Assembly (NCBI RefSeq): GCF_018977255.1
Contig: NW_024704742.1
Coordinates: 137,640,001 to 137,704,000 of the forward strand
Length of the DNA stretch: 64,000 nucleotides
From: Callorhinchus milii
Lineage: Eukaryota
Direction of reading: 5' to 3'
Made by a program: the position numbers and the translations under genes
Notes under the pieces: model-generated
What the model saw: only the letters and a program-made list of their open reading frames with translations
Told to the model about the DNA's origin: nothing
Databases searched by the model: none
Part shown: positions 1 through 64,000 of the stretch, in pieces
How the letters are laid out: each line of letters begins with the position of its first letter
How positions within the stretch are numbered: position 1 is the stretch's first letter

Positions 1-112
1 GAGGTGGAATTTTGCGATTCTGTTGAGCCTTTGAGAACATGGGAACCCGTGACTCCCAATAACAGTGTTTGTTTGGCTGAAACATGATCTCATTCTTTTT
101 CTTCACTCATAG

Positions 113-162
113 ATTCAAGACGTCTCCATCCTGAGGCCAAGAAAAGAAGGAGCTCTGTATAG
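113..162 (+). CDS. Terminal coding exon of upstream paralog (gene Z), short Tyr-free tail (D)[15 protein letters not shown]
   Basis: Acceptor ttctttttcttcactcatAG; near-identical to gene A last exon 18799-18848; window 1-900 aligns with about 18687-19380. Confidence 0.7.
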
Positions 163-832
163 TTCCCGCTCTCTCACCTGTGCCTGTCTCCAGTGGCCAT
201 GAAAGTGTCTCGTACAAGATCACAAGAGCTTGAAGTCAGGCAGAGCTTCTGATGATCGAGACCTTTTGGCCTATAAGATCTCATCCTTGCAGTAAGCGCC
301 AGCCTGCAGTCCTCCCATTATAGCATTGAGCTGCTTCGACGACGTTCACAGTCACCTCCTCTGTCCCCCCGGCTTGGCAACAGGCTACGCCACTATGAAG
401 CATTCCGAGACGCTGCCCCATGTGAAGGGCGCTGAATAAATGCACTGTTGCTGTTAGGTTGAAGGTTATGACCTCCAGCAGCCACTCATGTCAAAGCCTT
501 CCATGTTCTAAATAGCTGTGTTTGAAAAGATGACTTCTTTCCTCTGTTCCAATCGTTGCAGTGAGAATCCTGATCTCACCGTTCTTCTCACCCACTGTGA
601 AACGCTCAGTGTATTCAGGGGTTGTGCTCATCCCGTGCCTTCAACTTCACACATCTCATCAACTCCTCGCGGCTTCCTGGAATCTCATCCTTTCCAATGG
701 GTTGTTGGAACCTCCAACCTCCAACCTTGAAGAACATCGTTGATTCCAAGACATTGAATGGGACTCTCTCATGAACTCCTTTTGCTACTAAACCTGTGCT
801 CCTTAGTAAATATTCTGTTTTCCAAATGACTG

Positions 833-838
833 AATAAA
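833..838 (+). promoter_or_regulatory. Polyadenylation signal of gene Z
   Basis: AATAAA followed by GT-rich tract; conserved at 19313-19318 in gene A. Confidence 0.5.
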
Positions 839-911
839 ATACTTGTGAAGGTATCACTCAGTCGTGTGGGTTAGTGTGTCTGCAGGCGGGTGAATCTGTG
901 GTACAATAATC

Positions 912-1240
912 GAGTCCTGTAGCTTAGTGGTCCTGTAGCTTTGAGCTCTGGCCTCGCAAGTGAGAGGATCTGGGTTCAATTCCCGGACAGGGTGAAATGA
1001 TCGGTAGTTTCCTGACTTCACACGCCTCTGTTTAAGTTGATCGCTTTTCCGGAAGGTAATAATCCCTTAAAAAAAGTTGTTCACTCAATCCACGACTGGC
1101 ACTGATGTGTTCAATTCGCTGCCGCATTTTGCCGACAAAATATAGAGGCAATGCACCTGACAGTATATTCTGTGAAGCGATTTCAGACGTCTCAAAGACG
1201 TGATAATGCGCTATATCCAGGGAAGGATTATTACAATACA
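912..1240 (+). mobile_element. tRNA-derived SINE, degenerate
   Basis: gtcctgtagcttagtgg A box, gggttcaattccc B box, L2-type 3' tail. Confidence 0.6.
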
Positions 1241-1689
1241 AAATGACAATACAACATTAGATTGTATAGCGCTGTACGTTTCCTCCACGTGCCTTTGTTT
1301 ACCTATCAGACAGTGGGAACTAAACAGGTCAGTCGATCGCTTTTAGTGTAATACTCTCTTCAAAGAAATTGTTTTTAAAGTAATTTGGTCACTTTGTTTG
1401 TGGGACACTGCTGTATGCAATTAGCAGCTGCATTTCTCCTTAAAAATACCCAGTCAATGCATTTTACAGTATACTCTGTGAAGCGCTATGAGACGTCTCA
1501 AAGATGTGACAACGCATTGTATCAATTGTAAGATTTATTACAAAGAAAATGACAATACAACTTTAGATTTGTATAGCGCCGTTCACATTGGGAGGATATC
1601 CCAAGAGGTTGGACAGTCAGGCATTTAGATCCGTGCAGGAGAGTTGTTGGGATCAGGGATGGCGGAGGGCAAGGAGGGTCGGAGTGACA

Positions 1690-2960
1690 AACTGACAAAT
1701 GACGCTCTGTCTATCTGGGACCAGGGCTCCCTCTGTCTACTCGTCCTCCTTGACCTCTCTGCTGCCTTCGACACCATCGACCACTCTACCCTCCTCCACT
1801 GCCTCCTCTCACCTCAACGTTCATGGCTCTGTCCTTGACTGGTTCAGATCGTACCTCTCACACCGCCTCCACTTCATCTCCACAAACGGCTTCTCCTCTG
1901 GGATCCCCACCGTCTCGTGCAGTGTTTCTCAGGGCTCTGTCCTTGGTTCCCTCCTCTTCAATATCTATATGCCCCCTCTCGGTGACATCATCCGCAGACA
2001 TGGGGTCAACTTCCACACGTATGCAGATGACACCCAACTGAACCTCTCTGCCTCCACCCTGAACTCCAGGACCACTGCTGTCCTGACAGAATGTCTGTCA
2101 GACATCAAGTCCTGGATGAGAGCGAACTTCCTTCAGTTGAACGTCAACAAGACCGAGGCTCTCCCGATTGGCTCCCGTCAGCACCTCCTCACCTCAGGCG
2201 CTGACAGCACCACCATCCATGGTTGCACACTCCACCTCACTGAGCAGCACGGAACCTCGGGGTCTTGTTTGAGCCAAACTTTCCTTTCTACCCCACATAT
2301 GCATCACGACCCGCTCTGGCTTCCCACCTCTGCAACATCGCCCGGCTCCGCCACTGTCTCACCCCGCAGGCCGCTTTCATTACATCGTGGCTTGGCTTTG
2401 CAAACCCATTGCTTCTCGGCCTCCCCAACTCCTCCCTCCATAAGCCGCAGATCATCCAGAACTCTGCAGCCTGTATCCTCTCCCGCACTAATCTCCATGA
2501 TCTTATCCTCGCCTAACACCACTGGCTTCCCATCACCCAGAGGATACAGTTCAAGACCCCGGTCCTCACATTCAAAACCCTCCATGGTCTTGCTCCCCCC
2601 CACCTCTGTGACTTTCTAACCACCTACCATCCTGCTCACTCCCTCTGTTCAGTGGGCTCTGCCCTGCATCATGTTCCCCGCCTCACTTGCGCTACTATTG
2701 GCAGGCGGGACATCTTCCACTCTGACCCCATCCACTGGAACTCCATCCCGCAGTCCCTCCGCATCGCCCCCTCCCTTGCCAACTTCAAGACCCAACTCAA
2801 GACCCCCCCTTCGACATTTCTTTTGATCTCCCTGCTTCCCCCACTGCCCTCCACACTCCCCGACCCCAACCCCCAGTTCGGGTCCGTAACTCTGTCTGTC
2901 CAGCAATTTGGGACGTCCTCACGACGTGAAAGGTGCTTTACAAATGTAATTTTGTTGTTG
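1690..2960 (+). mobile_element. L2 LINE fragment (RT and 3' end), frameshifted
   Basis: [26 protein letters not shown] motifs; tail gtgaaaggtgc..(ttg)n. Confidence 0.85.
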
Positions 2961-2964
2961 TGCT

Positions 2965-3375
2965 GTTGCTGTAGGAGAGTTCCCGAAGGCAATGTCGAAG
3001 CAGCGGATCTTGAGACGTACCTGGAAAGAGGCGAGGGTGGGAGCGCAGTGGAGAGACTAAAGGGTGGGGTTGGGTAGAGTTCCAAAGGGTGGGGACGGAG
3101 AGGCTGAATGCCCACTCCTGATGGTGGGCAGGAGGGCAGACCTGGTGTGGGCCGAAGCCTGCTGTGTGGAGGGAGTGCGCAAATTGATATGGGTTAGCAG
3201 GTCACAGAGGTAGGAAAGAGCGAGGCCGTGGGGGCCCTGAAGGCAAAGATGAGGATTTTGAACTCTATCCTCTGCGGGAAGTGGAGCCAGTGACGCCGGG
3301 CGAGGGTGGGGGTGACAGGGTCACAGCGCCAGGTGCAGGAGAGGACATGAGCTGCAGAGCTCTCAAGGCCTCCAC
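2965..3375 (-). mobile_element. L2 LINE 3' fragment
   Basis: HWLHFPQRIEFKIL motif on minus strand. Confidence 0.7.
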
Positions 3376-3379
3376 CATA

Positions 3380-3625
3380 TACAGACATACAGAGAGACAC
3401 ACTCACACAGTGAGAGACCAACACAGAGAGAGACTCACATACACTCACGTCACAGGGAGAGACATATTCACTCACAGACACAAAGAGAGCGAAAGACAAA
3501 AACAGTCACTCACACAGAGAGTGACGCAAACACAGACACGGAGAGAGACACACACACAGACACATAGAGAAAGATGAACACATTTATTCACACACACACA
3601 CAGAGACACAATCATAGACACACAG
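3380..3625. repeat. Degenerate (CA/GA)n simple repeat
   Basis: acacac/agagag runs. Confidence 0.8.
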
Positions 3626-3767
3626 AGAGCTGCCGTATAGAGCCCCAGTAAAGAGCGATCACCAGCACAGACAGCAGAGGGGGGGAAGGCTTCTGTGCCG
3701 TAAACCAACAAATCACATGGACAGCGGCTCCACTTCTCTGACCTTAACATAACGCAGGAAGTCAGTT

Positions 3768-4100
3768 TGGCTCAGTCAGTCACACTCTCACCTCTGGGTC
3801 TAAAGCCTGGGTTCGTGCCCATGTCGGGATTGTGCTCAGAGTCCAGGCTGATGCTCCAGCCCAGGGGGAGCTGTACATCGTCAGAGTTGCCGTCCTTCAG
3901 ATGAGACGTTAAACCAAGGACATGTTTAACTGACATTAAAGATCCATCGACACTGATGGAAAAGAGAAGCGAGTTCCTCCCGGCTTCCTGCGCGACAATC
4001 AACCAGATTAATGGTTCACAAAAACAGTGTTATCGCTGTGTGCAAACTCGCTGCTGTGTTTGTCCATGAACACAGTCACCATCTGTTGAAGACCTCTGAG
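3768..4100 (+). mobile_element. Deu-domain-type tRNA-derived SINE
   Basis: ggctcagtcag A box, gggttcgtgccc B box, gatgagacgttaaacc..aaagatcc core; copies at about 8409-8700, 22260-22600, 63850-64000(-). Confidence 0.65.
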
Positions 4101-4434
4101 ATTTTAAACCATTACAGGTTCTGTATCAAAGTACAGAAACATAAAGGTCATTGAAACATTTATCTACAAAAAATGTTCTACATTTATTCTACAAAAGTTG
4201 CAGATTTTAACGTTTGGCATTTTTTGCTGCAGTTACACCTGACGGCCACTGAGCCAAAGTGGCGCTGTGCCATCGCGCATCACAGAGCACACACTGCAGT
4301 TACCACTGGCGGCCGCTGTGGCGCTGTGGCGCTGTGGCGCTGTGGCAGCCGCCGTCACAGAGCAATCACGTGGCCAAGAGGCGGGAAGAAAATGAAGGGC
4401 AACAACAACATTAAATGTTTAAAGAGCCGATCCC

Positions 4435-5115
4435 CTCCTGAGCCCCTCCCCCTGAGCCCCTCCCCCTGAGCCCCTCCCCCTGAGCCCCTCCCCCTGAGCC
4501 CTCCCCCTGAGCCCCTCCCCCCGAGCCCCTCCCCCGAGCCCCTCCCCCCGAGCCCCTCCCCTGAGCCCCTCCCCTGAGCCCTCCCCCTGAGCCCCTCCCC
4601 CTGAGCCCCTCCCCCCGAGCCCCTCCCCCGAGCCCCTCCCCCTGAGCCCCTCCCCCTGAGCCCCTCCCCTGAGCCCTCCCCCTGAGCCCCTCCCCCCGAG
4701 CCCCTCCCCCCGAGCCCCTCCCCCCGAGCCCCTCCCCCTGACCCCTCCCCCTGAGCCCCTCCCCCAGAGCCCCTCCCCCAGAGCCTCTCCCCCAGAGCCT
4801 CTCCTTTGTGCCTCTCCCCTGAGCCCCTCCCCCAAGCCCTCCCCCTGAGCCCCTCCCCCCAAGCCCCTCCCCCTGAGCCCTCCCCTGAGTCCCTCCCCCT
4901 GAGCCCCTCCCCTGATCCCTCCCCCTGAGTCCCTCCCCCTGAGCCCCTCCCCCTGAGTCCCTCCCCTGAGCCCCTCCCCCTGAGTCCCTCCCCCAGAGCC
5001 TCTCCTTTGTGCCTCTCCCCCTGAGCCCTCCTCCTGAGCCCTTCCCCTGAGCCCCTCCCCCCAAGCCCTCCCCCTGAGCCCTCCCCCCAAGCCCCTCCCC
5101 CTGAGCCCCTCCCCA
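4435..5115. repeat. C-rich minisatellite, about 14-bp unit tgagcccctccccc; G-quadruplex-prone on minus strand
   Basis: Direct tandem units visible over about 680 bp. Confidence 0.92.
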
Positions 5116-5689
5116 AATCCCCCCACAGGAGATCTTCCACAGGAGTCCCCCCACATGAGTACAGATAAAGATGAGATGTCTGTCTGGATGTCCATCTGCG
5201 TTCCATATCGGAGACGTCGGTTGTAAGCGAAGTTGTTAACAAACAATAAACATCAAGAAATAACACGTAGTAAATTCTTGCAAAAAAGATGTTAATGGTT
5301 TGTTTAACAAATCTGGGCGGCCCACAGGTCGGGGGTGGGGGGGGGGGCGGGGTGGGGGATTAGGACTGACTGGGGGGCTACAGCAAGTTATCACCTCTGC
5401 CTCTCAGGGCTGCTCCCAGATACACAGAGAGAGAGTCACAGACAATATGAACTGCGGGGCCTCAGGGTGAGGGAAGCCCACTTCCCCCTCGAGCCGCACC
5501 GCGCCCGCACATCCTGGGCGGCTCCGCTCACAGTCGTGGCAGCGAGTTAACAGCCGGTGGCAGCGCAGAGGCCCCGAACTCACTGTGTGTTTAGCCGTTT
5601 GTAGCCGAGGGGATGTCCGTAGCGGACTCCGCGGGAAAATTGTGGTCCACTTTTCTATTGGCCGAGATCATACCCCATCGGGTGTCAGT

Positions 5690-5985
5690 CTGGCGAGTCA
5701 GTAGCACTCTCGCCTCTGGGTCAGAGGGTTGTGGGTTCACGCCCCACATCAGGACTTTCTGTTCACCATCCAGGCTGACACTTCAGTGCCGTCTTGGGGT
5801 CGCCCTTCATTGTCACAGGTGAGTGTACAATCCATCCTAATGTACAGCAATTCCCAAGTGTTGGTGGTTTGGATAACCCACAGCATAGGGATGGGTTTCT
5901 GCGCGTGTCAGACACCCGACTAACGAAAAATACACCGATACCTCTGCACAGACACAGTGGGGAAAGAGCAGGGATTTGGATTACC
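5690..5985 (+). mobile_element. Degenerate tRNA-derived SINE
   Basis: gagtcagtagcactctcgcctctgggtcagagggttgtgggttcacgccc head. Confidence 0.55.
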
Positions 5986-6154
5986 GTATAGAGCCCCAGT
6001 AAAGAGCGATCACCAGCACAGACAGCAGAGGGGGGGAAGGCTTCTGCGCTGTAAACCAACAAATCACATGGACAGCAGCTCCACTTCTCTGACCTTAACA
6101 TAACGCAGGAAGTCAGTTTGGCTCAGTCAGTCACACTCTCACCTCTGGGTCTAA

Positions 6155-8350
6155 AGAACATAAGAACATAAGAATTAGGAGCAGGAGTAGGCCATTCAGT
6201 CCCTCTAGCCTGCCCCGCCATTCAATAAGATCATGGCTGATATATTCTAACTTCACCTCCTGCCTTATCCCCATATCCCTTAATCCCTTTAACCGCAAGA
6301 AATCTATCAATCTCAGTCTTGATTATGTTCCATAAATTCACTACCCTCTTGAGTGAAGAAATATTTCCTCAACTCTGTTCAAAAAAGCTGACCCTCAACT
6401 CAGTGCGAAATGACTTACCCCTAATTTTAAGAATGTGAACCCCTGCTTATAGTTTCTCCAACCAAGGGAAAAAGTCTCCCACTATCTATTCTGTCGTGTT
6501 TCCTCCGGCTCCGGTCTGCTCCCCATCCCCCGCCCAACCGCCCTACCATCGGTGGCCGGGCCTTCAGCCTCTCAGCCCCGAGGCTCTGGAACTCTATCCC
6601 CCGGTGCCTTCTCCGCCTCCTCCCTTTCCTCCTTCAAGGCCGGTCTCAAGACCTTTCTCTTTCACCGAGCCTTCCGCTCCCCTTTTGACTCTCTACCCCC
6701 TCCTCGCTGCCTCCCTTCCCTCCCCTCACCCTGACCATTTCCCCCCCAATGCTCGGGTCCCGACCCAACTGTCCAGCGCCTTGGGACGTCCTCCCGATGT
6801 GAAAGGCCCTCTATAAATGGAATCTTGTTGTTGTTGTTGTTGTGGTGCCCCTTAATAACCTTATAGGTCTCAAAAAATCACTCCTCATTCTTCTATATTC
6901 TAGAGAATATAGGCCTAAATTACTCAACCTATCCTCACAACTCACCGCCCTCATCCCAGGTACCAACCTAATGAATCTACGTTGAACCCACTCCAAGGTG
7001 AGTACATACTTTCCTAATAATAATAATAATAATAATCCTTGCATTTGATATAGCGCTTTACACGTCTTCTAGACGTCCTAAAGCGCTTCACAGAATATAC
7101 TGTAAAGTGAATTGACTGTATATTTGTGGGCGAACGCGGCAGCCAATTGCACACAGCAATGTCCCACAAACAGTCGTGGATTGAAAATGACCAATTTGTT
7201 ATTGTTTTTGGTTTTGGAGGGAATATTATTAGGCTCTGTGTGGAGTAAGGAAACTTGCCCAAGGTTTCGCCCTCTGCCTGGAATTGAACTCAAGTCTCTC
7301 ACTTGCAAAGCGAGTGCTCTAACCACTGAGCTACGGGACTCCACGGAAGGTGTGTTGGTCTCCTTAAATAAGGAGACCAACACCCAATACTCTTGGTGCG
7401 GTCTCACCAGGGCCCTATATAGCTGCAGTAAAACTTTCCTACTCTTATATTCTAACCCTTTTGTAACAAATGCCAACATACCATTAGCCTTCCTAATTCC
7501 TTACTGTACCTGCAAACTAACTTTTTGTGACTGGTATACAAGGACACCCAAGTCCCTCTGAACGCTAACACTATCGAGTCTCTCCCCTTCTAAAAAATAA
7601 TCTGCTCTACTGTTTTTGCCACCGAGGTGATGACTTCACAGTTCCCTACATTATACTTCATCTGCCTCCTATTTGCCCACTCACCTGCCTATTTATATCT
7701 CGTTGCATTTTTTTAATGTCGTCCTCTGTGTTTACCCTCTCTCCTAGTTTAGTGTCCTCCGCGAATTTAGATATATTAAGTTTGATGTCCTCATCTGATC
7801 GTTGATGTAGATTGTAAAAAGATTTGTTAAACATGATTTCCCTTTTGTAAAGCCATGTTGACTGTCTAATTATCTTGTCATCCGCTAAGTATCCCACTAA
7901 GGATTCTAGAATTTTCCCTACCACCGATGTCAGACTAACTGGTCTATAGTTCCCCGTCTTTTCTCTCCCACCCTTCTTAAATAGTGGTGTGACATTTGCG
8001 ATCTTCCAATCAATGGGAACCGTTCCAGAATCCAAAGAATTTTGGAAGATCAGACACAAGGCCTCCACTATCTCATGAGTTACCTCTTTTACAACCCTAG
8101 GCTGCAAACCATCAGGTCCGGAGGCCTTGCCACTTTTTAATGCCAACAATTTCTCTAGCACTAATTCTTTGCCAATGTAAATTTCCCTAAGTTGCTCCCT
8201 ATCATTAGCCCCTTGGTTCATCTCTATCTCTGGTAGTAAACTTCTTGTGTCTTCTAACATGAAGACAGAAGCAAAGTATTTATTTAGGGACTCTCCCATA
8301 TCGTTATCCCCCATTATAATTTTTCCTGTCTCTGCCTGTATTGAACCCAA
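6155..8350 (-). mobile_element. CR1 (HER1-like) LINE fragment with nested L2 3' piece (6496-6842, +) and SINE (7018-7345, -)
   Basis: PLFKKG..NYRPVSLTSVVGK and SKFAEDTKLG motifs; 3' tail with (cttatgtt)n; interrupts a SINE between ctaaag and gggttcgtgccc. Confidence 0.85.
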
Positions 8351-9309
8351 TTTACTTTTGCTAGCCTATTCCTCTCAATGTATTTATTGATGTATTATTA
8401 TTATTGATGGGTTCGTGCCCATGTTGGGATAGTGCTCAGAGTCCAGGCTGATGCTCCAGCCCAGGGGGAGCTGTACATCGTCAGAGTTGCCGTCCTTCAG
8501 ATGAGATGTTAAACCAAGGACCTGTTTGCCTGACATTAAAGATCCCTCGACACTGATGGAAAAGAGAAGCGAGTTCCTCCCGGCTTCCTGCGCGACAATC
8601 AACCAGATTAATGGTTCATTCAACTTCTGGCTGTTTTTGTGATATCGCTGTGTGCAAACTGGTTGCTGTGTTTGTCCATGAACACAGACACGATCGGTTC
8701 AAAACCTTTGAGACTTCCTAACATTACAGATTTTGTATCAAATACAGAACTGAACGGGTTATTAAAACATTTGTTCACTTCTTCAGTGAGAGAGTAGGAA
8801 ACTTATGGAACGTTCTCTAGGGAGATGGTAGAAGTAAAGAGTATTGTTTGTTTTTAGAACAAATTAGAAGTTCAGAGTAGTAAACTAATGGAAAAGCCTC
8901 CCTAGTGGAAACAGAAAATTTGTTTCGAGAAAATAATAGAAAATAATATCTCAGGATACACTTTATAAAAATAATAATCCCTCGAAAACAAAAAACAATA
9001 ATAAATTGATCATTTTCAATCTACGACTGTTTGTGGGACATTGCTGTGCGCAATTGGCTGCCGCGTTCGCCCACAAATATACAGTCAATTCACTTTACAG
9101 TGTGTTCTGTGAAGCGCTTTGGGACGTCCTCCCAACGTGAAAAGTGCTATATCAAATGCAAGGATTATTATTATTATTATTTATAGATCTGAAATTATAG
9201 TTTAGGAAATGATATGTCAAGCGACTGCCAGGATGGTGGAAGGCGAACGAGATGGAGCTTTGTCTTCCTTCACCAGCAAATTCTTGTGTTCCCATGTAAA
9301 CGTGGCCAA

Positions 9310-9317
9310 TATAAAAA
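9310..9317 (+). promoter_or_regulatory. Putative TATA box of gene A
   Basis: TATAAAAA about 240 bp upstream of ATG; equivalent at 23469-23475 (B) and 63649-63656 (C, minus). Confidence 0.45.
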
Positions 9318-9547
9318 GGGTGTGAAATGTAATAGAGCATTAAAAGTCACCCAGTTACTGTGACAGGGGGTGAGGGCGGGTTAGTGTTGGGGACAAACAT
9401 AACAGAGCATCAGAACATAGCGGATGCGGAGGGTGGAGCTCTGGTGGTGACCACAGAACGAGAGGAGGAAGGAAAGAGAAGGGTGACCAGCTGTGCCAGT
9501 GCGAGGCAGACGTGCGCGGGGAAGGAGTGTGTCCTGAGTGAGGGACG

Positions 9548-9599
9548 ATGATGCTGGGAGCTGTGCTCTGTACCCTGGTCCTGTCAGCCTCGGCCTTCC
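9548..9599 (+). CDS. Gene A exon 1, signal peptide [17 protein letters not shown]
   Basis: Hydrophobic 17-mer, phase-1 donor c|GTACGT. Confidence 0.85.
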
Positions 9600-12500
9600 G
9601 TACGTACTTTCCAATCAGAAACCTGACTGGCTTTAATTACTGCTTTACCTTTTACTGGAATAATTACAGTCATGTGATATCTCCTGCAAATAAGATTCCC
9701 GTCTCTAAACTGAACAGAACTGTGTTACTCACTGAGCCCCACAGTGTAAGTGTTTGCCTCACCCTTTGGAACTCCATCCCACAGTCCCTTCCCCTCACCC
9801 CTCTCTTGATGTCCTCCCGACATGAAAGGTGCTATACAATTTGTTGTTGAATCGGTGATCTTCCCATCCTGCGCAGAATACTGTCTGTGATGAGGTGAGC
9901 AGGATACGTCCCTCTGGGGACAAAGTGCACATCTCATTCCAGACACACAGACATTTCCAGATATAGGTGGAATTCTGAGTAGTTTGGTTTGAAGACTCTT
10001 CAGCGCAGTGATGAGTTTCCTCTGTTATCAGACACCCGGCTGATCGCAAACAAAGTGTCTGTGCCGGCGCTAGTTCTCACTGCAGCTCTGTATTCTACTG
10101 CAGTTTCTCACTCTTAAAATGATGGTATTTTTGTAGCATGAAAACAGCCCCTCCGCCCGTTCATTCCATTTTAAACAGTATTATTTGCTTCACCAGCTGC
10201 TCAGTCTTACCCTGTGTCTCGCTCACTCTCCCTCCCCCCAAAAAACATTTAATATTCCTCCTCTTCAAACATCTATCCAATTCCTTTCAAAAGACTTGAC
10301 TGTGGATTCATGTAGCTCAGTGGTTTGCACACTCACCTCAAAGGTGAGAAACCTGGGTTCGATTCCCAGCAGGCGAAAGGTTAGGCAAGTTTCCCTACTC
10401 CACAAGCTTCTGTTTATCTAGAAGTAAGTAAGAACCCGGTTGTTAGTCGATTGGCAGATCACTTTTCTGGGGGTATTAATTCCTTCAAAATAAATGATAT
10501 TAAATTGGTCACTCAATTCACGACTGTTTGTTGGTCACTGCTGTGGACTATTGGCTGCTGCATTTCTCCCACAAAATATACAGTCAATTCACTTGAGAGC
10601 ATATCCTGTGAAGCGCTTTGGGACGACTCAAAGACGTAATAAGGTGCTATATCAAATGCAAGGGTTACTTTATTATTATTGATGGACTTTGCCTCAACTC
10701 CGGTTTGTTACCTGTCTGCTTTTATGTTGTGTTCTGGTTCACATTACACCATGTGTGTCCTCACAGGGCTCAGTAAGAATGGCTGGACGATGGAGATCCC
10801 CGATACAGTGACCGGCAGTTTAGGGTCACCGGTCACCGTGTACTGCAAGTTCACTCACCCTCACCCCAGATACACAGGGAACATCACCATCATGTGGAAT
10901 GCAGGAGGGACTGGTCCTGTGTATATTAAATATACAAATTATAGGCCGGATTCACAGGGAAAGTACCAAAATGTCATTGATGTAAACGAGGGAGAGCGAT
11001 ATCGAGTGATTGGGGATCCGAGGAGGAACGACGCCACAATAGAGATAAACCAACTGAGGGGAGAGGACAATAATAAGCTGTTGTCCTGTCGTGTGGAGCT
11101 CCAGGGTGAGGACGGAAAGTTTGAAACTGGCCCCAAAACACGTCTGATTGTTACAGGTGAGGAACGATGGGAAGTGGGAATGAGACGTGACGTTCCTCAC
11201 TGGGGCCGGAGTCAGTGGGAAGTGTCCCGTCCCAGGACGGGCAATAGAGAGCCAGTGTTCCCTGTGATGGACGGTGTGTAGCAGGGAGCTGACAGGTGAC
11301 AGTGAGTGAGCGGCTGCAGGGAGGGAGGGCTGTGCTGTACACTGACCTGTCACTGAGCACCTGGAGGCTGAGGCGGCCTCACTGTTGGGTTGTCTATTTG
11401 CCGAGGCCCCTCACATGAGGACCTGGATTCAGCAGCTGGTGATCAGTAAGCCTGGGACGGCAATGGATCTCGAGAACATCAAGGTGGCTGGCAGGTCACA
11501 AACTGCCCTGTAAGGTTCTCCCACCACAAAGCCGGTGTAAAGCAGGGACTGGCTCCACAGTGACATACCAGGCCACAGGACGTCGGGCAGGAGTCAACCC
11601 TCTGTGGGGGTCTCTAGTCTGGTTCCTGAGCCAGGCGGTCGCAGTACTCCAGGGCACTGCTGATTTGGCATCAGCCTCATTGGCAGACCAGTCACTGGGC
11701 GCGACCATTCCCACTCAGCTCAATAACACCACAGATCTACACAAGCAGCAGGAAGCTTGCCACACAGTGCCGTCACTGGCCAACTGTGCTGTGGAGTCCT
11801 GTAGTGTAGTGGTTAGAGCACTCGCCTCACAAGCGAGAAGGCCTGAGTTCGATTCCCGGCAGTGTCAAACCTTGGGCAAGTTTCCTTACTCGACACGCCT
11901 CTGTTTACCTATCAGTAAGTAGGAACGTGGTTGTTAGTCGATTAGTGGATCACCTCGGGGGGTAATAATCTCTCCAAAAATAATTTTAAAAAGAATTTGG
12001 TTGCTCAATCACCGATATTTTGATGCAACACTGCTGGCGCAATTGGCTGCTGCATTTCTCCCACAAAATATGCAGTCAATTCACTTGAGAGCATATCCTG
12101 TGAAGCGCTTTCGGACGACTCAAAGACGTAATAAGGTGCTATATCAAATGCAAGGGTTACTTTATTATTATTGATGGACTTTGCCTCAACTCCGGTTTGT
12201 TACCTGTCTGCTTTTATGTTGTGTTCTGGTTCACATTACACCATGTGTGTCCTCACAGGGCTCAGTGGGAATGGCTGGACGATGGAGACCCCCGATACAG
12301 TGACCGGCAGGTTAGGGTCACCGGTCACCGTGTACTGCAAATTCACTCACCCTCACCCCAGATACACAGGGAACATCACCATCATATGGAATGCAGGAAG
12401 GACTGGTCCTGTGTATATTAAATATACAAATTATGGGCCGGATTCACAGGGAAAGTATCAAAATGTCATTGATGTAAATGAGGGAGAGCGATATCGAGTG

Positions 12501-15500
12501 ATTGGGGATCCGAGGAGGAACAACGCCACAATAGAGATAAACCAACTGAGGGGAGAGGACAATAATAAGCTGTTGTCCTGTCGTGTGGAGCTCCAGGGTG
12601 AGGACGGAAAGTTTGAAACTGGCCCCAAAACACGTCTGATTGTTACAGGTGAGGAACGATGGGAAGTGGGAATGAGATGTGACGTTCCTCACTGGGGCCG
12701 GAGTCAGTGGGAAGTGTCCCGTCCCAGGACGGGCAATAGAGAGCCAGTGGTCCCTGTGATGGACGGTGTGTAGCAGGGAGCTGACAGGTGACAGTGAGTG
12801 AGCGGCTGCAGGGAGGGAGGGCTGTGCTGTATACTGACCTGTCACTGAGCACCTGGAGGCTGAGGCGGCCTCACTGTTGGGTTGTCTATTTGCCGAGGCC
12901 CCTCACATGAGGACCAGCAGCTGGTGATCAGTAAGCCTGGGACGCGGCAATGGATCTCGAGAACATCAAGGTGGCTGGCAGGTCACAAACTGCCCTGTAA
13001 GGTTCTCCCACCACAAAAAAGCCGGTGTAAAGCAGGGACTGGCTCCACAGTGACATACCAGGCCACAGGACGTCGGGCAGGAGTCAACCCTCTGTGGGGT
13101 CTCCAGTCTGGTTCCTGAGCCAGGCGGTCGCAGTACTCCAGGGCACTGCTGATTTGGCATCAGCCTCATTGGCAGACCAGTCACTGGGCGCGACCATTCC
13201 CACTCAGCTCAATAACACCACAGATCTACACAAGCAGCAGGAAGCTTGCCACACAGTGCCGTCAATGGCCAACTGTGCTGTGGAGTCCTGTAGTGTAGTG
13301 GTTAGAGCACTCGCCTCACAAGCGAGAAGGCCTGAGTTCGATTCCCGGCAGTGTCAAACCTTGGGCAAGTTTCCTTACTCGACACGCCTCTGTTTACCTA
13401 TCAGTAAGTAGGAACGTGGTTGTTAGTCGATTAGTGGATCACCTCGGGGGGTAATAATCTCTCCAAAAATAATTTTAAAAAGAATTTGGTTGCTCAATCA
13501 CCGATATTTTGATGCAACACTGCTGGCGCAATTGGCTGCTGCATTTCTCCCACAAAATATGCAGTCAATTCACTTGAGAGCATATCCTGTGAAGCGCTTT
13601 CGGACGACTCAAAGACGTAATAAGGTGCTATATCAAATGCAAGGGTTACTTTATTATTATTGATGGACTTTGCCTCAACTCCGGTTTGTTACCTGTCTGC
13701 TTTTATGTTGTGTTCTGGTTCACATTACACCATGTGTGTCCTCACAGGGCTCAGTGGGAATGGCTGGACGATGGAGACCCCCGATACAGTGACCGGCAGG
13801 TTAGGGTCACCGGTCACCGTGTACTGCAAATTCACTCACCCTCACCCCAGATACACAGGGAACATCACCATCATATGGAATGCAGGAAGGACTGGTCCTG
13901 TGTATATTAAATATACAAATTATGGGCCGGATTCACAGGGAAAGTATCAAAATGTCATTGATGTAAATGAGGGAGAGCGATATCGAGTGATTGGGGATCC
14001 GAGGAGGAACAACGCCACAATAGAGATAAACCAACTGAGGGGAGAGGACAATAATAAGCTGTTGTCCTGTCGTGTGGAGCTCCAGGGTGAGGACGGAAAG
14101 TTTGAAACTGGCCCCAAAACACGTCTGATTGTTACAGGTGAGGAACGATGGGAAGTGGGAATGAGATGTGACGTTCCTCACTGGGGCCGGAGTCAGTGGG
14201 AAGTGTCCCGTCCCAGGACGGGCAATAGAGAGCCAGTGGTCCCTGTGATGGACGGTGTGTAGCAGGGAGCTGACAGGTGACAGTGAGTGAGCGGCTGCAG
14301 GGAGGGAGGGCTGTGCTGTACACTGACCTGTCACTGAGCACCTGGAGGCTGAGGCGGCCTCACTGTGGGGTTGTCTATTTGCCGAGGCCCCTCACATGAG
14401 GACCTGGATTCAGCAGCTGGTGATCAGTAAGCCTGGGACGCGGCAATGGATCTCGAGAACATCAAGGTGGCTGGCAGGTCACAAACTGCCCTGTAAGGTT
14501 CTCCCACCACAAAAAAGCCGGTGTAAAGCAGGGACTGGCTCCACAGTGACATACCAGGCCACAGGACGTCGGGCAGGAGTCAACCCTCTGTGGGGGTCTC
14601 TAGTCTGGTTCCTGAGCCAGGCGGTCGCAGTACTCCAGGGCACTGCTGATTTGGCATCAGCCTCATTGGCAGACCAGTCACTGGGCGCGACCATTCCCAC
14701 TCAGCTCAATAACACCACAGATCTACACAAGCAGCAGGAAGCTCGCCACACAGTGCCGTCACTGGCCAACTGTGCTGTGGAGTCCTGTAGTGTAGTGGTT
14801 AGAGCACTCGCCTCACAAGCGAGAGGGCTTGGGTTTGATTCCCGGCAGTGTCAAACCTTGGGCAAGTTTCCTTACTCGACACGCCTCTGTTTACCTATCA
14901 GTAAGTAGGAACGTGGTTGTTAGTCGATTTGTGGATCACCTCGGGGGGTAATAATCTCTCCAAAAATAATTTTAAAAAGAATTTGGTTGCTCAATCACCG
15001 ACATTTTGTTGCAACACTGCTGGCGCAATTGGCTGCTGCATTTTTCCCACAGTCAATTAACTTTGCAGTATATTCTGTAAAGCGTTTTGAGATGTCTCAA
15101 TAGCGTGATATCAAATGCAAGTTTTATTATTATTATTATTATTATGCTGTTTCCGCTGGTTGAACTCCAGCCTCACACACACCCACACAAGCCTTGCACT
15201 TGCCAACATGTGCATAATACTCTCTGAATTGGATACTCAGAGTGGATATATATGTAGAACTCTCTCTCTGGTTTAGATACTCTCAACAATGGTGACAGAT
15301 TTCTGTATGTATCAGGCAATTGGCTGCCCCAACACATGAGGAGGGGTTGTCTCCATGGATCTACACCATCTGAAATGGTTGTTCAACAACAACAATAACG
15401 TCCATTTATATAATGCCCCTCGTGCAGGGCAGCATCCCAGAGCCTTCATAACCATTCAGGGTAGTTCATCTCAGTAAACTGGCTGCAAAACAGTCACTAC

Positions 15501-18500
15501 ACTTGCCTGTAATCATGTTATTGGTCCTATAAACATCCCAGGTTTTGTGTGTGAGACATTGTGCTGCCCACAGGCTCATAGAGGGTGAGTGAGGAGCACA
15601 GGCCTGAGGGAGATGGTGCCATGAAGAGCAGGTAACATATCCAGGATTTCACAGTGTGTAACATGTACTCTGTCACACTGACTGCTCTGCACTATTCCAA
15701 TCCTGTTCCTGTCTCAGGTCATGAAGAGAAGCTCCGGTCAGTGACTGGTACCAAGGGAGGTGATGCCACACTGCCCTGCTCCTTCAACAGGCCCAGCACA
15801 TACCAGAATCGTGCCACAGTCACAGTGCTTTGGAGGAGAGGGAGGCCACATGGGCAGCTGGTGTTTAATTACACTCTTGGCCTCACCGCCCACACCAACT
15901 CCAGGGAGTCAGAGACAGTGAATGAAGGAAATCGCTACAAGCTGGTCAGGAATGTGGGAGATGGAGACGCTTCCCTGAAGATCAGGGGCCTGGAGTTAAA
16001 CGACACCGGACGGTATTTCTGTCACGTACACGTCATGTTTATAATGGAAGGATCCCATCAGGACCAGGTGACACAGGACATGTCACGGCTGCAGGTTGTT
16101 GGTAAGAGATCTCTTGTCTCTGTGGGACACGGAAAGGGGTGAATGAACCGGTCATCACTGACGCAATGTTACAGACGAGGTTTGTCTCATTCCTTACCCT
16201 GTTCCTCATGTGTTAATTAGCACAAGAAACATGGTATCAAAAGGAGGAGACTTTAGTTTGTTACTGGGGGCAGGGTTTCCTTCCCACTTGTCCTGTTAAC
16301 CCTACAAGCTAAAGCCTTGGGCTGGACAACCAGCGGGAAGCTTGGCAATGACAAATAATGTATTTTTGACTGGATCCAGGATTGGTCTGGATGAAGAAGG
16401 TCCATCTGATCTTAACCTTACAGAACCCCCCGCTCCCACCCCCACCACCCCAATCACTTTTTAAATGAGTCCCAGTGTCCTGGCGTCAGCCACCATTCCT
16501 TTCCTCTCAGATACATCAAGAGGTCACAGGGTCAGGGTTGTGATGGGCAAAATAAGAACAGATACCAGGAAGTATTTCTTTGCCCGGAGGGTAATTAATG
16601 GCTGGAAGTGGTTACCAGGAAGGGTGGTTGAGGCCGGACACTGGGACTCATTGCAGAAAGAGTTCGATTTAGTAACATCGACAGTGTAGTTAAGGGTCGG
16701 AAGGTTGAGATCAAATGGACTTTCTTCACACAAACCTCTTTTGTGATCGTATGACTGGGAGCAGGGTTTCTGCACACTTGGCTCCTGTTAACCCTGCAAG
16801 CTAAAGCCAAATATACAACATACTGATGTTTTACACATTTGATATTAAATGTTTCTCATTAACAAATATCTAAAGAAATTTCACAAGATACAACAACAAA
16901 TTACATTTATATAGCGTCTTTCTCGTCAGTTGAACATCTCAGAGCGCTGGCGACCCGAATAGACCCGAATATTAAACAAATGAATTTTGAAAGTGTTTGA
17001 AATGGAACATTATGAACAACCTGAAGATATACAAGAAAAGAGAAGGAATTAGAATAGAGAGCACCAGTGGGGGAGTGAGCACCAGCACAGACACGATGGG
17101 GAGAGAGCAGGGAATGGGGTTAGAGTAGAGAGCTCCAGTGGGGAGTGAGCACCAGCACAGACACGATGAGGACAGTTGTTTGGTTTGAATAACTCTGTGT
17201 TTCTTTATACCTGAAGCTCCGGCCGTCATCCTGAGTCTGTCCCTCGTGGCCGGTGATGGAGTCGGAGTTGACATCGTGTGCACGGCTGAGGGGGAACCAC
17301 CGGCCAACATCACATGGATCGACCCTGAGAATAACACGCTGCCCATTAACACCAGCCACACGCCAGTCACACACTTAGTGGACAAACATCAAACCGTGGG
17401 GGAGATCCGGGGCCCGAGACTGAGGGGAAGTTACCGCTGTGTAGCTGAGAACACACAGGGCAGAGACGCCCGAGACATCCTCGCACCTGGACCACAGAGT
17501 GATGGGGACAGACAGAGCGATGGCAGCTTCATCACTGTGATGCTGAGCCTGATGCCAGCAGCTAAATGTCTCTTTCTGTTGGTGATCGGGATCGTTCTTG
17601 TCTGTAATACACAAGGTTTGTCAATCCTTTGCTGTTTGTATCTTAAATACAAAACCACTGAAGCTCAACTGGTTATGATATATAACACAATGCCGTACAG
17701 TCACTATTTTACAGTAAAATTCCCTGAAGCACTTTGAGATATCTTTATTATGTCTAAACAAGCACAGAAATCACGACACTTCACAGTAACATCCTGTGAA
17801 GAGTATTCAGATGTTTAACCATGTGATGAGACGCTGCATCAAATGGAAGTATTATTATAACTGAAGTGCTTTGTCAGATGTAGTGATCGCATTTCTGTCA
17901 GCAAACGCTGCAGCCAGTTAGTGCGCAGCAAAGTCCCACACCCAGCAGTGATGTGGACGACCAGTTGATCTGGAGGATTGCTGGCCAGGACACTCGGAGA
18001 AACTCCTTTCTTTTTTCTTATTGTGTCGTGTGATCATGAGCCTGGAGAGCACGACAACTGAGCCAAGCTAACTTTCTGTCTCTCACATTAATCTGACTAT
18101 TAATATATCAATTGCCCCTCCATCTCTGAGGCCTGAAATTCCAGCCGGACAGACCATTCGGGCTTTAACTTTGTCACAAGTCTTAATAACTTCCCAATTA
18201 CTCCTCTATCACCTCGTACCCCACTGCTCTGCCCATCCCCCTTTGCTCAGCTAACACAGGGCTGCTGTGCGTCGCCTGACCCCTCCACACCAGCATCAGT
18301 GGCCGTGCCTCCTGTCACTATGGCCCTAATCTCTGTAACTCCCTGCCTCAGTTCCTGTTTTTTTACAACTCATTATATTGAAATCCCACCTTGATACCTA
18401 CCTGAACATGGGGTAGGTCTAGTCTCCTCAAAGTCCACTTCTCTGCCTGCCCACTTTGCTCAGGTAACACAGTCCAGTGTAGGTGGGATGCTCGGAACTC

Positions 18501-18848
18501 TTAAACATGGTGTTGGGTTTCAATATTGTCTTTGACTGTGCCTATGGTTACCTCGCCCTTCAACCTTGCCACTATACAGAGCTCTGGGACGCTTTCCTGT
18601 GTGAATACAAGTTGTTGTTGTTGTTGGATTTACCCCATTTCTGTACCACCCTGGGTTTGTGGGCAAAACATCTCAAAGGCTGAGACGAGGTGGAATTTTG
18701 CGATTCTGTTGAGCCTTTGAGAACATGGGAACCCGTGACTCCCAATAACAGTGTTTGTTTGGCTGAAACATGATCTCATTCTTTTTCTTCACTGATAGAT
18801 TCAAGGCGTCTCCATCCTGAGGCCAAGAAAAGAAGGAGCTCTATATAG
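9548..18848 (+). CDS. SIGLEC15-like: Gene A: Siglec-15-like activating-type receptor (leader, V1a, V1b, V1c, V2, C2+TM with Lys, short tail); 684 aa if all exons used, 424 aa with one V1
   Basis: All introns GT-AG, all junctions phase 1, open frame; motifs [29 protein letters not shown] and TM Lys match Siglec-15 as recalled. Confidence 0.8.
10304..10680 (+). mobile_element. tRNA-derived SINE upstream of V1a
   Basis: A/B boxes, (tta)n tail; orthologous copies at about 24460-24812 (B) and 62340-62665 (C). Confidence 0.7.
10767..11156 (+). CDS. Gene A V1a exon, Siglec-type V-set with essential Arg (codon 11090-11092)
   Basis: tcctcacAG acceptor, g|GTGAGG donor, 390 bp phase 1-1, Cys/Trp/Cys framework. 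Confidence 0.9.
11793..12172 (+). mobile_element. Chimeric tRNA-Val-derived SINE at duplication junction 1
   Basis: 5' part matches the 14779-15145 SINE, 3' part matches the 10304-10680 SINE. Confidence 0.75.
12259..12648 (+). CDS. Gene A V1b exon (duplicate V-set)
   Basis: Intact splice sites and frame; 7 aa differ from V1a. Confidence 0.85.
13282..13661 (+). mobile_element. Chimeric SINE at duplication junction 2
   Basis: Same chimeric structure as 11793-12172. Confidence 0.75.
13748..14137 (+). CDS. Gene A V1c exon (duplicate V-set, same protein as V1b)
   Basis: Intact splice sites and frame. Confidence 0.85.
14779..15145 (+). mobile_element. tRNA-Val-derived SINE downstream of V1
   Basis: gtagtgtagtggttagagcactcgcctcacaagcg head; orthologs about 27336-27750 (B) and 60390-60727 (C). 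Confidence 0.75.
15718..16101 (+). CDS. Gene A V2 exon, second V-set (RYFCHVH, no Arg after Cys)
   Basis: cctgtctcAG acceptor, g|GTAAGA donor, 384 bp; LPC, VLW, DTGRYFC. Confidence 0.9.
17049..17168. repeat. 71-bp intronic minisatellite, about 2 units
   Basis: gagctccagtgggggagtgagcaccagcacagacacgatg; about 3 units at 29672-29866, about 1.5 at 58145-58256. Confidence 0.8.
17217..17615 (+). CDS. Gene A C2-set, stalk and TM exon; [27 protein letters not shown] with Lys at 17564-17566
   Basis: cctgaAG acceptor shared with B and C; [12 protein letters not shown]; donor g|GTTTGT (weaker) keeps phase 1. Confidence 0.82.
18799..18848 (+). CDS. Gene A terminal exon (D)[15 protein letters not shown]
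   Basis: Pyrimidine-rich acceptor, phase-1 compatible, paralog at 113-162, AATAAA at 19313. Confidence 0.72.
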
Positions 18849-19312
18849 TTCCCGCTCTCTCACCTGTGCCTGTCTCCAGTGGCCATGAAAGTGTTTCGTA
18901 CAAGATCACAAGAGCTTCAAATGAGGCAGAACTTCTGATGATCGAGACCTTTTTGCCTATAAGTTCTCATCCTTGCAGTAAGCGCCAGCCTGCAGTCCTC
19001 CCATTATAGCATTGAGCTGCTTCGACAACGCTTACAGTCACCTCCTCTATCCCCCCGGCTTGGCATCAGGCTACGCCACTGTGAAGCATTCCGAGACGCT
19101 GCCCCATGTGAAGGGCGCTGCATAAATGTGTGAAGCCGGGAGAGGAAAAGAAGCCGGTCAACTTTGCAGAGACAACAACCTTCACTGCTTGGAGGAACGT
19201 TCAACCTTGAAGAACATCGTTGATTCCAAGACATTGAATGGAAATCTCTCATCAACTCTTTTTGCTACTAAACCTGTGCTCCTTTGTAAATATTCTGTTT
19301 TTAAAATGATTG

Positions 19313-19318
19313 AATAAA
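19313..19318 (+). promoter_or_regulatory. Polyadenylation signal of gene A
   Basis: AATAAA plus downstream GT-rich tract, conserved with 833-838. Confidence 0.5.
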
Positions 19319-19869
19319 ATACTTGTGGAAGTATCACTCAGTCGTGTGGGTTAGTGCGTCTGCAGGCGGGTGAATCTGTGAGACATTAATTGAGTCCTGT
19401 AGCTTAGTGGTTTGAGCTCCTGTCTCATAAGCAAGAGGACCTGGGTTTGATTCCCAAACAGGGTGAAATGTTTGGCAATTTTCCTTCCTCCACGTTTACG
19501 TATCAGACAGTAGGAACTAAACAGGTTAGTCGATCGCTTTTAGTGTAACACTCCCTTCAAAAAAATTGTTTTTAAAGTAATTTGGTCACTTTGTTTGTGG
19601 GACGCTGCTCTGTGCAATTGGCTGCTGCATTTCTCCTTAAAAATACTCAGTCAATGCATTTGACAGTATACCTGTGAAGCTCTATGAGACGTCTCAAAGT
19701 TGTGACAACGCATTGTATCAATTGCAAGATTTATTACAAAGAAAATGACAATACAACTTTAGATTTGTATAGCGCCGTTCACATTGGGAGGATATCCCAA
19801 GAGGTTGGACAGTCAGGCATTTAGACCCGTGCAGGAGAGTTGTTGGGATCAGGGATGGTGGAGGGCCGG

Positions 19870-20620
19870 GAGGGTAGGAGGGTTGCCGAAGGCCAGGTTG
19901 AAGCGGAGGGTCTTGATACGTGTCTTAAAGGAGGCAAGAGAGGGAGCGCAGTGAAGGCACTGTGGGATGGAATTCCAAAGGGCAGGGGCAAAGCGCCTGA
20001 ATGTCCGTTGCCGATGGTGGGCTGGGGTGGCAGACATGGAGCAGGCCGAAGCCTGCTGTGCTGAGGGATTGGGCAAGTTGATATGGGGTTAGTAGTCACA
20101 GACGTAGGAAGGAGTGAGGCCGTGGAGGGCCCTGAAGGCAAGGACGAGGATTTTGAACTCTATCTTCTGGGGCATGTAGAGCCAGTGAAGCCGGGTGAGC
20201 ATTGGGGTGATAGGATCACAGCGCCAGGTACAGGAAGGGACACGAACTACGGAATTCTGGATGATCAGCAGTTTGTGGAGTGAAAAGTTGGGGAGGCCAT
20301 CAAGCAGGGAGTTGGCATAGTAAAGCCTAGATGAAATAAATGGATGATGAAGATTTCGGCGACCTGAAGGGATGAGACAGTGGCGGAGTGGGGATGTTGA
20401 GGAGATGCGGAGAGCAGAGTGTGTCATGTCTCGGATGTGGGGCAGAGAGTACAGATGAGGGTCAAACAAAATGCCAAGGTTCCAGACTGTCTCAGTGAGG
20501 TGGAGTGTATATTCTTGGATGAAGATGCTGTCAGTGCCTGAGGTGTGGAGTCGCTGACGGGAGCCAATCAGGTGGGCCTCAGTCTCGTTGACGTTCAACT
20601 GTAGTTAGCTCTCATCCAAG
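19870..20620 (-). mobile_element. L2 LINE fragment
   Basis: SRLYYANSLL..IQNS..HWLYMPQKIEFKIL. Confidence 0.75.
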
Positions 20621-20664
20621 ACTTGATGTTGAGGGGATGGAGGGACTGGACAACGAGGAGCGAT

Positions 20665-21065
20665 TAGATAAACTGGGCATGTTCACACGGGAGGAGAGAA
20701 GGTTGAGGGCGATATGATTACTGTTCTTTAAGATTCTGAAGGAAATAGATAATGTAGATCATGACAAGCTGTTTTATTTTGTACTGCACAATGGAAACAG
20801 TGGACTAAGACTGAAGGGGGTAAATTCAGAACAATTCTGTGGAAACACTATTTAAGTGACAGAATAGTAAACTAATGAAAAGCCTCCCTAGGGACACAGT
20901 GGAAACAGAAAATGTCATTAAAAAAAAAGATGCATTTCTGCTAGAAAATAATATCTCAGGATACAGTGTGTAGTTTGGGACATGATATGCCAAGGCACTG
21001 CCAGGATGGTGGAAGGCGAAGACCCCTTGGTCTTCTTTCGCCTAACAAATCTTTATGTTCTTATG
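20665..21065 (+). mobile_element. CR1-type LINE 3' end
   Basis: Degenerate L.KLG.FT.E.RRLR.DMI motif; same tail family at about 9190-9300, 23340-23460, 32450-33240. Confidence 0.6.
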
Positions 21066-21144
21066 ATGTTTGACAGACATTCTGTCAGGATAGCATTGGT
21101 CCTGGATTCAAAGGTAGAGGCAAGGGTGGAGGCAGCGAGAAAGA

Positions 21145-22070
21145 CCATAAGACCATAAGATGTAGAAGTAGGAGTAAGCCATTCAGCCCCTTGAGCCTGC
21201 TCCGCCATTTAATAAGATCATGGCTGATCTTCTAACTTAATTCCATTTACCCGCCCTATCCCCATATCCCTTAATTCCTCTATCCTCTAGATATCTATCA
21301 ACCTCAGTCTTGAATATGTTCAAGGTCTGAGCATCCACAGCATTCACAGTTTACTCAATCTCTCCTCATAGGCCAATCCCCTCATCCCAGGAACCAATCT
21401 AGTGAATCTACGTTGTACAATTCTGTACCCCCTCTAAGGCGAGTATGTCCTTTTTAACACTACCTAGTCTCTCCGCCTCTAGAAAATAATCCGCTTTTCT
21501 ATTTTTACCAACTAGGTAATAACTTCACACTTCCCCATATTATACTCCATCTGCCACATTCTTGCCCATTCACCTCGCCTGTCTATTTTCCTTTGCATTC
21601 TTCATTTGTCATCCTCACAGCTTACTCTCCCAACTAGCTTTGTATCGTCCGCGAATTTAGATAGGTTAAGTTCTATTTCCTCATGTAAATCATTGATATA
21701 GACTGTAAATAACTGAGGCCCAAGCACTGATCCTTGTGGCACCCCACTAGTCACATCCTGCCAATCTGCGAAGGAACTGTTGAACATTACTCTCTGTTTT
21801 CTTCCTGTTAGCCACTCTCCAATCCATGCTAATATATTTCCTTCAATCCCATGGGTTGTAATCTTATGCAAAAGTGTTATATTTGGCATCTTGTCGAATG
21901 CCTTCAGGAAATCCGAATACACCACATCTGCTGGTTTCCCCTCTATGTAATCTGCCAGTTACATCCTCAAAAAACTCTAAAAGATTTGTTAAACATGATT
22001 TCCCTTTCGCAAAGCCATGTTGACTCTGCCTAATCATGTTACGATTTTCTAAGTACCAACAACGCCGTCC
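21145..22070 (-). mobile_element. CR1 LINE fragment (RT and 3' tail)
   Basis: [26 protein letters not shown]. Confidence 0.85.
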
Positions 22071-22634
22071 CTAATTAAGGACCCAATTGCCTGACATTAA
22101 AGATCCCTCAACATTAATGGAAAAGAGAAGCTAGAGCCCCAGTAAAGAGCGAGCACCAGCACAGACAGCAGAGGGGGGAAGGCTTCTGTGCTGTAAACCA
22201 ACAAATCACATGGACAGCAGCTCCACTTCTCTGACCTTAACATAACGCAGGAAGTCAGTTTGGCTCAGTCAGTCACACTCTCGCCTCTGGGTCTAAAGCC
22301 TGGGTTTGTGCCCATGTCGGGATTGTGCTCAGAGTCCAGGCTGATGCTCCAGCACAGGGGGAGCTGTACATCGTCAGAGTTGCCGTCCTTCAGATGAGAC
22401 GTTAAACCAAGGACCTGTTTGCCTGACATTAAAGATCCCTCGACACTGATGGAAAAGAGAAGCGAGTTCCTCCCGGCTTCCTGCGCGACAATCAACCAGA
22501 TTAATGGTTCATTTACCTTCTGGCTGTTTTTGTGATATCGCTGTGTGCAAACTGGCTGCTGTGTTTGTCCATGAACACAGTCACTACCTGTTGAAAACCT
22601 TTGAGACTTCCGAACATTGCAGATTCTGCATCAA

Positions 22635-23177
22635 CAACAACAACAACAACAAGATTCCATTTATAGAGCGCCTTTCACGTCAGGAGGACGTCCCAAGGCG
22701 CTGCACAGTTGGGTCATGACCCGAGCAGGGGGGAAATGGTCAGGGTGAGGGGAGGGAAGGGAGGGAGAGAGGAGGGGGGAAATGGTCAGGGTGAGGGGAG
22801 GGAAGGGAGGGAGTGAGGAGGAGGAAGAGAGTCGAGAGGGGAGCTGAAGGCACGGTCAAAGAGAAAGGTTTTGAGACCGGCCTTGAAGGAGGAAAGGGAG
22901 GAAGCAAGGCGAAGGCACTGGGGGATGGAGTTCCAGAGCCTGGGGGCTGAGAGGCTGAAGGCCCGACCACCGATAGTAGGGCGGTTGGGGCGGGGGATGT
23001 GGAGCAGACCAGAGCCAGAGGAACGGAGGGTACGGGCAGGTAGGTAGGGGGATAGTAGGTTGGAGAGGTAGGAGGGAGCAAGGCCGTGAATGGCCTTGTA
23101 GGTGAGGATGAGGATCTTGAAATCAATCCTCTGGGGGATGGGGAGCCAGTGGAGGCGAGCGAGGGTGGGAGTGATGT
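22635..23177 (-). mobile_element. Young 5'-truncated L2 insertion upstream of gene B
   Basis: (caa)n tail; ATCAA duplicated at flanks; near-identical to 25981-26520. Confidence 0.85.
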
Positions 23178-23699
23178 ACTTTCCAATCAAATGCAGAAAT
23201 GAAAATGTTATCAAAACATTTGTTCAATACTTCAGTGAGAGAGTAGGAAACTTATGGAAAGTTCCCTCAGGAGACGGTGGAAGCAAAGAGTGTTGTTTGT
23301 TTGAAGAATAAATTAGAATTTTTTGCTAATAAAAGAATATCTCAGGATACACTGTATAGTCTGGGACACGACATATCAAGCGACTGCCAGGATGGTGGAA
23401 GGCAAACGAGATGGACCTTTGTCTTCCTTCGCCAGCAAATTCTTATGTTCCCATGTAAACGTTGTTGATATAAAACAAGTGTAAAAGAGAATCAAAAGTC
23501 ACCCAGTTACTGTGACAGGAGGTGAGGGCAGGTTAGTGTTGGGGAGAAACATTACAGAGCTTCAGAAGAAAGCGGATGTGTGGGGTGGAGCTCTGGTGTT
23601 GACCACAGAACGAGAGGAGGAAGGAAAGAGAAGGGTGACCAGCTGTGCCAGTGCGAGGCAGACGTGTGCGGGGAAGGAGTGTGTCCTGAGTGAGGGACG

Positions 23700-23751
23700 A
23701 TGATGCTGGGAGCTGTGCTCTGTACCCTGGTCCTGTCAGCCTCTGCCTTCC
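23700..23751 (+). CDS. Gene B signal-peptide exon
   Basis: Same peptide as A; c|GTACGT donor. Confidence 0.85.
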
Positions 23752-26700
23752 GTACGTACTTTCCAATCAGAAACCTGACTGGCTTTAATTACTGCTTTAC
23801 CTTTTACTGGAATAATTACAGTCATGTGATATCTCCTGCAAATAAGATTCCCGTCTCTAAACTGAACAGAACTGTGTTACTCACTGAGCCCCACAGTGTA
23901 AGTGTTTGCCTCACCCTTTGGAACTCCATCCCACAGTCCCTTCCCCTCACCCCTCTCTTGATGTCCTCCCGACATGAAAGGTGCTATACAATTTGTTGTT
24001 GTTGAATCGGTGATCTTCCCATCCTGCGCAGAATACTGTCTGTGATGAGGTGAGCAGGATACGTCCCTCTGGGGACAAAGTGCACATCTCATTCCAGACA
24101 CACAGACATTTCCAGATATAGGTGGAATTCTGAGTAGTTTGGTTTGAAGACTCTTCAGCGCAGTGATGAGTTTCCTCTGTTATCAGACACCCGGCTGACC
24201 GCAAACAAAGTGTCTGTGCTGGCGCTAGTTCTCACTGCAGCTCTGTATTCTCATCCAGTTTCTGACTGTTAAAATGTTTGCATTTTTGTAGCACGAAAAC
24301 AGCCCCTCCGCCCGTTCATTCCATTTTAAAAATTGTTATTTTCTTCACCAGCTGCCCATTCACACCCTCTGGCTCGCTCTCTCCCCCTCACCCCAAACCC
24401 TTTAATATTCCTCCTCTTCATACATCTATCCCATTCCCTTTGGTAGACTTGACAGTGGATTCCTGTAGCACTTGCCTCGCAGGCGAGAGGCATGAGCTCG
24501 ATTTCCGGCAGGTCTGAAAGTTGGGAAACTTTCCTTACTCCACTCATTTTTGCTTACCTAGCAGCAATTAGGAACCTGCTTGATCCATCGACTGGTGGAT
24601 CGCTTTTCCATGCGTAATAATTCCTTCAGAAAAAATAATAATAAATTGATCAATCAGTCTACAACTGTATGTGGGGCATCGCTGATCACAATTGGCTTCT
24701 GCTTGTTGTTCACAAAATGTACAGTCAATTCACTTTATGCAAAGCGCTTTGAGACGCCTCGAAAATGAGAAAAGGTGCTAGATCAAATGCAAGGATAATT
24801 ATTATTATTATTCTGAGTGACGGAATTTGTCTCAACTCCGTTTGTGACAGAAAATTTCACAATCCCACCTTCTCTGTGTACAGACAGGGTTTTTAACCTC
24901 CTCTCAATTTCTTTTTTTGTGATGGTTTTAGATTAATTCCTGACTGGCTGAGGAGAGGATAAATCTATTTTTGTGAATCTCTGAACCTTTGTGACCTCTA
25001 TCAGGTCACCCCTAACCTTCTCAGCCCTCGAAAAAAAAGCCCCAACCTCTCAAATCTCTTTTAGTAACTCAAAACCCTAATCCCTGAGTACATCACCAAA
25101 CTGCAACTTTATCATTGCTTTTATATCCTTCTTACTGGGGGTCCCAAAACTGTCCACAATACTCCCAGCTGTGACCTAACCAAGCTCTTGTACAAGCTCA
25201 GTGTTACCTGTTGTGTTTATATTTGTGTTCTGGTTCACATTACACCATGTCTGTCCTCACAGGGCTCAGTGAGAATAACTGGACGATGGAGACCCCCGAT
25301 ACAGTGACCGGCAGGTTAGGGTCACCGGTCACCGTGTACTGCAAGTTCACTCACCCTCACCCCAGATACACAGGGAACATCACCATCATGTGGAAGGGAG
25401 ACTGGACTGGTCCTGCGCATTTTAATTATACAAATTATGGGCCGGATTCACAGGGAAAGTATCAAAATGTTATTGATGTAAACGAGGGAGAGCGACACCG
25501 AGTGATTGGGGACCCGAGAAGGAACGACGCTACAATAAAGATAAACCAACTGAGGGGAGAGGACAATAATAAGCTGTGGTCCTGTCGTGTGGAGCTCCAG
25601 GGTGAGGACGGAAAGTTTGAAACTGGGCCCAGAACACGTCTGATTGTTACAGGTGAGGAACGATGGGAAGTGGGAATGAGACGTGACGTTCCTCACTGGG
25701 GCCGGAGTCAGTGGGAAGTGTCCCGTCCCAGGACGGGCAATAGAGAGCCAGTGTTCCCTGTGATGGACGGTGTGTAGCAGGGAGCTGACAGGTGACAGTG
25801 AGTGAGCGGCTGCAGGGAGGGAGGGCTGTGCTGTACACTGACCTGTCACTGAGCACCTGGAGGCTGAGGCGGCCTCACTGTGGGGTTGTCTATTTGCCGA
25901 GGCCCCTCACATGAGGACCTGGATTCAGAAGCTGGTGATCAGTAAGCCTGGGACGTGGCAATGGATCTCGAGAACATCAACAACAACAACAACAACAACA
26001 AGATTCCATTTATAGAGCGCCTTTCACGTCAGGAGGACGTCCCAAGGCGCTGCACAGTTGGGTCATGACCCGAGCAGGGGGGAAATGGTCAGGGTGAGGG
26101 GAGGGAAGGGAGGGAGAGAGGAGGGGGAAATGGTCAGGGTGAGGGGAGGGAAGGGAGGGAGCGAGGAGGAGGAAGAGAGTCGAGAGGGGAGCTGAAGGCT
26201 CGGTCAAAGAGAAAGGTTTTGAGACCGGCCTTGAAGGAGGAAAGGGAGGAAGCGGCGAAGGCACTGGGGGATGGAGTTCCAGAGCCTCGGGGCTGAGAGG
26301 CTGAAGGCCCGACCACCGATAGTAGGGCGGTTGGGGCGGGGGACGTGGAGCAGACCGGAGCCAGAGGAACGGAGGGTACGGGCAGGTAGGTAGGGGATAG
26401 TAGGTTGGAGAGGTAGGAGGGAGCAAGGCCGTGAATGGCCTTGTAGGTGAGGATGAGGATCTTGAAATCAATCCTCTGGGGGATGGGGAGCCAGTGGAGG
26501 CGAGCGAGGGTAGGAGTGATGTGGTCCCGAAGCCTGGTGCGGGACAGTACACGAGCTGCAGAGTTCTGAATGACCTGCAGTGTGGAGGGAGGTGCCGGGA
26601 AGGCCGGCGAGGAGAGAGTTCCCATAGTCCAGCCTTGAGGTGACAAAGGCGTGAACCAGGGTTTCAGCAGCGTGAGGGGTGAGGTAGTGCCGTAGTCTGG

Positions 26701-29700
26701 CGATATTCCGGAGGTGATGGAAGGCGGTGCCAGTTGTGGTGCGGATGTGAGGGAGAAAGGACAGCTCAGGGTCGAACAAAACGCCGAGGTTCCTGACTGG
26801 CTTTGAGAGGTGGAGAGTGCAGCCTTGGATGCTGATGGTGTCAGCGCCTGAGGTGCGGAGGCGCTGACGTGAGCCAATCAGGAGGGCCTCGGTTTTTCGC
26901 ACGTTGAGCTGAAGAAAGTTGTCTCTCGTCCAGGACTCGATGTCGGACAGGCAGCTGTCAGGACATCGGTGGTCGTGGAGTTGAGAGTAGAGGAGGAAAG
27001 GTAGAGTTGGGTGTCATCAAGGTGGCTGGCAGGTCACAAACTTCCCTGTAAGGTTCTCCCACCACAAAAAAGCCGGTGTAAAGCAGGGACTGGCTCCACA
27101 GTGACATACCAGGCCACAGGACGTCGGGCAGGAGTCAACCCTCTGTGGGGGTCTCTAGTCTGGTTCCTGAGCCAGGCGGTCGCAGTACTCCAGGGCACTG
27201 CTGATTTGGCATCAGCCTCATTGGCAGACCAGTCACTGGGCGCGACCATTCCCACTCAGCTCAATAACACCACAGATCTACACAAGCAGCAGGAAGCTTG
27301 CCACACAGTGCCGTCACTGGCCAACTGTGCTGTGGAGTCCTGTAGTGTAGTGGTTAGAGCACTCGCCTCACAAGCGAGAGGGCTTGGGTTTGATTCCCGG
27401 CAGGGAGAAAGCTTGGGCAAGTTTCCTTACTGTACAGGCCTCTGTTTACCTAGCAATGAATTGGAACATGATTGGTAGTCGATTGGTGGATCACCTCTGG
27501 GGGTAATAATCTCTCGAAAAATAATTTTAAAAATAATTTGGTCACTTAATCACCGACTGTTTGTGGGACACTGCTGGCACAATTGACTGCTGCATTTTTC
27601 CCACAAAATATACAGTCAATTCACTTTACAGTACATTCTGTGAAGCGCTTTCAGATGTCTCAACAATTTGAGATCAAATGCATGTATTATTATTTTTATT
27701 ATTATTATGATTATTATTATTATTATTATTATTACTATTATTATTATTATGCTGTTTTTGCTCCAATTTGCCCCAAACACATACTCTGGTGTCCCCAAGC
27801 CTTGCACTTGCCAACATGTGCATAATACTCTCTGAATTAGATACTCAGAGTGGATATATATGGAGTACTCACTCTCTGCTTTAGATACTCTCTACAACAG
27901 TGACAGATTTCTGTATGTATCAGGAAATCAGCTGCCCCAACACATGAGGAGGGATTTTCTCCTTGGGTTTACACCAACAATCCTCCACCTGAATTAGGTT
28001 GTTCAACAAAAATAATAACTTGTATTTATACAACACCCCTTGTACAGGGCGGCATCCCAGAGCCTTCATAACCATTGGGGTCCTTCATCTGAGTAAACTC
28101 GCTGCAAAACAGTTCCTACATTTGCCAGTAATCATGTTATTAGTGCTATAAAAAAACAGGGTTAGACTGTGAAACATTGTGCTTCCAAGAGGCTCATAGA
28201 GGGTGAGTGAGGAGCACAGGCCTGAGGGAGATGGTGCCATGAAGAGCAGGTAACATATCCAGGATTTCACAGTGTGTAACATGTACTCTGTCACACTGAC
28301 TGCTCTGCACTATTCCAATCCTGTTCCTGTCTCAGGTCATGAAGAGAAGCTCCGGTCAGTGACTGGTACCAAGGGAGGTGATGCCACACTGCCCTGCTCC
28401 TTCACCATCCCCAACACATACCAGAATCGTGCCACAGTCACAGTGCTTTGGAGGAGAGGGAGGCCACATGGGCAGCTGGTGTTTAATTACACTCTTGGCC
28501 TCGCCGACCGATCCAACTCCAGGGAGTCAGAGACAGTGAATGAAGGAAATCGCTACAAGCTGGTCAGGAATGTGGGAGATGGAGACGCTTCCCTGAAGAT
28601 CAGGGGCCTGGAGTTAAACGACAATGGACGGTATTTCTGTCACGTACACGTCATGTTTATTATGGAAGGATCCCATCAGGACCAGGTGACACAGGACATG
28701 TCACAGCTGCTGGTTGTTGGTAAGAGATCTCTTGTCTTTGTGGGACACGGAAAGGGGTGAATGAACAGGTCATCACTGACGCAATGTTACAGACGAGGTT
28801 TGTCTCATTCCTTACCCTGTTTGTCATGTGTTAATTAGCACAAGAAACATGGTATCAAAAGGCGGAGACTTTAGTTTGTTACTGGGGACAGGGTTTCTTA
28901 CCACTTGTCTCCTGTTAACCCTACAAGCTAAAGCCTAGGGTGATCCTCGCTGGACAAGCAGCGGGAAGCTTGACAATTATAAATAATGTGTTTTTGACTA
29001 GATCCAGGATTGGTCTAGATAGAAGGTTCATCTGATGTTATCCTTAAAGAACACCAGCAACAAAATCACATTTATAGAGGCCCTTTCACATCAGGAGGAT
29101 GACTGAAAGTGCTGAACGGAGCTCGAGCATGGGGAATGGGTGATGAAGGGGTGAGGGAAGATAGAAATGTGGGAGGATGACCCAAAGAGAAGGGTCTTGA
29201 GACTGGCCTTGAAAGAGGCAAGGGAGGCAGAGCATCGAGACAGTTCAGATGACACCAAGGCAGCAGAGAGGGAGCTGGGAGGGAGATTGTTTTCCAGGGG
29301 CGGTAGGAAATTGAGGTGGGATGGATTGAATGGTGGTGGGAAGAGGGATTGAGGAGTTGAATGAGATGAAGTGATGGTCCGAGATGATTTTGTCGGTGAT
29401 GGTGAGGTCCGAGATGGTGAGGCCCTGAGTGATGACCAAGACGAGAGGGTAACCGCGGAAGTGGGAGATGGAGGGGATGTGGAGGAAGAGGTTGAGGGAG
29501 GAGGTTAGGGAGGAGAAGTCAGCAGAGGTAGAGCAGGAGGGCTGAAGTGAAGGTTGAATTCCGAAGGTGCTGGGACCCAAATGGACTTGAATATTGGAAA
29601 AAGGAATTTTGAAAAGTGTTTAAAATGGAACATTGTGAACAACATGAAAATGCACAAAAAAAGAGAAGGGATTAGAGTAGAGAGCTCCAGTGGGGGAGTG

Positions 29701-32700
29701 AGCACCAGCACAGACACGATGGGGAGAGAGCAGGCAATGGGGTTAGAGTAGAGAGCTCCAGTGGGGGAGTGAGCACCAGCACAGACACGATGGGGAGAGA
29801 GCAGGGAATGGGGTTAGAGTAGAGAGCTCCAGTGGGGGAGTGAGCACCAGCACAGACACGATGGGGACAGTTGTTTGGTTTGAATATCTGTGTTTCTTTA
29901 TACCTGAAGCTCCGGCCGTCATCCTGAGTCTGTCCCTCGTGGCTGGAGGTGACATTGTGTGCACGGCTGAGGGGAAACCACCGGCCAACATCACGTGGAT
30001 CGACCCCAAGAATAACACGCTGCCCATTAACACCAGCCACACGCCAGTCACACATGTACCGGACAAGCATCAAACCGTGGGGGAGATCCGGGGCCCGAGG
30101 CTGAGGGGAACTTACCGCTGTGTAGCTGAGAACACACAGGGCAGAGACACCCGAGACATCCTCGCACCTGGACCACAGAGCAATGGTGGTCGTACTGTAT
30201 ATATCGTGGTATCCATTGTGGTGCTGCTCGTTCTGGTGACTGCCATCATTATCTGGCGGGTAAAGAGAGGTAGGTGTTTACAGACAAAGGTAATGTTTAT
30301 TCCAAGTGAGTCTGTCTCAGCCGCTCGCACTCTCACCTCTGGCTCAGCAGATTATCTGCCGCGGTTATCTCCATAACAACATTCACTTTCAATTGTAATT
30401 ACTGTATAGCGCTGCCTATCCACACACTGGGTATCCCGATCCATGCAGTGGATATATATATCCTTGTTTCCCATTATCCACATGCAACAAGAACAACAAA
30501 TTACATTTGCATTGCACCTTTCACATTCACATCTTGAAGACTGAGGTAGATAGCTATTTGTTAGGTCAAGGTATTAAGGGATATGGGGCAAGGGCAGGTA
30601 ATTGAACTTGAGGTACAGATCAGCTATGATCTTATAGAATGGCGGAACAGGCTGGAGGGGCTGAATGGCCTACTCCTGTTTCTATGTTTCACGTAGGTAG
30701 GATGGCCCAAGGGGCTGCACAGTCAGTGATCTGGACCCCAGATGGGGATTGGGATCAGGGAGTTTGGAGGCCAAAGAGAGGAGGGTGACCAAAGGTGTGG
30801 TCAAAGCGAAGGGTCAGGACATGAAGGAAGTAAGGGAGAGATCGAGGTGAAGGGACAGTGGGATGGAATTCCAAAGTATGGGGGTAAAGAGGCTGAAGGC
30901 CTGACAAATACAGAGTGAGGGAGAGCTGAGACAGCCAGAGAAGGAAAGGTAGACAGAGAGATACAGAATCACTCAGAAACCTGATAATTGTACTGTTTTA
31001 AAAATCACAAAGCAATTAATGATGTGAAGCTCAAAGCGTGAATGCAAATGTATGGTGATCTTGCTGAAATGGGCATTGGATTAAGACGGTGAAAGCCTCT
31101 GAGTACTTTCATTACCGGCACTTACACCGGCACTTCTTCAGCACACTGAGCAGTGGCCAGTGACTACCAATAGACGCAACTGGGGGTGGGATTAGAGACC
31201 ACCAGTGGGGGAGAGAGCACCAGCACAGACATAGTTGAGCTAATGGCTTCTTTGGATGGTGATATGAGCCTGGCTTCCTGCTTCAGTAACACCACACAAC
31301 AGGAAAAGGAGAGTTTGCCACAAGTCTTTCACTGGAATAAAATGTGCACGAACAAAGGTCATCAGCAAACTGTCTAAAGCAATCTCTCATCTTTCTTTGA
31401 TCTCTTCAGGTGGTGGTGTCGGACATTGCTGCCAGTGTTCACAGAGGTGAGAAATCCCTTTACTTGTATATTCACATTCAAGTTGCTAATTGCTATTGAT
31501 TGTGTGGAGAGTGGAGTGGGCTACGGAGAATGGGGTGTGGAGAATGGGGTATGGAGAGTGGAGTTGGGTGCAGAGAATGAGGTTGTGTGGAATTAGACTA
31601 CCAAGACCACCACAGAGGGTGGACTATATTCCGACATGCCATTGCCAAATTTCACCTTAGAGCCCGCTCATCCCTAAGGAGACCCTACTTACTAACCCAC
31701 CTCCCAAAAAAGTCACAAATCCCACACGCAGCTATGAGTTAAATCGTTTTCTCGGGGTTTGGACCTGCGATCACACCGGTCTCTACGTTCACCCATTCAC
31801 TGGAAAACACGTTGAGCCAAAAGAGAAGCATGCTAATAAGGGAAGTGACATCAGTGGTCTCTTTCAACAGCGTGATGTTGGTCCTTTAGTAATTATTATA
31901 ATAATCCTTGCATTTTGATATAGCGCATTATCACATCTTTGACACGTCTCAAAGCCCTTCACAGAATATACTTAAAATGAAATGACTGTATAGTATGTGG
32001 GCTAGACACAGCAGCCAATTAAGCACAGCAGTGTCCCACAAACAGTCGTGGATTGAATGACCAAATTATTTATTTATTCATTTTGAAGGGATTATTACCC
32101 CTGGAAAAGTGATCCCCCAATCAACTAGCAAACTAGCAAATATGGGGACAAAACAAAATCCAGGAAGGGACTATTATTTAAATGGTAAGAAAATACAATA
32201 CACAATACAAAATTACATTTGTATAGCACCTTTCACGTCGGGAGGATGTCCCTGAAAATAATCTGTACGGAAAATGAAAAGGACCAGGGGATCCCGATTG
32301 ACAATAAATTGAAGCTATCGCAACACTGATCAGCAAACCAGATGGTGGGTTGCATTAAAAGGGCAGTATTGAGCTGAAATAGTAGGGTAATCCTGCCACT
32401 TTATAAATCACTGGTGCAACCGCACTGGAATACTATGTGCAGTTGTAGTCACCGCAATATAAAAAGGCAATATGATTAAGGTCTTTAAGATTCTGAAAGG
32501 AATAGATATGGTAGACCATGACAAGCTCTTTTATCTTGTACTGAACAGTAGAACCAGAGGTCACGGACTGTGATTGAAGGGGGTTAAATTCAGAACAATC
32601 TGTGGAAATACTGCTTCAGTGAGCGAGCAGTAAATTTATGGAACAGACTCCTTAAGGAGACAGTGGAAGCAGAAAATGTCATTTGTTTCGAGAACGAATT

Positions 32701-35700
32701 AGATACAACTCGCATTTATATAGCGCCCTTCATGCGGGGTAATGTCCCAGAGCGCTTGGCAGTAGTGGAGTCCGACACCAAGCCAGGGGGAGAGGGAGGA
32801 AGGAATTGACCGTAAGCACGGTAGGCAAAAAGTAAAGACTTTAGGCAGGATTGAATCAAATCAAATTATTATTTCAAAAAATGTTATTCCTCAAAATCCC
32901 TCAACCCTTCCTCCTTGACCCCTCCCTCCCCACATTTTTGGGGAGGGAAAAGATTTCTGCTAGAAAATAATATCAAGCTGAATATCTCAGGGTACAATAT
33001 ATAGTTTGGGACACACAGTATCAAGGATTGCCAAGATGGTGGAAGGCGAACGGTTGTGTCACAAGGATCTTACCAATTTAACATGCACGTGCATCAGTTG
33101 TCTTATGGTTATTTGCTAATTTTCTCTACTTCCCTTTTCTCGTATACAGCCTTTCTCCAGTACTTTTCCCAAATGGCCATTGTTGATGGGTGTTTGCCAG
33201 TCAGTGTTGGTCTTCTATCCTGAAGCAAATTCTTATGTTCTTATGTAGGAGCAGTCAAAGAGGAAGGTCTTGAGATGCATCTTGAAGGAGGCCAGGAAGG
33301 GGGTGAGATGGAGGGGCTCCAGGATGGAGTTCCAGAGGGTGGTGACAGAAAGGCCTGAAGGCTGAAGGCCTGACTACCGATAGTGAAGCGGGCAGGGCAG
33401 GGGAAATGGAGCAAGTCAGTGCCTGCCAAGCAGAGTGAACAGCCAGGTTTTTAACCTTTCAGTGGGTCGCAGAGGTAGGGAGGAGTAAGACCATGCAGGA
33501 CTATCTACGTACATAGTGTAAAATCATTAGAGTTATGGAAAGTTAGTCAGAAATTCCACCAAATTAATACAGCAACCACTTTGATCCTCCACCTTGAGAT
33601 ATTCTGCTGCCCCTCAACTGACTGCTCGTTTTTTCCCTTTTATATTTTCCTGCCATTGACAATTATCTAGCCAACAATGAATCAACAATAACTGATCACT
33701 AATCCTCTCTGAAACAGCCTGAGGTCGAGTCCCCACAAGATTCAGCGCCTCGGCACGTCCTCCTGACGTGAAATACGCTGTAAAAATATAATTTCTTATT
33801 GTTGTTGATCTCAGCCTCAGTAAAGATGAGCCTGTGTGTCACTTAGAACCAGAAATTTTACAGTACAAGGAGACCATTCATCAGCCTATCATGTCCGCAG
33901 GAAAAGCTCTCTGTTTAGTGCCATTCTCCTGCCTCATATTCACATGTAGGGTTGACTACACAGCAGTCACTCACTGACTGGCAAACACCCATCAACAATG
34001 GCCATTTGAGAAAAGTACTGGGGAAAGGCTGTATGCGAGAAAAGGGAAGTAGAGAAAATTAGCAAATAACCATAAGACATGTGATGCATGTTCATGTTAA
34101 ATTTAGCATTTACTAAATTTAATAAGTGGTGTTGGTAAGATCCTTGTGACACAACCGTTGTTTGCGTCATTTACTGGTAAGATACTTGTGACACAACCTT
34201 TGTTTGCGGAACCTTGCACAATGAAATGATCAGTTGCACATTTCTTATCAACTTTTCTTTCATTTCCCCAATCTTTTATCCAACTGAATCTGAAGCCAAT
34301 TGAAGCCTCGTGCTGTCCCCAGCTGAGATCACTAACCTATCAGTCGCTTGGGATTGGAATTTACCAATCTGGTTTGTTGTACGCTCACTGGTCACTGGAT
34401 AAACTCACTGAACCAGCACAGAATGTCTAATAATAGGTGATTGGTAAATCCTGTGGTTTTCTTTCATTGGATACACTCAGTTCCCTATGAGGAGAAAGAA
34501 GTTCCCTATGATGAGACGTCTCAAAGCGTTTCACAGAATATGCTGTGAAGTGAGTTGACTGTATATTCTGTGGGTGAAAGAGAGGAACATATATTCACAA
34601 ACCTGGATTCTACGCAATATCTTCCAGCAACCATCATCCCAAACCATTTCATCCTAAAGCCTTTGTTTAGGCATACAATGATTCTGGAGGGAGAGGAACT
34701 GGGGGAGGGTTTTTTGTCTCTTGTGGTTGAGCTGCTCCAACACGAGTTGAGCTGTTCAGCTCACCCTAACAGATTCGAACAGGGATGACCAATACAGTCA
34801 TGTAATAATCCAAGGTTTATTCATTAATACAAATAGCTTAACTTATTCTTAAAACTGAGACAATAAATACAATAGAATCGATATTGATTCCACTGGAAAA
34901 TGTGCTGACCCTCTACACAATTCCAACTATCTCAAAGTTGTATCTTTCTTTTATGTGTTTCTAACTCCACCTCCACTTCTCCTCAAATGGCTTCTCCTCT
35001 AGACCCCAGACCAGCTTGTGTGGCATTGGTCAGCATGTCGACTGAGAAACTCACTGCTTGTCAGCCTCCCCAACTCCTCCCTCCATGGCTGCAGATCACC
35101 CCCATCCTTGCCCAAGTCCACTGGCTTCCCATCACACAGAGGATACAGTTCAAGATCCTGGTCCTCACCTTCAAAGCCCTCCATGTTTTTGCTACCCCCT
35201 ACCTCTCCGACATCCTAACCCCCTACCACCCTGTTCACTTCGTCTGCTCAGCGGCGACGGCCTGCTTCACGTCCCCCGCCTTACTCATACCACTATCAGT
35301 GGGCGGGCCTTCCGCCACTCTGCACACACTCTCTGGAACTCCATCCCGCAGTCCCCCTGTTTCGCCCCTCCCTCGCTACCTTCAAGACCCACCTCAAGAC
35401 CCTCCTCTTGACCGTGCTGTCGATCTCCCTTCTTCTCCCCGCCCTCCCCCCTCCCCCACCTTGACCCCCAGCTTGGATCTGAAACTCTTCTATCCCGCGC
35501 CTTGGGACGTCCTCCCTATGTGAAAGGCGCTATACAAAGGTAATTTTGTTGTTGTTGTTGTCACAGAGATAGCCCCCTCCCTGCGCAGGCGGGTAGCAAA
35601 ACTTGAGCTGCTTGAGCTCCTTATAACTGATAAGGAGAAAGAGAAATGCACAGTTAATTGGGAGGATTCCTGTTTTTCAGTCTTGAGCAAATCAGATTTC

Positions 35701-36553
35701 CAGGAGTAGGCTTCTCTCTGCGACCCCCTTGTTTTCACACCTGTGCTCAAGGACATGATTACTCAACTCTTAGATGGGAGGATGGCAATGGGTCTCAGGC
35801 ACCGAGCCAGGGAAAAGTTACCAGAACCTGATCTCAGCCGGGGTCAAGCCAATATATCTTTTCCTTTGCTAACACTAATTGGCACATGTAACCTCTCAGG
35901 GGCCCTAAGTTAGTCTTTTAAAAGCACCCAGCCTTGCCTATCTATGCCCTAGTAGCTAAGGAATCCCAAAATAACTGACTCTCTGATCAGCGAAATAATC
36001 GCTCACTGTTTATCCTATCGTGCCCCTTTCTGATCTTGAAACTCAATCTGGCCACCGCTTAACCCTCTCAGCTCCTGTGAAAATGCCCAACCTCCCATGC
36101 CATCAACCATAGAAACAGAATGGGAGCCCAAAACTGTATGCAAAGTTTGTGACCCATTAACATTCTCAGACCCAATGCCTCAAGAGTCCCTTCATAACCG
36201 ACCCTCTGCTCTGTGGTCATATCCTAGTGAACAACAACAAAATTACATTTGTGTAACGCTTTTCACGCCGGGAGGACGTCCCAGTGAATCCATTTGCTTT
36301 CAGCCACTTTGCCCCACTCTCTAAAACTCTCACCTAAAACCAACCTCTCCACCTCGCTTTCTACCTTGAAAACCCGGTTCTTTGATGGTTCCATCGATTG
36401 TGACTGCGCGGTCTCCCACACACTTCCGACTCCTGCTCCTTCTCTGTGAAGTGATTAGAGAAGATCCCTGACATGAAAGACGCTATATAAGTGCAAGTTC
36501 CTGTTCTTGAATCTCCACCACACCTGGTCTGTGCCTTTTATATCCTTCCTTCC

Positions 36554-36631
<78 letters not shown>

Positions 36632-39569
36632 CTGAAATGCATTCCCAGAACTGCACACAAGGCTGTGGCCTAGCTGAGGCTTGGACCCTTCAGAGAAGAT
36701 GGTTTCTCCCAGTGTCCTGGCCATCAATCCCCTAATAAACTTAATCATACTTCATGATTATTTATGAGGAAGTTGCAGTGTGCACATTGGCTGGTGAATT
36801 TTACACTAAATCCTGTGAAGTGCTATAATAAGTCCTCCTGATGTGAAAGACACAGTATCAAATGTAAGGATTATTATATATAAGGTTTTATCTCCCATCC
36901 TCTATGAAATGTACACTATAAAAAGTTTTCTCTCTTTCTTTAGTCATCAAATGGATTTGGATGTTAACAACGACATGGTCCAACCTCAGCCGCCTGCAGG
37001 AGACGGTAACTGTTCTGTCTCGATTAGAGATTCCACAATTTTCAACCCGTGCTTTCAATAACCTGTCGCTGGGTCTCAGCCGAGCTCAGTCAGTGACCCT
37101 CTCATCTCTGGCTCTGGGTGTCTGACACACACAAAAAACCATCACCGTGCTTAAGACCATCCAGAGCAGAGCATCCACGTATGTCACTTAGCAGGAGCCA
37201 AATGGGAAGAATCCCTATTAACAGTGACTGGTCTGCCTTTCCAAGCCCTGCCAATGAGCCTGGCTGACTGGGCTGTCATCAGCACGGCCACAGATTACTG
37301 CAGACTTGCCTGGCTCAGGAACCCTGCGAGGGTATATTGGCACATGTACCCTCTCAGAGGCCCAAAGTGAGTCATTTAAAAACACCCAGCCTTGTCCATC
37401 TATGCCCTAATGGCTAAGGAATGCTATGCTAAATGGTCTGGAGACTGCCACAGAGGGTGGATTTGATTCAGTTGCCAATACATCTCTGGTCAGTGCCAGC
37501 TTGAAAGGCACTATATATGTTTGTTGTTGTCACTTTATAGCCAGCTCAAGCCCAAAGAGACTCTGCCTCTGCCTCAGAATGTAAGAGTTTTGGGCTGTTT
37601 GATGAGGCAGTTTATGGTTTATCCAGGCCCAATTATTGTTTTGAGACTTTTTAACATTATATTTGGAAAAGAAAAATCTGAGAGTCAATGGGAAAAGGGG
37701 CAACAGCCAAATGGCCTCCAACTCGGTATAAATATTCTGATTGTATAAACAACAACAAATTACATTTGTATAGTGTCTTTCATGTCAGGAGAACGTCTCA
37801 AAGTGCTGGATAATCAGGGATCCGCACTCGAGTTGGCATCAGGAGGGGTGGAGGGTGGGGATGGTTAGTGGGGTGACTGAAGACACCATCGAATAGAAGA
37901 GTCTTGAGATGGGCTTGAAGGGAGGGGGCGAGGTGGAGTGACTGTGGGATGGAGTTCTAGAGGGTGGGGGCGAAGAAGCTGAAGGCCCACCCACCAATGG
38001 TGGGGCGAGCAAGGTGGGTGACGTGAAGCAGGTCGGAACCCACTGATCGAGGTAGCAGTCAGGTTGGAAAGGGCTTAGGAGATCACAGAGCTTGTGAAGA
38101 GCGAGGCCGTGGAGGGCTTTGAAGGTCAGGATCCTCTGAGTGATGTGGCAAAGGGGAAACTGGAGAAGGAGCTGACTGTTGTGTCTCTGACAGACGTAGC
38201 TGCTGTGATCTACAGTGTGGTTACCCCAGCACCGGCCCGGCAAACAGATTCAGGTAAGAAATGTATCACACAGGGACGGAGCCGGCATTGGCTCGCACCT
38301 CAGCCGACAGGGATCTGCCTTCCCTCTCCTGTCCAGGGTTAACTGTCAGCCTGGCTCAGTTGGCAATACTCTCAACAAAACGGTTGTGGTTTCAAGCCCC
38401 ACATCGGATCTTTCCATTCACGTAATCCATTCTGACACTTGTCTGCCTGTTCAGGTGGACATTAAAGACCCCATGGCAATGTTTGATCCCGGAGGAACTT
38501 CAAGTTGGAGCAGGAGGAGGGCATTCAGCCCAACAGCCTGCTCCACCAGTTTATTGGATCATGACAGATCTTTCAATCCCTGACTTTTCTCCATGCCCCT
38601 TCATCCCCTTCCTGTCCAAGTCTTTATCCGTCAATACCTTTTAAACCACGATTCATTCCACTTCTGAAGAGCATCGCATACTCTCACCACACTCAGTATG
38701 AGAAATATTACACCAAGGTGAGGACACATATACAGTACATATAAAACCAGTGTCATATTTCCTTTGTGAAGTTGATTCCCATTTCTGATGGAAATGTTAT
38801 CAATATTGAAATTATTTACTAATAACTGTCTCTCTCTCTCTCCTTCCCAAGTGTACGCAAATTCCGCCAGAGCCAGAGCCTCTGATGACAGTGAGTATTG
38901 TCAGCCTTTTCTGGTTTATTGTGTATCCAGTCGCCTCGCTGCTCGCACTCTGGGTCAGGAGGTTGGGGATTCGAGCCCCTAAATCAGGGACCTCGAGGTC
39001 ACAGTCCAGGCTGATGCTCCAGTGCAGTACTGGGAGGAGCGTTACATTATCAGAAGCGCTGTCCTTTGATTGAGGTCTGTGTCTATTGAGGGTTTTTTGG
39101 CCATGTGTAGAAACCCATCACCGTTCTCAAGAGTATCCAAACCAGACTGGGAATTCCACATCTATGTCACCTGTACATGGAAATTTCCCTGTGTCTGGAA
39201 TGGACTGGAATCCTTCTGTTGGAAAAGAGAAGGGAATTTCTCTCTCCTGGTGTTCTGGCCAACAATGCTCCAAATATAATTGGTCACTCACTTCTTGGCT
39301 GTTTGGACATTGCTGAATGCAAATCGGCTGCCAGGTTTGCTGATAAAATACACAGTCACTGCACTTGACAGTGATTTGCTTGGAGACATTTGGACCTTAG
39401 AGACGTTATATTAAATGTGCAAGTTCTTATAAACTTTAACCTGGGTCACACTTTATATCGGAGCTCTCAGCAAGTGGCGGGACATGTCCTGACTCCATTT
39501 TGTTTTTTTTTTCCAGATGTGATTTATGCTGTTGTCGCCAACTCGAAGGGGAGATCAGCTGAGCAGTGA
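23700..39569 (+). CDS. SIGLEC15-like: Gene B: Siglec-15-like inhibitory-type receptor, 478 aa, 9 coding exons, two ITIMs
   Basis: Exons sum to 1437 nt with consistent phases (1,1,1,1,2,1,1,1); every exon mirrored in gene C. Confidence 0.82.
25263..25652 (+). CDS. Gene B V1 exon (Arg codon 25586-25588)
   Basis: 390 bp, phase 1-1, WSCRVE. Confidence 0.9.
25981..27014 (-). mobile_element. Young 5'-truncated L2 insertion in gene B intron 2, TSD CATCAA
   Basis: catcaa at 25975-25980 and 27015-27020; empty site gaacatcaaggtgg in A and C. Confidence 0.9.
28336..28719 (+). CDS. Gene B V2 exon
   Basis: 384 bp, phase 1-1. Confidence 0.9.
29910..30269 (+). CDS. Gene B C2 and uncharged TM exon ([25 protein letters not shown])
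   Basis: 360 bp; g|GTAGGT donor. Confidence 0.87.
31410..31446 (+). CDS. Gene B cytoplasmic exon 1 ([12 protein letters not shown])
   Basis: tctcttcAG / ag|GTGAGA, phase 1-2; paralog 55888-55924. Confidence 0.75.
34990..35562 (+). mobile_element. L2 3' fragment
   Basis: [21 protein letters not shown]; tail gtgaaaggcgctat..(ttg)n. Confidence 0.75.
36557..36629. repeat. (TTA)n microsatellite
   Basis: About 24 perfect units. Confidence 0.95.
36944..37005 (+). CDS. Gene B cytoplasmic exon 2 (SHQMDLDVNNDMVQPQPPAGD)
   Basis: tttctttAG / g|GTAACT, phase 2-1; paralog 52113-52174. Confidence 0.75.
38194..38253 (+). CDS. Gene B cytoplasmic exon 3 with ITIM VIYSVV
   Basis: ctgac..tctctgacAG / g|GTAAGA; paralog 50884-50943. 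Confidence 0.8.
38852..38890 (+). CDS. Gene B cytoplasmic exon 4 (VYANSARARASDD), YxN motif
   Basis: (tc)n ccttcccaAG / a|GTGAGT; paralog 49826-49861. Confidence 0.8.
39517..39569 (+). CDS. Gene B last coding exon with ITIM VIYAVV ([17 protein letters not shown])
   Basis: ttttttccAG acceptor, TGA at 39567-39569; paralog 49136-49188. Confidence 0.82.
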
Positions 39570-39799
39570 ACACTGGTCCCGCCCATAGTCTGCAGTCCGC
39601 CACTTATACAGGTGAGACCTGCAGTAAATTAAATTGTGCCTAATACATTAGTCAACGAATCTTCATTGTACAGTTTGACAGTCGGAGCATTGTGAGTTAT
39701 AGCCTGAGCGGTTTATAGTGCAGCTGTTTCACTACACAGGAGGTTACATCAACCACAACCTGACAACCCAGAAGTGGGATTGGCAGTCATTTTGTACTT

Positions 39800-40275
39800 G
39801 CCTTGGAGGGGGCGCAGCGTAGATTTACTCGGTTAGTACCAGGGATGAAGAGGATGAGTTACGAGGATAGGCTGACCAATTTGGGCCTATGTTCTCCAGA
39901 ATATACAAACCTATAAGATCATCAAAGGGCAATGATAGAGTAGACAGTGGGAGATTGTTTCCCCCGGTTGGAGAAACTAAAACCAGGGGTCACAACCTTA
40001 AAATCAGAGGCAGCCCTTTCGCACTGAGTTGAGGAAGAACTTCTTCACTCAAAGGGCAGTGAATGTATGGAACTCACTACCCCAAAGGGCTATTGATGCT
40101 CAGTCCTTGAACATATTCAAGACTGAGATAGATATATTTCTTATTGCAAAAGGGATTAAGGGATATGGGGATAAGGCAGGGTCAGGTTATTAGCTGGAGC
40201 TAGATTAGAAGATCAGCCATGATTGAATGGCGGGGCAGGCTCGAAGGGCCGAATGGCTTCCTCCTGCTCCTAAAT
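39800..40275 (+). mobile_element. CR1 3' end with HE1/HER1-type tail
   Basis: gattgaatggcggggcaggctcgaagggccgaatggc tail. Confidence 0.7.
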
Positions 40276-43264
40276 GTTATGTTATTGTGCTGAGGCACAG
40301 TATCCCTTCGCCGTGCCCCCACCTTTGCCCATCTTCAGATTGCACCTCAATACCATCCTCTTTATGCCTGCAGTCACCTCCCCACTCTCCCTACCTCGAC
40401 ATCAAGCCGCTCTAAGACACTTCTTCATATGAAGATCGTTATATAAATGCAATTTATAGTCCAACCAAATGCAGGAAATTTTTATAACACTGTTTGCAGG
40501 ACACTGTGTGTGCAAATTGTCAGCCACAGTTGCCTACACTTTATCGTATATTCTGTGAAGCGTTTTGAAACATCTCAAAGACGTGACAAGGCGCTATATC
40601 AAATGCAAGGATTATTATAACGCTCACTTCATTTGAGTGTTAAACCAATTTTAATCTATGAAGCAATGGAGATGGTTTATTTTATAGGGAAAATATTATG
40701 GGATAGGCGCTGTGGTATTGCTGTGTAATCACAGGCTGTCCAGGCAAGAGCTGGGGTGATTGTCACAGAGCCTGGTGTGGGAGAGGACCACCAAAGATGG
40801 TGGCGGTCTGGTCTGAAAGAGGAAGAGTCCATTCTCGGTCAGGAGGAGAACACTGCCGTCTAGTGGACAGTCACCAAGTAACAAAGTGCCAGGCTTAAAA
40901 TATTTCAAACTTTACCCTTATTCCAACATTGAACCGCTAATCAATTACCTTTATTATCTTCTTACAGATTATTTTTTGGTCAGCCGGGTATCTGACACAT
41001 GGGGAAACCCATCACCATGCTTAAGAGTATCCAAACCAAACCAGAGCATCCTACCTTCACAAGGAAATTGCTGTGCGCAATTGGCTGCCGTGTTTCGCCC
41101 ACAAATATACAGTCAATTTACTTTACAGTCTATTCTGTGAAGTGCTTTGAGACATCGAGCAGACGTGAAAAGCGCTGTATCAAATGCAAGGATTATTATT
41201 ATTATAATTCCAGAGATATTTACTGGAATGGAATGTGCACTCTTTCCCTGGACGGACGCACCTTCTTACCTAATTCTGGAAAATATTGGATGTAGGCTGA
41301 CAGGAGTCAAGGCTCCAGAGTGGGCATTGGGGTAACTTCTGAAGTGTAACCAGCCATTGATATCGCTGTCTGGCAAGATTCCCCACTGCTTATCTGACTA
41401 GGACCACCTTATCTATCAGGGCTTTGGCTTGCAGGGTTAACAGGAGATGAGTGGGATGATTCCCTGCCCCCAGTGTCTGATCTGCCCCTATATGTCCTGC
41501 GAATGAGCCAGGCTGGCTCATAAAATACAGATATTTGACAGATTGCTTTCGAATACCCAGCAATCATCTGTGAACTAATTATAAGTTCTATATAAATTAA
41601 AGTTGTTATTATATTTCAATAAACCCTGGACTCTGGGAATGCAGAATTTCAACCTAGCCGGACCGAGCCTGAAACAAAAAGATTCCATGGTCTACATGTA
41701 GACCCTGACTCCCACCTCTCCTAGCATATGCCCCATCTCACCTTCCTTGCTGACTTTCACAGTGACCAGGACCATTGGCTTTGACTCCCCCCTTAGCTGG
41801 CTAGCCAGAGTTTAAATGTATTATTATTAAGTTTTTATTACAGTAAATCCTGCCATTTCATCACTCTAAGGGAAAAGAGCTCAGTCACTCTATATGCAAG
41901 GTGACTATGCAGCACAAGACCTTCACTGTCACTAGGGGATGCTGCGAGGGAGGATGCTACACCAACTCACACTGCCGTGCGCAGAGCAGTCAGCTGTCAA
42001 GCACGACAGAGCAGCCCAGGACCCCACGACTGTCAGTTTATTTGTTAAATCATGTTTACGTTAATTAAGTACAGCATAAGTTTATGCATACGCACAAGTA
42101 TCTATAAATGTGCTTATTTTCTGTGTTGGGGAATGCACAATCTCTCCCTGGAGGAACGCTCCCTAATTTCCTAATTCCGGAGAACAAAATATAGATTGGT
42201 GAGAGCTATGGCTTGGGGACCACAGAGTGTGATTGTGCTAAGAATCCCTGTTCCCAGTTATTGTTCCAACCCTCCATATCCTGCCGATATATAAATATCC
42301 GATAAAATCATGTTGCCAATAAACACTGCCAATAAATAGTTCTCAATATCACTGTGAGAGGACAAATGCATTTGTTTTCGATTCACACTGAATATCTATG
42401 CATTGAAAGCACCAAGGATTTTGTCCTTGTTCACCAGCCACAAATTGAGGGGTGTTCTTGGGACACAAATTTCTTTTTGCAACCTCAGCTTTACACTCCC
42501 TGTTGAGCACTTTGTGAATTGCATTTGGCTTTGTTCTAATTAAAAATGTCTTTCACGAAAACTTGTTGCAACAACATAAATAACAATGCATTGGATTTAC
42601 ACAGCGCCTTTCACATCGGGAGGATTTCCCAAGAAGCTGGACAGTCAAAGATTTGCAACCGAGATGGGGGTTGGAGTCAAGAGGGGTGGAGGATCAAAGG
42701 GAATGGGTGAGGATGACTGAAGGCATAGTCAATGAGGAAGGTCTTGACATCCTTAACTTACTCAGGCTTTAACAATCAGACAGAAACTAACTGAAGTCAA
42801 CGGCTAAAACCTGAGATCTTGTCACAATAGCTAATCCAGACCAGCACACTGAGGGTGACTTTTTCCCTCGCTAGCAGACCACTGATCATGAGACTTTGCT
42901 GTATTTCAGAACATAGAGATTATAAAACCAGACCGGCTCATAAGATACAGATATTTTACAGATTTTCCAGCTATTAGCTGTGAAGTATTACAGGTGGTCT
43001 ATAAATGAAGGCTGTTATTATTATAGTTCACTAAACGAGTGACTCGGCAGAATTTTCTCTCACGATGAGTCCTCCAGGGTCACTAGAATGTACTGTGTCA
43101 TGAGAGAAAATGCCACCAAGTTGCTCATCACGAGAAATGGCCTAACAGGTTGAGGACATTTTCCTCCGGTACAAGTAATTTTGCTCCAGTGATATATCGA
43201 TATCCGGCCCGGGAGATGATTTCATCTGACCGCAAACCATTTCCAAATCGCTCCCTCCCCGGGT

Positions 43265-46200
43265 GTTATGATGTAGTGGCAATAACAGAGACCTGAGCAG
43301 GTATGGGAGCTATTTATTCCTGTCTAACTGGAGTCTTCAGTGGCGAGAGCACTCGTCTCACAAGCGAGAGACCTGGGTTTGATTCCCAGCAGGGGAAATG
43401 TTGGGCAAGTTTCCTTACTCCATACGCTTTTGTGTACCTAGCAGTAAGTAGGACCCCGGCTACAGGACTCCACAGAAGGCATGAAAAGCACTATATCAAA
43501 TGCAAGGATTATTATTATTATTGCAATGTATTCAGGAGGGATAGGGAAGGAAAATAAAAGGAGGGTGTGGGGGGTGGTGGTGATATTGATGAAAGACACA
43601 GTTACGGCTCTGGAAAGAGACGATGTGCTAGAGGGTCCAAAAACAGAATCTACTTGGCTAGAGTTAAGAGGCAGAAAAGGAGCTGTTACCCTGTTAGGTG
43701 CATTCTATAGACCACCAAATAGTGGGAAGGAGATACATTTCTGCAAGCAGATTTCAGAAAGATACAAAACCAATAGATAATGGGGGACTTCAATTATCCT
43801 AACAGATTAGAATCAGGGAGAGATTGAGCAAGGTGGGGCAAGGATTCCTGAAATGTGTGCAGGATAACTTACTGGGTCAGTATGTTTCCAGCCCAACGAG
43901 GAATGAAGCAGTGCGGGATCTAGTTCTGGGGAATGAAGTGGGGCAAGTGGAGCAGGTTTCAGTAGGAGAGTATCTGGACAACAGTGATCACAACATCATT
44001 AGGTTTAGAGTACTTATGGAAAGGGACAAGCAACAATTAAAGAAAGATGAAGATACTCAACTGGAAGAGGGCTAATTTCAGTGAGTTAAAAAGGGACCTG
44101 ACCAAGGTGGACTGGAAAGAAAGATTGGCAGGAAAAACAGCTTATGAACAATGGGAAGTCTTCAAGGAGAAGATAGATGGGGACAGAACAAATACATTCC
44201 CACAAAGGGGAAAGGTGGGGCATCCAAACCTCTCTGGATGATTTAAGAAATTGGGATTAACATAAAACAGAAGAAAGGAGCATTACGATAAATGTCAGAC
44301 CCAAAATACAGAAAATAATCAAATAAAATATAGAAAGTACAGAGGAGAACTGAAAAAGGAAATAAGAGGGGCAAAGAGATTGTATGAGAAAAGATTATCG
44401 GGTAACATAAAAGGAAACCCTAAGGTATTTTAATAATAATAATAATAATAATAATCCTTGCATTTGATATAGCGCTTTTCACGTCGGGAGGACATCCCAA
44501 AGCGCTTCACAGAACACACTGTAAAGTGAATTGATTTTGTAAGCATATAAAGAATAAAAGGTTGGTCAAAAGTAGGGTGGGGCCAATTAGGGGCCAAAGA
44601 GGAAATCTTGTGGAAGCAAAGGGCATAGCTGATGTACTGAATCCGTTTTCAATAAAAAAGAGAATACAGCCAAGGCCATAGTATCGGAGGAGAAGGTAGA
44701 GACATTGGATGAGATAAGAATAAACCAAGAGGAGGTACTAAAAAAATTGACGGTGCTCAAGGTAGATAAGTCAACTAGTCTAGATGGGATGCATCCTAGG
44801 TTACTGAGGGAAGTAGGGTTGGAAATAATGGAGGCTCTGGCCACATTTTTTCAATTCTCCTTGGACACAGAAGTGGTGCCAGAGGACTAGGGGGTTGCAG
44901 ATGTTACTCCCCTGTACCAAAAGGGGCAGAAGGATAAACTCAGGAACTAATGGCCAATAAGCTGTCCTCGGTCCCCTCCTCTTCACCCTCTATATGCTCC
45001 CCCTGTGGTGACATCATCCGCAGACATGGGGTTCACTTCCACATGTATGCGGATGACACCCAACTCTACCTTTCCTCCTCTACTCTCAACTCCACGACCA
45101 CCGATGTCCTGACAGCTGCCTGTCCGACATCGAGTCCTGGACGAGAGACAACTTTCTTCAGCTCAACGTGCGAAAAACCGAGGCCCTCCTGATTGGCTCA
45201 CGTCAGCGCCTCCACACCTCAGGCGCTGACAGCATCAGCATCCAAGGCTGCACTCTCCACCTCTCAAAGCCGGTCAGGAACCTCGGCATTTTGTTCGACC
45301 CTGAGCTGTCCTTTCTCCCTCACATCCACACCACAACTGGCACCGCCTTCCATCACCTCCGGAACATCGCCAGACTACGGCACTACCTCACCCCTCACGC
45401 TGCTGAAACCCTGGTCCACGCCTTTGTCACCTCAAGGCTGGACTACGGGAACTCTCTCCTCGCCGGCCTTCCCGCCACCTCCCTCCACACTGCAGGTCAT
45501 TCAGAACTCTGCAGCTCGTGTACTGTCCCACACCAGGCTTCGGGACCACATCACTCCCACCCTCACCCTCGCCCTCGTTCGCCTCCACTGGCTCCCCATC
45601 CCCCAGAGGATTGATTTCAAGATCCTCATCCTCACCTACACGGCCTTGCTCCCTCCTACCTCTCCAACCTACTATCCCCCTACCTACCTGCCCGTACCCT
45701 CCGTTCCTCTGGCTCCGGTCTGCTCCACGTCCCCCGCCCCAACCGCCCTACCATCGGTGGTCGGGCCTTCAGCCTCTCAGCCCCGAGGCTCTGGAACTCT
45801 ATCCCCCAATGCCTTCGCCTTGCTTCCTCCTTCAAGGCCGGTCTCAAAACCTTTCTCTTTGACCGTGCCTTCAGCTCCCCTCTTGACTCTCTTCCCCCTC
45901 CTCGCTCCCTCCCTTCCCTCCCCTCACCCTGACCATTTCCCCCTCCTCGCTCCCTCCCTTCCCTCCCTCACCCTGACCATTTCCCCCCTCCTCGCTCCCT
46001 CCCTTCCCTCCCCTCACCCTGACCATTTCCCCCCTGCTCGGGTCATGACCCAACTGTGCAGCGCCTTGGGACGTCCTCCTGACGTGAAAGGCGCTTTATA
46101 AATGGAATCTTGTTGTTGTTGTTGTTGTATATAAATGACCTGGACTTGGCTATACGGAATACAAGTTCCAAGTTTGCTGATGATACTAAGCTGGAAAAGT

Positions 46201-46910
46201 AGTAAATAGTGAGGAGGATAGTAGCCGACTGCAAGAGGACACAGACAGACTGGGGTAACATGGGCAGAGAGGTGGAGAAGTGAGGAGTGATACATTTTGG
46301 GAGGAAGAATGAGGAGAGGCAATATAAACTGATGGTACAATCTTAAGGGGGGGGAAGGAGCAGAGAGACCCGGGGGTCATATAGTAAATCCTTGAAGGTG
46401 GCCGGACAGGTAGATACAACTGTTAAAAAGCATGCAAGATATTAGTGCTTTATAAACAGGGGCATAGAATACAAAAGTCAGGAAGTTATGATGAACCTTT
46501 ATATAAAACACTGGTTAGGCCTCAGCGAGAGACTGGGTTCAGTTCTGGGCCCCACACTTTAGGAAGGATGTCAAGGCATTGGAGAGGGTGCGAAGGAGAT
46601 TGACCAGAATGGTACCAGGAATGAGGACTTCAGTGATCAGGAGAGGCCGGAGACGCTGGGAGTATGGAGCAGGGAGGGTTAAGAGGAGACTTAATAGAAG
46701 TTTTCAATATTATGAGGGGATTTGATAGGGTAAATAAGGAGAAACTATTTCCATGAGCGGGTGGGTTGGTAACCCGAGGACACCGATTTAAAATAGTTGT
46801 TAAAAGAAACAGAAGGGGGGTGAGGAGAAATGTTTTCACACAGTGAGTTGTTGGGATCTGAAATGCATTGCCTGAAAGGCTGAGGGAAGCCGATTCCATA
46901 ATAGCTTTTA
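43265..46910 (+). mobile_element. Degenerate CR1 ORF2 (endonuclease to RT) with nested SINEs (43330-43520, 44435-44540) and L2
   Basis: YDVVAITET, FYRPPN, MGDFNYP, KFADDTK motifs; many stops. Confidence 0.8.
44964..46128 (+). mobile_element. Young L2 insertion nested in CR1
   Basis: Near-identical (inverted) to 25981-27014; HMYADDTQL; (ttg)n tail. Confidence 0.85.
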
Positions 46911-46919
46911 CAACAACAA

Positions 46920-47820
46920 CTTGTACTTATACAGCGCTCTTCATGCCAGATTGCTTCTCAGATTGCTGGTGGAGCACAAGGTCGAACCAGGGGGAAGATG
47001 ACCGTGGGTCTGGTCGAAAAGGAAAATCTTCAGGCACGACTTGAAGATGGGGAACGAGGAAGTGAGGCAAAGCGGTTGAGGGAGGGAGTTCCAACGTTTT
47101 GGGGCGTAGTGACTGTAGGCACAGCCGCCGAGGTGGAGTGGAGGATTCGGGGGACACGGAGGAGGCCGGAGCCAGTAGAGTGGGTACTGCTGTGGGGAGA
47201 GAGGTTAGAGAGATGGGGGGCAAGGAATGGAGGGATTTAAACTAGAGTGAGGATCTGGAAGTGGATCCGCTCCGTGACAGGAGCCAGTGGGGTTTGGCCG
47301 GGACTGGAGTAATCGGGGACGGGGTTTGGTGTGGGTGAGAATGCGGGCGGCGGAGTTTGAATGAGTTGGATTTTGTGGACAGTGGAGGAGGGGAGACCGG
47401 CGAGGAGGGAGTTATTGTCGTCCAGCCGAGAGGTTACAAAGGCACGGAAAGGATTTCGGCAGCTTTTGGGGTGAGGTATTGTCGGAGACGGGCAATGTAG
47501 GTGAGGTGGAAGAAAGCGGTGCTGGTCAGAGACCGGATGTGGGGGTGGAAGGATAACTGGGGATCAAACCTGATGCCTAAGTTGCACTCGGGTTCAGAGA
47601 GTTTTAAGAACAGGTCGGGTAGGTTGAGGAGTTGGAACCGCGGAACAGAAGACGTCGGCGGGAGCCAAAGAGTATGGCTTCTGTCTTGTTGATGTTTAAC
47701 TGCAGGAAATTTGAGCTCATTCTGCTCCTGATGTCCGACAGACAAACTGACAGAACATCTGGGGACTGGGGGGGTCGCAGCTGGAGGTGGAAAAGTAGAG
47801 TTGAGTGTCATCCGCAAACG
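46920..47820 (-). mobile_element. L2 fragment
   Basis: NLGIRFDPQLSF..FFHL..IARLR; 5' end ..FADDTQL. Confidence 0.7.
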
Positions 47821-48219
47821 TGGATTTTACCGCTACATTTTTTTCACTTTATTGATAAAAATTAAACATAACACATATTGTTGCAAAAAATATTAATTGC
47901 TTCTTTAACATAAATTGTGTGGCCATATTAACTGGGGCTGGGGGAACACCAGCGAGCTTACAGGAGCTCACCACCTTCTGCCTATCAGGACCAGTCCCGC
48001 ACACAGACCCAGAGAGAGACACACACATACACTCACAGACCCAGAGAGAGAGACACACACACACACAGAGACACACACACACTCACAGAGACAAATCCAC
48101 ACTCACAGACACACATACACACACTCGAAGACATAGAGACATACAGCGTGAGTGCTCCGAGGGCCGAAAACTGCATTTATGGCGGATTTGTGGCGGTCGC
48201 TGGTTGTGGTGGCGGAAAT

Positions 48220-48480
48220 AATAATAATAATAATCCTTGCATTTGATATAGCGCTTTTCACGTCGGGAGGACGTCCCAAAGCGCTTCACAGAACACACTG
48301 TAAAGTGAATTGACTGTATATTTGTGGGCGAACGCGGCAGCCGATTGCGCACAGCAATGTCCCACAACCAGTCGTAGATTGAAAATGACCAATTTATTAT
48401 TGTTTTTGGTTTTGGAGGGATTATTATTAGGCTCTGTGTAGAGTAAGGAAACTTGCCCAAGGTTTCGCCCTCTGCCTGGA
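48220..48480 (-). mobile_element. Young SINE (near-identical to 7018-7345 and 50180-50485)
   Basis: Almost identical body and (tta)n tail across copies. Confidence 0.75.
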
Positions 48481-49135
48481 ATGGTGCGGCCATAGTTTTC
48501 TATTGGACCAGATAAACACTCGGCATTTGAAGGGAAGCATTTAAAGTATCTGTAAAAAAAAGTAAATGATGTCCTCCCACTGTGGATTCCCCCTGTGAAT
48601 ACACAGCAATAACGTGTTCACATATAGCACATTAAGAGAGAATAAGAGAATTATTTAGGGCTATGGGGAGAGAGCGGGGAGGGGGATTGATTTAGAAGCT
48701 CGTTTCAAAGAGCCGTCACAGACACAATGGGTCGAATGGCCTCCTTCTGTGGTGTATAATTCTATGATTGTGTGAATTGGCTACTCAATGCTGGAATGGC
48801 CACCAAGTGGCAGTGTGTCCCTCCTGACCGGGAATGGACTCTTCCTCTTCCAGGCCAGACCGCCACCATCTTTGATTTCCCTGAAGTGGAGATAAACACA
48901 ATTGTAAATTGCAGACCTCGGGGCCGCCCGTGAATACACAGCAATAACGTGTTCACATATAGCAGGGCCGCAAGCCACAGCCGCGCTATAAACACACTCG
49001 GACTATAATGAGCCGAGCTCTCGGGGACGGACTGTACAATGTTCATGCATTGACTGCTGTTCTGGGCACAATATAAGTCACTACAGGTCTCACCTGTATA
49101 AATGGCGGACAGCAGACTCTGGGCAGGACCAGTGT

Positions 49136-49188
49136 TCACTGCTCAGCTGATCTCCCCTTCGAGTTGGCAACAACAGCATAAATCACAT
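49136..49188 (-). CDS. Gene C last coding exon, ITIM VIYAVV
   Basis: Identical peptide to B. Confidence 0.82.
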
Positions 49189-52100
49189 CTGGAAGAGAAA
49201 CAAAATGGTGTCAGGACATGTCCCACCACTTGCTGAGAGCTCTGATATAACGTGTGACCCACGTTAAAGTCTATAAGAACTCTCACCTTTACTATAACGA
49301 CTCTAATACCAAATGTCTCAAAGCAAATCGCTGTCAAGTGTAGTGACTGTGTATTTTATCAGCAAACCTGGCGGCTAATTTGAATTCAACAATGTCCACA
49401 TACAGCCAAGAAATGGGGGATCAATTTTATTTGGAGAATTGTTGGCCCGGACACCAGGAGAGAGAAATTCCCTTCCCTTTTCCAACAGCACATTGCATTC
49501 CAGACACAGGGAAATTTCCATGTGGAGGTGACATATATATGTGGAATTCTCATTCTGGTTTGGATACTCTTGAGAAGGTGATGTTGGTTGACCCAAAAAA
49601 CCTCAATAGATACAGACGGGATCTTGGTTTAACATCGCAATTAAAGGACAGCACTTCTGACAATGTAGCGCTCCTCCCAGTACTGCACTGGAGCATCAGC
49701 CTGGACTGTGAGCTCGAGGGCCCTGATTTAGGGGCTCGAATCCCCAACCTCCTGACCCAGAGCCAGAGTGCGAGCAGCGAGGCGACTGGATACACAATAA
49801 ACCAGAAAAGGCTGACAATACTCACTGTCATCAGAGGCTCTGATGGTGGAATTTGCGTACACTTGGGAAGGAGAGAGAGACAATTATTAGTAAATAATTT
49901 CAATATTGATAATATTTCCATCAGAAATGGGAATCAACATCACAAAGAAAATATGACACTGGTTATTAAACAGAGTATACATAGAAATCCGGAGAGGGGG
50001 GTTCAATGTCTAAAGCTCAGTCCCCAAAGCTGGGACAGGATTCAATTGGTGCTACTCTAATGCAAGTGATTTGGACTTGATACTACTCTAATATCAGGGC
50101 CTGGGGATTGGTGAGCACCAACCACAGGGTTAGGACTTAGGTGAATGTAGCAGCCAATTTGCACCAAGCTCCATAACCCCATATAATAATAATAATCCTT
50201 GCATTTGATATAGCGCTTTTCACGTCGGGAGGACGTCCCAAAGCGCTTCACAGAACACACTGTAAAGTGAATTGACTGTATATTTGTGGGCGAACGCGGC
50301 AGCCAATTGCGCACAGCAATGTCCCACAAACAGTCGTAGATTGAAAATGACCATTATTATTATTGTTTTTTTTTGGAGGGATTATTATTAGGCTCTGTGT
50401 GGAGTAAGGAAACTTGCCCAAGGTTTTGCCCTCTGCCTGGAATTGAACTCAGGTCTCTCACTTGCAAAGCGAGTGCTCTAACCACTGAGCTACAGGACTC
50501 CACACTCATCCCCACACTCCATTGCCTTGCTCCCTCCTACATCCCTGACCTGCTAAGCCCCTATCAACCTGTCTGCTCCCTCCATTCAGCAGGCTCCGGC
50601 CTACTTCATGCTCCCACCTTACCTACCCTACAATCGGCGGCCAGGCTTTCAGCCTCTCTGACCCACCCTTTGGAACTCCATCGCACAATCCCTTAGCCTC
50701 CCTTGCCTCCTCAATGCCCTCCTTTACGTCCATGCCTTCAGCCGTCCTCCTACCTCTCTGCCCTCCCTCACCCCAACCCTGCTCCCCTCTCGCTCGGGTC
50801 CTGATCCACGGCTATTCAGCACCTTGGGACATCCTCCCGACGTGAAAGGTGCTTTACAAATGTAATTTCTTGTTGTTTCTTACCTGAATCTGTTTGCCGG
50901 GCCGGTGCTGGGGTAACCACACTGTAGATCACAGCAGCTGCGTCTGTCAGATACATAACAGTCAGCTCCTTCTCCAGGTCTCTGCAGCTTCCCCTTTGCC
51001 ACATTCTACCTCGTCCTGTCCCCATTTTCCTGATACACCAGCCACTTCCACTCCCTCAAGATACAGGTGAGTGCTATTGAAAGCACCGGGCTCAAATCTA
51101 ATTAATGGTCCACTGGCAGATCTGCCTCGACAACATCAAAACAGCTCCATCCTCACCTCCACTAATTCATCCTTCTACTCCAAGATAATCTTGGAGGCAA
51201 GCACAACCCAAGGCTCCTCTTCTCCATGGGTTGAGGGTTGTCCCCTCCCCATCTCCGCAACATTGCTCAACTCTGCCACGGCCTCAGCCCTCAGGCTGCC
51301 GAAATCCTCATTCACACATTAATGACATTAGACTCGACTATCGCAACTCCCTGCTTGTCGGACTTGCCAAATTTTCCCTCCATAAGCTGCAGATTATTCA
51401 GGCCCTTTGACTGTGAGGCTCTGAAAGGCTCTCCCTTTAGCCCCACTCCCCTTTTCCCATTGGCTTTCAGATTTTTCTTTTCTAAATATTATTGGTGACT
51501 TGGCAGGTGTATTTTGCCAACTCCCAGATCCTGGGAATAGCTGTGAGATGAGGGACCAATTTATCCAGGGATTGTCATCCAGGACATTGGAAGGAACTCC
51601 CTTCCTTTTTCTGATAGTGTCACGGGATCTTTAACATCCCGATGGGCACAAGGATTCTTTCCACTCAGCTCCTGTTGGGTGACAGACATATGGCACTCTC
51701 TGGGAGGATGGTCCCAGCTGGACAAGCAGCAGGAAGCTTATTATCTAATGCTTTCAATGGCAAGCTATGTGGTTTCAGCTGGTTATACTCCAGCAGTTAT
51801 CTCGATGACTTGGTTCTCGCTACTGTGAACTGAAAACTTTCTGAAATGAGGTAAGCAGGATGAGTCTCTCCGTGGAGACAGACAGAGTGAGCCATTCCAT
51901 ATATGGAAATTTCCACGTGTAGGTGATTTACATGGGTGGAATTCTCAGTCTGGTTTGGATGCTCTGAAGCACAGTGATGGGTTTCTCTGTGTGAAGACAC
52001 CCAGAGCCAGAGGTGAGATGGTCACTGACTGAGCTCGGCTGAGACCCAGTGACCGGTTATTGAAAGCACGGGGTCAAAATTGTGGCATCGCTAATTGAGA

Positions 52101-55100
52101 CAGAACAGTTACCGTCTCCTGCAGGCGGCTGAGGTCGGACCATTTCGTTGCTAACACCCACATCCATTTGATGACTGAAAAAAAGAGAAAACGTTTTATA
52201 TTGTACATTTTATAGAGGTTAGAAGATAAAACCTTATATATAATAATTTGATACAGTGTCTTTCACATCAGGAGGATGTCTTATAGCACTTCACAGTGTA
52301 GGATTCAGTAAATAATGTTTTATTCTATCCTAAAGAAGGAATACAAGACTACGATTTAAACAACTTTGAACGTACAATAATAGCTGAATATTTTGGGGTG
52401 AATCTCTCAGCCTGGACTGACTGGGACTATCAGATTGTCCCCTCTACCTAAGCTCGCTGACACCCCCACCGTCTCGGTGTGCGCATTTTGGCTACCGCCT
52501 CCACCCAAGCTTCTCCATAATGCTCCTAACCCTGTCCTCTGCCCTCCACTATTCCCCCTCGATCCTCCTGTCTCACCGGCCTCCCCGACTCCTATTCCTG
52601 CTCGACCGTCCCACAGCCTCCCTCTGCTCCAGTCTGCGAAACCTCCATCGGCCTACCGCAGAAGATGTTGCTTCCTGTCCAAGAGCAGCCTCTCTGACTG
52701 CCCTGTTCTCCATTCTCGCCACAAGGCTCACCGGTCCCTGACCATGGGGACCAACATCTCCTCCCTGATCCCATCCCCACTGTACGTGTTAGTCATCAAC
52801 CACCCTTTGAGCACCTTACCATTTATCACCACTCCAACCATGCCCTCAAAATTCTCCTAATCTAGTGCCCCCAAGCCCTTCCCCAATTTCATCACTGACA
52901 TCTCTACCCTCCTATCTTCTCTGCCCCTCTGCTCCGAACTCCTCCTCATCCTAGGTGGCTTCAACTTTCATTTCACTCCCTCCTGCTCATCTGAACTCCT
53001 TCCCCTCTGGGCTTCCTTCCACCATGACATATCCTCCTCGATCACTCTTCTCCACAGCTCCCTCTCCTCTACTCTCGATTCCACTCTCTTCGCAAACCAT
53101 CTCCTATCCATATAAGTCAGCATGGTACACCAGCCACCACCGCTCCCTTAAAGCACAGTTGCGTGCCGCTGAGCACACATGGCTTAAATCAAACTTAACG
53201 ATCCATCGGGACATCTGGCTGGACCATATCAAATCCTACTGCTCCGCCCTCGCCTCCGCTAAATCGTTGTTCTACTCCTAGACAATCTTGGAGGCTAAGG
53301 ACAACCCCAGGCTCCCCTTCTCCATCATGAACTACTCCTCCACCACCATCTCACGCCTTGCTCATCCTCAGCTTAAATGCCAACCTCTAGGCGATGCTAC
53401 AATTCCTGGAATCCAAAGTCAAGGGAATCTGCTCAGTTGCCTATGCCATTCCATTTGCTACCCCCTTGAGATCAACATCGCCCACCCCGGCCCTTACGTA
53501 TCCCCCCCTCCACACCTTCAAACCTGTCTCCCCCTCCTCTCTCATCACCATTATAACCAGCATGAAACCGACTACCTTCTCCCTCGACCCCACTCCTACC
53601 CCTCTCCTTACCTCCCAGCTCCATCTCCTTGCCCCTCTACTCATTGACATCATGAATCTCTCCCTGTCCTCTGATAGTGTTCCCACATCATTAAAAACCG
53701 CCGTCATCACTCCAATCCTTAACAAACTCTCCCTGGACCCATCTCTAATCCCAAATTACCGCCCCGTTCCCAAATATCCTTTCCTCTCCAAGGTCCTGGA
53801 ACGAGTTGCTTCTCAGCCTCACTCCTTCCTCTCCTCCACTGCCTTCATGAACCCCTCCAATGGGGTTTCCCTGCTGCCCACAGCACAGAAACAGCCCTGG
53901 CCAAAGTGACAAATGACATTCTGTCCATCTGCGAACAGGGCTTCCTTTGCTTCCTTATTGACATCTCTCACAGTTGACCATTCTATCCTCATCCCACTTC
54001 AATCTTCACAGCTCTGTCCTTCACTGGTTCAGATCGTACCTCTCACACCACCACCACTTTATATCCACAAACGGTTCCTCCTCTAGCCCCCGCACGGTCT
54101 CGTGCGGTGTTCCTCAGGGCTCTGTCCTTGGTCCCCTCCTCTTCAATATCTATATGCTCCCTCTTGGTGACATCATCCGGAGACATGGGGTCAACTTTCA
54201 CATGAATGCGGATGATGCCCAACTCTACCTTTCTACCCTTAACTCCAGGACCCACTGCTGTCCTGACAGAATGACTGTCGGATATCAAGTCCTGGATGAG
54301 AGTTAACTTTCTTCAGTTGAACGTCAAAAAGACTGAGACTTTCTTGATTCACTCCCGTCAGCGCCTCCTCACCTCAACCAAAAACATCACCATCCATGGT
54401 TTCATACTCCAGTCACACTCCAGCTTGCTAAGCCAGTCCGAAACCTTGGCATCTTGTTTGATCCTCAACTACCCTTTCTACCCCACATTTGTACTATGAC
54501 CCGTTCTGCCTTCCCCACCCCTGTAACATCGTCCGGCTCTGCCACTGTTTTACACCGTAGGCCGCAGAAACCCTCATACATGCTTTATTACATCGAGTCT
54601 CGACTATGCAAACTCCTTGCTTGTCGGCCTTCCCAACTCTTCCCTCCATACGCTGCAGATCATCCAGAACTCTGCAGCCAACATCCTCTCCCACACTAGG
54701 CTCTGCGACCCTATCAACCCCATCTCGCCCGACTCCACTGGCTTCCTATCCCACAGAGCATACAGTTCAAGATCCTGGTTCTCACCTTCATGGACTTGCT
54801 CCATGGACTTGCTCCCCCCTACTTCTGTAACCTACCATTATGCTCGTCCCCACCGCTTAGCTGGCTCAAGCCTGCTTCATGTCCCCTGCCTCGTTCGCCT
54901 CACTATTGACGGTTGAGCCTTCTGCCACTCTGTCCGCACGCTCTGGAACTCCTTCCCTGCTTCATCCCGTGCCCTACACACTCCCCGACCTCGACCCCTA
55001 GCTTGGGTCCAAAACTCTTCTGTCCAGAGCCTTGGGACGTTCTCCCAACATGAAAGGCGCTTTATAGATGTAATTTTGTTGTTTTTGTTGGGTGATACCG

Positions 55101-58100
55101 AACTGGAAACCGTACAATAATATCTGGATACCTCTTGAGTGATATCGAACTGTACAACAATAATTGGATTCCTTTTGATGGATATCTAATTGGATTAAAA
55201 AGAACAGATTAAAATGGACATTAAATTGGACATTGCTCCTCTATGTCTCTCACAGCATTTGTTTTGATCAATTTAAATTGTTGTGAACTACGGTATACAT
55301 GGATATGTAAGCATAATTGGATACATTCTTTTAATTATTTATAACCATTATTAATCTGAATTGTGATTAATTGTACAACAACAGCGTCTCTCATGTCAGG
55401 GATCTTCACCAATCACTTCACGGAAAAGCAGCACGATGCTAACCCAGGTGGGGTGGGGGAGGGGAAGGTCCAACAGGAAGGTCTTCAGGCGCGACCTGAA
55501 GATGGAAAAGGAAGGGGCAATGTGGTGGGATAGAGGAAGAGTGTTCCAGAGTGGGGCTTAGGTAAATAGTGTCTCTTTGGGCTTCGCTGGCTACAAAGTT
55601 AGATGCTTGGCAACGGAATGTAATGGTCTCTAGTTCGGTTCGTTAGACAGGAAGGTCTGCAGTATTCCAGGCACTGCTGGTGATAGCAGGACTTGGAAGG
55701 GAGAGCAGTCACTGGGGGCAGGGAATCCTCCCACTCAGCTCCTGCTAACCCTGCAAGTCAAAGCCCTAACAGTGAGGGTGGTCCAAGCTGGAGAGGGAAG
55801 CAGGAAGCTTTCCAGATACAGGGCTCAACAGCAATTAGGAACTTGGAAGTGGATGTAACAGTGAAGGGATTAGAAAGACGCTCTCACCTCTCTGAACACT
55901 GACAGCAATGTCCGACACCATCAGCTGAAGAAATTAAAGAAAGATGAGAGAATGATTTAGATGGTTTGCTGATGACCTTTGTTAGTGCACATGTTATTCC
56001 AGTTAAAGACTTGTGCAAACTCTCCTCTTCCTGTTGTGTGGTGTAACCATGGCTACTGAAGCAGGAAGCCAGGCTCATGTCACCATCCAAAGAAGCCATT
56101 AGTTCCACTGTGTCTGTGCTGGTGCTCTCTCCCCCACTGGAGCTCTCTACCCTAATCCCATCCCTGCTCTCTCTCCCCATGGCGTCTGTGCTGGTGCTCG
56201 CGCCCCCACTGGAGCTCTCTACCCTAATCCCATTCCCTGCTCTCTCTCCCCATGGCGTCTGTGCTGGTGCTCTCTACCCGACTGGAGCTCTCTACCCTAA
56301 TCCCATCCCTGCTCTCTCTCCCCATGGCGTCTGTGCTGGTACTCGCGCCCCCACTGGAGCTCTCTACCCTAATCCCATTCCCTGCTCTCTCTCCCCATGG
56401 CGTCTGTGCTGGTGCTCTCTACCCGACTGGAGCTCTCTACCCTAATCCCATTCCCTGCTCTCTCTCCCCATGGCGTCTGTGCTGGTGCTCTCTACCCGAC
56501 TGGAGCTCTCTACCCTAATCCCATCCCTGCTCTCTCTCCCCATGGCGTCTGTGCTGGTACTCGCGCCCCCACAGGAGCTCTCTACCCTAATCCCATTCCT
56601 GCTCTCTCTCCCCATGGCGTCTGTGCTGGTGCTCTCTCCCCCACTGGAGCTCTCTACCCTAATCCCATCCCTGCTCTCTCTCCCCATGGCGTCTGTGCTG
56701 GTGCTCGTGCCCCCACTGGAGCTCTCTACCCAAATCCCATCCCTGCTCTCTCTCCCCATGGCGTCTGTGCTGGTGCTCTCTCCCCCACTGGAGCTCTCTA
56801 CCCAAATCCCATCCCTGCTCTCTCTCCCCATGGCGTCTGTGCTGGTGCTCTCTCCCCCACTGGAGCTCTCTACCCTAATCCCATCCCTCCTCTCTCTCCC
56901 CATGGCGTCTGTGCTGGTGAAGGAGAGATTGTTGGCCCCATTAATTGTTATTGGGCACTTTGTGTGAGGAATCAGGTTTCCATGTGTCTCTCTCTGCGTC
57001 TCTAACTGTATGTGGGGATTTATCTCCTAAGAATCAATGGATATTGCGACACCCTGTCTGTGCTGGCGCTCAAGTGAATAAGGTAATAGGAGGATATCTG
57101 ATGATTAGGTAACAGCAGAGGGAATATCTCGTCTGTGGTTATCAGGATCTGGGGCGACCCGTCCTGTGTCTGAGCAGATACCCAGTGTGTGGATACACAG
57201 CGTTACACAGCAATTACAATTGACAGTGAATGTTGTTATGGAGGTAACCGCGGCAGATAATCTGCTGAGCCAGAGGTGAGAGTGCGAGCGGCTGAGACAG
57301 ACTCACTTGGAATAAACATTACCTTTGTCTGTAAACACCTACCTCTCTTTACCCGCCAGATAATGATGGCAGTCACCAGAACGAGCAGCACCACAATGGA
57401 TACCACGATATATACAGTCTGACAACCATCACTGTGTCTGTCCCCATCACTGTGTCTGTCCCCATTGCTCTGTCTGTCCCCATCGTTCTGTCTGTCCCCA
57501 TCACTCTGTCTGTCCCCATCACAGTGTCTGTCCCCATCGCTCTGTCTGTCCCCATCGCTCTGTCTGTCCCCATCGCTCTGTCTGTCCCCATCGCTCTGTC
57601 TGTCCCCATCACTCTGTCTGTCCCCATCACAGTGTCTGTCCCCATCGCTCTGTCTGTCCCCATCGCTCTGTCTGTCCCCATCGCTCTGTCTGTCCCCATC
57701 GCTCTGTCTGTCCCCATCACTGTGTCTGTCCCCATCGCTCTGTCTGTCCCCATCGCTCTGTCTGTTCCCATCGCTCTGTCTGTCCCCATCACTCTGTCTG
57801 TCCCCATCACACTGTGATCCAGGTGCGAGGATGTCTCGGGCGTCTCTGCCCTGTGTGTTCTCAGCTACACAGCGGTAAATTCCCCTCAGCCTCGGGCCCC
57901 GGATCTCCCCCACGGTTTGATGTTTGTCCACTACGTGTGTGACTGGCGTGTGGTTGGTGTTAATGGGCAGCGTGTTATTCTCGGGGTTGATCCATGTGAT
58001 GTTGGCCGGTGGTTCCCCCTCAGCCGTGCACACAATGTCAACTCCGACTCCATCACCGGCCACGAGGGACAGACTCAGGATTACAGCCGGAGCTTCAGGT

Positions 58101-61100
58101 ATAAAGAAACACAGAGTTATTCAAACTAAACAACTGTCCCCATCGTGTCTGTGCTGGTGCTCACTCCCCCACTGGAGCTCTCTACTCTAACCCCATTCCC
58201 TGCTCTCTCCTATCTTATCTGTGCTGGTGCTCGCTCCCCCACTGGAGCTCTCTCGTCTAAGTCATTCTCTTTTCTGGTAGATTGTCATGATGTTCACAAT
58301 GTTCCCTTTCAAACACTTTCAAAATTCCAATATTCAAGTCTATTCGGGTCCCAGCGCCTTGGGACTTCAACATTCACTTCACCCCCTCCTTCTCTACCTC
58401 TGCTGACTTCTCCTCGGTCATCTCCTCCCTCACCCTTCCCTCCACATTCACTCCGCCAACCATGGAGGATACACCTCCGCGATCACACCCTCGACTTGCA
58501 GATCTTTCGGGGGCTCACCATTTCAGATCTCACCATTACCAACAAAGCCATCTGGGACCATCATTTCATCTCCCTTAACTCCTCAATCCCTCTCCCAACT
58601 GCCATCCAACCAACCTCAATATCCTATTGCCTCTGCAAAAAAAAACTCCCTCTCCCTCTTTGCCCGTCTACTCACAGACATCATAAACCTCCCCCTGTCC
58701 ACTTGTACCATTCCCACCCCTTTAAAAACTCTCGTCATCACTTCTCTCCTTCAAAAAACCTGATCTGAACCCATTCCTGTTCTCAAACTACCGCCACATC
58801 TCCAACCTCTCTTTACTCTCCAAGGTCCTACAAAGAGACCCAGCTTTGCCCTTCCTCTCCCGCCATTCCCTTCACAAACCCCTCCAATCGTGTTTCCATG
58901 TCACCCACAGCACAGAAACAGCCCTGGTCAAAGTGACAAATGATATTCTGTTTATCTGCAACCAGGACTGCCTCGACCTCATTCTTCTTGACCTCTCTGC
59001 TGCCTTTGGTACTTTTGACCATTCTATCCTCATCCACCACCTCACCTCTCACAACTTCACGGTTCTGTCCTTGAATGGTTCATATCGTACCTCTCACACC
59101 GCCTCCATTTTATCTCCACAAACAGTTTCTCCTCTAGACCCCGCACCATCTTGTGCGTCATTCCTCAGGGCTCTGTCCTCGGTCCCCTCCTCTTCAATAT
59201 CTATATGCTCCCTCTTGGTGACCTCATCCGCAGACATGAAGTCAACTTCCACATGTATGCGGATGACACCCAACTGTACCTCTCTGACGAATAGGGTAAG
59301 GAATGAGACAAACCTCGTCTGTAACATTGCGTCAGTGATGACCTGTTCATTCACCCCTTTCCGTGTCCCACAGAGACAAGAGATCTCTTACCAACAACCT
59401 GCAGCCGTGACATGTTCTGTGTCACCTGGTCCTGTTGGTACGTTTCCTTTATAAACATGACGTGTACGTGACAGAAATACCGTCCGGTGTCGTTTAACTC
59501 CAGGCCCCTGATCTTCAGGGAAGCGTCTCCATCTCCCACATTCCTGACCAGCTTGTAGCGATTTCCTTCATTCACTGTCTCTGACTCCCTGGAGTTGGTG
59601 TGGGCGGTGAGGCCAAGAGTGTAATTAAACACCAGCTGCCCATGTGGCCTCCCTCTCCTCCAAAGCACTGTGACTGTGGCACGATTCTGGTATGTGTTGG
59701 GGATGGTGAAGGAGCAGGGCAGTGTGGCATCACCTCCCTTGGTACCAGTCACTGACCGGAGCTTCTCTTCATGACCTGAGACAGGAACAGGATTGGAATA
59801 GTGCAGAGCAGTCAGTGTGACAGAGTACATGTTACACACTGTGAAATCCTGGATATGTTACCTGCTCTTCATGGCACCATCTCCCTCAGGCCTGTGCTCC
59901 TCACTCACCCTCTATGAGCCTGTGGGCAGCACAATGTCTCACAGACAAAATCCTGGATTTTTAAAGCACCGATAATATGATTGCTGGCAAATGAAGTGAC
60001 TGTTTTGCAGCCAGTTTTCTCAGATGATGGACCCCCAATGCTTATGAAGGCTCTGGGATGCTACCCCGCACGAGGTGCGCTATATAAATGCACGTTATTG
60101 TTGTTGTCGACAACCAATTCAGATGGAGGATTGTTGGTGTAAACCCAAGGAGATAACCCTTCCTCATGTTTTGGGGCAGTCGGTTTCCTGATACATACAG
60201 AAATCTGTCACCATTGTTAAGAGGACCTAAACCAGAGAGAGTGTACCACCTATATATCCACTCTGAGTATGTAATTCAGAGAGTATTATGCACACATTGG
60301 CAAGTGCAAGGCTTGGGGACCCCAGTGTATGTGTTTGGGGCAATTTGGAGTTCAAACAGCGAAAGCTGCATCATAATAATACATACATTTGATATCACAT
60401 TGTTCAGACGTCTCAAAGCGCTTCACAGAATATTCTGTAAAGTGAATTGACTGTATAATTTTGTAGGAGTAATCGATTATGCCAGCATTGTTTCTTCAAA
60501 CAGTCGTGGTTTGAGCAACAAAATTATTTCTAAAATTATTTTTGGAGAGATTATTATGCCCCAGGGTCATCCACCAATCGACGGACAACCATGTTCCTAC
60601 TTACTGCTAGGTAAAGAAAGGAGGGCAGAGTAAAGAAACTTGCTCAAGGTTTCTCACTGCCCAGGAATCGAACCCAAGCCCTCTCGCTTGTGAGGCGAGT
60701 GCTCTAACCACTACACTACAGGACTCCACAGCACAGTTGGCCAGTGACGGCACTGTGTGGCAAGCTTCCTGCTGCTTGTGTAGATCTGTGGTGTTATTGA
60801 GCTGAGTGGGAATGGTCGCGCCCAGTGACTGGTCTGCCAATGAGGCTGATGCCAAATCAGCAGTGCCCTGGAGTACTGCGACCGCCTGGAACCAGACTAG
60901 AGACCCCCACAGAGGGTTGACTCCTGCCCGACGTCCTGTGGCCTGGTATGTCACTGTGGAGCCAGTCCCTGCTTTACACCGGCTTTTTTGTGGTGGGAGA
61001 ATCTTACAGGGCAGTTTGTGACCTGCCAGCCACCTTGATGTTCTCGAGATCCATTGCCGCGTCCCAGGCTTACTGATCACCAGCTGCTGAATCCAGGTCC

Positions 61101-63418
61101 TCATGTGAGGGGCCTCGGCAAATAGACAACCCCACAGTGAGGCCGCCTCAGCCTCCAGGTGCTCAGTGACAGGTCAGTGTACAGCACAGCCCTCCCTCCC
61201 TGCAGCCGCTCACTCACTGTCACCTGTCAGCTCCCTGCTACACACCGTCCATCACAGGGACCACTGGCTCTCTATTGCCCGTCCTGGGACGGGACACTTC
61301 CCACTGACTCCGGCCCCAGTGAGGAACGTCACGTCTCATTCCCACTTCCCATCGTTCCTCACCTGTAACAATCAGACGTGTTCTGGGCCCAGTTTGAAAC
61401 ATTCCATCCTCACCCTGGAGCTCCACACGACAGGACCACAGCTTATTATTGTCCTCTCCCCTCAGTTGGTTTATCTTTATTGTGGCGTCGTTGTTTCTCG
61501 GGTTCCCAATCACTCGGTGTCGCTCTCCCTCGTTTACATCAATGACATTTTGATACTTTCCCTGTGAATCCGGCCTATAATTTGTATAATTAAAATTCAC
61601 AGGACCAGTCCAGCCTTCCTTCCACGTGATGGTGATGTTCCCTGTGTATCTGGGGTGAGGGTGAGTGAACTTGCAGTACACGGTGACTCGTGACCCTAAC
61701 CTGCCGGTCACTGTATTGGGGGTCTCCATCGTCCAGTTATTCTTACTGAGCCCTGTGAGGACACACATGGTGTAATGTGAACCATAATAATATTAATACT
61801 TGCATTTAATGTAGCGCTTTTCACGTCTTCTCGACGTCTCAAAGCGCTTCACAGAATGGGCTGTAAAGTGAATTGACCGTATATTCATGGGCGAAACGTT
61901 ATTTGTGGGCGAAAAATAATATAAAAGCAAACAGGTAACACTGAGCTTGTACAATTGCTTGGTTAGGTCACAGCTGAGAAAGTAATGTGGATAGTATTGG
62001 GATCCGCACTGTAAGAAGGTGATGGAAAAGGTGCAATTTAGATTTACTGTGATGTCCCCAGGGATTTAGGGGTTTGAGTTACTAAAAGAGATTTGAGAGG
62101 ATTTGGCTTTTTTTATGAAGCTGAGAAGGTTAGGAGTGACCTGATAGAGGTCACAAAAAGTCAAAGAGTCACAACAATAGATTTTTCCTCTCATCAGCCG
62201 GTCAGCCACAAGAGGAATAAATCTAAAAACATCATTAAAAAAAAGGAAATTAGGAGGAGATTAGAAAGATTCTCTCTACACAGAGACGATGGGATTGTGG
62301 AATCAGCTGCCACAAACGGAGTTGAGGCAAAGTCTGTCAATAATAATAATAATCCTTGCATTTGATATAGCACCTTATCACGTCTTCGAGACGTCTCAAA
62401 GCACTTCACAGAATATACTGTAAAGTGAATTGACTGCATATTTTGTTGGCAAAACTCAGCAGCCTATTGTGCCCAGCAGTGATTCACAAACTGTCGGGGA
62501 TTGAGTGACCAATTACTTATTACTCACGGAAAAGTGATCTGCCAATCAACTAACAAGCGGGTTCCTACTTACTGCGAGATAAACAGAGCGGTGTGGAGCA
62601 AGGCAACTTGCACAACCTTTCACACTATCCGGAGTGCTCAAACCACTGAGCTACAGGAACCCACAGGCAAGTCTACCAAAGGCAATTGGATTGATGTTTG
62701 AAGAGGAGAAATATTAAACGGTTTGGGGGTGGGACATAGAGTGATCGGGACAAAAGGTGTGACTGAGCAGCTTGTGAAAAATATAACACTTTTTAAAATG
62801 GAATGAACGGGCGGATGGGCTAGTTTGTGCTATAAGAATACCGTAATTTTAACTGTCAGAAACTGGATGAGAATAAAGAGCTGCAGTGAGAACTAGCGCC
62901 AGCACAGACACTTTGTTTGCGGTCAGCCGGGTGTCTGATAACAGAGGAAACTCATCACTGCGCTGAAGAGTCTTCAAACCAAACTACTCAGAATTCCACC
63001 TATATCTGGAAATGTCTGTGTGTCTGGAATGAGATGTGCACTTTGTCCCCAGAGGGACGTATCCTGCTCACCTCATCACAGACAGTATTCTGCGCAGGAT
63101 GGGAAGATCACCGATTCAACAACAAATTGTATAGCACCTTTCATGTCGGGAGGACATCAAGAGAGGGGTGAGGGGAAGGGACTGTGGGATGGAGTTCCAA
63201 AGGGTGAGGCAAACACTTACACTGTGGGGCTCAGTGAGTAACACAGTTCTGTTCAGTTTAGAGACGGGAATCTTATTTGCAGGAGATATCACATGACTGT
63301 AATTATTCCAGTAAAAGGTAAAGCAGTAATTAAAGCCAGTCAGGTTTCTGATTGGAAAGTACGTACGGAAGGCAGAGGCTGACAGGACCAGGGTACAGAG
63401 CACAGCTCCCAGCATCAT
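49136..63418 (-). CDS. SIGLEC15-like: Gene C: Siglec-15-like inhibitory-type receptor with long repeat stalk, 607 aa, 9 coding exons
   Basis: Exons sum to 1824 nt, phases consistent, paralogous to B in inverted orientation. Confidence 0.82.
49826..49861 (-). CDS. Gene C cytoplasmic exon 4 ([12 protein letters not shown])
   Basis: 36 bp; in-frame 3-nt indel versus B. Confidence 0.8.
50884..50943 (-). CDS. Gene C cytoplasmic exon 3, ITIM VIYSVV
   Basis: 60 bp, splice sites conserved. Confidence 0.8.
52113..52174 (-). CDS. Gene C cytoplasmic exon 2 ([21 protein letters not shown])
   Basis: 62 bp, phase 2-1. Confidence 0.75.
52430..55090 (+). mobile_element. Long degenerate L2 ORF2 (APE to RT to 3' tail)
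   Basis: [38 protein letters not shown]. Confidence 0.85.
55888..55924 (-). CDS. Gene C cytoplasmic exon 1 ([12 protein letters not shown])
   Basis: 37 bp, phase 1-2. Confidence 0.75.
56112..56919. repeat. 72-bp intronic minisatellite, 11 full units plus a partial
   Basis: gtctgtgctggt recurs every 72-73 bp. Confidence 0.93.
57343..58092 (-). CDS. Gene C C2, 21x DGDRQS stalk and uncharged TM exon
   Basis: 750 bp open frame, phase 1-1. Confidence 0.85.
57431..57808 (-). repeat. Coding 18-bp VNTR (gatggggacagacagagc) x21
   Basis: 378 bp; exon is 130 codons longer than B's (126 repeat plus 4 indel). Confidence 0.93.
58400..59285 (+). mobile_element. L2 fragments in gene C intron 3
   Basis: [18 protein letters not shown]; MYADDTQL. 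Confidence 0.8.
59392..59775 (-). CDS. Gene C V2 exon
   Basis: 384 bp, phase 1-1. Confidence 0.9.
61363..61752 (-). CDS. Gene C V1 exon (Arg codon 61427-61429)
   Basis: 390 bp, WSCRVE. Confidence 0.9.
63367..63418 (-). CDS. Gene C signal-peptide exon
   Basis: Same peptide as A and B; c|GTACGT donor. Confidence 0.85.
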
Positions 63419-64000
63419 CGTCCCTCACTCAGGACACACTCCTTCCCCGCGCACGTCTGCCTCGCACTGGCACAGATGGTCACCCTTCTCTTTCCTTCCT
63501 CCTCTCGTTCTGTGGTCACCACCAGAGCTCCACCCCACACATCCGCTTTGTTCTGATGCTCCGTCATGTTTCTCCCCAACACTAACCCGCCCTCACCCCC
63601 TGTCACAGTAACTGGGTGACTTTTAATCCTCTATTACATTTCACACCCTTTTTATATTCGCAGCGTTTACATGGGAACACAAGAATTTGCTGGCGAAGAC
63701 AAAGGTCCATCTTGTTTGCCTTCCACCATCCTGGCAGTCGCTTGACGTGTCATGTCCCAGTGTAGCCCAAGATATTATTTTTCTAGCAGAAGTCTAATTT
63801 GTTCTTGAAACAGACAAACCTCTTTGTTTCCAACTGTGTTAACTGTTTTTGTGAACCATTAATCTGGTTGATCGTCGCGCAGGAAGCCGGGAGGAACTCG
63901 CTTCTCTTTTCCATCAGTGTCGAGGGATCTTTAATGTCAGGCAAACAGGTCCTTGGTTTAACGTCTCATCTGAAGGACGGCAACTCTGACGATGTACAGC

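Follow-up and report, generated by a model that had tools for sequence, protein, structure and literature searches.

A tandem cluster of Siglec-15-family receptor genes with activating-type and inhibitory-type ends in the chimaera Callorhinchus milii

Paired Siglecs are known from the CD33-related branch, which evolves rapidly. Siglec-15 is treated as a conserved activating Siglec and is a current target for immunotherapy and osteoporosis (PMC6941304, PMC10264397). The locus described here raises the question of whether the Siglec-15 lineage also contains receptors which share an ectodomain and carry opposite signalling ends. It lies at MU249832.1:137,640,001-137,704,000 of Callorhinchus milii, a stretch of 64,000 nucleotides which is referred to as the window and to which positions below refer. 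A preliminary description, made from the letters alone, had read this DNA as a paired activating/inhibitory receptor cluster on a Siglec-15 scaffold and had guessed that it came from a cartilaginous fish; C. milii is a chimaera, and the guess was right.

In the window are three complete genes (A, B and C); of a fourth (Z) only the final exon is included. Every element that had been reported is present, from position 113, the first base of the Z tail exon, to 63418, the ATG of gene C on the minus strand. The reading frames of A, B and C are open throughout, their introns are canonical GT-AG and the splice sites are intact. The features of Z and A, which have the activating type of end, are as follows.

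113..162, plus strand: last coding exon of Z, an upstream activating-type paralog (16-aa tail, stop); the rest of Z precedes the window
9548..9599, plus strand: A leader exon, phase 1, GT donor; the 17-aa peptide is identical in B and C
10767..11156, plus strand: A V1 exon copy 1, V-set, CRVEL Arg present; AG/GT, 390 nt, phase 1-1; used in RefSeq XP_042192088.1
12259..12648, plus strand: A V1 exon copy 2; coding sequence identical to copy 3, repeat units 98.6% identical
13748..14137, plus strand: A V1 exon copy 3, used in the 424-aa model; best PDB match the human Siglec-15 V domain, E = 2.2e-14
15718..16101, plus strand: A V2 exon, second V-set domain; His at the Arg position (RYFCHVHV)
17217..17615, plus strand: A C2, stalk and TM exon with central Lys, which aligns with the TM Lys of bony-vertebrate Siglec-15
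18799..18848, plus strand: A cytoplasmic tail exon, 16 aa and then stop; no Tyr

The model of gene A (plus strand; 9548-9599, 13748-14137, 15718-16101, 17217-17615, 18799-18848) gives a product of 424 aa, with the TM Lys and the 16-aa Tyr-free tail that had been attributed to it. The same tail type had been proposed for Z, and window positions 1-442 (Z) are indeed 96% identical to 18687-19128 (A tail exon and 3' region). Identification of Z with LOC103174418 was rejected, since that RefSeq gene is on the minus strand beyond the opposite side of the window. What the preliminary description overlooked is that A carries three V1 exons in tandem, each intact and each phase 1-1. At 98.0-98.6% identity (BLAST) the repeat units are not exact copies, and the 13-17 substitutions plus indels by which they differ argue against a simple assembly duplication.

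Genes B (plus strand, 478 aa) and C (minus strand, 607 aa) are arranged tail to tail. Each has a neutral TM followed by a long tail (87 aa in B, 86 aa in C) with the ITIMs VIYSVV and VIYAVV and a YxN motif (VYANS), so that the neutral TM, the tail of roughly 87 aa and the two ITIMs first noted for these genes all stand. Their features are given below.

23700..23751, plus strand: B leader exon
25263..25652, plus strand: B V1 exon (CRVEL)
28336..28719, plus strand: B V2 exon
29910..30269, plus strand: B C2 and neutral TM exon
31410..31446, plus strand: B tail exon 1 (11 aa)
36944..37005, plus strand: B tail exon 2 (SHQMDLDVNNDMVQPQPPAGD)
38194..38253, plus strand: B tail exon 3, ITIM VIYSVV
38852..38890, plus strand: B tail exon 4 (VYANSARARASDD, YxN motif), 39 nt; in RefSeq XP_042192088.1
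39517..39569, plus strand: B last coding exon, ITIM VIYAVV and stop
63367..63418, minus strand: C leader exon
61363..61752, minus strand: C V1 exon (CRVEL)
59392..59775, minus strand: C V2 exon
57343..58092, minus strand: C C2, expanded stalk and neutral TM exon
57426..57808, minus strand: coding minisatellite in the C stalk, 18 nt x about 21 (SDGDRQ)
55888..55924, minus strand: C tail exon 1
52113..52174, minus strand: C tail exon 2
50884..50943, minus strand: C tail exon 3, ITIM VIYSVV
49826..49861, minus strand: C tail exon 4 (12 aa), 36 nt
49136..49188, minus strand: C last coding exon, ITIM VIYAVV and stop

The 18-nt stalk repeat is present in about 1.5 copies in A, and no intact copy is left in B.

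The same exon set was found again in at least six further copies immediately beyond the window. The order on the chromosome is LOC103188801 (inhibitory) ... Z (activating), A (activating) and B (inhibitory), then C (inhibitory), G4 (activating), G3 (inhibitory), G2 (activating), G1 (inhibitory) and siglec-15 X1 (activating). The whole cluster holds at least ten genes in about 245 kb, with the types mostly alternating. DNA identity between units is 87-97%, in introns as well as exons, which together with the recurrence of the exon set argues that the gene pattern is not due to chance. The 10-kb flanks examined around the cluster genes contained no non-Ig genes. The locus is not annotated as a paired cluster, and no description of it was found in the literature on Siglecs and Siglec-15 in elephant shark and cartilaginous fish or on paired receptors.

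SINE/LINE fragments and minisatellites are abundant in the region, orphan leader exons and a C2 fragment interrupted by a stop codon lie near the cluster, and short N runs occur in stretches L002, L003 and L004. These observations could be read to mean that part of the locus is not functional biology and consists of unexpressed pseudogenes or of repeat-region assembly errors, the triple V1 exon and the long stalk repeat being examples. We regard this as very unlikely, given that the exons of A, B and C are all open with intact splice sites, that the window itself has no N, and that extra V-domain copies are also found in relatives from skate, cow shark, manta and lungfish. The three genes are taken here as intact and presumably expressed.

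RefSeq models of the locus fuse neighbouring paralogs, a point which had also been overlooked. XP_042192088.1 consists of the A leader, the three A V1 exons and A V2, followed by the C2, TM and tail of B; with A 5' exons joined to B 3' exons, A's own C2/TM-Lys end is absent from this and the other recovered RefSeq models. LOC103174418 spans 48 kb and likewise connects 5' exons from either G3 or G2 with the G4 3' end. Taken at face value, both models would make A and B (and similar neighbour pairs) one long transcription unit in which alternative 3' exon sets give Lys-TM and ITIM isoforms, a pair produced by splicing and not by duplication. This is quite unlikely in our view, since an identical ATG leader exon is present in every unit, the leaders have homologous 5' flanks in the different units (87-93% across >1 kb surrounding the leader), every unit has the full exon set, and the fused models skip intact exons (B leader, V1 and V2; A C2/TM and tail). 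Activating and inhibitory forms of elasmobranchs are also annotated as separate proteins, and automatic annotation is prone to fused predictions across near-identical tandem paralogs. If the units are separate genes, the RefSeq models of this locus would be flagged as fused paralogs in need of curation.

The family to which these receptors belong was examined by sequence and structure searches and by phylogeny. The best PDB match of V1 was human Siglec-15 (7zoz; E = 2.2e-14, with CD33 at 2.8e-8). An exhaustive phmmer search of 1.84 billion representatives returned 121 matches in all; of the high-ranking ones whose source names were consulted, most bear the name Siglec-15. In the V-domain tree the Siglec-15 group was split at 94/92 from CD33-related, CD22-like, MAG-like and pIgR-like outgroups. 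The outgroup holds the sequences taken as CD33-related (a rodent protein named 'uncharacterized' by its source and assigned by its sequence), together with sequences named siglec-9-, -10- or -14-like and shark pIgR-like proteins. Chondrichthyan V1 and V2 form one clade (91/75), sister to bony-vertebrate Siglec-15 (89/79), and the V-set domain did not group with the CD33-related sequences. The mid-helix TM Lys of A is at the position conserved in salmon, lungfish, coelacanth, frog and bird, in a presumed mammalian sequence, and in the activating forms of sharks and rays; Z goes with A by its tail type, whereas the TM of B and C is neutral. An AF2 model of a close paralog, P0001 (pLDDT 80.9), comprises three beta-sandwich domains and, at 369-400, a TM helix in which Lys is near the middle. 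PDB searching with C2+TM alone was not diagnostic, with generic I-set matches (receptor tyrosine phosphatases, contactins) and the Siglec-15 C2 only at E = 1.4e-3, and Foldseek with the whole three-Ig AF2 model retrieved generic multi-Ig proteins (titin, IgLON, Dscam) which are uninformative on family. As judged from these comparisons, placement of the receptors in the Siglec-15 group, and not with CD33-related, CD22/MAG-like or pIgR-like proteins, is supported, and the scaffold first proposed is borne out by the PDB match, the phmmer search, the tree and the aligned Lys. The architecture is V1-V2-C2 (Pfam) and not V plus C2, and A may have up to three V1 domains.

The essential Arg (human R143, strand F, adjoining the B-F disulfide Cys) is kept in V1 of A (all three copies), B and C, where SCRVEL aligns to FCRVEF. 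Compared with human Siglec-15 (PMC10264397), V1 has conserved equivalents of W44, C64-C142, R143 and E155, and Y154 is Phe; the C95-C104 disulfide is absent, with Tyr at both positions, and since the C-C' loop is two residues shorter there is no equivalent of Tyr87. V2 does not have the Arg (CHVHV). Three neighbours (G2, G4 and LOC103188801) have Cys in its place (SCCVEL), and G3 keeps it. We infer only that the receptors may sense sialic acid, bearing in mind that Arg is replaced by Cys in some paralogs adjoining the window. A Siglec-15-descended paired family that no longer reads sialic acid, with a protein or other V1 ligand as in PILR/CD300-type paired receptors, would account for the missing C'-C'' disulfide and Tyr87 equivalent, the Cys substitutions, the V2 without Arg and the Leu or Trp which siglec-15 X1 of C. 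milii and the activating forms of sharks and rays have at the Arg position; zebrafish Siglec-15 also reportedly bound tested glycans weakly (PMC7226832). Loss of Arg in some members is, however, typical of Siglec families, A, B, C and G3 keep the Arg as well as the Trp, Phe/Tyr and Glu positions which contact Neu5Ac in human Siglec-15, and variation between copies falls mainly on the C-C' and G strands, which form the ligand face of Siglecs. We consider a non-sialic-acid ligand somewhat unlikely and retain a lectin-type V1 in what follows.

A, B and C are alike in their ectodomains and differ at their signalling ends. Amino acid identity among the three is 17/17 in the leader, 84-90% in V1, 91-94% in V2 and 91-96% in C2; the preliminary description of these ectodomains as near-identical is overstated for V1. 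Between A and B/C the values are 84-88% (V1), 92-94% (V2) and 92-96% (C2), but only 20% for the TM, and similarity breaks off within the C2-TM exon, where the 18-nt stalk minisatellite lies. Adjacent genes whose ectodomains are highly similar thus carry opposite signalling modules, a Lys-TM with short tail in A and ITIM tails in B/C, and this supports the paired design originally suggested. C2 is 89-96% identical across all copies, even the divergent siglec-15 X1 gene, the V1 of which is just 34-36% identical. In the V-domain tree, V1 and V2 of C. milii activating and inhibitory genes group by species (99/99 and 100/99), and a single clade of activating-type V1 domains was rejected (AU test, p = 1e-5; groups named after the tree was seen). 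Motif blocks are distributed as a mosaic across activating and inhibitory copies. The histories of the domains are discordant with those of the signalling modules, as in paired receptors subject to gene conversion; this reading is based on the species-wise V1/V2 clusters, the modules shared with elasmobranchs, the AU test, the mosaic motifs and the breakpoint at the stalk repeat. Estimates of dN/dS, from few and non-independent pairs, were about 0.75 for V1 and about 2.1 for V2.

It is probable, in our judgement, that the window lies in the middle of a tandem and partly inverted cluster of separate Siglec-15-family type-I membrane receptor genes which are built and kept alike in the following way. 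Each gene encodes a signal peptide, a lectin-type V-set domain with the Arg kept (V1), a duplicated V-set without it (V2), C2, stalk and TM, and the cluster has two ancient, non-homologous 3' modules. The first, a TM helix with central Lys and a short Tyr-free tail, would pair with a DAP12-type adaptor and activate, by analogy with Siglec-15. When human TYROBP/DAP12 (99-100% to human entries) was used as query, only mammals were found among the best 120 matches listed, and the literature on DAP12 in elephant shark yielded nothing useful. In the second module a neutral helix is followed by some 87 aa of tail bearing ITIM, YxN and ITIM; this module would inhibit, through recruitment of SHP-type phosphatases. 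The 5' (ectodomain) parts of both kinds are probably kept alike within C. milii by gene conversion or unequal crossing-over, with the 18-nt minisatellite in the C2-TM exon as one putative exchange boundary. Activating and inhibitory receptors whose ectodomains are kept alike would recognise identical or similar ligands, which is the situation in classical paired receptors, and pathogen pressure may be the selective reason.

The locus had been called a lineage-specific expansion. Sharks and rays have both a TM-Lys form and an ITIM form, with TM and tail modules homologous to those of C. milii; ITIM-tailed counterparts were seen in skate and sharks, rays have counterparts with a neutral TM and a long tail, and the C-terminal xYAxV motif recurs in the inhibitory forms of shark and skate. 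In bony vertebrates, too, there are Siglec-15 relatives with ITIM tails, and their tail motifs follow the same order. The activating/inhibitory split is, on these alignments, no recent lineage-specific invention, and what appears specific to C. milii among the sequences compared is the tandem multiplication and the homogenised ectodomains. A more speculative reading, which we put forward tentatively as possible, is that the Siglec-15 lineage was already activating/inhibitory (TM-Lys and YAN-plus-ITIM modules) in the jawed-vertebrate ancestor, that mammalian SIGLEC15 is the lone activating survivor, and that the chimaera re-coupled the modules repeatedly to one evolving, homogenised lectin ectodomain via recombination at the coding stalk minisatellite. 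If true, the primate Siglec-5/14 and Siglec-11/16 arms-race loci would have in this locus a parallel of separate origin and much greater age. The probable cluster would mean that paired receptors emerged, or were retained, in the most ancient branch of the Siglecs and close to the base of jawed vertebrates, and would offer a natural series of V1 variants (Arg kept or lost, hypervariable C-C' and G strands) for study of the original Siglec-15 recognition. No principle would be overturned; a known paired design would be extended to a new lineage and vertebrate class.

Among known systems, vertebrate SIGLEC15 (human Q6ZMC9; PDB 7ZOZ; teleost siglec15) is the closest solved relative of the V-set domain. 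It shares the FTHPH and GNPRxND signatures, the CRVE with essential Arg kept in V1, a colinear C2, and a TM Lys at the position aligned with that of gene A, followed by a short tail. The C. milii family differs in its extra V2 and up to three V1 exons in A, in a V1 with a shorter C-C' loop and no C95-C104 disulfide, in being multi-copy and not single-copy, and in that half of its members have a neutral TM and ITIM tails and no Lys. Primate Siglec-5/14 and Siglec-11/16 are adjacent genes with ectodomains kept alike by gene conversion, ITIMs on one partner, a charged TM residue for DAP12 on the other and the Arg lost in some (PMC4042635, PMC5701461), all of which resembles the C. milii cluster; unlike them, the latter is of another Siglec lineage (CD33-related sequences being in the outgroup) and another vertebrate class, has at least ten genes and not one pair, and has its exchange boundary at a coding minisatellite. 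Teleost 'siglec15, like' and salamander 'siglec-12-like', the ITIM-tailed relatives from bony vertebrates, are placed by the tree within the Siglec-15 group. Their TM is neutral where scorable (eel 'siglec15, like'), and in their tails, as in C. milii, a YAN motif precedes one or more ITIMs, the end of which reads xYAxV/I. They have their own architecture, V-C2 or other, and are not strictly paired, since in V-domain sequence they stand well apart from the activating SIGLEC15 found in the same species. Finally, the skate MDIRs are a cartilaginous-fish multigene family of activating and inhibitory Ig receptors with variable domain number (PMC3031540), as is the C. milii cluster. They may nevertheless be distinct from it: they are described as CD300/TREM/pIgR-like, and the shark pIgR-like proteins compared here are in the outgroup.

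The window lies on the plus strand of MU249832.1 in GCA_018977255.1, at 137,640,001-137,704,000, about 1.5 Mb short of the end of a 139-Mb chromosome, and contains no N; its source, guessed in the preliminary description to be a cartilaginous fish, is indeed one, the holocephalan Callorhinchus milii (elephant shark), to which the proteins assembled from the window have their best matches. Gene models were built from an ORF listing, self-BLAST and splice-site reading and gave three complete Siglec-15-like genes (A, B and C), in which all introns were AG/GT, Ig exons were phase 1-1 and no internal stop was found, together with the last exon of a fourth (Z). That these units are partial pseudogenes or assembly artefacts we regard as very improbable. 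V1 and V2 denote the first and second V-set domains and C2 the membrane-proximal Ig domain.

9548-18848, plus strand: gene A, 424 aa with a single V1 exon; leader, V1, V2, C2/short stalk/TM exon and last exon
23700-39569, plus strand: gene B, 478 aa
63418-49136, minus strand: gene C, 607 aa
113-162, plus strand: Z, last exon only, ending ...RRSSV, with 3' sequence 96% identical to that of A
38852-38890, plus strand: VYANS tail exon of B, 39 nt, AG/GT, used by RefSeq
49826-49861, minus strand: VYANS tail exon of C, 36 nt, AG/GT, used by RefSeq

A and Z are of the type with a central Lys in the TM segment and a short tail, whereas B and C have a neutral TM segment and tails assembled from five exons which carry, in order, VIYSVV (ITIM), VYANS (YxN) and VIYAVV (ITIM). 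The two opposite signalling ends proposed earlier were therefore seen in the gene models, and the tail length of roughly 87 residues was exact for B once the 39-nt VYANS exon was counted (C has 86). The leader peptides of A, B and C were identical, and amino-acid identity among the three was 84-90% in V1, 91-94% in V2 and 91-96% in C2, with DNA identity of 87-97% extending across the introns and leader flank. At only 20% identity, the TM segment of A is unrelated to that of B. Alignment of A with B or C ended inside the C2-TM exon at an 18-nt repeat, GATGGGGACAGACAGAGC, encoding SDGDRQ, of which A has about 1.5 copies, C about 21 and B no intact copy.

A feature absent from the preliminary description was the presence of three V1 exons in tandem in A, all of which are included in RefSeq isoform X1 (XP_042192088.1). 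The repeat units were 98.0-98.6% identical to one another and are thus not exact copies. Every V1 exon of A and B is followed, within the next intron, by a tRNA-Val(CAC)-like sequence that is probably a SINE head (11795-11867, 13284-13356, 14781-14853 and 27336-27408, plus strand) and belongs to the 1.49-kb repeat unit. Further tRNA-like matches were observed at 914, 19394 and 50428. Reverse-transcriptase-like ORF fragments with YADDTQL-type motifs (1699-2619, 7658-8350, 21602-21925, 53394-54306 and others) and many copies of a repeat of about 210 bp fill the intergenic and intronic space, and three non-coding minisatellites were located:

56112-56919: 72 nt x 11, in the intron after the TM exon of C
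29668-29867: 71-nt copies related to the 72-nt array, just upstream of the C2 exon of B
4437-5114: GC-rich 14/27-nt array of about 50 copies, between Z and A

To map the cluster the loci of current RefSeq proteins were fetched and exon types were placed by tblastn. Along the chromosome the order found begins with LOC103188801 (inhibitory, plus strand) at 137.565 Mb, continues on the plus strand with activating Z and A and inhibitory B, and then runs on the minus strand through C (inhibitory) and the paralogs G4 (activating), G3 (inhibitory), G2 (activating) and G1 (inhibitory) to 'siglec-15 X1' (activating), where it ends at 137.808 Mb. The cluster thus holds at least ten genes in about 245 kb, a count which excludes the 52 kb between LOC103188801 and Z; the types mostly alternate and the inversion point lies between B and C. 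The wider cluster further includes part of a C2 exon, interrupted by an in-frame stop, and orphan leader exons (1012-1176 and 9252-9296 in the numbering of the fetched LOC103188801 locus, L004; 28219-28266 in that of the LOC103174418 locus, L002), which are remnants of further duplications.

Two RefSeq genes, LOC103188797 and LOC103174418, are fusions of adjoining paralogs. XP_042192088.1 (LOC103188797 X1; window 9548-39569) consists wholly of window exons, matched exactly, and joins the leader, three V1 exons and V2 of A to the C2, TM and ITIM tail of B, while LOC103174418 (L002 10001-58461) spans 48 kb and joins the 5' exons of G3 to the Lys-TM end of G4, its isoform X2 beginning at the G2 leader. 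Models of this kind match a reading of the locus as one transcription unit with a choice of 3' ends, but we consider that reading decidedly unlikely, since a leader of its own, a homologous 5' flank and a full exon set are present in each unit.

The Pfam domains of these proteins were two V-set and one Ig/I-set. The best PDB match of V1 was human Siglec-15 (E = 2.2e-14; next CD33, 2.8e-8) and that of V2 was also the Siglec-15 V domain (1.6e-8), with His at the position of the sialic-acid-binding Arg. When V1 was aligned to its PDB match and compared with the residues listed in the paper on the Siglec-15 structure (PMC10264397), the equivalents of W44, the C64-C142 disulfide, R143 and E155 were retained, Y154 was replaced by Phe and C95 and C104 both by Tyr, and the position of Y87 was absent since the C-C' loop is two residues shorter than in human Siglec-15. 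C2 alone was not diagnostic of family when compared with the PDB; it was colinear with the C2 of teleost Siglec-15. The Lys in the TM segment of A occupies the same alignment column as the Siglec-15 Lys of salmon, lungfish, coelacanth, frog and bird, a column shared also with shark and ray activating forms and with a sequence taken here as mammalian on the strength of a V domain almost the same as the human one in the PDB.

HMMER, run exhaustively against 1.84 billion representatives, returned only 121 proteins at E <= 1e-3. Among matches whose names were looked up, those with higher scores mostly bear the source name Siglec-15 or 'siglec 15, like' (lungfish, coelacanth, sturgeon, bowfin, gar, frog, turtle, birds, sharks and eel), and those with low scores were CD22-like, MAG-like, pIgR-like, siglec-9-, -10- and -14-like, lamprey and other proteins. 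In an ML tree of 72 V domains, with these low-scoring families as outgroups, the Siglec-15 group was split from the outgroups, the CD22-like, MAG-like and pIgR-like proteins among them, at branch supports of 94/92, which upheld the family assignment made earlier. Within the group, bony-vertebrate Siglec-15 (92/93) was sister to a chondrichthyan clade (89/79), and an elasmobranch V-C2 clade was basal (100/99). V1 and V2 were sisters inside the chondrichthyan clade (91/75), which suggests that V2 arose by domain duplication in the cartilaginous-fish lineage, before the chimaera/elasmobranch split.

The V-C2 proteins (P0161/P0271 from white shark and basking shark, P0198 from manta) form a second elasmobranch Siglec-15-like lineage. 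In the two lamniform proteins, named 'siglec-15' by NCBI, a Lys sits at the outer edge of the TM segment, and the one from white shark carries the ITIM LDYSEV. In the lungfish Protopterus annectens (P0147, P0150) a Siglec-15 combines a TM Lys with two V domains, and a relative of 1128 aa contains seven Siglec-15-type V domains in tandem, so V-domain multiplication recurs in the family outside cartilaginous fish.

V1-V2-C2 proteins with a TM Lys and short tail were found in basking shark, horn shark, cow shark, sawfish and devil ray, their TM segment NFIIGMLCLIPLVKFLLLLITGIILF being plainly homologous to that of A, and neutral-TM, long-tailed counterparts in little skate, cow shark, horn shark, sawfish and stingray. 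ITIMs were present in the skate and shark long tails, whose terminal (V/I)(I/T)YA.V motif recurs in B and C; no canonical ITIM was present in those of sawfish and stingray. Inside the Siglec-15 group an eel 'siglec15, like' and a salamander 'siglec-12-like' protein also have ITIM tails in the same order, a YAN motif and then ITIMs. These counterparts indicate that the activating and inhibitory modules are ancient, and they may go back to the jawed-vertebrate ancestor. The VYANS exon of B and C resembles TVYENC of the cow-shark inhibitory tail and the cytoplasmic (S/N)YEN(V/L/F) motif of Siglec-15 from lungfish, bird and a putative mammal, a likeness which hints that the YxN motif is long established in the tail of this family. 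The cluster had been described as a lineage-specific expansion; this does not hold for the split itself, which is older than the chimaera given that both types occur in elasmobranchs, and what appears special to C. milii, among the sequences compared, is the tandem multiplication with homogenised ectodomains, seen in the clustering of V1 and V2 by species.

Activating V1 domains of elasmobranchs, from sharks and rays alike, grouped in a separate clade (96/74) and no longer have the Arg (CLV), and inhibitory ones have mostly kept it (CRV), the stingray form being without it. V1 and V2 of activating and inhibitory C. milii genes clustered by species (99/99 and 100/99), and a single clade for all activating V1 domains was rejected (p-AU 1e-5 and 1.4e-4, for groups picked after the tree was seen). 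'Siglec-15 X1', a Lys-TM protein, was 34-36% identical to A in V1, 65-67% in V2 and 89-94% in C2. The block KGDWTGPAHFNY is common to B and G2, and a 13-residue V2 block to C and G2, in both cases across signalling types. Taken together, the species-wise clustering, the AU rejection, this gradient and the shared blocks point to gene conversion or unequal crossing-over that has acted repeatedly on the ectodomain exons, with one boundary at the stalk minisatellite.

Among nine copies V1 varied chiefly on the Siglec ligand face, in the C-C' region and on the G strand, and pairwise dN/dS came to about 0.75 in V1 and about 2.1 in V2, values which are suggestive and not a formal test. The domain architecture includes a lectin-type V1 with the Arg, which is changed to Cys (SCCVEL) in three paralogs outside the window:

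L002 19224-19610 and 53382-53768: V1 of the activating paralogs G2 and G4
L004 11075-11461: V1 exon of inhibitory LOC103188801

The residue at this position is Leu in shark and ray activating forms and Trp in C. milii 'siglec-15 X1'. A Siglec-15-derived family in which sialic-acid binding was lost seems to us rather unlikely, and such a loss would alter the ligand and not the paired design.

The AF2 model of P0001, a close C. milii paralog, has three beta-sandwich domains and a TM helix (pLDDT 80.9). By analogy with Siglec-15, Siglec-14, Siglec-16 and ITIM receptors (PMC7226832, PMC4042635, PMC5701461), A-type receptors would pair with an Asp-bearing ITAM adaptor and lead to activation, and B- and C-type receptors would recruit SHP phosphatases and inhibit. 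Both types may read the same or similar sialylated ligands, and activating copies might then counter pathogens that exploit the inhibitory copies.

Public databases list the cluster sequences under automatically assigned names, and in the literature searched we found no description of Siglec-15-type paired receptors in cartilaginous fish; their interest lies in comparative immunology and the history of Siglec-15. Siglec-15 itself and paired Siglecs with gene conversion are already known. The MDIRs of skate, by their description, are a different paired family, CD300/pIgR-like.

Follow-up and report, generated by a model that had tools for sequence, protein, structure and literature searches.

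Why does one gene of the elephant shark carry, one after another, three copies of an exon that codes for a V-type immunoglobulin domain with a lectin-type arginine, and are the copies read in series or one at a time? We addressed this within the window, that is, the whole 64-kb stretch of DNA analysed here (Callorhinchus milii, IMCB_Cmil_1.0, MU249832.1:137,640,001-137,704,000), which has zero N and zero gaps. Its sequence is that of the assembly behind the RefSeq record, and the three-copy count is thus read from one assembly. We suggest, at a probability of about 0.6, that the locus represents a recent tandem triplication of the V1 exon of a Siglec-15-like receptor, specific to one gene (gene A) and serially included in the mRNA, within a large cluster in which activating and inhibitory paralogues are paired. 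The coding exons of gene A are the following:

9548..9599, + strand: exon 1, start codon and signal peptide; ends in phase 1, donor C followed by gtacgt
10767..11156, + strand: V1a exon, 390 bp, phase 1-1, Siglec-15-type V-set with W6, C26, C107, R108, F118 and E119
12259..12648, + strand: V1b exon, 390 bp, phase 1-1; same sequence as V1c, with the N88-A-T sequon and with Arg (R47) in the C-C' loop
13748..14137, + strand: V1c exon, 390 bp, phase 1-1; same sequence as V1b
15718..16101, + strand: V2 exon, second V-type domain, phase 1-1
17217..17615, + strand: exon for the C2-set domain, a short stalk of (DRQSDG)x2 and the transmembrane (TM) segment with a mid-membrane Lys
18799..18848, + strand: last coding exon, 16-aa tail, then stop

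Genes A, B and C have the same exon 1 signal peptide, which the RefSeq models also contain. The original prediction had described three intact 390-bp phase 1-1 exons about 1.49 kb apart, and this agrees with our coordinates, frames and splice sites. The start-to-start spacing is 1492 and 1489 bp; each exon needs 2 bases at its 5' end and leaves 1 at its 3' end. The acceptor (cctcacag before GGCTCAGT) and the donor (TTACAG before gtgagg) are common to the three copies, and all three open reading frames and six splice sites are intact. In V2 a His (YFCHVHV) replaces the equivalent of R143 of Siglec-15, i.e., V2 is an Arg-less V-domain.

V1 matches the Pfam V-set (E 1.4e-7, 32.1 bits at a cut-off of 26), and the signal-peptide exon upstream together with the C2 and TM exons downstream gives the layout of a type I membrane protein. 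The best phmmer match of V1 is human Siglec-15 (7ZOZ, E 4.7e-15), followed by CD33 (4e-7). In the alignment W44, C64, C142, R143, Y154 and E155 of Siglec-15 correspond to W6, C26, C107, R108, F118 and E119 of V1. R143 is the essential sialic-acid arginine of human Siglec-15 (PMC10264397, PMC7226832), and the roles of the ligand-contact residues, including W44, Y154, E155 and Y87, have been described (PMC10264397). The context of R108 is SCRVEL, compared with FCRVEF around R143, and L-S-C-R-V-E is present in every V1 copy, so that the essential Arg (CRVE) earlier assigned to each copy falls on R143. The AF2 model of V1 has a pLDDT of 92 and strands A-G; its top fold match is again 7ZOZ_A (TM 0.87/0.90, rmsd 1.4 Å, E 2e-11), with the next match at E 1e-7, about 5000-fold worse. 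V1 is a predicted sialic-acid-binding V-set of the Siglec-15 type, in which R108 would be needed for sialoside binding. Poor binding of the tested glycans was reported for zebrafish Siglec-15 (PMC7226832), thus sequence features of this kind are no guarantee of binding.

Siglec-15 is the nearest relative, both of the solved structures and of the proteins with a name. V1 keeps the B-F disulfide (C64-C142) of human and mouse Siglec-15, the strand-F Arg that pairs with the carboxylate of sialic acid (R143), two aromatic contacts of Neu5Ac, namely the strand-A Trp that packs against the N-acetyl group (W44) and the aromatic residue of strand G (Y154, here Phe), and E155. The FTHPH motif is common to both, and the C2-set domain and mid-membrane TM Lys of the DAP12-coupled Siglec-15 have counterparts in the downstream exons of gene A itself, to which the V1 array is probably joined. 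Unlike Siglec-15, V1 has no second disulfide C95-C104 in its C'-C'' region, with no Cys at the aligned positions (comparison stretch FRCAAARGSELCQT), and its C-C' loop is 2 residues shorter, hence there is no equivalent of Y87. Siglec-15 is described as a conserved family member, whereas C. milii has at least 8 tandem paralogues, some of them ITIM-bearing. NCBI gives the name Siglec-15 to several homologues, and a separate C. milii protein (P0004) carries the name Siglec-15 isoform X1. One-to-one orthology to Siglec-15 is ruled out by the at least 8 V1-bearing paralogues and by this other C. milii gene so named, and the Siglec-15 ectodomain plan of one V-set and one C2-set does not fit gene A, which has three V1 domains and the Arg-less V2 before its C2.

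The origin of the copies can be read from the repeats around them:

10305..10690, + strand: SINE-A, tRNA-derived, within intron 1; repeat unit 1 begins with its 3' part, at 10550
10550..12041, + strand: repeat unit 1, with SINE-A tail, V1a, intron and SINE-B-type head
11795..12182, + strand: hybrid SINE 1, recombination junction, with tRNA-Val-like SINE-B head and SINE-A tail
12042..13530, + strand: repeat unit 2, with a 7-bp deletion after 12914 among its 5 private variants
13284..13671, + strand: hybrid SINE 2, same sequence as hybrid SINE 1
13531..15043, + strand: repeat unit 3, ending at the crossover point inside SINE-B
14781..15148, + strand: SINE-B, downstream recombination partner, with tRNA-Val-like head and native tail
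25263..25652, + strand: single V1 exon of gene B (comparator), arranged SINE-A - V1 - SINE-B, in a gene with an uncharged TM and an ITIM tail
61363..61752, - strand: single V1 exon of gene C (comparator), in the same pre-duplication arrangement as gene B

The array limits given in the original prediction, 10550 and 15043, are the exact points where the similarity of the units begins and stops. SINE-A and SINE-B share orientation, and the crossover falls within TTGGCTGCTGCATTT, a 15-nt stretch common to both. The junction SINEs of gene A include a 10-bp A-specific block, AATAAGGTGC. Genes B and C have the orthologous SINE-A upstream and SINE-B downstream of their single V1. With same-orientation repeats on the flanks and a hybrid repeat at each junction, the sequence bears the marks of repeat-mediated tandem duplication (NAHR). 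The sequence shows that the ancestral arrangement was SINE-A - V1 - SINE-B, that unequal homologous recombination in the shared 15-nt stretch gave rise to the 1.49-kb unit with its hybrid-SINE junctions, and that a second recombination event added the third V1 copy. Later homogenisation made unit 2 the same as unit 3 over 1055 bp, a tract that spans V1b/V1c. Unit 1 differs from units 2 and 3 by 17 events; private to unit 2 are the 7-bp deletion and 3 substitutions, and to unit 3, 2 substitutions. The duplication is recent; its non-coding divergence is 0.7-0.8%.

The process is similar to tandem exon duplication of the Alu-Alu type, with two same-orientation SINEs on the flanks, one hybrid SINE per junction and a short identical crossover stretch. 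The repeats of gene A differ in being chimaera tRNA-derived SINEs of the CmiSINE/SacSINE1-CM kind (PMC5499810), and in the outcome, an in-frame triplication of an Ig domain in place of a disruptive duplication.

The duplication is restricted to one member of the cluster. At least 8 V1-bearing paralogues lie within about 125 kb, with one more about 0.9 Mb off, and each of the seven V1 exons found outside gene A in the cluster is present once. Polymorphic sites among the paralogues suggest, at the sequence level, an exchange between them. Every family member has at least V1, V2 and C2. The expectation that Siglecs have one binding V-set would be exceeded by three V1 domains in gene A as had been claimed, but the baseline of this family is already V1 plus the Arg-less V2.

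Between V1a and V1b/c there are 11 nucleotide differences, 8 non-synonymous (7 amino-acid changes) and 3 synonymous, the same count as first given:

Nucleotide differences, window positions: 10775, 10776, 10797, 10819, 10849, 10894, 10907, 10943, 10966, 10987, 11030
Amino-acid changes, V1a to V1b/c: K3G, I10T, S17R, M42I, G47R, R59G, D88N

The two exon types diverge by 2.8%, and the copies are 97-100% identical. D88N turns RRNDAT into RRNNAT, and the N-A-T sequon that had been noted is present in V1b/c; N88 is the derived state, because 7 of the 7 other V1 exons have G at that nucleotide site. Only G47R, and perhaps R59G, would lie on the predicted ligand face, while the core ligand-contact residues are the same in all three copies. 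V1a and V1b/c could therefore be two binding variants.

One alternative is that the duplication is real and functionally inert. It would then be young, probably copy-number-polymorphic and either neutral or slightly harmful, and it would not improve ligand binding (e.g., with internal V1 domains masked or the extra exons mostly skipped). The dN/dS between V1a and V1b/c is about 0.8 (0.78), inside the range of the paralogues (0.58-0.99), thus there is no sign of selection maintaining the extra copies, and their amino-acid differences look close to neutral at the sequence level. In agreement with this, the duplication is recent, none of the 7 other V1 exons is duplicated, and D88, conserved in at least 90% of the family, is lost in V1b/c. 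However, the reading frames and splice sites have stayed intact and the contact residues unchanged in every copy, and serial V-type duplications are kept across skate genera, so that we consider inertness a serious but rather doubtful alternative.

The skate comparison belongs to a wider pattern. The Leucoraja and Amblyraja homologues have V1 and three V2; two isoforms of Heptranchias perlo (X2/X3) carry two versus one near-identical V2; the Hemiscyllium and Chiloscyllium homologues have two CRVE domains. To judge from these sequences, serial V-domain duplication is recurrent among the cartilaginous-fish homologues and has persisted across skate genera. Like gene A, these members of one family have tandem phase 1-1 V-type exons predicted as serial domains, with some isoforms one copy apart; unlike in gene A, the copied unit in most of them is either V2, which lacks the Arg, or V1 and V2 together as a module. 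Three Arg-bearing V1 domains back to back were found, among the homologues compared, in the elephant shark only.

The second question is which 3' end the array is joined to. The original prediction spoke of an activating gene. Gene A indeed has its own C2/TM(Lys) and tail exons, intact, ordered and in phase, and a mid-membrane Lys is the contact for DAP10/12 (PMC7226832); the C2-TM(K) and tail exons share 84-94% identity with the corresponding parts of one paralogue's product, and for one paralogue there is a well-formed gene model of 409 aa with the order SP-V1-V2-C2TM(K)-tail. On its sequence, gene A as an activating receptor is plausible. The public models leave its C2/TM(Lys) exon unused: XP_042192088.1 (V1a+V1b+V1c) and XP_042192095.1 (V1b+V1c) join the array to the uncharged TM of gene B and its two ITIM-like motifs (VIYSVV, VIYAVV). 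In this structure V2 (16101) is spliced to the C2 exon of gene B (29909), the C2, TM(Lys) and tail of gene A are skipped, and an inhibitory ITIM receptor with three V1 domains results. The poly(A) hexamer of gene A, about 270 nt past its last coding exon, is CATAAA, compared with AATAAA in a paralogue, and could by its sequence weaken the gene's own 3' end and favour read-through. But five intact in-phase exons would be skipped (C2TM and tail of A; SP, V1 and V2 of B). A separate promoter-proximal region and SP exon, 87% identical to the counterparts in A, are present in gene B. Another RefSeq gene of the cluster, LOC103174418, is likewise chimeric over 48 kb, which indicates a systematic modelling artefact of near-identical tandem paralogues. 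We regard the RefSeq joining as unlikely, and suggest that the likeliest 3' end would be the C2/TM(Lys)/short-tail exons of gene A, giving a receptor of the DAP12 type. The predicted isoforms with the activating tail have 0 matches in a collection of 15 billion proteins.

Neighbours with near-identical binding ends, of which one has a TM Lys and the other an ITIM at the signalling end, resemble the paired Siglecs, Siglec-5/-14 and Siglec-11/-16 (PMC4042635, PMC5701461). Those pairs have one binding V-set each and are CD33-related, while here the V-set is multiplied in one partner and the cluster comes from the Siglec-15 lineage.

The third question is splicing. Mutually exclusive exons are known to arise from tandem duplicates, and one of the two outcomes first considered was cassette choice among two binding variants. 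In its strict form this would mean one V1 per mRNA, a-type or b/c-type, and two alternative binding heads. As predicted, the subsets splice in frame: a, b, ab, bc, abc and none all reach the same stop codon, so that any single V1 exon can serve. G47R lies in the C-C' loop, adjoining the loop of the ligand-contacting Y87 in human Siglec-15; the RefSeq isoform without V1a suggests some skipping; and intron 1 has a 12-nt perfect complement to a site downstream of each V1, extending to 15/17 nt. Yet the docking arm of this pairing is mutated in 7 of 7 paralogues, with no compensating change or covariation. The V1-V1 introns (1102 and 1099 nt) leave no steric block, all splice sites are identical GT-AG, and double inclusion keeps the frame (390 = 3 x 130), so NMD cannot remove it. 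Gene A shares with mutually exclusive clusters the homologous exon array between constant exons; none of their four known enforcing mechanisms (Dscam-type docking/selector pairing, steric hindrance, U2/U12 incompatibility, NMD) applies to it, as no frame shift, too-short intron or incompatible splice site was found. Besides, V1b equals V1c, and a three-way choice would give two products only. Both RefSeq isoforms have V1 in series, and cassette choice is improbable. From an exon length divisible by three, introns of about 1.1 kb and identical GT-AG sites, serial inclusion follows as the default, in line with the earlier expectation of up to three Arg V-sets in series, which RefSeq already models. 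Apart from the RefSeq models, the protein collection has no ORF across a V1-V1 junction.

Equally improbable is an over-expanded assembly of a true locus with one or two V1 units: the identity of V1b and V1c within 1055 bp would also fit a copy-number error, the locus is present in one assembly only, identical to the window, older-annotation proteins lack any gene A V1, and some of the private differences (A3 versus A6, a G-run, CG) alter the length of a homopolymer or dinucleotide, as is typical of read errors, but all three units are pairwise distinct (17, 5 and 2 private events), the hybrid-SINE junctions are clean, as real recombination predicts, the 64 kb contain no gap or N, and a- and b-type exons 2.8% apart mean that at least two copies must be real.

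Last, we suggest that serial inclusion in gene A would give the ectodomain V1a-V1b-V1c-V2-C2, in which three binding domains, each with the Arg, lie in cis, while in-frame skipping would yield minor forms with one or two V1. A Siglec ectodomain that opens with more than one V-set through domain duplication is known from primate Siglec-12/S2V (PMC6288428); that protein has two V-sets, is CD33-related and ITIM-bearing, and its copies are old and diverged, in contrast to the 97-100% identical, gene A-specific copies here. The V1 triplication is unusual, yet mechanistically ordinary, and public annotation already predicts serial V1. On the exon sequences, the receptor probably has as many as three binding domains in a row, and their likely effect would be a higher avidity and a longer reach of the lectin head.

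On the forward strand of the window, gene A, a Siglec-15-like gene from Callorhinchus milii, the elephant shark, holds at 10550-15043 three head-to-tail copies of a 1.49-kb unit with 98-100% identity (units 1-3). Each unit carries one copy of the V1 exon. Genes B and C are paralogues of gene A with a single V1 each.

Exons of gene A and the V1 exons of genes B and C (position, strand, feature)
9548-9599, +, gene A signal-peptide exon
10767-11156, +, V1a, 390-bp open exon, phase 1-1
12259-12648, +, V1b, 390-bp open exon, phase 1-1
13748-14137, +, V1c, 390-bp open exon, phase 1-1
15718-16101, +, gene A V2, the second V-type exon, donor at 16101
17217-17615, +, gene A exon for the C2-set domain, a short stalk and the transmembrane segment with a mid-membrane Lys
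18799-18848, +, gene A tail exon, 16 residues
25263-25652, +, single V1 of gene B
61752-61363, -, single V1 of gene C

The window is free of any N. Acceptor (cctcacag/GG) and donor (ACAG/gtgagg) are common to V1a, V1b and V1c, and the S-C-R-V-E motif is kept in all copies. V1b and V1c are the same in sequence. V1a differs from them by 11 nt, of which 3 are synonymous and 8 non-synonymous with 7 amino-acid changes (K3G, I10T, S17R, M42I, G47R, R59G and D88N from V1a to V1b/c). Exon positions 9-10 read AA in V1a and GG in V1b/c, D88N makes an N-A-T sequon in V1b/c, and the last 126 nt are identical in the three exons. The original prediction of three intact 390-bp phase 1-1 exons in units of about 1.49 kb is thus right in every detail, as are its counts of the differences and its new sequon. 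In-frame splicing of V1 subsets, which it also expected, holds for every subset tested by translation, and all of them end at one stop codon.

Every unit boundary falls within a tRNA-derived SINE, with tRNA-Val-like heads at 11795, 13284 and 14781 (ARAGORN). SINE families of this type are known from C. milii (PMC5499810). In an alignment of eight SINE copies from genes A, B and C, the single V1 of genes B and C has one SINE upstream (SINE-A) and another downstream (SINE-B). The two internal SINEs of gene A consist of a SINE-B head and a SINE-A tail, including the A-specific 10-bp block and the post-SINE flank, and the switch between head and tail lies inside TTGGCTGCTGCATTT, which is common to both SINEs (10551-10565 and 15029-15043). 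Judged by their sequence, such hybrids are the hallmark of unequal homologous recombination involving two repeats with the same orientation, and SINE-SINE recombination accounts exactly for the predicted limits of the array, 10550-15043. The most likely explanation is a recent SINE-mediated in-frame triplication of the exon for the binding domain, in a paired receptor of Siglec-15-like type.

The third copy probably has a more complex history. Unit 1 differs from units 2 and 3 by 17 events. Over 1055 bp (11777-12831 and 13266-14320) units 2 and 3 match perfectly, followed by 434 bp with 7 differing sites; a 7-bp deletion is private to unit 2, and the 3' parts of the three units show star-like relations. 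This mosaic of identity followed by divergence is not predicted by one unequal crossover from two copies to three. It would fit if unit 2 and unit 3 recently underwent conversion with each other, and it suggests such conversion rather than a third copy that arose simply in one step. The triplication is limited to gene A: seven further V1 exons (two from the window, another three from L002 and one from L003, both genomic stretches, with gene C seen twice) are all single-copy.

Less probably, the array is a copy-number error of the assembly. Protein searches assign the window to C. milii, and it is base-for-base GCA_018977255.1 (IMCB_Cmil_1.0), MU249832.1:137,640,001-137,704,000, and the sole genomic record found is this same assembly, with 0 mismatches over 49.6 kb; the record thus gives no independent check. 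A literature search by assembly name found no description of how IMCB_Cmil_1.0 was constructed. However, the pairwise differences among units 1-3 tell against a trivial assembly duplication.

V1 is a V-set domain (Pfam). Its best match among solved structures is human Siglec-15 (7ZOZ) with E 4.7e-15, followed by CD33 with 4e-7. A PILR-like reading of V1, suggested by its FCRVEL motif, is rejected, since Siglec-15 is far ahead in the PDB searches and PILR alpha/beta appear at about 1e-4 to 1e-3, with V2 only. In the alignment of V1 with Siglec-15, W6 corresponds to W44, C26 to C64, C107 to C142, R108 to R143, K117 to R153, F118 to Y154 and E119 to E155. In Siglec-15, the essential salt bridge comes from R143, CH-pi contacts from W44 and Y154, and a hydrogen bond to Neu5Ac from E155 (PMC10264397). 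The AlphaFold2 model of V1a, built from 21 family sequences, has a pLDDT of 92, and its best fold match is 7ZOZ_A (TM 0.87/0.90, rmsd 1.4 A, E 2e-11), about 5000-fold ahead of the next one. Unlike Siglec-15, V1 has no C95-C104 disulfide, and its C-C' loop is two residues shorter, so that the Y87 contact has no equivalent.

V2 and C2 align with the V and C2 domains of Siglec-15 (E 3e-18). As V2 carries His in place of R143 and misses the N-terminal GW motif, the family baseline is V1(Arg)-V2(no Arg)-C2. By sequence, the family architecture is therefore Siglec-15-like and not that of Siglec-15 itself. Instead of the CRVE Arg, some C. milii paralogues have Cys, the C. milii protein that bears the name Siglec-15 X1 has Trp, and several elasmobranch proteins annotated as Siglec-15 have Leu (homologues P0002, P0024, P0004, P0009-P0011 and P0014). 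Loss of the canonical binding Arg is common across the family.

The signalling end of gene A allows two models. The splice sites of gene A are all canonical and its junctions all phase 1, and its own transmembrane exon with Lys agrees with the activating gene of the original prediction. RefSeq, on the other side, joins the array to the ITIM exons of gene B: the LOC103188797 models pass from V2 of gene A to C2, the uncharged transmembrane segment and the ITIM exons of gene B (29909 on). Genes B and C each have one V1 and a transmembrane segment free of charge, their exons further downstream match a tail with ITIMs, and outside the window the cluster continues with alternating Lys and uncharged transmembrane paralogues. 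We consider the activating model probable, since the RefSeq join skips five intact exons, LOC103174418 X2 is likewise chimeric (48 kb, two intervening paralogues) and a proper 409-aa model SP-V1-V2-C2TM(K)-tail exists for another paralogue. The RefSeq models at 9548-39569 of the window and at 10001-58461 of L002 combine the 5' exons of one paralogue with C2, transmembrane segment and tail of the next one. Models in this cluster look like annotation chimeras of near-identical tandem genes and need checking ahead of comparative-immunology use. A caveat on the activating reading of gene A is its poly(A) hexamer at about 19121, which is CATAAA; another activating paralogue, whose 3' end is 96% identical, shows AATAAA there (at 435). 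The homology of these two 3' ends stops just past the hexamer, and the next AATAAA in gene A is at 19313.

Several further features of the locus are observed. A tail exon at 112-159 (+), with 16 residues, equals the C-terminus of the LOC103174418 products. Since X2 lies downstream on the opposite strand and several paralogues share identical tail exons, we assign this exon to the end of another activating paralogue and not to LOC103174418 in particular; presumably an activating-type paralogue terminates shortly upstream of gene A. The intergenic sequence upstream of gene A contains, at 4437-5114, a 14-bp C-rich tandem repeat (CCTGAGCCCCTCCC) in about 50 copies. An 18-bp coding repeat, (DRQSDG)n, makes up the stalk of gene C (57426-57808, -) with about 21 copies and occurs twice in gene A and not at all in gene B, so that stalk length differs among the paralogues. 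The intron upstream of the C2 exon carries a 71-72-bp tandem repeat in gene B (29668-29867, 2.8 copies) and gene C (56112-56919, 11 copies), and related sequence lies upstream of the gene A C2 exon at about 17049-17175.

Joint inclusion of V1 exons keeps the frame (390 = 3 x 130), with the V1-to-V1 junction reading TTGTTACAG/GGCTCAGTGGGAATGG. The introns between the V1 exons are 1102 and 1099 nt long and the V1 splice sites are all identical GT-AG. Among features enforcing the choice of one exon of several (frame shift, short intron, incompatible sites, RNA pairing), none is present at the array. Pairing of the Dscam docking/selector type is rejected as probable chance: there is one 12-nt perfect RNA complement only (TCACCAGCTGCT/AGCAGCTGGTGA, intron 1 10190-10201 with 11431-11442, 12916-12927 and 14412-14423, about 270 nt past each V1 exon), its upstream arm is perfect in gene A only, and seven paralogues show no compensating change or covariation. 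The cassette choice offered as an alternative in the original prediction thus has no known exclusivity mechanism behind it, and serial V1 inclusion with occasional in-frame skipping is the default.

Most likely, three V1 lectin domains in series arise by read-through of the array. For the serial receptor that was also proposed, with up to three V-sets, the exon features and RefSeq agree, the transcripts themselves being predictions. Isoform X1 of LOC103188797 (XP_042192088.1, 738 aa) is modelled as V1a-V1b-V1c-V2 and isoform X2 (XP_042192095.1, 608 aa) as V1b-V1c-V2. The triple-V1 architecture is therefore already predicted by public annotation; a literature search found no paper describing it, nor, in the library searched, any on cartilaginous-fish Siglec clusters. 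The V1a-G-V1b junction protein matched only four clusters in a collection of 5.8 billion protein clusters, namely P0001, which holds the RefSeq models, the single-V1 C. milii proteins P0028 and P0029, and basking-shark P0009, with none from read-based assemblies. For none of the five isoforms expected with the activating end (a, b, ab, bc, abc) did protein look-ups give an exact match. Because the ends of all V1 exons are alike, the a-to-b, a-to-c and b-to-c junctions are indistinguishable by short reads.

V1a and V1b/c may have distinct specificities. In the AlphaFold2 strand map the CC'C''FG face, which forms the ligand surface of Siglec-15 (PMC10264397), carries G47R in its C-C' loop and R59G in its C'-C'' loop. 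D88N belongs to the other sheet, where it sits in the D-E turn. Conservation of D88 across the family is at least 90%, and N88 is private to V1b/c; CD33 has the Asn of an N-C-S sequon at the aligned position. The dN/dS of 0.78 between V1a and V1b/c, from 11 differences, does not support positive selection, and other paralogue pairs are similar. All differences fall in the first 264 nt of the exon (10775-11030), with a density of 2.8% in the exon versus 0.7-0.8% in the flanking unit sequence (3.5-4x, p 0.006-0.01). As synonymous sites take part in this excess and four sites are polymorphic among the paralogues, short conversion tracts together with small numbers are the most economical reading. 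Conversion from one paralogue is rejected, as none of seven other V1 exons is a matching donor, and in the same comparison 7 of the 11 differences occur in one lineage only. Gene conversion is at best a partial source of the differences.

Homologues show that serial V-type domains are tolerated in the family. Skates have V1 and three V2, and the Hemiscyllium and Chiloscyllium models have two CRVE domains each. Heptranchias perlo P0007 and P0012 are predicted isoforms with two and one near-identical V2; this V2 doubling is a parallel and independent recent tandem duplication of an Ig exon in the same family.

Taken as a whole, we tentatively propose, with a probability of roughly 0.3, that the elephant shark expresses an activating receptor of the DAP12 type, Siglec-15-like, in which three Arg-bearing domains in cis are functional in sialic-acid binding. 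Their copy number would vary from 1 to 3 through splicing, among individuals or both, and would adjust avidity and reach towards those ligands or pathogens which engage the inhibitory neighbours with their single head. The mechanism behind the array is well known; the architecture is a new variant, already present as an uncharacterised RefSeq prediction. The locus is a clear case of SINEs making new Ig-domain architectures in one recombination step. The literature counts the Siglec-15 lineage among the conserved Siglecs, and in mammals the paired activating/inhibitory role is usually assigned to the CD33-related Siglecs; here, in a chimaera, the Siglec-15 lineage forms an expanded cluster in which activating paralogues alternate with inhibitory ones. 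The textbook Siglec is a lectin with one N-terminal binding domain, the weak affinity of which is offset by clustering. If our proposal is true, the three-domain receptor is a built-in multivalent lectin head, undescribed for any Siglec, and such a natural receptor with three serial domains would test the effects of valency and reach on sialoglycan recognition.

Follow-up and report, generated by a model that had tools for sequence, protein, structure and literature searches.

Siglec-15 is of interest as a drug target, both in bone disease and in cancer. Its transmembrane (TM) segment bears a lysine that couples it to DAP10/DAP12, it has no ITIM, and it has been described as a purely activating receptor that has kept this character from fish to mammals (PMC7226832). 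[quoted passage not shown] In the paired CD33-related Siglecs (Siglec-5/14, Siglec-11/16) and in PILR alpha/beta, near-identical ectodomains, homogenised within lineages, are found on either an ITIM tail or a DAP12-type charged TM segment. [quoted passage not shown]

The window analysed here, a 64,000-nucleotide stretch of Callorhinchus milii DNA, is a Siglec-15-like cluster. The window contains three genes, A, B and C, whose V and C2 exons share 88-97% DNA identity. Exon-by-exon assembly of gene B (plus strand) gives an intact, open model of nine exons and 478 amino acids, with GT-AG sites throughout and consistent phases, in the order leader, V1, V2, C2 plus TM, tail; all protein models cited here are computational predictions. 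Exon 1 (23700-23751) runs from the ATG to a GT donor (phase 0 to 1) and encodes the signal peptide, matching RefSeq residues 1-18 at 100% identity. Exon 2 (25263-25652; Pfam V-set) encodes V1, a Siglec-15-type V-set with the ligand arginine in the sequence WSCRVE. Exon 3 (28336-28719) encodes V2, a second V-set (Pfam V-set, E 4.5e-15) with a histidine at the arginine position. Exon 4 (29910-30269; Pfam Ig_3/Ig_2/I-set) encodes a C2-type Ig domain, a short stalk and an uncharged TM helix, free of K, R, D and E. It ends with ...WRVKR in phase 1 (donor AGAG/gtaggt) and is 100% identical to residues 536-656 of XP_042192088.1.

The best PDB sequence match of V1 is human Siglec-15 (7zoz; E 2.3e-14 over 127 residues), followed by CD33, and the arginine of WSCRVE aligns on that of YFCRVE in Siglec-15. 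V2 also finds Siglec-15 as its best PDB match (E 1.1e-9). With the solved V-set of Siglec-15, a protein of human, mouse and teleost, V1 has in common a THPH...Y motif, a GDPRRND strand and the CRVE ligand arginine, and the resemblance extends to the C2-type domain followed by a single TM segment. An N-terminal V-set with the arginine conserved on strand F, by which Siglecs bind sialic acid, is found in both B and C, and several family members are named 'sialic acid-binding Ig-like lectin 15' in RefSeq. At the level of sequence, the assignment of a Siglec-15-type ectodomain, made in the original prediction, is settled. Orthology is another matter. Siglec-15 has one V domain, whereas B and C have V1, V2 and C2, and they combine an uncharged TM segment with an ITIM-YxN-ITIM tail. 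Thus, both marks of a Siglec-15 orthologue (a TM lysine without ITIM; one V plus one C2 domain) are missing from B and C. A single-V protein under the name Siglec-15 (P0051) exists separately in sharks, which makes B and C paralogues and not the Siglec-15 orthologue.

The cytoplasmic tail, 85 amino acids in B and 84 in C, is encoded by five short exons. The original prediction had proposed the last three of these in gene B; they held up, each acceptor having a polypyrimidine tract and AG, with GT donors following. Exon 7 (38194-38253; gacag/ACGTAG to TTCAG/gtaaga, phase 1 to 1) carries the first ITIM, VIYSVV. Exon 8 (38852-38890; cccaag/TGTACG to GACA/gtgagt, phase 1 to 1) carries a candidate Grb2 site of the pYxN type, VYAN (VYANS...). 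Exon 9 (39517-39569; ttccag/ATGTGA to CAGTGA) carries the second ITIM, N-VIYAVV, followed by ten more residues and the stop codon. All three exons are entered in phase 1 and are therefore read in frame through to the stop, giving the layout VIYSVV - 15 aa - VYAN - 15 aa - VIYAVV - 10 aa - stop. The earlier assembly had missed two small linker exons between the TM exon and this tail. Exon 5 (31410-31446, phase 1 to 2) encodes a Cys-rich juxtamembrane segment and exon 6 (36944-37005, phase 2 to 1) an acidic, proline-containing spacer (...PQPPAGD), which brings the phase back to 1 for the ITIM exon. Both have canonical splice sites; exon 5 is read in the RefSeq frame and exon 6 is present in the RefSeq models. 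A different splice model, with an AAG/gtaatg donor at 30289, segment 31410-31446 in phase 0 and without 36944-37005, is also open to the stop. It was rejected because the RefSeq frame differs, because ray homologues have a Cys-Cys pair at the position where the RefSeq frame places one, and because a tgc/tgt difference between genes B and C is synonymous only in that frame. The juxtamembrane CCxC sequence is a likely candidate for palmitoylation, and disorder is the expected state of the tail.

Each of the three tail tyrosines falls within a recognised motif. As had been claimed, VIYSVV and VIYAVV, on separate exons, both satisfy the ITIM consensus [I/V/L/S]-x-Y-x-x-[L/V/I], as quoted in PMC7226832, and they do so in B and in C alike. 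In the six-frame translation of the window this consensus occurs 0.0015 times per residue; therefore, 0.12 occurrences are expected in an 85-residue tail. Two are observed, more than chance accounts for. The VYAN sequence of B and C, a tyrosine with asparagine at +2, fits the Grb2-binding pYxN pattern, in line with the proposed motif assignment. An ITAM reading of the same tyrosines was considered and rejected: the middle motif is YANS, and YSVV and YAVV have valine, not leucine or isoleucine, at +3. It is also disfavoured by the location of the tail on an uncharged TM segment, opposite a lysine-bearing partner.

The tail is identical, residue for residue, in three RefSeq proteins (XP_042192088.1, XP_042192095.1 and XP_007907099.1), the tail-bearing models being labelled "uncharacterized protein LOC103188797". 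It is thus already in public gene predictions, yet it is undescribed in the literature searched: queries for Siglec-15/Siglec or ITIM/DAP12 with elephant shark, sharks, cartilaginous fish or Callorhinchus returned no description of the B/C family. The current RefSeq model is probably chimeric, joining the leader, V1 and V2 of gene A, whose V2 donor lies at about 16101, to the C2-TM exon and tail of gene B. Taken at face value, this model would mean that the tail exons are real but are spliced in vivo to the gene A ectodomain, the leader, V1 and V2 of gene B being skipped or unused, so that one ectodomain could receive either an activating or an inhibitory TM segment and tail. Isoforms X1 and X2 of LOC103188797 are indeed 100% identical first to the gene A V1 copies and V2, then to the gene B C2-TM exon and tail. 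We nevertheless find this arrangement improbable, since the leader, V1 and V2 of gene B are intact with good splice sites, and the older XP_007907099.1 starts at the end of the gene B V2 exon (MSQLLVV) and continues into the same tail. Single-gene V1-V2-C2-TM-tail models also exist in Heptranchias and Narcine, and read mapping among paralogues of ~90% identity readily yields chimeric models. A gene B with its own ectodomain is the model retained below, and users of the annotation should treat the current RefSeq entry for the locus as a probable fusion of two adjacent genes.

Gene C, on the minus strand and convergent with B, gives an equivalent intact model of 607 amino acids; like B, it encodes a type I membrane protein. 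An open exon of 250 codons (57343-58092) encodes its C2 domain, a stalk of (DGDRQS)n repeats and the same uncharged TM segment; it is followed by a Cys-rich juxtamembrane exon (55888-55924), a spacer exon (52113-52174), the first ITIM exon (VIYSVV; 50884-50943), the YxN exon (VYAN; 49826-49861), 3 nt shorter than its counterpart in B, and the second ITIM exon with the stop codon (VIYAVV; 49136-49188). Both ITIM hexamers are the same in B and C, as originally noted, and the remainder of the tail exons differs slightly. The first ITIM exon shows one substitution in 60 positions (DVAAV in B, DAAAV in C) between flanks that cannot be aligned, the second one synonymous difference in 53, and the YxN exon a 3-nt in-frame indel together with substitutions. 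The divergence of the ITIM exons (1.7-1.9%) compares with 10-57% in the flanking 120 nt; the ITIM exons are under purifying selection. The spacer exon diverges between B and C at the neutral rate.

Searching the database with the tail alone (P0153, region 520-608) brought up just one C. milii paralogue, the query being too short for the size of the database. Direct comparison with elasmobranch homologues revealed a collinear layout, with IYSxV in proximal position, then a YxN and, close to the terminus, IYAxV, in sixgill, horn shark, manta, skate and electric-ray proteins. The sequence IYS[IV]V lies ~35-42 residues past the TM segment in Heptranchias, Heterodontus, Mobula, Rhinoraja, Narcine and Leucoraja, and most of these tails also have a YxN (LYSN[AV], VYEN) and a near-terminal IYA[TAV]V. 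The distance of this last motif to the C-terminus is 9-16 residues in 8 of 10 homologue tails, a set that counts two isoforms of one Heptranchias gene and to which genes B and C are additional. Collinear BLASTP matches between tails were obtained for chimaera against sixgill shark (E 5e-5) and against electric ray (E 0.04). The gene B YxN exon aligns with VYEN...RASEDN of Heptranchias and with LYSN of rays. YxN is present in Heptranchias, Mobula, Rhinoraja and Narcine and absent from two C. milii paralogues, from Leucoraja and from Heterodontus (Y-to-H). In Pristis, the tail of P0168 is truncated and shows a Y-to-H change.

These comparisons bear on the suggestion that the tail exons are decaying or unused and that the expressed products are tail-less decoy receptors, made by intron read-through after the TM exon. 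The UniProt/Ensembl-type models A0A4W3HWK2 and A0A4W3I0M8 do read through the TM-exon donor at 30269 and end (MFIPSES...) without the tail, and the Pristis protein could be taken in the same sense. In both B and C, however, none of the five tail exons is disrupted, the ITIM exons are far better conserved than their flanks, and the layout is kept in the elasmobranch homologues examined, so that we give this suggestion very little credence.

The pattern of conservation raises a different question for the tail as a functional unit. The residue at -2, which defines an ITIM, is not conserved: it is mostly proline in the proximal motif of elasmobranchs, and alanine, cysteine or glutamate in the terminal motif of four species. 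The conserved element may therefore be a looser pY-x-x-V SH2 ligand or a YxxPhi sorting signal. The tyrosine motifs might, then, serve mainly as AP-2 endocytosis or sorting signals, making B and C constitutively internalising, clearance-type sialoglycan receptors that do not recruit phosphatases. YSVV and YAVV both fit YxxPhi, the core shared across species is IY[SA]x[VI], with -2 drifting among P, A, C and E, and the flanking tyrosines are anywhere from 17 to 51 residues apart, depending on the species. Against this, both motifs are canonical ITIMs in four C. milii paralogues, the conserved YxN between them plays no part in AP-2 sorting, and the matched lysine-TM arm of the family is typical of signalling pairs. 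A predominantly sorting role thus seems unlikely, even though sorting and inhibitory roles of these motifs are not mutually exclusive.

The activating partner is gene A, in which an ORF (17246-17737, plus strand) contains a C2 and TM exon with a transmembrane lysine. Its C2 domain is the same as that of gene B and the two diverge past the stalk. Gene A has the TM lysine, as do the ~400-aa forms in every species, but B and C lack it. An ectodomain tree follows lineage rather than signalling type, with the two types mixed within each lineage: 6 changes are required where shuffling gives a mean of 6.8-6.9. Such a pattern is the signature of paired receptors. In the reading that we favour, and consider probable, B and C form the inhibitory side of a family of paired activating/inhibitory receptors; the family, present across the cartilaginous fishes, has a Siglec-15-type ectodomain, and its inhibitory members would recruit SHP-1/2 and Grb2. 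Splicing in vivo, phosphorylation, SHP and Grb2 binding and the inhibitory outcome are here what we infer from the gene models and motifs. When engaged beside an activating receptor, such a protein would have its three tail tyrosines phosphorylated by a Src-family kinase. The two ITIMs are predicted to recruit SHP-1/2, and the central pY-A-N to engage the SH2 domain of Grb2, in the manner of CD22 and Siglec-10/G. ITAM signalling would be damped as a result, including that from gene A, whose lysine-TM product is presumably DAP12-coupled and has a near-identical ectodomain.

The tail grammar is that of Siglec-10/Siglec-G and CD22, and VYEN is found at the homologous position in Heptranchias. The resemblance is one of motif grammar, the tails not being linked here by sequence homology. 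Moreover, Siglec-10 and CD22 have ectodomains of other kinds, built of 5 and 7 Ig domains and with V-sets of the CD33 or CD22 type, and the CD22 tail has six tyrosines. G6B-b provides another parallel: 26 residues beyond its ITIM comes a C-terminal pY motif whose core, IYAVV, is the same. It departs from B and C by a threonine at -2 (making an ITSM), by a lone V-type domain whose ligand is heparan sulfate, and by the lack of a YxN between its motifs. Since the gene is unrelated, the analogy is one of mechanism only. With its motifs 15 residues apart, the C. milii tail offers a compact natural three-tyrosine system for studying combined SHP and Grb2 recruitment.

The CD33-related Siglec and PILR pairings are primate- or mammal-specific and recent, whereas the pair described here is ancient, because chimaeras, sharks and rays share its two arms, the one with the TM lysine and the one with ITIMs. 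On the motif evidence, the Siglec-15-type domain would also be used for inhibitory signalling, by a conserved ITIM-Grb2-ITIM tail, and activating/inhibitory pairing of Siglec-type receptors would go back to early jawed vertebrates. It is conceivable, though we advance it only tentatively, that the Siglec-15 lineage itself began as an ancient pair with a CD22/Siglec-10-like ITIM/Grb2-site/ITIM arm, retained by chimaeras, sharks and rays from before their divergence, with the ectodomains of both arms continually homogenised, and that bony vertebrates retained only the DAP12-coupled activating arm. If so, the status of mammalian Siglec-15 as an 'orphan activating receptor' would result from secondary loss.

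The similarity of the two ITIMs had also been put down to a possible exon duplication. Local DNA alignment of the two exons gave no support for this, matching just the 18-nt motif, and 197 of 2000 shuffles scored as high. If there was such a duplication, it happened before chimaeras and elasmobranchs separated, since the IYSxV and IYAxV motif types are each conserved on their own.

Self-comparison of the 64-kb window, which contains no runs of N, delineated three paralogous genes: A (about 9.5-18.8 kb, plus strand), B (23.7-39.6 kb, plus strand) and C (63.4-49.1 kb, minus strand), with B and C convergent, tail to tail. The proteins that match the window with 100% identity belong to Callorhinchus milii, the elephant shark, and come from RefSeq and UniProt. 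The three tail exons of gene B lie exactly where the original prediction placed them, an assignment confirmed by their splice sites and common phase. All are on the plus strand and entered in phase 1: ITIM 1 (VIYSVV; 38194-38253, acceptor ...gacag, donor ...TTCAG/gtaaga), YxN (VYAN; 38852-38890, acceptor ...cccaag, donor ...GACA/gtgagt) and ITIM 2 (VIYAVV, then ten residues and a TGA stop; 39517-39569, preceded by a T-rich tract and ccag). Their gene C counterparts are at 50943-50884, 49861-49826 and 49188-49136 (minus strand). Both ITIMs had been described as identical in B and C, and this holds for the two hexamers; the remaining exon sequence differs in places, with a single Val/Ala change in the first exon, an in-frame 3-nt deletion plus substitutions in the middle exon, and one synonymous difference in the last. 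The suggested duplication of the ITIM 1 and ITIM 2 exons was not borne out at the DNA level: their similarity does not reach significance and extends no further than the 18-nt motif. The introns on both sides of the YxN exon contain tRNA-derived SINE-like elements (38270-38420 and 38920-39060, plus strand) with box-B-like sequences (ggttcaagcccc and gattcgagcccc), and immediately 5' of the ITIM 1 exon, at about 37750-38130, the sequence matches a dispersed repeat present elsewhere in the window.

The original prediction did not include the way in which the tail joins the transmembrane (TM) exon. Gene B's C2-TM exon (29910-30269) ends with ...WRVKR in phase 1 (donor AGAG/gtaggt). Two additional small exons were found downstream on the plus strand, a Cys-rich exon (31410-31446, phase 1 to 2) and a spacer exon ending ...PQPPAGD (36944-37005, phase 2 to 1); both have canonical splice sites and are kept in B and C, and through them the ITIM 1 exon is entered in phase 1. 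With the leader, V1 and V2 exons (23700-23751, 25263-25652 and 28336-28719, plus strand), gene B is assembled as an intact gene of 9 exons and 478 aa. The equivalent gene C model encodes 607 aa, its C2-TM exon including a stalk made of an 18-bp (DGDRQS)n repeat. This stalk (57430-57815, minus strand), wholly missing from gene B, comprises about 21 in-frame units of DGDRQS and variants, with regularly spaced Cys in three of them (DGDRHC). A second in-frame splice model for the gene B tail was rejected: RefSeq uses the other frame, whose Cys-Cys pair recurs in rays and in which alone the tgc/tgt difference between B and C is synonymous.

When the window is translated in all six frames, the ITIM consensus has a frequency of 0.0015 per residue, giving 0.12 expected hits in the 85-residue tail against the 2 observed. 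The ITIM exons of B and C diverge by 1.7% and 1.9%, whereas their 120-nt flanks are 10-57% diverged or unalignable and the two spacer exons match the introns in their rate of divergence (8-11%), so that selection is specific to the motif exons.

With the C2-TM exon as query, a full HMMER search and subsequent cluster look-up retrieved three RefSeq proteins carrying exactly the assembled tail at their C-termini: XP_042192088.1 (738 aa) and XP_042192095.1 (608 aa), both "uncharacterized protein LOC103188797", and an older model, XP_007907099.1 (210 aa). The tail is thus already present in public predictions, though unnamed; RefSeq lists the sequence as an uncharacterized protein. The first part of LOC103188797 isoforms X1/X2 (738 and 608 aa) is 100% identical to the gene A leader, V1 copies and V2, and the second part to the gene B C2-TM exon and tail; they leave out the lysine-TM exon of gene A and, from gene B, the leader, V1 and V2, joining 9548-16124 to 29910-39569. 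These models are probably chimeras of two adjacent, about 90% identical paralogues, or else the products of real cross-gene splicing, a reading with which it fits poorly that the 210-aa model begins inside the end of the V2 exon of gene B itself and that other species have single-gene models of V1-V2-C2-TM-tail architecture. In UniProt entries A0A4W3HWK2 and A0A4W3I0M8, the reading frame continues past the 30269 donor and the tail is absent. Such UniProt/Ensembl-type models end after about 35 intron-coded residues (30270-30376, plus strand; 57342-57239, minus strand), in a segment 98% identical between B and C; if real, the read-through would yield a tail-less isoform.

A sixgill-shark homologue used as query returned 39 proteins, all chondrichthyan, which fall into two classes. 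One comprises proteins about 400 aa long, whose lysine TM (CLIPL[IV]KFLLLL) is strongly conserved and whose tail runs to some 8-13 residues; in the other, longer proteins couple an uncharged TM with a tail rich in tyrosine. These long tails follow a common layout: IYS[IV][VI] 35-42 residues past the TM; variable repeats, usually with YxN (LYSN[AV] in rays, VYEN in Heptranchias, VYAN in C. milii); and, 9-16 residues before the C-terminus, IYA[TAV]V with a K/Q-rich end behind it. In BLASTP, the three tyrosines are collinear between elephant shark and Heptranchias, including VYxN...RASxDN (E 5e-5), and between elephant shark and Narcine (E 0.04). Across species, the residue at -2 that defines a strict ITIM is not kept, being mostly Pro in the proximal motif of elasmobranchs and Ala, Cys or Glu in the terminal motif of four species, so that C. 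milii and Heterodontus show the canonical ITIM most clearly. In two C. milii paralogues outside the window, LOC103188796 (P0001, XP_042187952.1) and LOC103188801 (P0162), a second ITIM1-type exon replaces the YxN exon, placing ITIM1-type exons in tandem; the second copy in LOC103188801 has Tyr changed to Cys (VICSVV). Heptranchias isoform X3 carries a related unit twice, plus a third copy with Tyr changed to His. Within one motif type, these symmetric phase-1 exons do duplicate. A 434-aa Pristis pectinata protein (P0168), an uncharged-TM member with a truncated tail and proximal motif IHNVV (Tyr to His), is apparently a decayed inhibitory form.

The gene A C2-TM exon encodes the same C2 domain and, past the stalk, diverges into a lysine-bearing TM. 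A maximum-likelihood tree was built from the V2+C2 region of 11 activating and 9 inhibitory family members, 20 in all, each represented by the same 235-residue stretch upstream of the TM, or by 184 residues in the case of the shorter Heterodontus model. The tree, which may include chimeric public models and has two inhibitory rows on long branches, clusters by lineage (chimaera, sharks, batoids), with both signalling types mixed within each. The signalling label changes 6 times, in effect no fewer than with shuffled labels (mean 6.8-6.9). Unlike the lineage-grouped ectodomains, the TM and tail modules are recognisable in all lineages. The pattern is that of paired receptors in which gene conversion or repeated duplication homogenises the ectodomains.

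Judging from its motifs, the tail most likely works as a standard inhibitory module. Its tyrosines would be phosphorylated by Src-family kinases, SHP-1/2 would then be recruited, and the central pYAN would engage Grb2. Precedents for the Grb2 part are Siglec-G/10, which combines an ITIM, an ITIM-like motif and a Grb2 site, and CD22, whose YENV binds Grb2 beside ITIM/SHP-1 (PMC6286995). For the paired-motif SHP-1/2 part the precedent is G6B-b, in which a C-terminal TIYAVV follows the ITIM by 26 residues and, upon double phosphorylation, SHP-1/2's tandem SH2 domains are bound as one unit (PMC3501490). The main functional rival takes the IY[SA]xV cores, which are conserved, as YxxPhi endocytic signals, a role compatible with the inhibitory reading. 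Genes B and C are classed here as putative ITIM-bearing, paired, Siglec-type receptors. The literature searched contains no description of this Siglec-15-like chondrichthyan family or its tail.

Pfam assigns V-set to V1 and V2 and Ig_3/Ig_2/I-set to the third domain. The best solved-structure match of V1 is human Siglec-15 (7zoz, E 2.3e-14, 127 residues aligned), ahead of CD33, and its WSCRVE aligns on Siglec-15 YFCRVE, the sialic-acid arginine position. V2 also matches Siglec-15 best (E 1.1e-9), with His in place of the arginine. The description of the ectodomain as Siglec-15-type is therefore fair. B and C themselves, however, are not Siglec-15 orthologues, because they have two V domains and ITIMs and lack the TM lysine found in Siglec-15, and because sharks have a separate single-V protein bearing that name. 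If the tail is inhibitory, a Siglec-15-type domain would have, in cartilaginous fishes, an inhibitory partner of ancient origin. Siglec-15 itself has been described as purely activating, its TM lysine kept from fish to mammals (PMC7226832). The 323-aa, single-V Carcharodon 'Siglec-15' (P0051, XP_041041398.1) has LDYSEV, a match to the ITIM consensus, in its cytoplasmic part, so even the true Siglec-15 lineage may be not purely activating in sharks.
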